Source: Neolecta irregularis DAH-3 (Eukaryota). Taken from it: 37,678 bases of DNA. The DNA lies in assembly GCA_001929475.1 (NCBI GenBank), contig LXFE01000207.1:1-37678 (forward strand), read 5' to 3'. The position numbers were made by a program, and so were the translations under genes. How positions within the stretch are numbered: position 1 is the first letter of the stretch; every line of letters starts with the position of its first letter. Below, in pieces: positions 1-37,678 of the stretch. The notes beneath the pieces are model-generated. The model made no database searches. It was given only the letters and a program-made list of their open reading frames with translations, and was not told where the DNA came from.

Positions 1-1
1 C

Positions 2-3000
2 CTCCAGAAACCCCTCGCCGCCTGCTCCGCCGGCCTCCAACACTCTCTGCGGCTGCTCTCGGACGACAGCCCTGCGCCCCTCCACGCCGCAAGAGCCATC
101 GGCTACGCACACGCCTACGCAGTCATCCTCGCAATGGCCCGCCACAACCCCCTCCTCTCCTCCCCACGACTCTTGAACGACACAATGGCCTTTTGCCAAG
201 ACCTTTGGCGCAAGCACGACCACACCCACTCCTGCGTCGCCTGGACTCTGCTCGCCGCTCTCCTCTGCAACGGCCCCTCCTTTTCAAGACCACTCCTGCC
301 CCTGCTGCTCCGGCTCTGGAACGCTGTCTCCTCAGACCCCTCCCTCTTTCTTCGCGAAGCTGCTCTCTCGTCCCTGTTCACCTTTCTCGCCCACAACTCT
401 TCCCTGCTCACCCAAGACGTCGCCAGACGCATCCTCTCCATCCTCTCCTCCTGCAAACGCCTCCCAAAAGATTCCCCCCCGCAACTCCGCGCAATGACCC
501 ACAGGCGTCTCCTTCAATGCCATGCAATAATCGCCTCCGTTTCAGCTACCCCCATCAGCCAAACAGACATCCTGATGGACGCCGTACATGTCTTTGCCGG
601 CCACAAAAGCACCCTTGCCATGGCCGCCGCTGCAAACACTTTCGACTCCATCTGGACAACTAAAGATCCGTCCCTTGGTCTCACCAGCACCGTTTCCAAT
701 TACACAGTCAAAACGTCAGACAGAGATATCGTTGCCCGCCACTGGCTGTCGCAGCAATTCGACGAGAATTTCCCAGAGCTGCTGCTCTACACCCCCATCC
801 TGCAAGCACCAGAATACGATTTCGCTTCCGTTTTAAATATGCTGCCCGACGGTTCGACACTGCACCCCCTCGTTCCTCCAGAAACAGCAAGCATAGACGC
901 TGCAATCGACATCTTTGTCCAATTATTCCCTCGAGAAACAGACAAGATCCAACAAGGCGTTCTAGAACAACTGGCTAGCTACATCGCGTCCCCGCATCTC
1001 GATAAAGATCCTTGTAGAAAAGTAGCGGTTTTGCTTAATATTTCAGTGGCTCTTGTCAGAGCATTCAAACAAAAGCTAAAATCGTCAAAAACATCAAAAT
1101 CTACCCGCACCTTTGAATTCGCCCTCGATCTTCTTCACGTACCTTTGTGCATTCTATCTGCTAATAATAGGTCGGATTAATGCATTCTGATGCTATTTTA
1201 CGGTTTGTGTCCGCAGAGGCTTTGGGAGCTCTTTGTAGCATGGGAGACTCGGCACTCGTCTCGTCAGAAATCCAACATCTAACCCAACAAATCGTCGACA
1301 ATCAGTCTCCTGAAGCACGCGCGGGTTGTGCGCTTGCCCTTGGATACATTCACCAATCCGCAGGCTCAATGACGGCCGGCCTCCACCTTCAAAAGATCTT
1401 TGGCGTTTTATTTTCACTCTGTAGGGATCCGCATCCCATCGTGCATTTTTGGGCTTTTGAAGGTTTGAGTTTGACCGTTGAATCTGCTGGAATTTCATTC
1501 AATTCCTATCTGATGAGCACACTCGCTCTCATTTCAAGTGTTTACACCTCAAATACGCATGACCCCGAAACAGCCGAAATCGCAATGTCAAATATAGGCT
1601 ATACGATGCCCCTTGTTCGATCTCTTGTTCGATGTCTAAATATCACAGTGGGAGTCCTGGGACCTGATCTTTTGGAAAATAGCAAAGCCAGAAAAATCAT
1701 CCAGACTCTTATTTTCCAGCTCGAACAAGTCGAGGATCCTGGTATCCGCGTCGAAATCGTCAAAACAAAAGAATTAGTTTCGTTATTTGTTCCTGGAGCG
1801 ATAAACATTGCCGAGTATATCTCGTTTTTAAAAGAGGGCGTGGACAATGGATCTGCGCGAGTCCAATTTGCCTCTCTCAAAGCGCTGCAACAACTGGTTA
1901 ACCGCTGCGCCCACGATGTATTTGGTCCGTCTCCATCAAATTGGCACCTCTGGGATATCCTCGATAAAACAACTCATAAAATTCAAGTACAAGAGATATT
2001 CAACAGTTGGATCCACCAAACAGCTCATCTTGAACCAGTCGCTTGGATCCGCCAGTGTCAAACAGTATTATCTAATTCAAACACGGACGAAGCGAAATCT
2101 TTAAAGGAATTAGCTGATCCTACCCTGGATGAAGAAACTGCTACTTTTGCAATTGATACGGACCCAGGGAAAACGACTGCGTATACTTGGCAAACCCAGG
2201 TTTTCGCCTTGGAATGTATACATTCTGTGCTCCAGTTGGTATCTCAACAAAGACCCGATTTAATGCAACTGGACCCTGGCAACGAACCCCAAAACCTGGT
2301 GACTCGCGTAGGTGAACTAGTTCGTATCGCATTTAATTCCTCGACAGCAGTTGTGCCCGGTCTTCGTTTAGCAGGCGTTGTCCTCCTTCAAGATATAATC
2401 AGGGTACCACATCCCTCTCCAACTATTTTCAACTTTAGAATTTTAAAAATGTGCAGGATCCAGATTTTGAGGATTTGGCTTTATTGGAACAGTATCAAGC
2501 GCAAATTGGATCTGCTTTGACACCTGCTTTTTCCGCTGATTCAACGGCCGATGTCGCTGCTCGAGCCATCGATGTTTGTGCAGACTTTATCGCTAGTGGA
2601 GTGGTCAAGGATGTTTGTAAAATGGGCCGAATACTAAAATTTCTGGTATCAGCTCTTGAAAATTGTAAAGGTTTGTTTTTTCAAATAGCTTGTTTTACTA
2701 ATTTTAGCGGAAACCCTTGTTATCGGGGAAATGAGGAACCTTGGTGAAACTGCAGAGACTATGCTTAGACTCGCCGTGGTATCTGCATGGGCAGAATTGC
2801 AGATTGCCAGTTGTACTCAACGTCACTTGCTAGATGTCGTCCGACCACATCTCTCAGACTTGTCCTTGTTATGGCTTCAGTCGTTGGCAGACTACGCTAA
2901 TCTCCGCTTTGGTCCACATTCGCCTGAATCGTCATCACAGCCAAACATCTCACTGGGAAATGAAGCCTTGTTACACGTTTATGACAAATCTTGGCATGTT

Positions 3001-4637
3001 TTGGTCGATGCGATTGCTTCTCTAGTTGACCGTGCGCCAGATATCGCCGCTAGAGCATTTGGAACTTGGGGCTCGAAATACATACAGACGGAAAATACGT
3101 CACCCCGCCCTGGAAAGATTTTTTATATCCTATTTGGTTTATGCCACGAGACCTTGTTAACCGCAACAAACCGTGTCGCCTCATCCGACGATTCTGTCCT
3201 TCGTATATTACATGTCTATGAGAAAGTCTTGCGGCCTTCTATATGCGGCTTTGAAATTTACCAAGATGAGATATTCTCGGAAACAATGGATTTGTTATAT
3301 CGACTTGTCTCTACTCAACGACTCGATTTCCAAAAAGTAGTGTTGAAAATTGCGAGGAATTTGGTTGTGGAACATCCTTCTTCCCATCCTATTCGGTCAA
3401 GACGAAAGTCAGAGGTCGACGTGGACCCTCGTTTAGATTTCTCACAAGATGTCGACCAAATATTTGAATTGGCGCGATTGACTAATATCGTTGTTTGCGC
3501 GAATTTTGATATCACGGAACGAACTAGTCACGGTGAATTCTCACCTCGTCGTTTAGCTTACAATGCAGTGATCGAGGCGCCGACGGCCTCGCTTAAATCT
3601 ATGGGATATCAAGGCTTGGATTCACTTGTCGAGATAATTGAAGTTTTCCCATCTGTTATAAAGGTGGATTTATACAATACGGTGCTCTATGTGTTTGCGT
3701 GTATGCACTTTTATACTGCAGTCTGATTATTCCAGGTCTTTTGGAACGCTCAGATATGGATGCGCCTATCCTTTCCAGTTTGACGGTCGTTTGCAGACAT
3801 ATAGTCACGACATCTATTGTTGATCCGGCTACCCGACAACCTCTCGAATTACTCACGCGAACTTTTCTTGCACAGATTATTCCATATTTTCAACGTTATC
3901 GGTACGTAAACTGGATATATCTCTTACTGTAGATATAATCCGACTAGTGCCAGTATTCACGCAGCTCATAATGCGCTGATGGTTTCGGTGATTGTGTTGA
4001 CTACTATTGGAGATAAATTGCTTCCATCTAGCGATTCGTCTATTGCCGATTTTATCGATGCTATTTCGCAAGGATACACTTCGAGTGAGGTTGTACATCA
4101 CTCGAAGCATTGCTAATTTATCTAGTTTTGGAAAGTGTCTTTGCAGTGTACACGGACTATCCTTCGATCAGCGTCTAGCAACCCAATCGCCTCGGAAATA
4201 TTCAATAGACTGCTCCCTTATCTGCTTGCCACCGTTTCACTCTACCCATTGAGCCATCCAACTGAAGGGTTTATCGAACTAGTCGGTCTCATCTTTGAAG
4301 ATCTCAACATTTCTTTCGAAAAAGGTAAAATTGATTTGTATGTTGTTGACAGCTAGTTCCTTTTGCTTTTGCCGTCATCTTACCCGCGCTCACTGCATGC
4401 GCAAGTAAGCCAAGAACATCTACCAAAGACAAATCAACCGTTTCAGCTATCCTTGTCACGCTAGCCACGTCAAATCCAAACGCCTTTAAAATTACTCTCT
4501 CAAGCCTTGAACCTTTTCAACAATCACAAATGGAGGAACTGGTAAGGACAAAATCGGGTAGAAAACGTTCAAGTGCTGGAATAATGGAAAATGCAACACC
4601 CACAATATCCTTGAAAACCAATTTCGACTTTGAATAG
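2..4637 (+). CDS. LAA1: HEAT repeat-containing protein 5 (HEATR5/Laa1/Sip1, AP-1 accessory protein), 5'-truncated, 8 predicted introns
   Basis: Frame is open from base 2. Motifs: SPEARAGCALALGYIH, DPHPIVHFWA, LVTRVGELVRIAF, DPDFEDLALLEQYQAQIGSALTPAF, C-terminal PTISLKTNF. Predicted introns 1139-1170, 2404-2438, 2671-2707, 3533-3568, 3701-3735, 3902-3932, 4090-4125 and 4325-4356 join the ORF fragments in frame. Stop TAG at 4635-4637. Confidence 0.9.
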
Positions 4638-4715
4638 AGTTACTCCTGGCGCTATGGTTTAATATCATATTTATGTATCTTGTTTGTACCTCGTGACGCT
4701 GACATCACCCTCCTG

Positions 4716-5111
4716 ATGAAGGCGAGACATCATGAACACGAAGACCAGGCATACGACGCTGTAACGCTTGAAACCAGAATCTAGTTGACCGTCAAGGCCA
4801 AAATGGGAGCTTTGCACGGCGGTGTTCGCTGGTACAATATATTTTCGCAATGTCTTAATTCGAGGTTTTTGTATTCTTGGCGATTATTGGCACAGCACAT
4901 TATACTTGGCCATTTTAGACACTTCCATTTAAAGGTGATTGAATACTCGAGACCGCTGATGCTAAGCCTTTCTGTCGTCCTCGATGGCAATCGGTGGGAT
5001 GGTTATTTACGCGGAGACATGTAAATCCACAGACTCGAATTTGTAGATATGCATGATTATGAAATGCAACGGCGTCTGAAACGAGAGCAAGACTGGGAGC
5101 CGAAATATTAA
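4716..5111 (+). pseudogene. Small spliced mitochondrial inner-membrane protein gene (Rcf3/HIG1-like), disrupted by a frameshift and an in-frame stop
   Basis: Exons 4716-4760, 4797-4831, 4865-4934, 4967-5020 and 5047-5111 give MKARHHEHEDQAYDAAKMGALHGGVRWFLYS / LAIIGTAHYTWPF*TLPFKAFLSSSMAIGGMVIYAETYMHDYEMQRRLKREQDWEPKY. A frame change is needed near 4876-4878 and TAG lies at 4916-4918. Family call is from recalled similarity (WP..R.QTLPFKAFL, two TM helices), not a search. Confidence 0.6.
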
Positions 5112-5167
5112 TTACATCTTGTTCCGTATGTTATTTACCAGTACCCTGTCCAATATACTCCCCAAAC

Positions 5168-6266
5168 CTAATCACCATGCCTGGAACAGCAAGTTTCCTC
5201 ATCACTCTCATCTGGTCGTAAGCGTTTGTATAACCTACGAGGAGGTTTTGTGCGGAAACAAGTAAACCATATAGCATAAAAGATAGCCATTGCTGTTAAA
5301 GTACCAGCTAGAAAAAGTAACAGCCAGTGCTGGCCAGCCTATGTTGTCATTCATGCATACAGACGACTCTGCACACCCAAAACACTAGTACCGCATCGCC
5401 TTCATGCCAGGATGATCCATTGTGGTTTTTAAAGTAGTCATATATATTAGGAGAAAAGTTCCTGGGCATCAGTTAAAAACAGGCAAACGCGTACTCTCCA
5501 GACATTATCAATCGAAGTCTGTTGCCCTCCGCTGCAATGCCAAATCGTATATAGTCTACCCATATCACACTCAAAAAAAGCGGCCCCGTAGACAACATGA
5601 CAGTGAGATACTGAATTGGCCAGTTGCGAGCATAATGCTTCAAACTCTTGATGACCTTGAGGAAGAATGGATGTCCCGGCATGGAGCCCATCACGTCATT
5701 GGAGATGCCGCTTGGATTTGTTCTGCGCGCCCAGGCACCGAATCTCAGCAACGAGTCAAACTGCTGTGTACATTCCTAAAGCTGAGCTTGATACATGGGG
5801 GTATAGATACCACGTCCAAGTCGACATATACCCCACCTTCATGAGCCAGCACTAGATACCGGATAACATCTGCCCGCTGTATCGGGTATGGATACCAGTC
5901 AAAGGTCTCCAGGAACCAGGGATAGTTTTGTGCTACAAAATCTCGCGACTTGGCGTCGGACCAGAGCTAACGAAAATGAGAAACTACTACTGGACAAACG
6001 ACCTTGAATTCATACGAGGGGTGCAGATCCTTACAGGACTGGTAAGATGTTTTCCATTGGGCGGGTATCTCATTGTCTTTCCAAGTGTGGTGTATTATTT
6101 TCGGAATGAGGCTAGTCGCGTTAGAAGGAGCAACAAGGTCGTGCTGGAGGATAGCGTCCGCGGAGCCGTCATCAAAGAGAAGGGAAAGCGGATTGAAGCA
6201 CAGATAGACCAAAAGAGCAATGACGACTAGGTTCACAGCCATAAAGACGACTAAATGTCTCCGCAT
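5168..6266 (-). CDS. SUR1: Mannosylinositol phosphorylceramide (MIPC) synthase catalytic subunit, glycosyltransferase family 32 (Sur1/Csh1/Imt-like), 4 introns
   Basis: N-terminal TM anchor, then IPKIIHHTWK, YPIQRADVIRY, GGVYVDLD (DxD), RRTNPSGISNDVMGSMPGHPFF, LTVMLSTGPLFLS, GSSWHEGDA and a C-terminal TM. ATG at 6266, TAG at 5168-5170. Confidence 0.9.
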
Positions 6267-6433
6267 GGCGCTGTGAGCGGAAAATGGGGGGCGGAAACTG
6301 CTTATGTGATGCAAAAATAGTGGTAGTACGTACGGGGTTGCTCCATTATCCTTTGCTCCCTCCCTTTCCTCGAGTCCAAAAGACAATTACAAGGTCGATA
6401 CTTTCATATCTATGCTACGTTGCAAGACATGCG

Positions 6434-6958
6434 TTACGAGTACCCCTTTTCCTTCAGGCCGCCAATCGACTCGATGTCCACGGTGTCAAACTGCCCGTAC
6501 GCAGGAGGACTGGAAGATTGAATTGGCGCAACAAAAGCGGCTCCACTCTCGCCCACCTGAACCACGACCACGCGGCCAGGAGTATACCGTCTTTCATCCG
6601 CGTCTTCTTCATCCGGGAATGTGATCTGGATCTCTGGAACGAGCAGCCCCTGTTGCATCGAAGATCGGGCGTGAATAAAGGAAAAGATTGAATGGCGTTC
6701 CGTCACCGGCAGCAAAGAGCGTTGCCGGGCTTGCTGACGCTTCTTGACAATCTTGAGTGCGACCAGATATGTCAAGCAGAAGAAAATTAAAATGAGGACA
6801 GTAATGATTGAACCGAATACGACTGGACCAGATCCAGTATTGTTGCTCATACTTGAAAAAATGTTGGCGACTCCGCTTCGGTTAGATAATTGGTTCGTAT
6901 TCATCGAGGCTGAACGAATGAATGACAGATGAAGGAGGAACCTCTGCAGGAGAACCAT
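6434..6958 (-). CDS. Conserved fungal hypothetical single-pass membrane protein with a PY (PPAY) motif
   Basis: Hydrophobic segment VVFGSIITVLILIFFCLTYLVAL followed by basic KIVKKRQQAR. Motifs VPEIQITFPDEED, GRVVVVQVGE, PPAY and IGGLKEK resemble a recalled uncharacterised ascomycete family. The first in-frame ATG (6958) follows a candidate acceptor at 6962. Confidence 0.7.
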   Translation of the reverse strand: MVLLQRFLLHLSFIRSASMNTNQLSNRSGVANIFSSMSNNTGSGPVVFGSIITVLILIFFCLTYLVALKIVKKRQQARQRSLLPVTERHSIFSFIHARSSMQQGLLVPEIQITFPDEEDADERRYTPGRVVVVQVGESGAAFVAPIQSSSPPAYGQFDTVDIESIGGLKEKGYS

Positions 6959-8252
6959 CAACTGAGAGGACCGGTGTCTTATTTTGAATACAAACGTAGA
7001 CAACAGCTCCTTATTTTGCTCACCGAAAGCTAACTATTTTGGGAAATTCTTGTTCGAGCAAATTTGTAGTCCCTGAAGGATTAGCTGGAGATTCGCTTCC
7101 GAATGGAAGTTCCGGAGATCGGTTCGAAAGAGCAGAGATTGAACGTTGTGGAACAGAACACAAGACGTAGCAAGGATTCAGATATCATACAACCTCTGAG
7201 CGAGAGCATCTGCTCGCCCGCCTTTCATGGTGTTCTAGCTATTCAGGATATTGCAGGTTCTTTCACTGAACCAATGGGTTACACTATATCCTGCCAGGCC
7301 TGATCTGACAGCTGGAAGAAGGAGGATTTCGGGTTGAATAGAATGGATACACTTCCCTGATGTGAAAGTTAAGATCTGAACTGTACGTATTAATAGCCTC
7401 AAACATGCTACAGCGACAATGCGTGCACCCTTATTTCTTGGGCCACTAAAGTTCATTCTGAGAAACTAACGTTTCTTGTACTTGGATACTCACATCTACG
7501 CGACATCTCGGTTTGCTCTTGAGTATTTGCATTAATCGTCAGCGCCGATCATTATATCCTCGTCTTTTGCGTCCGACGTTAGGCGAAGTAAGATGTGCCA
7601 GAATCTCATCAAGTGTGTTAAAATCACATTTGGTAAGCAGTTGGATCTATTTACGTGGTTGTGTCTTCTGCAGCCTGAAGCCAATACATATCAGTGAACG
7701 CAATTAGGAGGCTGTAAAATAGAACCGTGGTCTTCTATAGAAATGACAAGCGGGCAGGCCCGGAGATCACAGGAGCACATCCCAACGTGTCAGACCTAGT
7801 GAAGCGTGTAGGCTTAGAAGTCGAACTGAAACCTCCCCGTTCCAACCCATATAACGTCTTGTAGTATAGTCCCCGCATCCTCTCCTGAACCCGTGTCAGC
7901 AGAATCGAGATAGCGTTGTGTTGTGAGCACAGAGTTCGAGACCGTGCTAGGCTGGCAGCAGCTTCTTCAATCGCCAGAAAAATAGGCGGCTTTCACGTTG
8001 TTGAAACTTCCCAGTAAATTCATTTCACGCTCCAGCTCAGCTACTCCTGCCGCCATCCCCTTTCTCAGAATTTGTATAAGTATGCCTACATCCCCGGCTG
8101 GTTGGCTCTGTGTCTAATTCTTCATAGACTGCCCTCTTCCCCGGTACTTACGCCTGCCTAATCGCCCTCTGTCGATAAACCTATAATTCTGCCACACATA
8201 CACAACTCCAATCAATTGATTTGATCGTACATTCAGGGATCGATTCAAGCAA

Positions 8253-11200
8253 ATGTCTCTCCCAAACGCAGCTTCTTTAAAGGCCCAGCCCCTTAGTCAG
8301 GTATGTCGTATTTTTCCCTTGAGTATCTCCCTGTCGGTGACGTGGGAAGCACGTATACCGTTTTAGGCCTGTATATTTCCCCCTGGATCCATCAACTCCT
8401 TTACAATTGCTGACTGGACTAGCCCTCCGGATTCGCGGACAGCTTTAGTAATCGATCTACCGCTGGCAACAATTCTCAGCTTGAAGAACGAAACTCGCAG
8501 CCTTGGGCTACTGTTCCGCAAGGTCCTCAGAAATCATCTTCTCCATGGGCAATTAATAGCGTTCGAGCGCCAATTGGAAGTCGAGACGGTCAATCAAAGA
8601 ATGGTATTGTTAGAGAGTACTTCACTTACTAAATCTTCCCCTCAGATACCATAAACGTCCTCAGTGGATTTCCTGAAGACCAAAACCGTGCTCGAAATCG
8701 AAACTCGGCTGATTTCGAAAGTTGGAGTCGAGGGTTGCCACAGGGCACTTGGGGAAATGACACAGGAGTTGGTATGGAAGATAATTCAAGGTCCCTCGCA
8801 GCCTCCGCCAAACGACGTAGTGCTATCGAGCTTGGAAATCACAATGTATCTGGGCTTGTCGGGTTTCCCTAATCATGATAGTCACCTGAATTCCCCCGGG
8901 CTTCATCACCATTGAACCCGCTAGCTCGTTCACGCCAGCCAAGCGGAGCACAGGCTTCTGGTTTAATACATTCTGCTCAAGATTCTTATAACACCGGTGT
9001 CTCGGCATACAGTGATCTTGATGACCGGCATCGCGGTCGAAGCCTTGACATTGAAGAGGTTCATCCTCTACCCAAAATCCACCATCGCTTTACTACAGCA
9101 CCGAATCCAGATGATGAGGATCGTCATCTTAGTTCGGTCCTCCATAGTGCTTTAGAAGATGAAGACTCGCAGTCTATTCGACAAAGAGCTTTTCCAGGTG
9201 TTGCGCAAACCACTGGTAGTAGCTTGGCTCCTACTCGAGCAACTTCTCGCTATGAAGTGGTGCAAGCTCCCCCACGAGCAAGTTCCACACCTCCAGTTCA
9301 TCCATCTCTCCAGAATTTTGTTCATCCATCTGGACGAGCCTCACCTCTTGCTTTTAATCGAAGTTCTCGTGGGGATGAGGCAGATATGCTGGCGGGACTA
9401 CAACAAATGAGCATGAACTCGGTACGTGGATTTTCCCCAAATCTCATGCCGACTTTCCAGGATGACCATGAAGCCTATGGTATCGACAGGCGAGGCCTGG
9501 CCGGTGGTTATGGTCACAGTGTAACTAGTCCCTATGCATCGGGGGCTGGGTATTACCCAGATTATGGCTTTCAACGAGCGATTCTTCCAGAACCGGAAGA
9601 TTCGGCTTATTCTCGGGGATATTATGCAGGCGATGCACTCTATACGCCACCTCTTGATGTCCCGGGTTATGCCAGTGGGTACATGGATTACCGTCCTCGA
9701 GGATTCATCCGACCGGCTTCAGTTGATCCTATTGGAGAGCTCCACTGTGCTACTCCTTATTATGGCACTGGTAATATATCACCTCTACGACTGCAGAATG
9801 CATCTCCACTAGGTCGATCAGTTCAAGGTAGCCGTCTTTCCATCACGCAACCAATGATTTTATAGGACGACTGCCGCCTGCTACAATGCGTGATCCTTTG
9901 CTTCCACTGTCTATACATGCAAGACATGCGAGTAATTACGAACAATATGGCGCAAGTGTGCGGTCGTATTCAGATCCTTTTGGGCCGGCTCTTCACAATC
10001 CCAATTCCGCACGCCGATTTGATGAGATCAGCCAGAATCTTAGGAGCCCGCTTTTAGAGGAATTTCGCAATAACAAGAATAAAAAATACGAACTCAAAGT
10101 ATTTATCTACTCTTGCCGTTCTGATCATGTAGGATATATTTGGACATATAGTCGAATTCAGCGGGGACCAACACGGATCTCGGTTCATTCAACAAAAACT
10201 TGAGACTGCAAACAGTGATGACAAGGAGGTTGTCTTTAATGAGATTCTGCCAAATTCACTACAATTGATGACTGATGTTTTTGGCAATTATGTTATTCAA
10301 AAGTTCTATGAACATGGGAATCAGATGCAAAAAACAGTTCTCGCTCGTGAAATGGAGAACCATGTCTTGCAGTTATCTCTTCAAATGTATGGTTGCCGTG
10401 TTGTTCAAAAGGTTCCTTCAGATTATTACCAAGTTGACGAACTAGGCTCTTGAACATGTACTCGTTGATCAGCAAGCGGCTCTGGTCAAAGAGCTTGAGG
10501 GTCATGTTCTTCGTTGTGTTAAAGATCAGAACGGAAACCACGTCATCCAAAAAGCGATCGAGCGTGTCCCGGTTCACCATATTCAATATATTATCACGGC
10601 CTTTCATGGCCAAGCATATGCCCTTGCAACTCATCCTTACGGATGTCGTGTAATACAACGAATGCTAGAATTCTGCAAGGAAGCACAGGAACCTCTTCTT
10701 GAAGAGCTTCATCGATACATGCCGAGTCTCATACAAGACCAATACGGGAACTATGTGGCTCAACACGTACTCGAACAGGGTGCTCCTCACAACCGTACAC
10801 GGATTATCAATGTTGTTCGAGGTCAGGTTTTGACACTGTCGAAGCACAAGTTCGCTTCAAATGTAATTGAGAAGTGTATTTGTTATGGGAGTATTGAGGA
10901 ACGACAAGCACTAATCGACGAGGTTTCTGAGCCTACAATGGATGGGTATGGTCATTTAAGTCATATTGCGCTCATCGAGTTAGCTCTATCCCTCTCGTTG
11001 CCATGATGAAAGACCAATTCGCTAATTATGTTGTTCAGAAGATGCTTGATGTTACGGAAGGAGATCAGCGTGATGATCTTGTTCAGCGAATTCGACCACA
11101 TCTGCAACAACTCAAGAAATATACCTATGGAAAACACCTCGTTTCTAGTATGTCGTCTTTTCCCTATAAACACTTACAATGTAGTTGAACGTTTGATGTA

Positions 11201-11327
11201 TCTTTCCGGGGACAGATCCAGATCAGCTTCTCCATTGCCTTTTGACAACAGTCGCCGAGCGTCCCGAAATAATTCGCCATTGGATGATAATCGACCAGAA
11301 TATCTCCAGTACCAATATCAGCACTAA
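8253..11327 (+). CDS. PUF3: Pumilio-family (PUF) RNA-binding protein, Puf3/Pumilio-like, 8 coding introns
   Basis: Long low-complexity N-terminus, then [12 protein letters not shown] and eight PUF repeats ([72 protein letters not shown]), ending LKKYTYGKH. Introns 8301-8422, 8604-8645, 8846-8881, 9828-9865, 10099-10132, 10412-10445, 10946-10983 and 11148-11184. Confidence 0.92.
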
Positions 11328-11736
11328 CTTACGTTCGCATCCGGTGATGGATACTCTTTACCCTTTTTAAGGGCTCATTATTGAAGTTCATCATTGTTCA
11401 TTTTATATAACCTCAAGTTGACGCATGATTTCTAATGATTATATCAAAACATCTTGGAAAACGGAAAAATGTAAACAGCTTCCTCCTGTACAGCCTCAGT
11501 CGGTTTTGGTATTTTTGGAATAGGCATGGATGGTGGCTAATTGAGAACCGCATTTCTGATAGACCTTGTTACTTCATTTCTCAATTCTTTTACAATTACT
11601 AGTATATGTACACCCGCACAAACCCTATAGATAAATGGTTGAATTGCTTTACTTCCAGTGCACAATAAATATTCAATAGTCTCTAATACTCCAAAATAGG
11701 CAGTTGCTTGGCTTGATACATTTATTGAACATACTT

Positions 11737-14700
11737 TCATAAAAGGTGAGATAAATCGAAAAATTGCTCAAAGCGCATCATACCAGCACCCTCCTCCGTT
11801 TCGCGATCGCTCAAGGTAACACTGTCCCCGGATGGCTTTCTCTTTGGCGAAGTTTTGGACATTGGTGGGACAGGGGATGCTGGCGTTGGAGCATTCAATG
11901 ATAGAATCCGCTCTCTGATTCCGTTGATCTTGATCAGACGTTCTCTCCAATTTGTGACGTATTCCTCCTTGTGATATGCTTGGGCAAATATATCGGCGTT
12001 CAAAGCTATATTGCGTACGAAATTTGGTAATGCTGGAGTGTGAATCATCTTGAACTCGTAGATTGGGCTAGTTTCCGGAAGTTCTGGCTGGCATTGTAAC
12101 TCAACTTTAAACGAAATAGATTCCTGTTCCATTTTGTATGTTCTGGAAGCTGAAGTTGGAGTTATGATGATATTGACGAAATTGAACTGTCCTGGAATTG
12201 TATCGAAATGATACGGAATTCCAGAGTCGTTATAAATAATATTGACGAACGAATTTCCGATATGACGTTTCTTCATTGTGCATTGAGGATCGTGTTCAAG
12301 ATCTGTAGGCATCAAAGTGCAGGTATGATAGATAATTTGCGTGATCTTGTCGCTCCAAAAATATGCAAAAGCGCCGTCGTGGTTATCTTCGGTATCTAGA
12401 CCTCCTGTGTAGATATCTTTGTTGTCTTTCAAGAGTACAAGATTTCCAAGCCCACTCAAGAACTCCATGTACTCACAACTTCCCACTCTGTTGGACAGAA
12501 TTTGTTGTTCGGTAGTCTGCCCTTTTCCGACGTACAAGACCCCCATTTTATGGAAATTGACAACAGGAATGCGATCGAAGACAGAGATACTTCGTCGAGT
12601 ATTGTCGTCATCTGGCAATGGCATTGGCTTTGCATTCGGCAACATATTTGGACGAGACATCAACTGCATGATGAAAAACCCAGGTAACATAGGTTGGCTC
12701 ACGGCATGCACATTACTCAAAGTATTATCTCAGAAATTAGCAGCCTCAAGTATTAAGACATACTTCCTGCCGATGATGATGATGAAAGTGCCAGTCCTGG
12801 CTTAATCACAGACTTGAACGTGTATCTACCTGTCGTTGCCTATTCGTTAATTGCAAATTGAAAACATGACCAGAAGACATACAGGCCGTCTAATAACAAC
12901 ATCAAAGGAACTGCTTGGTCCGTGGGAAGTTACTGTAATCAGCGAGTTCCCATATATCCACGTTTTGGTCAAAGATTCTGCAACATACGTATCGGGATTA
13001 GCTGAACGCAATTCGACATCGGTAAAACAGAACCATTCTAGCAAATCTAGCATGGCTTGATTCTGTTCATCAATCTTTTCTGACGACGAATTCGAGTTCA
13101 ACAACCCGCGAACAATGGAAGCAAACTGTTTTTGTCTGTCAGGGATACGCATAGCCAGGAACCAGGTCGCTATTACATCGTACGCTAACGTGAAGACGTA
13201 CCTTGAAAGGGCGAGCTGCGCAGTGCTAAGTCGACGATTGCCGTAGGCATTAGACGGACCAGTGGATTTTACTGACTGCGAACGAGTAAGCAAAGTCCCT
13301 GATAGAAAACTCGCTAATCCGTCCGATCTTGAAGGAGACGAGTTTGTATGCGATATGTACTGATGAGCGATTCCGAAAAGCATCCGGAAATCTCCTTCCG
13401 TAAAGTTGACGTAAATATCAGGAATACGAGCTAGGCCGATCAGAAATTCCAGGATATGTACACTCAAAGGCGTCGAGGTAATCATGCGAGCAAGTTTAGG
13501 TAGGATAGCTGGCATTCGTTTACTCATCGACAGTGGTAGCTCATAGCAACAGATATATAAAGCATGTATGGCGGCTTTGGCGGATTGCTTCCATTTTTCC
13601 AAGACCATCTCGAATGCCTTGACGATGTCGTCTTCCTGTGATTTTTGAAAAATATCATGGTAACTTATAAGGACAGATATGATTTGGACAAGATGGGAGA
13701 TTAGATGATCCTGTCGAACTTCTGCGGATAGTCTTAGGTCAGGAAAATCTACATTTAGTAGCTGCGAACATAATAAACGCTGAAGTGAGTCAATCTGAGC
13801 CTTTGAGGAGCAGAACAGATGTTTAGAACTGAGTTGCGCGCTGAGTCGACTAATTATTAAAAAATAGATATCCCCAGATTTTTCCGATGTCAGAATACTA
13901 ATAACCGTTTGCAGCCAATTTTCGATCGGCAAAAATGTCTCTAATCGCTCTGAAGACGGATCGATGACATCTTCATCGTCGAGAATAACCTCCGGCTTGA
14001 TATAAGATATCAACCAAGCATTCGGCTTGACACATCGATCATCGCTCGACAAAGAGTATTTCAGAAGATGACTGATGGTAGAATGCGGAGAACAGGATTG
14101 GCTGCCAGAGGACACAGTTTTCGACCGCGAGCGAAGGGGGGAATTATCATTCTCTGACCTTCCTTTCTGGAGATCCGACCGAAAAGAATGTGTAGATTTT
14201 CGACGTTCAGGGCCATTTGAAGACTCGTTGCGGCCCACTGAAAGAGCACCAGTGTCTTCAACGTAAGGTGAAATCGAAAGAAAATGCCTAGAATTGGCCC
14301 GCAGCTGCAATAGAACATCTATTACCGGCGCACGTAATTGAGACGGTAAACCAAACATCCCGGCAACCTTCAAGAGCACATCATATACCTTGAGCGTTCT
14401 TTTTCCGTCAGAAGCTCGACAACATGTTCTGAAAATATCAACAAGGCCTTCTGCAGCTGGTTCTTGAACACTGAATCGCTCAGCACATGAAAGAATTCCA
14501 CGTTTATTCTTTTTTTCGTTTGTTAAGGTAGAATCCATCGATTTGGTGGATGGTCGATGAGACAACAGTGAGAGATCAACAAGTTGATCATCGAACGCAT
14601 AAATGCATCCAGCCAGCAGATTTATGATTTTATCGAACGTAAGATCATTACCTACTCCCGATACGCCCACGGCAAAGTCAAGGAGTCGTCGAAAAACTGC

Positions 14701-16380
14701 GGAATCCCTCTCTTGCTGCATTTCTTGAAAGAGCGACATGATGATTGATACCAAAGGAGTCATGAGATCCGTATCTTCCATAAGGCTGGCTGACTCGTAA
14801 ATGACAGCGAGAAGCTCGACAACTTGAATGCGGACAGCCTGTTGTACAGATTCAGGCCAGTAGAAAGTGTCAACAAGTTTCTGCGTGTTCTCGATCCATT
14901 CCAGACACGAGGGTAGGCAGAGATTATCATGCTCAAAATATGAGACAACTTTGATGGCGAGATCTATTGGAAGATAGCGACCGATTGTGGCTAGAAAATC
15001 CACGAAGCTCTCTTCAGGACCTTCGAAGGAAGAAGTCTCAAACTTTTGATAAATCGTGCTTATTGACGATCCGAGGGCATAGCAGAGTAAAAGATTCATG
15101 TCGCAATCGTCTGTTACATCTTTTTCTGCGGGAAACTGTTGCAGATTCGCAGGTAGCTGCGAAAGGTGCTGTGACAGTAATCGTATTATTCTCAGCACAA
15201 GATCCCAATCGCTATATGACAGTTGATTGGCCGCCTTAGTATGTTTCACAAGTCGTTCGATGGCTATCGAAACGTCCAAGTTGACTGAAACTCGGCTCTG
15301 GATGACAACGCTCTCTATTGCCAACAAGGTGCCGGAAACAGAAACATCTGGCATCTCAAATTCCTCATTCAAGGTGACTCGACAAATCAGCTTGACCGCG
15401 CCTCTTAGCGTCGATTCGTGCATTTCACCCCGCGAAGATTGTAGGAATTCTCGTAATATAACGAGTGTGTTATTTGCCATATGGCTTTTGAGAAGATTGC
15501 GCAAAATGCTCCAAACTGTATCTACATGGGTTTCATGTAAGATAGCACTACATAATATCTCCATTAGTAAACGCAAAAGGACTTTTGAGACATGGCCATA
15601 GCGGATAAGCGCATCAATGAATACAAGACAATCGTTGGTATCGGTTTCGTTTCTCGTACGTTTGCCGACTGCTATAACATTACGTACAAGTTGATCGAGA
15701 CCCTTTTCGTCGAGCAAGGCGAAATTGAATTTGATGATCTTCGTGAGTAGCTTGATCAGATTGTGGAGAGTAATGTCTGGCAGTCCAATGGTCGATGGCA
15801 AATTTGTATGAGCAAATTTCCGTCTATCATTGACCATGTCATAACATGTGATAATCCAGGCTGATAGTAGATTTGGAAGGTGTGAACCGAATGATGAAAT
15901 GTCATGGCCGTCGTTAGTGAGAACTTCCAAAGCCTTCAAAAGTATTTCAAAATCTTCTCTGAAAGTGTTCTCCTCAATTGCTGTAAAGAACTGGTGTCGA
16001 TCTAGCTCTCGAAGTTGAATCCTACTTCGAATACAAGCGATCATGAGTTCATAGACAGCCAGGCGGATTTCAGGGATAGGAGCGCGAGTCAAGTGCTTTG
16101 CGGCTGCCCAAATAGGAGTAATACTTGCTAAAGCGAAATCGTCTAGCAGTTTGGTCAAAATATTGATGGAAGCGAGTTGAACTTGAGGATTTCGAGCGAC
16201 CTGAATCTCATTTACCAATTCATACAGCTGAATAGTCTCCTTTTTTGGCTCTCTTTGAGTTTCCGCAGGCATTGTAGCAGGAGATCCCGAAGCAGATACA
16301 GTGGAGTTTCGTAAGCTTCTCAAAACATTAAACAACCTTCTTTGACGCGGAGGTTCCGCTGGTGTCTCTGAGGCTGCCAT
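11737..16380 (-). CDS. TSC2: Tuberin (TSC2), Rheb GTPase-activating protein, 2 introns
   Basis: 1177-aa exon with tuberin-domain motifs (IHALYICCYELPLS, VHILEFLIGLARIP, LAYDVIATWF). C-terminal RapGAP-type domain (HKMGVLYVG, YTGGLD, IIYHTCTLMP, KKRHIGN). Introns 12840-12882 and 12729-12763 link the two ORFs. Confidence 0.93.
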
Positions 16381-16676
16381 TCACGCTAGACAATGTACGA
16401 CACTCTGATGTTTGACTACAGATGTTGAGTCAGATCATGACCAGCAGATGAATAGTCTGGTACCCAGGTCGCATACGCTTTCTCTAGAACGGAGTCGTTG
16501 TACCGAAGAGCAAAAAGTAAGTCTTCAGCGGAATAGGAATCAAAAGGAGCGAGAGGAACCCGTATTGTGGACCCCCGAGATCTGAAGGCTGTGAGACTGA
16601 GGGGTGTGGCTTCGATTTGAACCAATAATGGTTCCGAGTCACCACCAGAAAATTGCCTATTCCGCACATCGCCAGT
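16381..16676. promoter_or_regulatory. Putative bidirectional promoter region for TSC2 and CSE1 (296 bp)
   Basis: Head-to-head start codons at 16380 (minus) and 16677 (plus). No specific motif identified. Confidence 0.55.
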
Positions 16677-19600
16677 ATGGAAGCGCAGCTGCTTCCTTGC
16701 CTCCAGCAAACCCTGAATCCTGTCACAGCAAGGAGAGGTTGACCCCCAGTAATTTCTGCAGCACTGATTATGCAGCCGAGCAGGCTTTACGCTCTGCAGA
16801 GTGTCAATCCGGCTTCGCAATCAGCTTGTTGAAACTCGTTGCTTCATCCAATGTTGATAATTCATCAAGGCAAGCGGCTGCGTTATTTTTTAAAAACTTC
16901 ATCAAAAGAGCCTGGAAGGTTGGTATATGGTACGTCGATTACTGATAAAAAAGGACGATGAAGGAGACAATCGCATTCCGGCAGCAGATTGTGCTGCCGT
17001 GAAGTCCGAGATAATTGGTCTAATGATCTCTTTGCCTCCAATACTCCAAGTTCAATTAGGAGAGGCTGTCACTATTATTGCCGATAGCGATTTCCCAGAA
17101 AATTGGCCAGAGTTGATGGATGTACGTGGCTTCAATTTATCCATTCATTTCTTGACATACAAAGGATTTAGTGTCACGCCTAAGTCCAGATGATATGGTG
17201 GTTAATAATGGTGTCTTGCAAACCGCTCATTCAATCTTCAAGAGATGGAGGTCCCAATTTCGTTCAGATGTATTGTTTACGGAGATTAAATTTGTTCTCG
17301 ATCGATTTTGCAATCCGTTCTTCGATCTCCTCAAAGTACCCGCTGATGCCTAATATAGCTGGATTGCTGATCGTCTCAGAGAGTTGACGAGCTAATCGAA
17401 CAGAATGCGCGCAATGCCGCTGCTCTGAGAGTTTTGTTACAAACTTTATTCCTGATATCCAAAATTTCATTCGATCTCAATTGCCAGGATCTTCCGGAAT
17501 TTTTCGAGGACAACTTGACTCTTATATTTGGGACGTTTCATAAATATCTTACGTATACAAATCCTCTCATGGAAACAGACGTACATGTGTTATTATTATG
17601 CATGACCTAACCTTACAGGATGATGAGGAAACTGGGCCTATTGAAAAAGTTAAAGCAAGTATTCTCGAGCTCGTCGATCTTTACACTATGCGTTTCGAAG
17701 AAGATTTTTCCATGCTTCCAGAGTTTGCCAACACTACCTGGACACTCCTGACGTCGACTGGTCTTGAAATGAAACACGATATAGCAAGCTCATTCATTAA
17801 TGAAGACTAACAAGAAGCTTGTTAGCAAAGCACTCAGTGTTTTGACTTCTGTATCCAAAAGCGCAAAGCATGCCGCCCTTTTTGCATCCGAGGATGTCAT
17901 GCGACAAATCGTTGAAAAGATCATTCTGCCGAATATGTCCCTGCGGACAAGTGACGAGGAGCTTTTTGAAGAAGATCCGATCGAGTTTATTCGCAGAGAT
18001 CTCGAAGGTTCCGATAGCGATACAAGAAGGAGAGCTTCTGCCGATTTTATTCGTGGACTGATGGACAAATTTGAAAGCATGATTACTGGCATTGTCATGA
18101 GCTACATTCAGCATTATTTAAACGAATTTCAGGTCAATCCAACGGCGCATTGGAAATCACAAGATACGGCAATATATCTCCTAACTTCCATCTCTACTAA
18201 AGGCCATATTTCGCAACACGGAGTTACTTCAACCAACATTTTGGTCGACATAGTTGACTTCTTGGACAAGAATATTCTTCCTAGTTTGACGGCACCACTT
18301 GATTCCATTCATCCTATCCTCAAGGTTGATGCTCTCAAGTTCGTTTATACTTTTAGAAATCAAGTGTGTCTATTTCTAAGGAGTCTAACTGACCAGAAAA
18401 AAGCTAACCAAAGATCAACTGGCTTCTGTTCTTCCTCTATTTGTCAATCATCTCGAGTCTAGCAGTTATGTTGTTTATACATATGCTGCTATCTGTATTG
18501 AACGAGTACTTTTCTTAAAGAGAGATAACGCGTTTGTTATCCTTGAACCCGATATTGCACCTCATATACGAACTTTATTGGCAAGTTTATTCAAACTTAT
18601 TGAACGGGGCAACACGACTCAGAAACTGGCAGAGAACGATTTCCTAATGCGATGTACATTTATTTTGTACAATCGGTGTTGCTTACTGTTAAGGTGTCAT
18701 GAGAGTGATTATATCTAGTCACAATGCTGTTGTTCTGCACGCTCAGCTGGCCTTGGCTCATTTAAATGCTATTCTTGTAGAAATCAGCAAAAATCCTTCC
18801 AATCCTCGCTTTAATCATTTCACATTCGAATCACTAGGTGCTCTCATTCGGTTTACGGTCCCAACATCACCCGATTTTGTTTCTCAGTTTGAAACCGCGC
18901 TTATTCCCACCTTTCAATATATACTTGTCCAAGATGTCGCTGGTATAAACGCACGCTAGAAGAATCTAATATTCCCAAGAGTTTACTCCTTACGTGTTCC
19001 AGTTACTAGCACAACTTCTTGAAGCTCACAATGAACCAGGTTTGACAGAACAATATAAATCATTTCTCGTGCCATTCCTTTCCCCAAGTCTTTGGGAAAG
19101 TAAAGGTACCACATTTTTTTAAATCGCCACTGATAGCTTTAAGGAAATATTCCAGCTTTAGTTCGACTTTTAGAGGCGTATCTACTACGTGGCTCAGAGG
19201 ATATCATAGCAGCAAAGCAAATCGAACCACTTCTCGGAATCTTTCAGAAATTGCTCGCATCGAAACTTCATGATCATCACGGTTTCGATCTTTTACAGTC
19301 GATGTTTATTCAACTTCCTCTGTATGTTATTCTATCTTTGAAATTATTAATAGTCTTAGCATAGCCTTACAGCCGTACATAAAGCAAATTGTCATCCTAC
19401 TGTTTACTCGACTGAACGCCTCACGAACTGAGAAATTTACTCAACGTTTCGCATTACTTATATACCTCTTAATGGCTCTCGAAAAACCAGGTTTTGGGCC
19501 GAATTTTGTAATCGCATCTATGGACGAAGTGCAGCCAGGGTGAATTCGTTAAGTCTGGAAAGGAAAACTGAGATCTAGGATTTTTGGACAAGTCTTTGAA

Positions 19601-20096
19601 AACTTTGTTCTTCCAGAAACCCAAAAGATCCACGGCAGTCTAGAACGAAAAACGACATCCATTGGATTGACCCGCCTTTTGGTTGAGTCGGAAGCCATGC
19701 AGGCCGGTGGGCCTTATGCTGAGTTATGGTGAAGTCATTGAGCATTCATAACTCATTAACAGGCATCTAACCCTCATGACAATCTTGAAGCTCTTCGAAC
19801 TACCTCAAGAAGCTTTTGATGGACAAGACATTGAGGAAATTGATCCGGACTTGGATTTCCAGGTATCCTTTGCAAAGCTGGGCACTGCGGCCAGGCTGAA
19901 GCCGGATCATTTTGTGGCAATTCCAGATCCGAAGAGATACCTTGCAGAAAGACTCGGCCAGTCTAATCAGTCCGCAGGGGGAAAGGTAATGCGTGTACTA
20001 TAGGTTTACGCTTATGAACAGATTGCAATTGCAATTCAAACCAGACTTCCTCAAGATGCACAATCAGTTCTATCATCTTATGGCCTTGTTTTCTAA
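16677..20096 (+). CDS. CSE1: Importin-alpha re-exporter Cse1/CAS (exportin-2), 14 introns, one GC-AG
   Basis: MEAQLLPCLQQTLNPVTARRAEQALRSAE, IBN_N motif RQAAALFFKNFIKRAW, DLNCQDLPEFFEDN, ELFEEDPIEFIRRDLEGSDSDTRRRAS, ISKNPSNPRFNHFTFESLG. Stop TAA at 20094-20096. Confidence 0.95.
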
Positions 20097-20224
20097 GAAT
20101 CCAGCACCCTGATTCTAGTCGCATTCATCTTTCTAATTACATTTACATATATACCATTACATGGATGTGACCCCCATATATAACTCTTCTGAGATTGGTT
20201 TTGAATGAAAAAAATCCCAACATC

Positions 20225-22457
20225 TTAAAGAATAAGTTCTTGTGATACCTCTTTTAATTTGGTCCTCGTTCTACGTCGAACGTGGCGGAGCAGACTCATG
20301 ACTGCCGCTGGTGTCACACCCTGAATGCGTTTCGCAGAGCCAATCGTTTCTGGGCGGAACTCTTCAAGAAGCCCAATTTCCTCAGCAGAAAGATGACCGA
20401 TATCTCTGTACTTGAGATCGCTAGGCAAGATGAATGACTCCTCGCGCAAATAAGATCGAACATCAGAAGCCTGACGTGCTATAAATGCAGCATATATACC
20501 TGACTGGTTAGAAGATTAGCAGATATTGCAATACCATCGACACTGAATCGTTGAAGTAACCTCGAGGGTACCTCGGATAATCCTGGCACATAGGGGATCA
20601 AGTCATGCGGCTTGACATGTGCATAGCGCATCATTTGAAAGGCACTGCGTTTGATACCATCTAGGTTAACAGCGAATCCACGAGCACCCCATTCTTGAGG
20701 ACTCAAAACAACCTGTTCAAGGCACTTGCGACCCCATTCAAAAGCGTTTTCGTCTTGTTCGAAAGCTCTCCATCTCGTTTCACCAATTACACCAGCTTCT
20801 CTTCCGAGTCTAGTCAGCCTAGTATCCGCATTATCTGACCGAATCGATAACCGGAACTCCGAGCGAGATGTGAACATTCGATATGGTTCATCTACTCCCT
20901 TGGTCGTGAGATCATCGACTAATACACCGATGTATGAATTAGTCCGTGAAAGTGTGACTGTCGGTTTGGCGAGAGACGACAAACCCGCATTGATACCAGC
21001 GAGAATTCCCTGTGAATTAGTCAAATCGGATAGATTAGTTACTTGCGCAGCGGCTTCTTCGTATCCTGTTGTACCATTTATCTGTCCAGCAAGCCACAAA
21101 CCTTTAATTCTTTTGGTTTCCAGCGTCGAGTTAAGTTCTCTGGGATCAATGTGGTCGTACTCGACCCCATATCCAGGACGAAGCATAGTCACCTTCTCAA
21201 GGCCTGGAATAGTTCTCAACATCTGTTGTTGAACATCCGCTGGCATTGTAACACTTATTCCATTAGGATAAATAACTGGATCGTCAATTCCTTCCGGCTC
21301 GAGCCAGATTCGATGTCGAGTTTTCTGTGGAAATCGAATAACTTTACTTTCAATTGATGGACAATATCGAGGACCCCTGACAGACTCTCTAATATGAATT
21401 GAAAGATGTAGATTCTCACGTAACAAAGTATGAGTGAGACCTGTAGTGAAGGTTTCGTGTGTTTCAAGTTGGTCAACGATATCGACCTGATCATTGAGAT
21501 AACTGAAGGGTAATGGTGGGTTATCCCCTGGTTTAGCCACTAATTGTGAGAAGTCGATCGAGGACTTCGCTAAGCGAGGGGGAGTTCCGGTTTTCAGCCT
21601 TCCAAGTTTGAATCCTGCCTCACGAATCGATTTAGATAAACCAAGAGATGCTTCTTCATCGATCCGGCCGGCTGGATATGCCTGAAGGCCTAAATGTCAT
21701 TACCTTGCCTTGTAAGAACTTTCCAATATGTATTTCTCCGCCAAGGAAGGTACCCGTCGTGATTATTACATGGTTTGTCCAGATGGTCTCACCTGATTCT
21801 GCGCAAATGAGGATGATGATGTTTAGAAGGGTATACCAAGCAGTACACCAGTCACCTGTCCTATTCTTCGACTATTTCCTTCCGCAGCCTGATATTCTAT
21901 AATTAGGTCTCGCACACTCCCCTGCCTTATCGATAGATTTGGGCAAGCCTGAAGCTCCTCTTGCATATACTTTCTGTACAACTTTCGATCTATCTGAGCC
22001 CGAGGTCCCTTTCATATGTCAACTTCCGAGCAATGATGCCTACCCAGACAGCTGGGCCCTTAGACTTATTTAGAACATGGAAAGAAATTCCAGCCTTATC
22101 TTCAACATGAGTTTAGGTAAGAGAACCAGAGCATGCCACAAACTCTTCCACACAAGCCATCCAAAGCATCAATCTCTCTAACTAATGTTCCTTTACCAAT
22201 GCCACCAAAAGAAGGATTGCAACTCATCTCGCCTGTGCTATCAGAGAAACCTCACCCCAAGACGCACCGATTGTATCAAGTTTCTGAGTTAATAAGACAG
22301 TTGACGCTCCAGCTCGTGCGGCTGCTGCACACGCTTCCGACCCGGCATGACCTCCTCCAACAACTAAAACATCAACCTTCGGGACACTCGAGGCAATCGA
22401 AGCGAAAGAGCGGAAGAAGATAGACCCATATCTTTGGCGAATAGAAGTTTGCAGCAT
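20225..22457 (-). CDS. MTO1: Mitochondrial tRNA U34 modification enzyme Mto1 (GidA/MnmG family), 7 introns including one GC-AG and one GA-AG
   Basis: Mitochondrial-like presequence, then [90 protein letters not shown] and [14 protein letters not shown]. Confidence 0.95.
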
Positions 22458-22743
22458 CTAAGAGCAGTTCCACATGAAAGCGCTTACCAATTACAGGCGC
22501 GAAATAAAAGTTTAATATATCGATTAAATTTTTTTTACATAATCATAACAATAATAGATTTAGCATTTCGTCTTTTAGAGATGTATATAATATATAGGGC
22601 ATAGCATCTGGCTCGCATTGGCAGATTTTCGAAATAGGCCTGTGAATTTCGGAGGTCTGGCAGAACCGTGCCTAATCTCCGCCGCGGGCTCAACGTTTCC
22701 GTATTGCATTGTTGTCTTTCTTTCTCCACCAATTCCATTCCAG
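22458..22743. promoter_or_regulatory. Putative bidirectional promoter region for MTO1 and VRG4 (286 bp) with AT-rich, TATA-like tracts
   Basis: Head-to-head start codons. TATATAATATATAG near 22585. Confidence 0.5.
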
Positions 22744-24218
22744 ATGTCTAGCTCAGAACCAATTAGAATGAATCGAATGATCGAAGATGATGATGAACCC
22801 AGATCGAAGACATCCATTTTGGGGAGTTCTTCAACTCTACAGCAATTTCTAAAGTACTTGAACCCCTGATCGAACAATTGAAGAAATATTGGACTTATAC
22901 AACTGTAGCTCACCTTCCTCATCAATTTTCTCCTACTGCGCTGCGTCAATTCTTATGACTCTCACGAATAAATACGTAGTATCAGGTTTAGACTTCAATC
23001 TCAACTTCTTCCTGTTGTGTGTGCAGGTAGGAATTTTCCGAGGTATTACAAGGCCACTGATGCGCGCTTAGAGTCTTGTGTGTACAGCTGCAATTGCTCT
23101 CTGCAAAAGGTCCAACCTTATCACTTATCGTGATTTCAATTCCACGGAAGCTAAGAAATGTTCGACCCTCACTTTTCCGGAAATAACAATTCCTAGGGCT
23201 TCCGATCTCTTGTTTGTTAGTCGTCATGATTTATACCAGTAGTAAAGCGTACTAGGCGTTTCAGGCGAACCTAATAATGTAGACTTCAGTTTCTGTCAAT
23301 TCCGGTCTACACCATCTTTAAAAATTTAACCATTATTCTCATCGCCTACGGCGAAGTTCTGTGGTTTGGAGGTTCAGTTACAGGGCTGGCACTCTTTTCA
23401 TTCGGATTGATGGTTTTATCCTCAATTGTTGCCGCCTGGGCCGATATTAGCGTTGCTGTAACGCAGTATACTTCCACAACCGATATCATTAATGCTGGAT
23501 CCATTACCATGAGCAGTCTCAATGCTGGCTACTTTTGGATGTTTGTGAATTGCGTCTCCAGTGCTACATATGTCTTGAGCATGAGAAAGCGTATAAAAAT
23601 CACCAATTTTAAAGACTTTGATAGTGCGTTTCTTTCAATTTGATCTGCTAATTTATTCTTTAGCAATGTACTACAACAATATGTTGAGTATTCCAATCCT
23701 CTTTGTCTGTTCAATCTTCTTAGAAGACTGGTCAACTTTCAATGTTGAAAAGAACTTGTATGACTTTCTTGTCATCATACAAATTAAATTTAAGTCCTTC
23801 TGGCGAACGCTTCGCTTTATTATCCGCAATGATCTTTTCCGGACTCTCGACCATCGGTATCAGTTATACTTCTGCATGGTGTGTTCGTGTTACATCTTCA
23901 ACGACCTACAGGCATGATTTCTGTTCTTTGAGTTAGACTGACCGCTCAGTATGGTCGGTGCTTTAAACAAATTGCCAATCGCTCTATCTGGTCTCCTATT
24001 CTTTGATGTTCCCGTCACATTATTCTCTGTAACTGCTATTTTTATTGGGTTTGTAGCCGGTCTTGTTTATTCAATTGCCAAAATGTATGATTCTCGGGTT
24101 GTTTCCACGTATATACTAACAGTGAAGTAATCAACCGAAGTCCAGTGGTCCTGTTCTCCCTACTACCAACATCAGCAGCGCTAGCAGCCAAAGCGTTCGA
24201 GATGCAGTGAAGATGTAA
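22744..24218 (+). CDS. VRG4: Golgi GDP-mannose transporter, 8 introns, one GC-AG
   Basis: [76 protein letters not shown] (GALNK motif). Introns 22854-22908, 23027-23071, 23160-23196, 23249-23282, 23624-23663, 23758-23794, 23912-23949 and 24085-24127. Confidence 0.93.
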
Positions 24219-24432
24219 AACCTTTACCCATTTTATAGTAGTGTTTAGGGAAGCGTCTATGAACAAAACCACAATTGTATACGATAATTATTTCTGAAGT
24301 ATACTCAGAATACCTTCAGGAGGATTTATGAAATCTCTTTGGTTTATTGGAGTACTTGGGATACGTTGGTGCATTCGCGTGACTACGACTACTGAGTCCT
24401 TTGTTTCCTGACTTCACTCTTTCAAATTTGGG

Positions 24433-25507
24433 ATGATGACACTGCTCAACCTCTTCAAAATATTTATTCGTCCCGTTCTCGATGATCCCAATTCTCGTAG
24501 GATATTCTTGTTTCTCATCCTGAATTTGTCCTTTATGTTCGTCCAGATGACGTATGGAATCATCACAAATTCACTAGGTCTGATTTCGGATTCCGTCCAT
24601 ATGCTGTTCGATTGTATTATCCCTCACGATCTTTTTAAGTTCATGTTAATTGAAATCAGGTATTGCACTAGCAATAGGTCTCTTAGCTTCACTTCTTTCC
24701 CATCGGCCAAAAGATTTGAAATATCCGCATGGGTTTTCTAAAGTCGAAACTCTCTCTGGTTTTGCAAACGGAGTATTTCTCATTTTAATCAGTGGAACCA
24801 TTATATTCGAAGCAGTTGGTCGGCTAAGAGAACCAGAAGAGATGAATACTGACAAATTACTGCTCGTCAGCATTATGGGCTTGATTGTCAATTTAATTGG
24901 TGTCGTTGGATTCGGACATGGACATGCCCATCATCATGGAGAGAACGAAGATTGCAATCATTCCCATGCACATTTGCATGCTCACTCAGTTCATTCTACT
25001 GACAAGCTTGCCGCAAAATTCTCGCCTGCTATTAGCCAATTCGACGATCATCACAGTTCACTCGCTCATAGCCATCACGAGCATGACCACCATGATCACA
25101 ATACACATGGGATCTTCCTACATATTTTGGCTGATACTCTCGGATCCTTAGGAGTCATAATTTCTACTTTACTGATCCATCGTTTTCATTGGCTTGGATT
25201 CGATCCTCTAGCCTCGATATTTATTGCCGTTCTCATATTCCTCTCTGTTCTTCCGCTTCTCTCGTCCTCCGCGAGCTCTCTCCTTTTAGTAAACAATGGA
25301 AAGATAGAGCACAATCTACGGGATGTTCTTCAGGACATTTCAGAGATGCACGGGGTAGCTGCAATCCAGAGAATGAGATTTTACAATGGCTGTGGAAGTC
25401 TTGTTATCAAAGTTACTGGGGAAACTGAAGGTGTTAGAAGGCTTGTTAGACGTCGGTTAGAAGACGTTGGATTCAAGCGCTGTGTTATTCAGGTCGAACG
25501 CCTTTAA
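24433..25507 (+). CDS. Cation diffusion facilitator zinc transporter (Msc2/Cis4/ZnT5-7 type, short form), 1 intron
   Basis: NSLGLISDSVHMLFDC, ETLSGFANGVFL, His-rich loop, GIFLHILADTLGS. Intron 24614-24659 restores FDC-IALAIGL. Confidence 0.9.
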
Positions 25508-25693
25508 ACTGGAGCCCTTGTATTCGCCTGTTTATCCTGTTCTGAAGTTGTAATAAATCTTGGCGTCTAGAAGGAAGGAAGGCGCTCTAGGTTGAAAATA
25601 TCACAACGTAGTTCATTAATCCTAAATATTTTTCCGCGATAATAATATATGAATATTTTCCCCAAACGACTCGATACGCCGCATAGAAAGAGA

Positions 25694-27735
25694 TCAAAGC
25701 AATCCTCTTCGTTCTTTTTCCATTCCCAACCAGACATACTGGGCTGGGTCATTAAAGTAGTAACTGCCAATCCTGGAATCATTTTCATGCGGACTTGGCA
25801 AGTCTTCCAGCTGGAAATACACATCTGGAAAACAGGCCTCAGTATTCCCTGCTACTGAAAGATTATCTAGAAATTCATACTTTGTAATTTCGTTTCTGGT
25901 CGATCAGTTACATAGGGCAAGCACAGCAACATACTCATCTTTAAGAAATCCAAGTTGCAAGGATGTTTTGCAAACTCGATCTCGAGCTGCTTTGACTGCT
26001 TCTCTCATTTCGGAAACCCAATGACATAACTCTCCTCTTGTTTGGAGGGTATCCTCGGCCCATTTGAGCTGTTGTTTTGCGTTCTCTAAACGGTGCCATT
26101 TCATCGTTCGAAGGAGAGTTGCCTGGACAGAAAGAAACACGACTCTTTCCAAATACTTTTGAGTAACTAGTGTGCAGTGGATTTGATATTCGCTTCGATA
26201 AATGTAAAGTTCTTGCTCCTCATGATTTTGAGTGATCGTAGGAAGAGCCGGGTGGGTATAAGACATCTTGATAACTGCAGCTAGTATTGGTTCTTCGGTT
26301 CGATCGAGCATTTCATTGATTTCAGCGAATATAGTCTGGAGCTGGGTTGTCGGTGATACTTGTACCTGAAGGAAGACTCGCACTGTCTCAAAGGGCGCCA
26401 GATCACCTTTTATCAGCATATAATAACAGGGAAGGCTTGGTTTACTGATCATTATCGTATCAGAGAGAAAACACTCCGTGCTAGTGATTACATTCGCAGC
26501 TATGAAGCCCTCCTCTAGCAAAACCTCTAACTGAATGTTTTGAAAAGGCTCAAAACCAACACCAGCGCTCGCGTAATGACAAACATGTCCAAGCGCTTCC
26601 AGTTCGTCACAGTTGATATATGCACCTCCATGAGCGCCGCTTCTGGATAACTTAAAGAGGTTTGGATCATTCTGAAGAGCTCCTATGCCGAGAGAAAAGA
26701 TACTGATTCCGTGTCGTGAAGCATCATGTTCGATGAACTCATCATTACCGTCAGTAAGAATAAAAATAGAGCTGTATCTATGGTTGGATACGCGAGAGGT
26801 ATTCAACCTTTCGATTGCCTTACGGATAGCACGATCGAGACCAGGTCTGTCTCCAAGGCTGGCTGTCGTACCTTCGATTGTTTCCACCGCCATATCTTTA
26901 ACCTCGTCGGTAGCAAATGCAGGTTTAAATATCTCGGATGACATGGTTGGGCCATATGTCATAATTCCGAAAGTATCGCAATCATTAAAAGAAGTGAGCA
27001 GTTGCCGCAATACATGCTTCGAATAAGAAAAGAAAGGAGAAATGCTATCTGAGATATCCCAGAGAATGACAGCGTCAAGACCTAGTCGTATTGGAAGTCG
27101 ATCTGAAGGATAATTGGCTGTTAGAGAGATCATTGCCATAAGCGGGCCACCCTGCGATGGGACATATGCTGACTCGGCCGATACCTCAATTGAAAGACAA
27201 GGTTGAATGGGTATAACAGGCCTTGCTAGGTATGTATTTTTGGTTTTTGGTCGACTTCTCGGTGACCTTAGGCTGGAAAGACTGAGAGTTCTGGCCAATT
27301 TACTTCTGGTCTTTATCGGAGGTGGAAGCGGCATGCTCGCGGGGAGCTGTCGTCTCGGTGTTTCTAATGCTTGGATTATCTCTTTCCTAGACTCAATTCT
27401 CAAGTTGTCAAAGTTCCGCCCCATTCTTTTTTCTGGATACGAACTCTTTTTACCCGTGATTCGACTCCCACAAATAAGACAAAACTGACGTTTGAGACAA
27501 TACCAAAGGTAAACAAACGCACGTTAGATGATAGACATCGATGATGTAGACGATGACGACAGGGAACAGTAATAATTGCCTCTGTTATGTCATCTAGCGG
27601 ACATCCACAGACATGGCAAAGGGTTGACTTGGAATAGCAAGTTTGACTGATATCAAAGACAGGTAATGAGACATTAGGATGAGCCTGACCATTGTGTAAA
27701 GATAACAATGATAACTTCAGGTCGATATCGGACAT
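25694..27735 (-). CDS. RING-H2 finger plus von Willebrand A domain protein (putative E3 ligase or scaffold), 3 introns
   Basis: Splicing 27485-27522 completes CHVC...CRHRLHHRC...CLIC (C3H2C3). vWA motifs DAVILWDISDS (DxSxS), IFILTDG and ISIFSLGIG. Further introns 26407-26445 and about 25896-25934. Stop TGA at 25694-25696. Confidence 0.8.
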
Positions 27736-29077
27736 AGTGCCCAAGCAATGGAGATTATATTAGAATGCGAAAGCAAAAGTCTCAAACAGTGCGCGATAGG
27801 TTTTCGATAGTAGTTAACATTTGTCTATGTTTTTAGATCCTTGATACTCAAATCCCTTGCAACAGGATTAAAAGGAGTTAAATATTGCTCACACACGGAG
27901 AAAACTTAGAAACCACGAGCGAGCACTTTGCATGGTTGAGTATTTACAGGTTTTTCTGGGTAATATGAACAGCATACGCTGCTGCAATATTAATGTGTTA
28001 TTTTTTTTAGTCTCCACTAGTGAATCGTAATGCAAAGCTGGAACTGCTTTTCTACTGTAGTATCTCCTTAAAATCATATCTCATACTTTTTCAATAGAAT
28101 CAAGATAAATATAGTCATTCAACAGCTTGAGTTGCGAGAAAAAGTGATAGCTCACCATATGATCATAACTGTATACCAGAATCTAAATTTTCTTCGGCAT
28201 TCGTACAAAATATTGTTTCTTCATTCCGAACAATGATCAAGTTTCTTGGTGGTATTATGTTGTAGGCGCAGCGCTCCGATGGACCCTAGGAGAGCTCGCC
28301 CCTGGCACCTACCTCGCGATTCTTGCTTGTCTTTCAAAATTCCAGTCAGTGAAACAACGGCGATATCTAGAAATATTATCGCGGACACCAACGAAACGTA
28401 TTCAAGGAAGCGATTGAATATATTTTCTCCCATTGGAGAAACCTCATCAAGAGATACCGTACTGTTACAAGCTGGAACAAGTCGCAAAGACTACACCAGA
28501 CTTGCTTAGTATATACATTTTTCCTGCAAAACTGGTGACAGTCTTTTTCAACGCATGTTAGAAGACACACGGGAATGGCTACAGTCCTCTTTGATTCGGA
28601 GGATACCGCACCTGACAAGGGGTGTTTCTAGCGGCGACAATCCGGCTATGTTATTGTGCAGTGATAGACTGCGTGAAACAGAGCCACTGGGCTGTCAATC
28701 AACCCTCTTAAACTTGTGAACACTTGACATGGTGCTATTTCCACCAAATTGGAATTTAACTACGAGGTGACAACATCGCGAGAAATTATGAGAATGTCTC
28801 AGTCACAATCTCATCATGGGGCAGTTATATTTTCACTTGAAGGGCATAAACCCATGGAACCGACGTTGTGAATACTTGGCTGATCCCTTGAGGACCCTGG
28901 ATAGCCACCTGCGTCGAGAGTAAAATATTTTGCATGATATGAAAGGCTGTGAGACGAAAATCATCTTTTGTCTCAGACCGTCTATGGTATTTTCTTGTCC
29001 CTCATTTTAGGTGTACAGAATAAAGAAATCGTCCAGCCCTCGATTTTCATCTTGAAATCCTCTTCCTGTTTGCAAAT

Positions 29078-30845
29078 ATGGTTCAAGAGCAGACGTCATG
29101 GCTGGTGTACTTCTGTGCTCTATTTGCTTCCATTGGAGGGTATACCACTTTCTCGTTCATTTACCGACATCTAGACTTATTTTTGGATTCGATGTTGGTT
29201 CTATATCAGGTCTTCTCAACATGCAAGACTCAAAAGACAGATTTGGGTATTTGAAAGCTTTCATCTATCTTAATTGGAAATAGTGATGTCCCGGACAAAG
29301 CTCATCCTGGACACTTTGACTTCGGAGATTTCCGAACTGGTATAATAGTAGGTGCCTTTTCTGTGGGAACCTTCCTCGGATGCATGATCGGTGGGCCCTC
29401 GGCAGATAGGTTAGGTAGACGCAAGGCTCTTATCCTTTGGAGCGCGATATATGCCGTCGGTGTTGTCATTCAAGTATTGCTCACAATCTTGGACGACAAA
29501 TCTGATTGCCAGTTCTTCTCCGTCGATAAATGGTTCCAGATTGCTATTGGACGTTTCGTCTCAGGTTTAGGAGTTGGATCCCTCAGTGTCCTTGTACCGC
29601 TTTACACCAGTGAACTAGCACCCAAGAAAATCAGAGGGATTCTGGTCGCGACTTTGCAACTGACTTTCACTTTTGGAATATTCCTCTCGTATATTGTTAA
29701 CTGGGCAACAAAACAGAGACAAGGTGCAACTCAGTGGCGTATTCCAATTAGCTTGTGTCTATTTTGGGCCGCCGTTCTTGGTATTGGAATGTGTTTTGTT
29801 CCTGAAGCTCCCAGACAGCTCTACATGGATGGAAAGTACGACGAATGTAAAAAGGTTCTTGCAAAAATTCGTGGCCTCACTTCGGATGAAAATCTGGTTC
29901 AAGAAGACTACAATGATCTTGAAAAGACGATAGAAACTGAACAAAAGTCTGGGAAAGGTTCCTGGAAGGAGTGTTTTACCGGTGAACCACGTATGTGTTA
30001 TCGGACCGTTCTCGGAATGACCATTCAATCTGTGGGGCAACTCTCTGGCGCTAGTTTCTTCTGGTGTATCCCTATCAATTCTCCATTTTCAAACTGATTG
30101 AAAAGATTACGGCGTAAATCTATTTTCAACCATTGGTATGGGAGATGCATTTGTCACCCAGATCACCATCGGAGGCCTTCTCTTCTTCAGTACCATTGGT
30201 GTTGTCTTCCTCATAGACCGATACGGACGACGAAACTGTCTCTTCTGGGGGGCCGCTTGGTGCTCTGTTATGCTGGTTATCTTTTCAACTTTGGGTCTCA
30301 ATATGACACAGAATGACGGAACAAACAATCCCAAGATTGCATCCGCAATGATCTGTATGCATTGTCTTGAATTTCTTGTCTAATCTGTAGGCTTTGTTTG
30401 CCTCTATATTCTTGGTTATGCTACAACTTGGGGGCCTTGCGCTTTCGTCGTCATCTCCGAAACATATCCTTTCCACCTTCGAGCCAGGTGCATGTCCATT
30501 GCTACTGGTTGCTCCTGGCTGTGGAATATTTTCATCGCTCTCTTCTCTAAAGCGATTCTCAACAAAATTAAGTATTCATATGGATTCCTCTTCGCTGGAG
30601 CCAATATAATTGGATGCATCACTGTTTACTTCTTTCTCTACGAAACCAAGGCTCTTACTCTTGAACAAGTCAATGAAATGTACATGGAACCTAAGCTAAA
30701 GCCATGGCAATCACACCGATGGATTCCGGCACGAGGAGAAATGAAGCAAAATAAAACAGCTAATTCGCTTCCATCTTCCTCTCGAAACTCCCTCGACTTG
30801 AGCTATACTGATATGGAACTTGAGAAAGTTGTATCAGAAAATTAG
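29078..30845 (+). CDS. MFS sugar porter (hexose transporter-like), 5 introns
   Basis: FASIGGLIFGFDVGSISG, ADRLGRR, GRFVSGLGVG, ELAPKKIRG, VPEAPR, IDRYGRR, WGPCAFVVISETYP and YETKALTLEQV. Confidence 0.92.
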
Positions 30846-31241
30846 CTAGAAAGAAACTAGGTATATCTTGGGATATAGGATTCCGTTAAAGTTGTGTTCT
30901 GCTGGCGGGATTACATTATCTTTCAGAACAATTTGTGTTTTTTACCCTCCAAAAGGATTTCTTTTTGTAATATAGTTAGAATGAGCTTGAGAGATGGATT
31001 AGTTGAAGCTGCGTTCGGCAACCACCAAAAAGAAATATCATGGTATTCTCAAATCGGGAAATATGATATTCTTTATGGAAGATTTCGCAGCGATGAGCGA
31101 TTTTATCGGGTCCTCGTCCTCCCAAATTCTTCAAGAAAGAAAAACTGGTCCACACCTGTTTTTTTATTTTTGCGATGACACCTGAGAGAAATCACCTAAG
31201 TCCCTCTCCCGCAACACCCACAACATAAAGTCGAAAATAGA

Positions 31242-31435
31242 TTTGGTGCATGCCAAACGTGTTGGATGGGGATATTATAAAAATAATTACATATATTGTA
31301 CTTTTATGTAGTGTACCAAACACGCGATTAAAATTTGAATTCGAAGAATTGCCAAATTCTATAAAATTTGGTGCGCACCAAACGCGCGCTTAAAATTGGA
31401 ATTCAAAGAATTGCCAGATTTCCAGAAATTTGTCA
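31242..31435. repeat. Degenerate ~62-bp tandem repeat (3 copies) with a palindromic core
   Basis: CCAAAC recurs at 31253, 31316 and 31378. Copies 2 and 3 align closely (ACCAAACaCGCGatTAAAATTtGAATTCgAAGAATTGCCA vs ACCAAACgCGCGctTAAAATTgGAATTCaAAGAATTGCCA). Perfect 16-bp palindrome TTTGGTGCGCACCAAA at 31367-31382. Confidence 0.8.
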
Positions 31436-32610
31436 ATATGCATCTGGTCACGACATTCCACTTTCTCACAGACCATTTGAAGATGATTCTTCTTGTTACG
31501 ACAGTGTCTTACTGGCTTGACGCCCGCGGTCGCCAGTCTACCTCCAGGCTCAGTGCAATTTGTGCCACCTCAGGCGTCTTTTGTGCGATCTTATCTAGAC
31601 AAAAGGCCTGGAAAAAGAAAGGCTGTACGAGATATTTCACGATTAAGTTTCTCGTGAAAATCTCCTAATATCTATGAAGCTCTCCTCGACGCACTTTCGA
31701 ATATGACAAAATTAAAGAAACGGCGTCTTCCTAAAGCGACAAGACAAATCAGAAGAGAACAGTCACATCGATTTAATTTCATTGTTTGGAGCTTAAGAAC
31801 GACACGTGTGCCTGCCAAGCCAACATCTTTTGTGAATCACTGTCTTTAAAGCGTCTATGGACTGGTTATAGAATATGACATCAGTAGAAATATCACGAGG
31901 AGAGCAACTACTGTGAGAACTCGAATTTCTCAAGCTTCAGTAATTGATATCATCATTGAGGCGATTGGAGAAGGCTACGGGAAGATTGTAGTATCTTTCG
32001 AGATCATGACAGGAATTTGTATGTAATCTCAACTCCATCAATACATATGTTCTTTTCAATAGCTTTCATTTGACTTTAGTCCCCCATGGCATGTAAATCG
32101 CCAATATCAAAGAATGGCACCCTGATATCAACTGAGTAGGCATAACTAATCGCATCTGTGAGGTATTCCTTCAATTCTCAACCATTCCCGGTATCTACAA
32201 ACAACGACGATTGCTTTGATCGTTGAAACAAAACAAATACATGCTGAGGCACATATAATAATATGAATCCATTAAGGAGCTACGATAAAATCCTATTGTG
32301 TTTTTCTCCTAGAGATGTCTTTAGAAATACTGATAATCTCGAGATAAAATTTTAGGTCAGAATAACATGTGTACGTAACACAGGGTTGTGATTGTGGAGT
32401 TTCCAAGATATGACGTAGCTTGCGAAAAACCCCCCATAGTTAGATTCTGAGTTTTATGATTTATAGTAGTCAGACAAAAGCCAAAAAACAAAAACAAGAG
32501 ACTTTAAATGTCCTTCCATGACATATGTAACGATAAATAGAGACAATAAGATAACAGAGAACGTCAAACCGAAGATGAGGAGTGATGAAGAACACATCCA
32601 ATCCCTGATA

Positions 32611-33694
32611 TCATATATCAAATGGTGGTGCCGTGACAGAAGTGGACGTGGGTTTATTTACGTTTTCCGTATACAAGTTGTTGAAATTTCCTGGTGGGGA
32701 GTATTCGCAGACTAAATGATAACGTCCAACTGGGGAACTACCACAAGATGTCACCCAAGCACAGCCCAATTGCGTAGTACTTTGCCAGACTCTAGGAAAA
32801 TGAGCGCGATTTCAGACAATGAGAAACTTACACTTGAGTAAAATGACCTGTCACTCCACTACCAGTACTCGTGTCAAAATTCCAGTTTTTAATCTCTGCA
32901 TACCACATCCAGACATAAAATGCAGGATTATTACCGGATCCAGCTGCAAGATTTTCCCCATAGATGTTGTTCGAGGTATGTGCAAACCCGCACGTTTCCG
33001 CATTCTTCATAGCAGCAGCAGCTAATGTAGCTGACCAAGTCAACGCTGGAGCATTGTGGAGCGCTCGATATTTGTTATGCTCGGTCAGAATGGTCTGTTG
33101 AATGCTGATCGGGGTTGTAGGCAAGGCTGTATGTGAGGCTGTATGTGAGGCTGAATGCTTGACTGTATGCGAGGCTGAATGCTCGGCTGTATGAGAGGCT
33201 GATTGCTTGACTGTATGCGAGGCTGAATGCTCGGCTGTATGTGAGGCTGATTGCTTGACTGTATGCGAGGCTGAATGCTCGGCTGTATGTGAGGCTGAAG
33301 GCTTGACTGTATGCGAGGCTGAATGCTCGGCTGTATGTGAGGCTGAATGTTTGGCTGTATGTGAGGCTGTGTGCTCTGTTGTATGCTTGGCTGTATGTGA
33401 GGTTGTCGACAACGTTGCCGACTTGGGAAACGGACAAGTGATGCCGTCTTTTTTCACCGAGCAGAAGTTCCAAAGCTTTTCACACACCAAGTTAAAGTAA
33501 TTAGTACAACTTCCGATGTCGTCCTGCTTTCTTGACGCATGACAGGTATTAACAATCATGAGACACCGTTCAACCGCAAAACAACACTGAGCGTTAGAAG
33601 ATGTTGCATTGAGGTGGTAAGAGTCGTAGGGAGGTAAATTTAATGAGGTGGCAACCAAAGCAAGAAGCGAAATCGCAACAATGGAAATCTTCAT
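32611..33694 (-). CDS. Secreted CAP/SCP/PR-1 family protein with an N-terminal 8-Cys domain and a His/Ser/Ala repeat linker, 1 intron
   Basis: Signal peptide MKISIVAISLLALVATS. CAP motifs HNKYRALHNAPALTWS, YGENLA, WYAE, GHFTQVVWQSTTQLGCA (after intron 32792-32831) and VCEYSPPGN. Stop TGA at 32611-32613. Confidence 0.92.
33125..33400 (-). repeat. Coding minisatellite: 23 x 12-bp units with 24-bp and 48-bp higher-order periods
   Basis: Plus-strand units GGCTGTATGTGA / GGCTGAATGCTC and variants encode (SHTAEHSA-SHTVKxSA)n. Confidence 0.92.
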
Positions 33695-34059
33695 ACTGAG
33701 AAAGATATATATGTTAAGCGGGCAATCCTTTAAATAGAAAGACAGATGAGAAAGCTGAAATCGGACGTTTTTCTGCAAGCGGATTCATTCAAAGGCACAT
33801 CTCCGAATACGAAACGAATGTCCCATATGCGGCAATCGAAATATTCTGGTGGCTTGTTAAAACTGTTTCTGCTTTTGGCAGAGCGAGTGCCGAAAAATGT
33901 TTCGGCTGAGAATATGCAATAGTGGTGGATCAACAAAGTTGACAAGACGCGTGTGAAAGAAATTTTTGTCCGATAAGCCACATATACTAAATCATACAAA
34001 ATGGAACGGGTGAACGAGCAAGAAAGACATCGCCCAAAAAAATGCCGCTGGAAGAACGA

Positions 34060-36528
<2,469 letters not shown>

Positions 36529-36588
36529 GTTTAGTGAATTGTGTTGGAGAAGTGTGGTTGGGTTAGGGTTTTTCCACCTCCAACGTCT
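36529..36588. promoter_or_regulatory. 60-bp divergent intergenic region between the NCL1 and LCP5 start codons
   Basis: NCL1 ATG at 36528 (minus strand) and LCP5 ATG at 36589 (plus strand). Confidence 0.7.
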
Positions 36589-37445
36589 ATGGACGACCAA
36601 TTTCTGCAAACCATATCTGATTCGCTTTCTTCGATCTCGACGTCTTTGCCGGTACCAGAGGACACTAGAAATGGAATATCTTTACTGATACTTAAAAACG
36701 ATCTCCACCTTTCATATCTCCAAAACCTTGTTTTTCTCATTCTGCTGCGACTTCGTGGCGAGGAGATACAAGATCACCCTGTTGTATGGCAATTGATTGA
36801 AAATCGCGTCTGGATAGAACGCGGGATAAATCCCTTGGAGACAAAGCTTCGTTATAGTATTGAAAAACTGTTGAAAGCCGCCGAGAAGAGAGATATCGTG
36901 AATGGTGTTTTTGCAAATTTTCTAAATGCTAATCCGTAGAAACCCCTGATGCCCTCTTGTACAAGCCGAACCCATCTGCTCTAGTATCCCAAGTTGCAGA
37001 TTCTGCAGAAACAGAAACAGTATATCGCCCGCCCAAGATCAGCAGCATGGCTCCTCCGACCTCTGCTCCCCGTCCAAGGAAGAACCGGCTCGTGTCCGAC
37101 TTTATCGATGCGGAGCTTTCCCACGCGCCGATTGAGGAGCCTAGTATCGGGTCCCACCGATCACGCATGTCGACTAAAGAACGTCGTGACCAAGATAATC
37201 GCAAGAGATATGAAGAAGATAATTTCATACGATTACCCGAGGAGAAAAAGAAGAAGAGAAGAGCTCAAGGCCTTGACGACTTTGATGTGGATATAGGTGG
37301 ACCTTACAACTTTGAACAACAACCATCTCTTGCAGAAAAAAGCCGAAAGACCAACGAGGGTTCCAAAACCGCTACAAGAATCGGAGCGGCATTTAATAAA
37401 CGCAGAAAGACGCTTGATAATCGAAAGAAACGGAAAAATAAATAG
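36589..37445 (+). CDS. LCP5: U3 snoRNP protein Lcp5/neuroguidin (Sas10/Utp3/C1D family), 1 intron
   Basis: NGISLLILKNDLHLSYLQNLVFLIL, ENRVWIERGINPLETKLRYSIEKLL, LYKPNP, VYRPPKI and YEEDNFIRLP. Intron 36905-36939. Confidence 0.9.
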
Positions 37446-37664
37446 TAGACCTTTTGTCGTGTATTAACTCACAAATTAGAAGGAAAATAGATTTTGTAGG
37501 TGATGTTGTAGGTACGTAAAGACAAATCACATTTATTCCTCCCTATCCCGGAACAAAAAAGGAAAAGGAAAATGCCAATATTATTCCGCCAAGAGAACGA
37601 GAACGAGGAAAAAAAGGAGAAAGAAAACATATGTATGCCGTGCCACAAATAAAACAAGAATGAA

Positions 37665-37678
37665 ACCCCCCCCCCCCC
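37665..37678 (+). repeat. Poly-C run at the window end, preceded by a purine-rich low-complexity tract
   Basis: Homopolymer of about 13-14 C terminates the sequence. GA-rich tract about 37550-37630. Confidence 0.85.

Follow-up and report, generated by a model that had tools for sequence, protein, structure and literature searches.

Very short predicted spliceosomal introns with weak splice signals on a contig of Neolecta irregularis

In the parts of a 61-species survey drawn on here (PMC3033335), intron length is already informative across fungi generally, and the shortest mean intron length of any species is 56 bp; the same source, together with the consulted portion of PMC2483917, reports weaker splice and branch signals in intron-rich lineages. 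For Fusarium, Table 1 of PMC5677156, the part of that article used here, gives G at donor position +5 as 93%. Our literature search found no earlier description of the Neolecta micro-introns with weak signals described below. The single, complete contig of Neolecta irregularis DAH-3 analysed here (37,678 bp, hereafter the window) appears, from homology and gene prediction, to carry many very short spliceosomal introns whose signals are weaker than those of other fungi. Those with homology support average 36.7 nt, far under the minimum species mean in the excerpted survey (PMC3033335).

The intron set and its support

A self-trained gene-finder run at a strict threshold recovered 52 introns where the first-pass annotation had counted about 70, with several regions of the window lacking a gene model, and 50 of the 52 measure 31–45 nt, bearing out the claim of the first-pass annotation that the large majority are micro-introns of this size. 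Independent homology supports 38 introns (31–46 nt, median 36), the other 14 coming from the gene-finder alone; support consists of spliced alignment to 5–13 homologues per gene for 30 introns, exact continuity on solved structures for three, and Pfam profile coordinates for five. The spliced aligner accepts AG acceptors only and is blind to positions +3 to +8 and −3, and the same 21 Cse1 and MTO1 introns were recovered when every donor dinucleotide was permitted. To judge from this homology, the junctions of the supported introns are real and resolved at or near residue level.

The forward-strand Laa1/HEATR5 gene has introns at 1139..1170 (32 nt, GTACCT..TAG, 12/12 homologues, in agreement with public model P0246), 2404..2438 (35 nt, GTACCA..TAG, 12/12), 2671..2707 (37 nt, GTTTGT..TAG with branch ACTAATT, 12/12), 3701..3735 (35 nt, GTATGC..CAG, 8/12), 3902..3932 (GTACGT..TAG, 11/12, at 31 nt the shortest supported), 4093..4125 (33 nt, GTACAT..TAG) and 4325..4356 (32 nt, GTAAAA..TAG, 8/12, all alternatives closing the frame). 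At 4093..4125 the 3' end is fixed, and a donor at 4090 (GTTGTA, 36 nt) is also possible: 4090 is favoured by 7/12 homologues against 0/12 for 4093, whereas 4093 is the choice of P0246 and has the better PWM score. In the PUF gene, also on the forward strand, two junctions were placed on a Pumilio structure. The exons flanking 10412..10445 (34 nt, GTTCCT..TAG) end at residue 115 and resume at 116 of PDB 3gvo_A without a gap, an exact confirmation of the donor GTTCCT, and those flanking 10946..10983 (38 nt, GTATGG..TAG) end at 276 and resume at 287, the 10 unaligned residues being equal in number on both sides. The gene-finder alone predicts 8604..8645 (42 nt, GTATTG..CAG), 8846..8881 (36 nt, GTATCT..TAG), 9828..9865 (38 nt, GTAGCC..TAG) and 10099..10132 (34 nt, GTATTT..TAG), as well as a long intron at the 5' end of the gene, 8301..8422 (122 nt). 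The strong signals ascribed to the latter can be read in the sequence (GTATGT...GCTGACT...TAG), although the intron itself is a gene-finder prediction. On the reverse strand, TSC2 has introns at 12729..12763 (35 nt, GTATGT..GAG, 4/5 distant homologues) and 12840..12882 (43 nt, GTATGT..TAG, 3/5).

Cse1, on the forward strand, is the richest source. Thirteen of 13 homologues support the introns at 17122..17164 (43 nt, GTACGT..AAG), 17336..17379 (44 nt, GTACCC..CAG), 17581..17618 (38 nt, GTACAT..CAG), 18364..18403 (40 nt, GTGTGT..AAG; here the public model instead splices 18339–18396), 18654..18693 (40 nt, GTACAT..AAG), 18943..18979 (37 nt, GTATAA..AAG), 19106..19143 (38 nt, GTACCA..AAG), 19322..19359 (38 nt, GTATGT..TAG), 19540..19578 (39 nt, GTGAAT..TAG) and 19729..19762 (34 nt, GTGAAG..CAG). 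The remaining GT introns are 16738..16775 (38 nt, GTTGAC..CAG, 10/13, at a position common to loci L011, L025 and L001), 16919..16953 (35 nt, GTTGGT..AAG, 12/13) and 19986..20021 (36 nt, GTAATG..CAG, 8/13, and 3/3 in the any-donor run). The GC-AG intron 17784..17817 (34 nt, GCAAGC..AAG) is supported by 13/13 homologues despite the penalty on GC; all GT alternatives close the frame, and it is retained with any donor dinucleotide.

MTO1, on the reverse strand, has GT introns at 20500..20534 (35 nt, GTATTG..CAG, 10/10 homologues), 21799..21836 (38 nt, GTATAC..CAG, 10/10), 22009..22043 (35 nt, GTAGGC..AAG, 9/10), 22233..22267 (35 nt, GTGCGT..CAG, 9/10) and 21010..21042 (33 nt, GTAACT..CAG), the last skipped by 10/10 homologues. 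If retained, 21010..21042 is in frame and free of stops, within a 405-codon ORF. A GC-AG intron at 22100..22136 (37 nt, GCATGC..AAG) has 9/10 homologues and is retained in the any-donor run. The GA-AG intron at 21690..21723 (34 nt, GAAAGT..TAG) was selected by 10/10 homologues with all 16 donor dinucleotides open, even at a penalty of 14, and by 3/3 in a further any-donor run, and its splicing sets an 11-residue block against HIGLEAYPAGR of the homologues. Canonical alternatives at this place, a 22-nt GT-AG and a 37-nt GC-AG intron, gave lower scores.

Among the remaining genes, the GDP-mannose transporter gene (forward) combines two gene-finder predictions, 23624..23663 (40 nt, GTGCGT..TAG) and 23758..23794 (37 nt, GTATGA..AAG), with a GC-AG intron at 23912..23949 (38 nt, GCATGA..CAG) placed by structure continuity, its exon ends matching residues 278 and 280 of PDB 9s35_A (281 and 283 of 5oge_A) with one split codon between. 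Pfam profiles place three further forward-strand introns: 24614..24659 (GTATTA..CAG, at 46 nt the longest supported) in a cation-efflux gene, where the exons cover Cation_efflux positions 1–37 and 39–198 around a split codon, and, in a sugar-transporter gene, 30066..30105 (40 nt, GTATCC..AAG; Sugar_tr ends at ~274 and resumes at 276) and 30355..30390 (36 nt, GTATGC..TAG; Sugar_tr continuous within ~4 residues). In NSUN2/Trm4 (reverse), PUA_NSUN2 runs continuously from ~53 to 54 across 34310..34345 (36 nt, GTATAC..TAG), and the intron 35607..35639 (33 nt, GTATGT..GAG) replaces a 45-nt gene-finder prediction that had ended at 35595: the four extra residues occupy Pfam positions 116–119, and with them the score climbs from 30.0 to 33.2 bits. 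The gene-finder alone predicts 34196..34231 (36 nt, GTATAT..CAG), 34754..34788 (35 nt, GTACAA..AAG), 35257..35294 (38 nt, GTTTGT..AAG) and 36047..36083 (37 nt, GTATGC..TAG) in the same gene, 25896..25934 (reverse, 39 nt, GTATGT..CAG) in a VWA-domain gene, 32792..32831 (reverse, 40 nt, GTAAGT..TAG) in a CAP-domain gene, and 36905..36939 (forward, 35 nt, GTGTTT..TAG) in an unnamed gene.

Splice signals and spacing

Donors vary as freely as the first-pass annotation had held, with 29 distinct hexamers among the 38 supported introns, including the cited GTACCT, GTACCA, GTTTGT, GTTGAC and GTTCCT. G occupies +5 in 18 of 38 (47%), compared with 82% in control loci treated by the identical method, where T at +6 reaches 74% and introns measure 44–81 nt. 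Information beyond GT comes to 1.4 bits (leave-one-out, positions +3 to +8), the PWMs being small-sample estimates from 38 introns of a single contig. Position +3 is A in 30/38 true donors versus 4/21 competitor GTs within the same distance window; C or T occurs at +4 in 28, at +7 in 27 and at +8 in 29 of the 38. The donor thus retains little beyond GT and an A at +3. All four non-GT donors that had been proposed, three GC (17784, 22136, 23912) and one GA (21723), were confirmed at residue level, no other reading at these sites recovering the conserved stretch of protein, but the supposed excess over the fungal norm fares less well for GC, which the control loci match (7/72).

Of the 38 supported introns, 21 contain an exact CTRAY and 17 do not, so that branch sites do often depart from it, as had been stated; the branch signal is nonetheless strong and non-random, 21 of 35 introns containing CTRAY against a mean of 3.6 and a maximum of 10 in 2000 shuffles, a roughly sixfold enrichment. 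The branch motif, as CTRAY or a one-mismatch variant, is the sole strong internal element, placed about 27 nt from the 5' end and 6–11 nt from the 3' end. Where an exact CTRAY exists, the distance of the motif-inferred branch A is 27.3±2.5 nt to the 5' splice site and 8.0±1.3 nt to the 3' end.

At the 3' end nothing is retained beyond AG (0.0 bits, leave-one-out). AAG or GAG acceptors are as frequent as claimed (12/38), with AAG unevenly distributed (7/14 in Cse1, 0/7 in HEATR5), and A at −3 also reaches 17% in the control loci, making it less distinctive than against literature values. If AGs closer than 6 nt to the predicted branch A are disregarded, the first one downstream is the acceptor in 20 of 21 testable introns; in the 21st, at 35607 in NSUN2/Trm4, this rule predicted a nearer acceptor that the Pfam profile then supported, bringing the count to 21/21 after correction. 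The reported general absence of polypyrimidine tracts did not hold, since 28 of 35 introns qualify under the lenient definition quoted in PMC5677156, and 14 of 35 contain six or more consecutive pyrimidines.

With length added to the scoring model, the decoys in four genes that equal or outscore the median true intron fell from 40 to 12 of 1385; as 12 still do so, an unmodelled factor must contribute. The proposal that short introns are defined mainly by donor-to-branch distance finds no support in that form, as this distance does not select the donor by itself, the true donor being the sole GT in its distance window in only 7/21 introns, and A at +3 separating it from competitors. The broader idea of length-guided splicing is favoured by low site information, tight spacing, the removal of decoys by length and the acceptor rule, while the strong branch motif does not fit it as first stated; it may be regarded as plausible and only partly supported. 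Narrow length could also be a by-product of deletion bias rather than a quantity read by the spliceosome. Depletion of lengths divisible by three is weak (7/38, p=0.03; 11/51, p=0.05). A relaxed spliceosome, the other half of the first-pass proposal, would mean loss of U2AF, SF1 or U1 proteins or altered snRNAs; no snRNA genes were found within the window.

Comparison with other lineages and rival explanations

Eleven of the 14 Cse1 intron positions, with their phases, are common to each of three uncultured ascomycete loci, whose clade has micro-introns of the same kind, and nine of the 14 are common to two basidiomycete-like loci, where the introns measure 48–81 nt. Neolecta introns thus lie mostly at ancient, conserved positions, suggesting shrunken old introns rather than new insertions. 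The 72 introns of the uncultured clade, which are orthologous metagenome copies of ~13 positions and not independent samples, have pyrimidines at +7 to +10 in 83–91%, C at +4 in 51% and G at +5 in 24%, and show no depletion of lengths divisible by three (24/72). GTAC-type donors recur in both lineages.

The best explanation is probably that these are U2-dependent GT/GC-AG introns of ordinary type, shrunk near the minimum and recognised as branch-anchored units with spacing as partial information. An unlikely alternative is that the spliceosome has been re-specified rather than relaxed, a lineage-specific 5' code of GTA, C/T and a pyrimidine-rich stretch being read by an altered U1 or U6 snRNA or a U1-associated RNA-binding protein and appearing degenerate only against GTRNGT. 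In other organisms, pyrimidine-rich sequence just past weak donors aids U1 recruitment through TIA-1/Nam8, and the +4, +5 and +7 to +10 composition of the uncultured clade, the C/T preference of Neolecta at +4, +7 and +8, and the shared GTAC-type donors all fit such a code. However, the downstream pyrimidine bias in Neolecta is modest, its donors hold just 1.4 bits, and the uncultured introns repeat the same few orthologous positions.

Rather less probable is a standard fission-yeast-like spliceosome in which length goes unread, narrow size and weak signals having arisen neutrally through deletion bias and high intron number. This would agree with the ancient introns being merely shorter than their basidiomycete counterparts, with the weak or absent depletion of lengths divisible by three, and with the weak signals of intron-rich lineages (PMC2483917; PMC3033335, both as excerpted) and the general informativeness of fungal intron length (PMC3033335, likewise), but the same excerpted survey (PMC3033335) offers no species mean near that of Neolecta. 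The branch-to-acceptor rule gave a successful prediction, and the branch is placed within ±2.5 nt relative to the 5' end, both of which argue against neutrality. Moreover, a GA donor together with G at +5 in under half of introns would probably be tolerated only poorly by any spliceosome characterised to date. It is highly improbable that the apparent degeneracy is an artefact of many junctions wrongly picked by hand or model. In favour of this reading, a quarter or so of the set (14/52) is gene-finder only, one NSUN2/Trm4 junction was 12 nt off, one HEATR5 donor is ambiguous by 3 nt (4090/4093), the public annotation differs at one Cse1 intron, and the aligner was restricted to AG. Yet that same aligner, blind to the positions in question, yields strong conventional signals in the control loci, 38 junctions have homologue support with most Cse1 positions and phases recurring in independent genomes, and conserved residues pin down each of the odd donors GTTCCT, GCATGA, GCATGC, GCAAGC and GAAAGT.

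Under branch-anchored recognition, the whole intron would be recognised as one unit (intron definition) anchored by the branch site. The 3' splice site would be whichever AG comes first on the 3' side of the branch A at a spacing of 6 nt or more, which would account for the tolerance of AAG and GAG acceptors, and the 5' splice site would be a GTA confined to a short interval upstream of the branch, so that variable +4 to +6 and GC or even GA donors could be accommodated. Spacing would then supply some of what base-pairing signals convey in other fungi, and the micro-introns of Neolecta would offer a natural test case for the lower limits of intron size and marking.

Gene content and placement of the intron junctions

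At least 13 genes of the early-diverging ascomycete Neolecta irregularis DAH-3 were placed in the window by Pfam and PDB matches. These are, on the forward strand, the C-terminal half of Laa1/HEATR5 (1–4637), a PUF/Pumilio protein (about 8250–11190), Cse1/exportin-2 (16677–20096), a Vrg4-type GDP-mannose transporter (to 24130), a cation-efflux protein (24433–25507) and a sugar transporter (to 30845), and, on the reverse strand, TSC2/tuberin (11737–16380 and beyond), MTO1/GidA (20225–22457), a VWA-domain protein, a CAP-domain protein and NSUN2/Trm4 (34060–36350), together with further unnamed genes. The stretches 4700–8250, 27400–29250 and 30900–32600 hold ORFs of 60–200 codons on both strands without a Pfam match, a weak RING-finger match at 27403–27759 (reverse strand) being the sole exception, and when 10 ORFs of unmodelled parts were searched against Pfam, none yielded a usable match. 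Scanning the window against Rfam and for tRNA genes gave no hits, and no snRNA gene appeared within its 37,678 nt. Positions 1–2000, inside the HEATR5 coding sequence, are richer in G+C (0.51, against 0.41–0.49 elsewhere) and show a GC skew of −0.26.

Junctions were fixed with a custom protein-to-DNA spliced aligner that scores BLOSUM62 matches and gaps under a flat intron penalty only, demands a GT or GC donor and an AG acceptor, and is blind to all other intron positions. Between 5 and 13 homologues per gene were aligned for Cse1, MTO1, HEATR5 and TSC2, and Cse1 and MTO1 were realigned with all 16 donor dinucleotides permitted; as a method control, the identical aligner was run on Cse1 loci of metagenome contigs. 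For genes without homologue alignment, exon continuity on solved structures and Pfam profile coordinates were used, and the remaining predictions came from a self-trained gene-finder (codon usage and PWMs from verified introns), of which a strict pass was retained, a heavy intron penalty having split genes and permissive settings having fused them and added spurious introns.

This strict pass yielded 52 introns, 50 of them 31–45 nt long. The first-pass annotation had counted about 70, most in that same length range; its length majority is borne out, yet its total was not reproduced, and since regions at about 4.7–8.2, 22.5–23.4, 27.4–29.2 and 30.9–32.6 kb are unmodelled, a total above 52 is possible. 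Independent support exists for 38 introns, 14 in Cse1, seven each in MTO1 and HEATR5, two each in TSC2 and PUF, one in the GDP-mannose transporter and five placed by Pfam coordinates, and excision of each leaves an unbroken conserved protein; the other 14 are gene-finder predictions. Their lengths span 31–46 nt (median 36, mean 36.7, SD 3.4), with 37 of the 38 at 31–45 nt. A deficit of lengths divisible by three is only weakly supported as a signature: seven of the 38 have such lengths (p=0.033), five with an in-frame stop and two without, compared with 24/72 in the uncultured clade of ascomycete metagenome loci discussed below.

Intron density reaches 14 in the 962 codons of Cse1 and differs greatly from one neighbouring gene to another, TSC2 (reverse strand) having a 3.5-kb exon (12883–16380) without a supported intron. 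Many TSC2 'introns' proposed inside this exon by single distant homologues were discarded as gap-bridging, and a further TSC2 candidate at 16346–16316, backed by only 2/5 homologues, was left uncounted. The same applies to an annotated HEATR5 intron at 1014–1046, present in the public model alone (0/12 homologues); in this the model (P0246, 620–4634, forward strand) departs from the homology-based structure. An MTO1 intron at 21010–21042 (reverse strand), 33 nt long, in frame and stopless, lies within a 405-codon ORF and is revealed by homology alone; an ORF-based reading would run straight through it.

Signals at the donor, branch site and acceptor

Donor sequences are diverse, with 29 distinct hexamers among the 38 supported introns. 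A occupies +3 in 30 and C or T +4 in 28, while G at +5 and T at +6 are each found in 18. In 72 introns of the basidiomycete-like control loci, treated with the same aligner, G at +5 reaches 82% and T at +6 74%, and 18/38 differs from the former value with a binomial p=1.5e-6. Of the freely varying donors listed by the first-pass annotation, gtacct (1139), gtacca (2404), gtttgt (2671), gttgac (16738), gttcct (10412), gtagcc (9828) and gtgttt (36905) are all in the set; gttgta is an alternative donor at 4090 (4090 and 4093 being both possible), and gtcgtt (6002–5967, reverse strand) and gttcga (23160–23196) are candidates only, in predicted genes.

The donor dinucleotides (34 GT, three GC, one GA) were unchanged in the Cse1 and MTO1 re-run permitting all 16, and the four non-GT donors proposed earlier (three GC, one GA) are each supported by homologues or by a solved structure. 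GCAAGC at 17784 (Cse1) is backed by 13/13 homologues, and every GT alternative closes the frame; GCATGC at 22136 (MTO1) is backed by 9/10, and a GT 3 nt upstream would turn a conserved 'CD' into 'Y'. At GCATGA (23912) the upstream exon reaches residue 278 of PDB 9s35_A and the downstream exon picks up at residue 280, the one split codon giving the expected Ser. The GA–AG intron of MTO1 (21723–21690, 34 nt, GAAAGT...TAG) was selected by 10/10 homologues with any donor permitted, even at a penalty of 14, and its removal produces an 11-residue block aligned to the homologues' HIGLEAYPAGR. Two competing introns near 21700, a 22-nt GT–AG intron that had first been accepted and a 37-nt GC–AG intron, were rejected since only the 34-nt GA–AG intron restores HIGL.AYPAGR. 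The suggested GC excess is more equivocal: 3/38 exceeds the overall 1.3% given in PMC3033335 (p=0.013), yet the control loci show 7/72 GC donors at repeated orthologous positions, and a genome-wide rate is not to be extrapolated from 3/38.

At the branch site exact CTRAY is present in 21/38 introns, most others carrying one-mismatch variants (e.g., TTGAC, TTAAT, CTTAC, CTCAT). Among 35 introns, 21 exact matches compare with a mean of 3.6 and a maximum of 10 in 2000 shuffles of intron interiors, and the branch motif is therefore genuine and the dominant signal. The earlier view that non-CTRAY branches are common thus holds for the 17/38 introns in which the exact motif is missing, yet underrates its strength. 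Similarly, polypyrimidine tracts, described as mostly absent, are so only in the 6–11 nt from branch to AG; the lenient definition quoted in PMC5677156 credits 28/35 introns with a tract, 14/35 contain six or more consecutive pyrimidines, and intron interiors are 39% T.

Acceptors carry T (14), C (12), A (10) or G (2) at −3, and AAG and GAG are frequent (12/38), as the first-pass annotation had noticed; RAG acceptors are put at 5.7% in Fusarium and at about 11% in other fungi as cited in PMC5677156. The RAG excess is real in the window and uncertain in its generality, because the control loci have A at −3 in 17% and AAG acceptors cluster in Cse1 (7/14, against 2/7 in MTO1 and 0/7 in HEATR5).

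Spacing and information content

In the 21 exact-CTRAY introns the putative branch A is 27.3±2.5 nt away from the first intron base (range 23–34) and 8.0±1.3 nt from the last (range 6–11). In 20/21 of them the acceptor used is the earliest AG with its G at least 6 nt past this A, AGs at +3 or +4 being bypassed five times. The exception is the least secure junction, NSUN2 35639–35595, for which the rule predicted 35607 instead; the resulting 12-nt exon extension fills Pfam positions 116–119 and lifts the profile match from 30.0 to 33.2 bits, and with this correction the rule describes 21/21. On the 5' side, the true donor has no rival GT 20–36 nt upstream of the putative branch A in only 7/21 introns, and distance alone is therefore insufficient. 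A at +3 is found in 4/21 competitor GTs, as against 30/38 true donors.

Information was estimated by leave-one-out training on 35 introns, a set in which HEATR5 still had the 4093 donor and the NSUN2 intron its uncorrected 45-nt form, with PWMs that are small-sample estimates and supported introns that all come from one contig. True introns contain 1.4 bits in the donor beyond GT, 0.0 bits in the acceptor beyond AG and 5.5 bits in the best branch score (decoys about 2.2), and length, relative to a uniform 26–60 nt, contributes 1.1 bits (decoys a mean of −1.7). When 29 true introns were set among 1385 decoy GT–AG pairs in the sense pre-mRNAs of four genes, 40 decoys reached the median true score by signals alone, and 12 did so once length was added. 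The modelled signals are thus insufficient, length helps, and another contribution is needed. The proposal of 'length-guided' splicing is accordingly supported in part, as length adds discrimination, yet a definition resting mainly on donor-to-branch distance is too strong given the 7/21 figure.

Relation to known intron systems

By their GT/GC–AG termini, the AG being partly imposed by the aligner, and a putative branch 6–11 nt from the 3' end, the 38 introns can be assigned to the U2-type (major) class. A U12-type intron is marked by the rigid sequence (A/G)TATCCTT at its 5' splice site and by a branch site resembling TCCTTAAC. No donor among the 38 fits this pattern; GTATCC at 30066 comes closest, and it is followed by CT and accompanied by a U2-type ACTGATT branch. 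Tiny introns of 15–30 nt occur in ciliates (Paramecium) and nucleomorphs, and these share with Neolecta a narrow length class near the physical minimum, weak internal signals and a hint of 3n depletion. They differ in that Neolecta introns measure 31 nt at the least, with a median of 36, and have a clear branch motif of fungal type, and in that 3n depletion is weak in Neolecta and absent from the related uncultured clade (24/72). No intron below about 30 nt is found among the 38, the 22-nt MTO1 candidate having been replaced by the 34-nt GA–AG intron. For such tiny introns, Jaillon et al. 2008 reportedly described a translation-coupled surveillance of retained introns.

Likenesses are also found within the Taphrinomycotina, the subphylum to which Neolecta, S. 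pombe and Pneumocystis all belong, where U2-type GT–AG introns have a CTRAY-type branch near the 3' end and no classical polypyrimidine tract between branch and AG. In S. pombe and Pneumocystis the modal intron length is about 45–55 nt, and short introns are recognised by intron definition, a mode in which the intron is bridged as a whole and exon-definition signals are dispensable; the 31–46 nt and fixed spacing of the supported Neolecta introns would be compatible with it. Compared with both, the Neolecta introns are shorter (median 36 nt), with G at +5 in only 47% and RAG acceptors in 32%. Many introns per gene are a further feature shared with Pneumocystis (PMC7940399). Fusarium, as tabulated and described in PMC5677156, resembles Neolecta in its GT–AG termini, A at +3 (74%, Table 1; 79% in Neolecta), CTRAY as main and TTRAY as secondary branch motif, and pyrimidine tracts mostly 5' of the branch, and differs in length (42–529 vs 31–46 nt), G at +5 (93% of core-gene introns, Table 1, vs 47%), CTRAY (91% vs 55%) and YAG (about 94% vs 68%); the five-fungus reference values are those of Kupfer 2004 as quoted there. 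Cryptococcus neoformans is likewise intron-dense, and both its 5' splice sites and its branch points vary (10.1101/2021.03.19.436190), but its mean intron is 63 bp (PMC8476143), vs 36.7 nt.

The existence of weak signals in intron-rich lineages (PMC2483917) and the informativeness of length in fungal introns (PMC3033335) are already established, and the novelty relative to known fungi is one of degree: the mean of 36.7 nt, G at +5 near 47%, about one-third RAG acceptors and one GA donor. A literature search covering titles, abstracts and passages, and for the genome paper (PMC5309816) its main text, found no description of these Neolecta intron features. The main text of that paper, which mentions sequencing of RNA, contains 0 occurrences of 'intron' or 'splic', and in the passages of other papers that mention Neolecta, it figures just in intron counts or as a source of data.

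Origin, recognition and significance of the short introns

Cse1 intron positions and phases were compared on one reference protein. Eleven of the 14 Neolecta introns are common to each of three micro-intron metagenome loci (L011, L025, L001), and nine to the basidiomycete-like L007 and L016, where they measure 48–81 nt; the median intron of the basidiomycete-like control loci is 57 nt. These common positions and phases confirm the junctions independently and show the introns to be ancient ones that shrank. In the Cse1 tree Neolecta groups with Saitoella (SH-aLRT 95), and seven metagenome loci form a clade (SH-aLRT 100) inside Ascomycota on a long stem, its placement relative to Neolecta plus Saitoella and to other subphyla being left unresolved by this tree. 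Metagenome scans found no close Neolecta relative with the public Cse1 model P0006 (best match 53% identical) and no relative with the HEATR5 model P0246. Micro-intron Cse1 loci, with introns of 30–44 nt, were seen on metagenome contigs at L001, L002, L003, L011, L017, L018, L019, L020 and L025. Eight loci, including the clade's seven, gave 72 introns, each agreed by at least 3/4 homologues and representing orthologous copies in related contigs rather than independent events; 69/72 are no longer than 46 nt (median 34). Their donors are of GTAC type, with C at +4 in 51%, G at +5 in only 24% and a C-rich stretch at +7 to +10 (83–91% pyrimidine), their acceptors are TAG in 78%, and YTRAY occurs in 62/72, the putative branch A and the 3' end being 6.6±1.6 nt apart. 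Since the same shrinkage is met in an uncultured ascomycete clade, the trait is either old or convergent.

At the level of sequence, these comparisons show the Neolecta introns to be real, with lengths close to the minimum, ancient positions and weak signals at either end. Recognition would probably span the whole intron and be anchored at the branch site; the acceptor would be set by a ruler running downstream from the branch, and the donor by GTA within a narrow window upstream of it. Extended to both Neolecta and the separate uncultured clade, this leads to the tentative reading that the spliceosome has largely dropped base-pairing at +4 to +6 and the −3 acceptor preference, choosing both cleavage sites by a branch-anchored ruler (about 27 nt upstream, at least 6 nt downstream); on this reading the change enabled ancient introns to shrink to 31–46 nt, the lower limit of fungal U2-type splicing, and made the use of GC, GA, AAG and GAG sites routine. 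It is conceivable, if unlikely, that the 5' code was instead re-specified as GTA followed by C or T and a run of pyrimidines, a pattern clearer in the uncultured clade. A purely neutral origin, with a spliceosome that does not read length, appears rather improbable. That the pattern is an artefact of wrong junctions is very hard to credit, the control loci making this unlikely.

Practical consequences are visible in existing gene models. Standard gene-finders would miss the 33-nt in-frame stopless intron and the GA–AG intron. The public Cse1 protein P0006 ('Importin-alpha re-exporter [Neolecta irregularis DAH-3]', 625 aa), 100% identical to ORF 17785–18459, begins at 17899, shortly downstream of the GC–AG intron, and is missing the first six exons; it also splices 18339–18396, where 13/13 homologues back 18364–18403 with its AAG acceptor, the other seven introns being in agreement. 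Should these features extend to the rest of the genome, no shorter class of introns would have been described from any fungus outside the microsporidia than that of Neolecta (mean 36.7 nt, against 56 bp for the shortest species mean in the 61-species survey reported in PMC3033335), joined to high density and unusually weak end signals, and the species would offer a natural system for defining the minimal sequence needs of the U2-type spliceosome and the share that spacing has in them.

Follow-up and report, generated by a model that had tools for sequence, protein, structure and literature searches.

The MTO1 gene of Neolecta irregularis is interrupted by a 34-nt intron that begins with GA and ends with AG, and we put the probability that this is a genuine spliceosomal intron, precisely removed from the transcript, at roughly 0.87. 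The intron occupies positions 21690-21723 on the minus strand of the window, by which we mean the whole stretch of 37,678 nucleotides of DNA that was analyzed. Read on the gene strand, the upstream exon ...GGAGAAATACATATTG ends at 21724, the intron GAAAGTTCTTACAAGGCAAGGTAATGACATTTAG runs from 21723 down to 21690, and the downstream exon follows with GCCTTCAGGCATATCCAGCCGGCCGG; with a longer upstream flank, the same region reads ...GGCGGAGAAATACATATTG, then GAAAGTTCTTACAAGGCAAGGTAATGACATTTAG, then GCCTTCAGGCATATCCAGCCGGCCGG. The borders in the window sequence are thus ...CATATTG/GAAAGT...CATTTAG/GCCTTC, where each slash marks a splice site, and the coordinates and letters given for this intron in a first-pass annotation of the DNA are exact. 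If the intron is left unspliced, the upstream frame shifts and hits a stop (ORF 21656..21871, ending ...RPDR and the stop), and removal of the 34 nt yields an unbroken MTO1 reading frame of 661 amino acids in an eight-exon model. U12-type introns carry the donor consensus [AG]TATCCTT, and no such box is present here, the donor GAAAGTTC being unlike it. From its sequence, the intron is best read as a U2-type intron, handled by the major spliceosome and apparently constitutively removed, that lies within the IHIG-L motif of the FAD-binding GidA domain of a nuclear MTO1 gene. The question of a single base at +2 was judged by a transcript-derived contig and by protein collinearity, and not by statistics.

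The interrupted gene is, as far as its sequence can tell, a fungal MTO1 ortholog and not a bacterial gene, as indicated by fungal hits at ~60% identity, by its placement among ascomycetes in a tree and by its seven spliceosomal introns. A search with exons 6 and 7 returned thousands of GidA/MTO1 proteins, the best of those listed reaching about 60% identity and those with a name being fungal MTO1. No near-identical protein was found in this search (best identity 60%), so the Neolecta proteome appears to be absent from the protein collection that was searched. In a maximum-likelihood tree of the model and 25 of the 120 listed homologues, the Neolecta protein falls among the ascomycete sequences and is split from two Agaricomycetes with support of 100/100. 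It sits on a long terminal branch (0.74), and the tree does not settle whether it belongs with the Taphrina deformans group or with a group of Pezizomycotina. The tree and the level of identity fit a deep-branching ascomycete whose genes are dense in very short introns. A scan of metagenome contigs for relatives gave 80 loci, all but one of them at most 61% identical. The exception (L001, fungal, 67% identical) is the sole relative whose DNA was read, and it has no intron at the position of the GA intron.

The spliced model is 1,986 nt long, and its intron donors comprise five GT, one GC (22136-22100) and the one GA. The Gly codon that the GA intron splits corresponds to position 159 of the GIDA profile (PF01134) and the Leu that follows to position 160, with no gap between them; PF13932 is also present in MTO1 homologues. 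Collinearity was assessed in an alignment set of 76 homologues no shorter than 590 aa, drawn from the 120 listed, and the GA junction is gap-free in 71 of these 76. The other six MTO1 junctions are gap-free in 25/25, 75/76, 74/75, 76/76, 76/76 and 76/76 of the homologues that cover them. The five homologues with a gap at the GA junction (P0037, P0044, P0045 and P0049, and separately P0048) all carry an insertion of 17 aa exactly between IHI-G and L, which begins G-M-L-V or G-K-I-N and ends F-F-V-G or C-T-T-G. We infer that these insertions may represent read-through of an in-frame intron of 51 nt at the same position and in the same phase, with which they are consistent. Since GGN always encodes Gly, the protein sequences carry no information on the +2 base of these putative introns.

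Evidence for removal of the intron comes from public sequencing reads. Two runs of one study cover the locus, here called X1 (organism code A) and X2 (organism code B), and contigs of both were aligned to positions 18500-24500 of the window; the kind of run was guessed as DNA for both, and X1 is possibly the source sample of the assembly. Within 18500-24500 the X2 contigs skip 20 short segments, and the ends are GT..AG, on either strand, in 13 of the 15 that are listed. It is these skipped introns, and not the label of the run, from which we take X2 to derive from spliced RNA. The GA intron is among the skipped segments: record 9 of X2, a contig of 14,207 nt, joins 21688 to 21723 and skips 34 bases with two bases ambiguous, and the mRNA made by this joint is identical to that made by removal of 21690-21723. 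The coordinates within record 9 are 13558/13559 at the joint and 13635 at the start of the next piece, leaving exactly 76 letters between them, which fit 21723-21798 (exon 5), and no extra letters are thus present at the joint. On the other side of the joint, a single X2 piece spans 21042-21688 (exon 6). Two predicted MTO1 borders, at 22099 for intron 2 and at 21837 for intron 4, coincide with the end and the start, respectively, of further X2 pieces. Record 9 as a whole is chimeric, fusing overlapping transcripts of the two strands, and at the 3' end of MTO1 it takes an antisense GT-AG join (20476-20511) in place of MTO1 intron 7. The features of the locus are collected in Table 1.

Table 1. 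MTO1, its GA-AG intron and the other non-GT introns in the window (window coordinates)
Feature	Position	Strand	Detail
MTO1/GidA-family gene	20225..22457	-	8 exons, 7 introns of 33-38 nt, 661 codons + stop
MTO1 exon 1	22457-22268	-	Pfam GIDA profile 1-35
MTO1 exon 2	22232-22137	-	
MTO1 exon 3	22099-22044	-	
MTO1 exon 4	22008-21837	-	
MTO1 exon 5	21724..21798	-	75 nt, including first base of Gly; Pfam GIDA 136-158
MTO1 exon 6	21043..21689	-	647 nt, ...EEAAAQ; GIDA 161-375 of 391 from residue 2, E 1e-77
MTO1 exon 7	21009-20535	-	PF21680, GidA C-terminal helical domain
MTO1 exon 8	20499-20225	-	
GA-AG spliceosomal intron (MTO1 intron 5)	21690..21723	-	34 nt, phase 1, splits Gly codon G/GC
5' splice site G/GAAAGT	21718..21724	-	G/GTAAGT except at +2
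Non-canonical A, intron position +2	21722	-	T on the + strand
Branch-site-like ATGAC	21696..21700	-	putative branch A 21697, 7 nt before intron 3' end
GC-AG intron (MTO1 intron 2)	22100..22136	-	GCATGC...GAAG, 37 nt; 75/76 homologues gap-free; X2 piece ends 22099
GC-AG intron, neighbouring + strand gene	23912..23949	+	GCATGA...CTGACCGCTCAG, 38 nt; X2 joint 23908->23947
GC-AG intron, CSE1/exportin homologue	17784..17817	+	GCAAGC...ACTAACAAGAAG, 34 nt; homology-supported, outside X1/X2-aligned region

The joint in record 9 might in principle be an artefact of reverse-transcriptase template switching or of contig mis-joining and not a product of splicing, a reading we consider very improbable. 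Template switching is discussed as a source of GA-AG junctions in the portion of a survey of non-canonical introns consulted here (PMC7072748), and record 9 is indeed chimeric across genes. However, a mere 2-base overlap flanks the joint, the skipped segment has the length of a local intron along with a 3' AG and a branch motif, and the skip restores both the frame and exact collinearity at a spot where five homologues have an insertion consistent with an intron. With its two ambiguous bases, the junction can be drawn in three ways on the gene strand, as AA..GG, GA..AG or GG..TA, and parsimony assigns it to GA..AG, the sole drawing in which the intron starts with G and closes with AG. The first-pass annotation held that a GA-AG intron of 34 nt must be removed in order to rebuild the conserved MTO1 motif, and the X2 joint, the reading frame, the homologues and the Pfam GIDA profile all agree with it.

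All pairs of donors and acceptors at the site were also enumerated, and three other junctions keep the frame. A GC donor at 21708 gives an intron of 19 nt and an insertion of KFLQG, as the first-pass annotation had described (19 nt, five residues). A GTACCT donor at 21753 spliced to 21690 removes 64 nt and with them conserved residues, and a GTAATG donor at 21703 spliced to a CAG at 21682 removes 22 nt and breaks collinearity. The same annotation had dismissed the internal GT donors GTTCTT and GTAATG as giving the wrong frame, which is correct for splicing to 21690, but its list missed the two in-frame GT options of 64 and 22 nt. It is just as improbable as an artefact that the functional mRNA uses one of these three junctions. 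All of them are in frame, but none is present in X2, the 19- and 22-nt introns are far below the supported range of 33-43 nt, and the 64-nt removal deletes residues while the others add or alter them, at a place where 71 of 76 homologues align gap-free. Editing of the +2 base from A to I was rejected by reasoning, as it would yield G-I, which is read as GG, and not GU.

With the GA-AG joint as the preferred reading, the identity of the +2 base itself must be considered. Were the A at 21722 a sequencing or assembly error, the true donor would be GTAAGT and the intron canonical, and of the rival readings this is the least improbable, though we still think it quite unlikely. It has some appeal since a T at this position would make a perfect consensus donor, and X1, the sole DNA run found, is possibly the sample from which the assembly was made. 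The X1 contigs, however, run collinear with the window over 18500-24500. Record 8 of the X1 Logan contigs, 8,419 nt long and with a word depth of 425.9, spans 20687-24500 without a single differing letter and keeps the A at +2, and so this independent de Bruijn re-assembly gives the same letter with no alternative contig at 21722. The X1 output does include low-depth variant contigs elsewhere, at 20626-20716, and so does not suppress variants as such. The X1 re-assembly rules out an assembler slip at 21722 but not a problem throughout the library, and a single DNA data set stands behind the A.

A related reading is that the spliced RNA comes from another strain or a close species (organism B) that has a GT donor, with MTO1 of the window strain crippled by a splice-site mutation. 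The organism code of X2 does differ from that of X1, and since the intron is missing from the X2 contig, the donor base at +2 in the RNA-source strain is unseen there; such contigs are also blind to splicing efficiency and minor isoforms. Against this, the eight listed X2 pieces (2,730 nt) have 0 mismatches to the window and no other letters occur anywhere in 18500-24500, from which we take the RNA source to be the same or a near-identical strain, and a lone difference in this 6-kb region placed exactly at +2 is unlikely. The rest of MTO1 is also intact, with 661 codons and 7/7 junctions collinear, and a donor that matches the consensus at 5/5 positions elsewhere fits a site that has been kept functional. 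We judge this reading marginally less probable than an error in the base itself.

That the GA donor is strong apart from +2 can be seen by comparison with its neighbors. The U1-complementary consensus of the 5' splice site is G/GTAAGT, and 21 introns of the window supported by RNA or homology were compared at -1 and at +3 to +6. The GA donor matches the consensus at all five positions (5/5), the 17 GT donors at 0-3 (median 2), and the 3 GC donors at 3 each, which places the local GC donors (3/5) at the top of the local GT donor range. The product of the column frequencies in the 21-intron table puts the probability of a 5/5 match at about 0.02 per intron. The strong remainder of the donor looks like compensation for the mismatch at +2. 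In its other features the intron resembles those around it. Supported introns in the region are 33-43 nt long, so that 34 nt is a standard local length, and the 3' AG is normal. The putative branch site lies 7 nt from the 3' end, and neighboring introns have motifs like CTAAC, CTGAC or CTAAT 3-12 nt from theirs, with one exception whose sole motif is 31 nt away. The first-pass annotation had pointed both to the identity of GAAAGT with GTAAGT at all positions except +2 and to the likeness of length and TGAC branch motif to neighboring introns, and both observations stand, the former with a score of 5/5 at the other positions and the latter with introns of 33-43 nt and a spacing of 7 nt against mostly 3-12 nt.

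The most likely history would be that of an older intron, presumably with a GT donor at one time, that underwent a T-to-A change at +2. The site would stay recognizable through the G at -1 and the AAGT at +3 to +6, which may pair with the 5' end of U1 and later with U6. Pairing at these positions would be far better than in the surrounding weak GT donors and could offset the mismatch at +2. With a TGAC branch motif 7 nt from the 3' AG and a standard length, both catalytic steps would then proceed, presumably by way of this branch site and with reasonable efficiency. In classic mutant substrates, a U-to-A change at +2 allows the first splicing step and blocks the second. The MTO1 intron would be a natural +2 U-to-A donor that completes both steps, and its donor is suited to tests of how far pairing with U1 and U6 can offset a mismatch at +2.

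Three GC-AG introns are present in the window as well (Table 1), each with a donor of the form GCA[AT]G. The X2 joint of the intron in the neighboring plus-strand gene has 3 ambiguous bases, and when shifted by 3 it becomes GC..AG. In the CSE1 homologue, the exon at 17619-17783 carries the alignment with yeast Cse1 (1wa5_C) to residue 307 and the exon at 17818-18363 resumes it at residue 308, and the stretch between them contains no GT. Among the 20 joints supported by RNA, two are GC-AG (one of them inferred from the end of a piece) and one is GA-AG. An ab initio intron census, based on dynamic programming over codon usage and on scores for joining ORFs, was noisy, picking control dinucleotides at the same rate as GC or GA, and it served for a rough total of ~60 introns. 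A gene-structure run restricted to GT donors gave ~57 GT introns in the window and recovered the exact borders of 3 of the 7 RNA-supported CSE1 introns. Three GC-AG introns in roughly 60, compared with a baseline of 1.009%, corresponds to p ~0.02 in a window that was picked for its GA intron, and the excess of GC-AG is suggestive, not conclusive.

Scans of the window were inspected by eye for a second GA-AG intron, and no candidate survived. Three second candidates for a non-GT intron were rejected: that at 29253 is a GT-AG intron at 29248-29283, that at 35300, read against the Trm4 motif, is a GT-AG intron with a GTTTGT donor, and for that at 10439 a GT donor at 10412 offers an alternative. 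An Rfam search of the 37,678-nt window gave no hits at all, snRNA genes included. The first-pass annotation had further proposed that this spliceosome tolerates T, C or A at +2. All three bases do occur in the window, in GT, three GC-AG and one GA-AG introns, but tolerance of C is general to U2-type spliceosomes. On the evidence of this window, it seems doubtful, if less so than any of the rival readings above, that the +2 requirement is relaxed across the Neolecta genome, with GC-AG introns several-fold above ~1%, GA-AG introns recurring across many genes, and recognition by way of the rest of the donor and the length of the intron. Such a relaxation might go together with an altered U1, U6 or Prp8. 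If the share of non-GT introns does prove high genome-wide, the lineage would offer a fungal model for relaxed recognition of the 5' splice site.

There is also a practical consequence for annotation. MTO1 is a mitochondrial tRNA-modification enzyme of the MnmG/GidA family (uridine-5-carboxymethylaminomethyl), and gene callers or aligners limited to GT-AG and GC-AG introns would frameshift or split this gene of an essential pathway.

Introns of this type have been described elsewhere. GA-AG introns with a U2-like consensus have been reported from the human FGFR genes and from ITPR1, where their efficient removal was verified by cDNA (PMC4176328, PMC7072748), and in the portions of these reports considered here they resemble the Neolecta intron in having G at +1, A at +2, a normal 3' AG and U2-like sequence at the other positions. 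The FGFR site reportedly needs a canonical GT six nucleotides upstream together with downstream intronic elements (PMC4176328, PMC7072748); in contrast to the site so described, the six upstream exon bases in MTO1 are ATATTG, without a GT, and the intron is 34 nt long and apparently constitutive. Among fungi, GA-AG was found with RNA-seq among the non-canonical donor-acceptor pairs of Fusarium graminearum (PMC3577648), which belongs to another lineage (Pezizomycotina), and the part of that study drawn on here makes no claim of compensation within the 5' splice site.

The survey that discusses template switching also reports, in the part consulted, thousands of GA-AG introns in Oikopleura dioica and Eurytemora affinis, where they outnumber the GC-AG introns, with donors that have conserved flanks (an upstream AG and a downstream A) and are routinely used (PMC7072748). 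Unlike these GA-rich animals as described there, the Neolecta window contains one GA-AG and three GC-AG introns among roughly 60. If the +2 position is indeed relaxed in Neolecta, the lineage would be a fungal counterpart of Oikopleura and Eurytemora. Fungal introns as tabulated in the same survey are 98.715% GT-AG, 1.009% GC-AG and 0.257% others (PMC7072748, Table 1). GC-AG introns likewise present the major spliceosome with a mismatch to U1 at +2 that is tolerated, and A at +2 falls, on the figures of that table, within the 0.257% of others. The MTO1 GA-AG intron thus adds a well-supported case to a known rare class and is not a new kind of splicing.

The 34-nt GA-AG intron of MTO1 falls within the glycine codon of the IHIG-L motif, and five homologues of the 76 aligned (P0037, P0044, P0045, P0049, and P0048) carry a 17-residue insertion exactly at this IHI-G|L junction. 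These insertions resemble translated in-frame introns (G-M-L-V...C-T-D-F-F-V-G and G-K-I-N...C-T-T-G), which suggests that other ascomycetes have this intron position too. The intron is absent from the IHIG-L position (2440-2520) of L001, the one fungal metagenome contig recovered (67% identical over exon 6), and so is not universal across fungal MTO1 genes. An intron is apparently present near the N-terminus of L001.

Three GC-AG introns lie within this single 37.7-kb window, all with GCA[AT]G donors, and their share of approximately 5% (3 of an estimated 60 introns) compares with a fungal average of approximately 1%. Intron 6 of MTO1 is stop-free and in frame, such that the unspliced sequence stays open for 405 aa and gains 11 residues; the intron could be overlooked by a gene caller. 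Elsewhere in the window, a long ORF codes for tandem repeats of the SASHTAEH or SASHTVK(P/Q/H) type, followed by a C-terminal part that we take to be similar to CAP/PR-1-type secreted proteins.

Coordinates of introns and the repeat-protein ORF in the window
Feature	Position	Strand	Remark
MTO1 intron 6, 33 nt	21010-21042	-	
MTO1 intron 7	20500-20534	-	
GT-AG intron (GTGCTA...CCTGACTGGTTAG, 36 nt)	20476-20511	+	removed in X2 contig
GC-AG intron	22100-22136	-	
GC-AG intron	23912-23949	+	
GC-AG intron	17784-17817	+	
Long ORF	32828-33784	-	tandem repeats

Record 9 of the public run X2 is one 14,207-nt, RNA-derived contig that spans several genes, encoded on either strand, with every intron spliced out (window 18500-22099), which implies a very compact genome with overlapping transcripts. 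Over the 3′ end of MTO1, the segment removed in this contig is not the gene's own intron 7 but the perfect plus-strand GT-AG intron that overlaps it. Read on the MTO1 strand, the excised segment becomes a CT-AC "intron" that puts the conserved C-terminus out of frame. In X2, therefore, the dominant transcript over this part of MTO1 is a spliced antisense or convergent one, which could represent an extended 3′ UTR belonging to the CSE1 homologue. An antisense explanation for fungal "CT-AC" introns is offered in PMC7072748, and the plus-strand intron over MTO1 provides a concrete instance of the origin described there.
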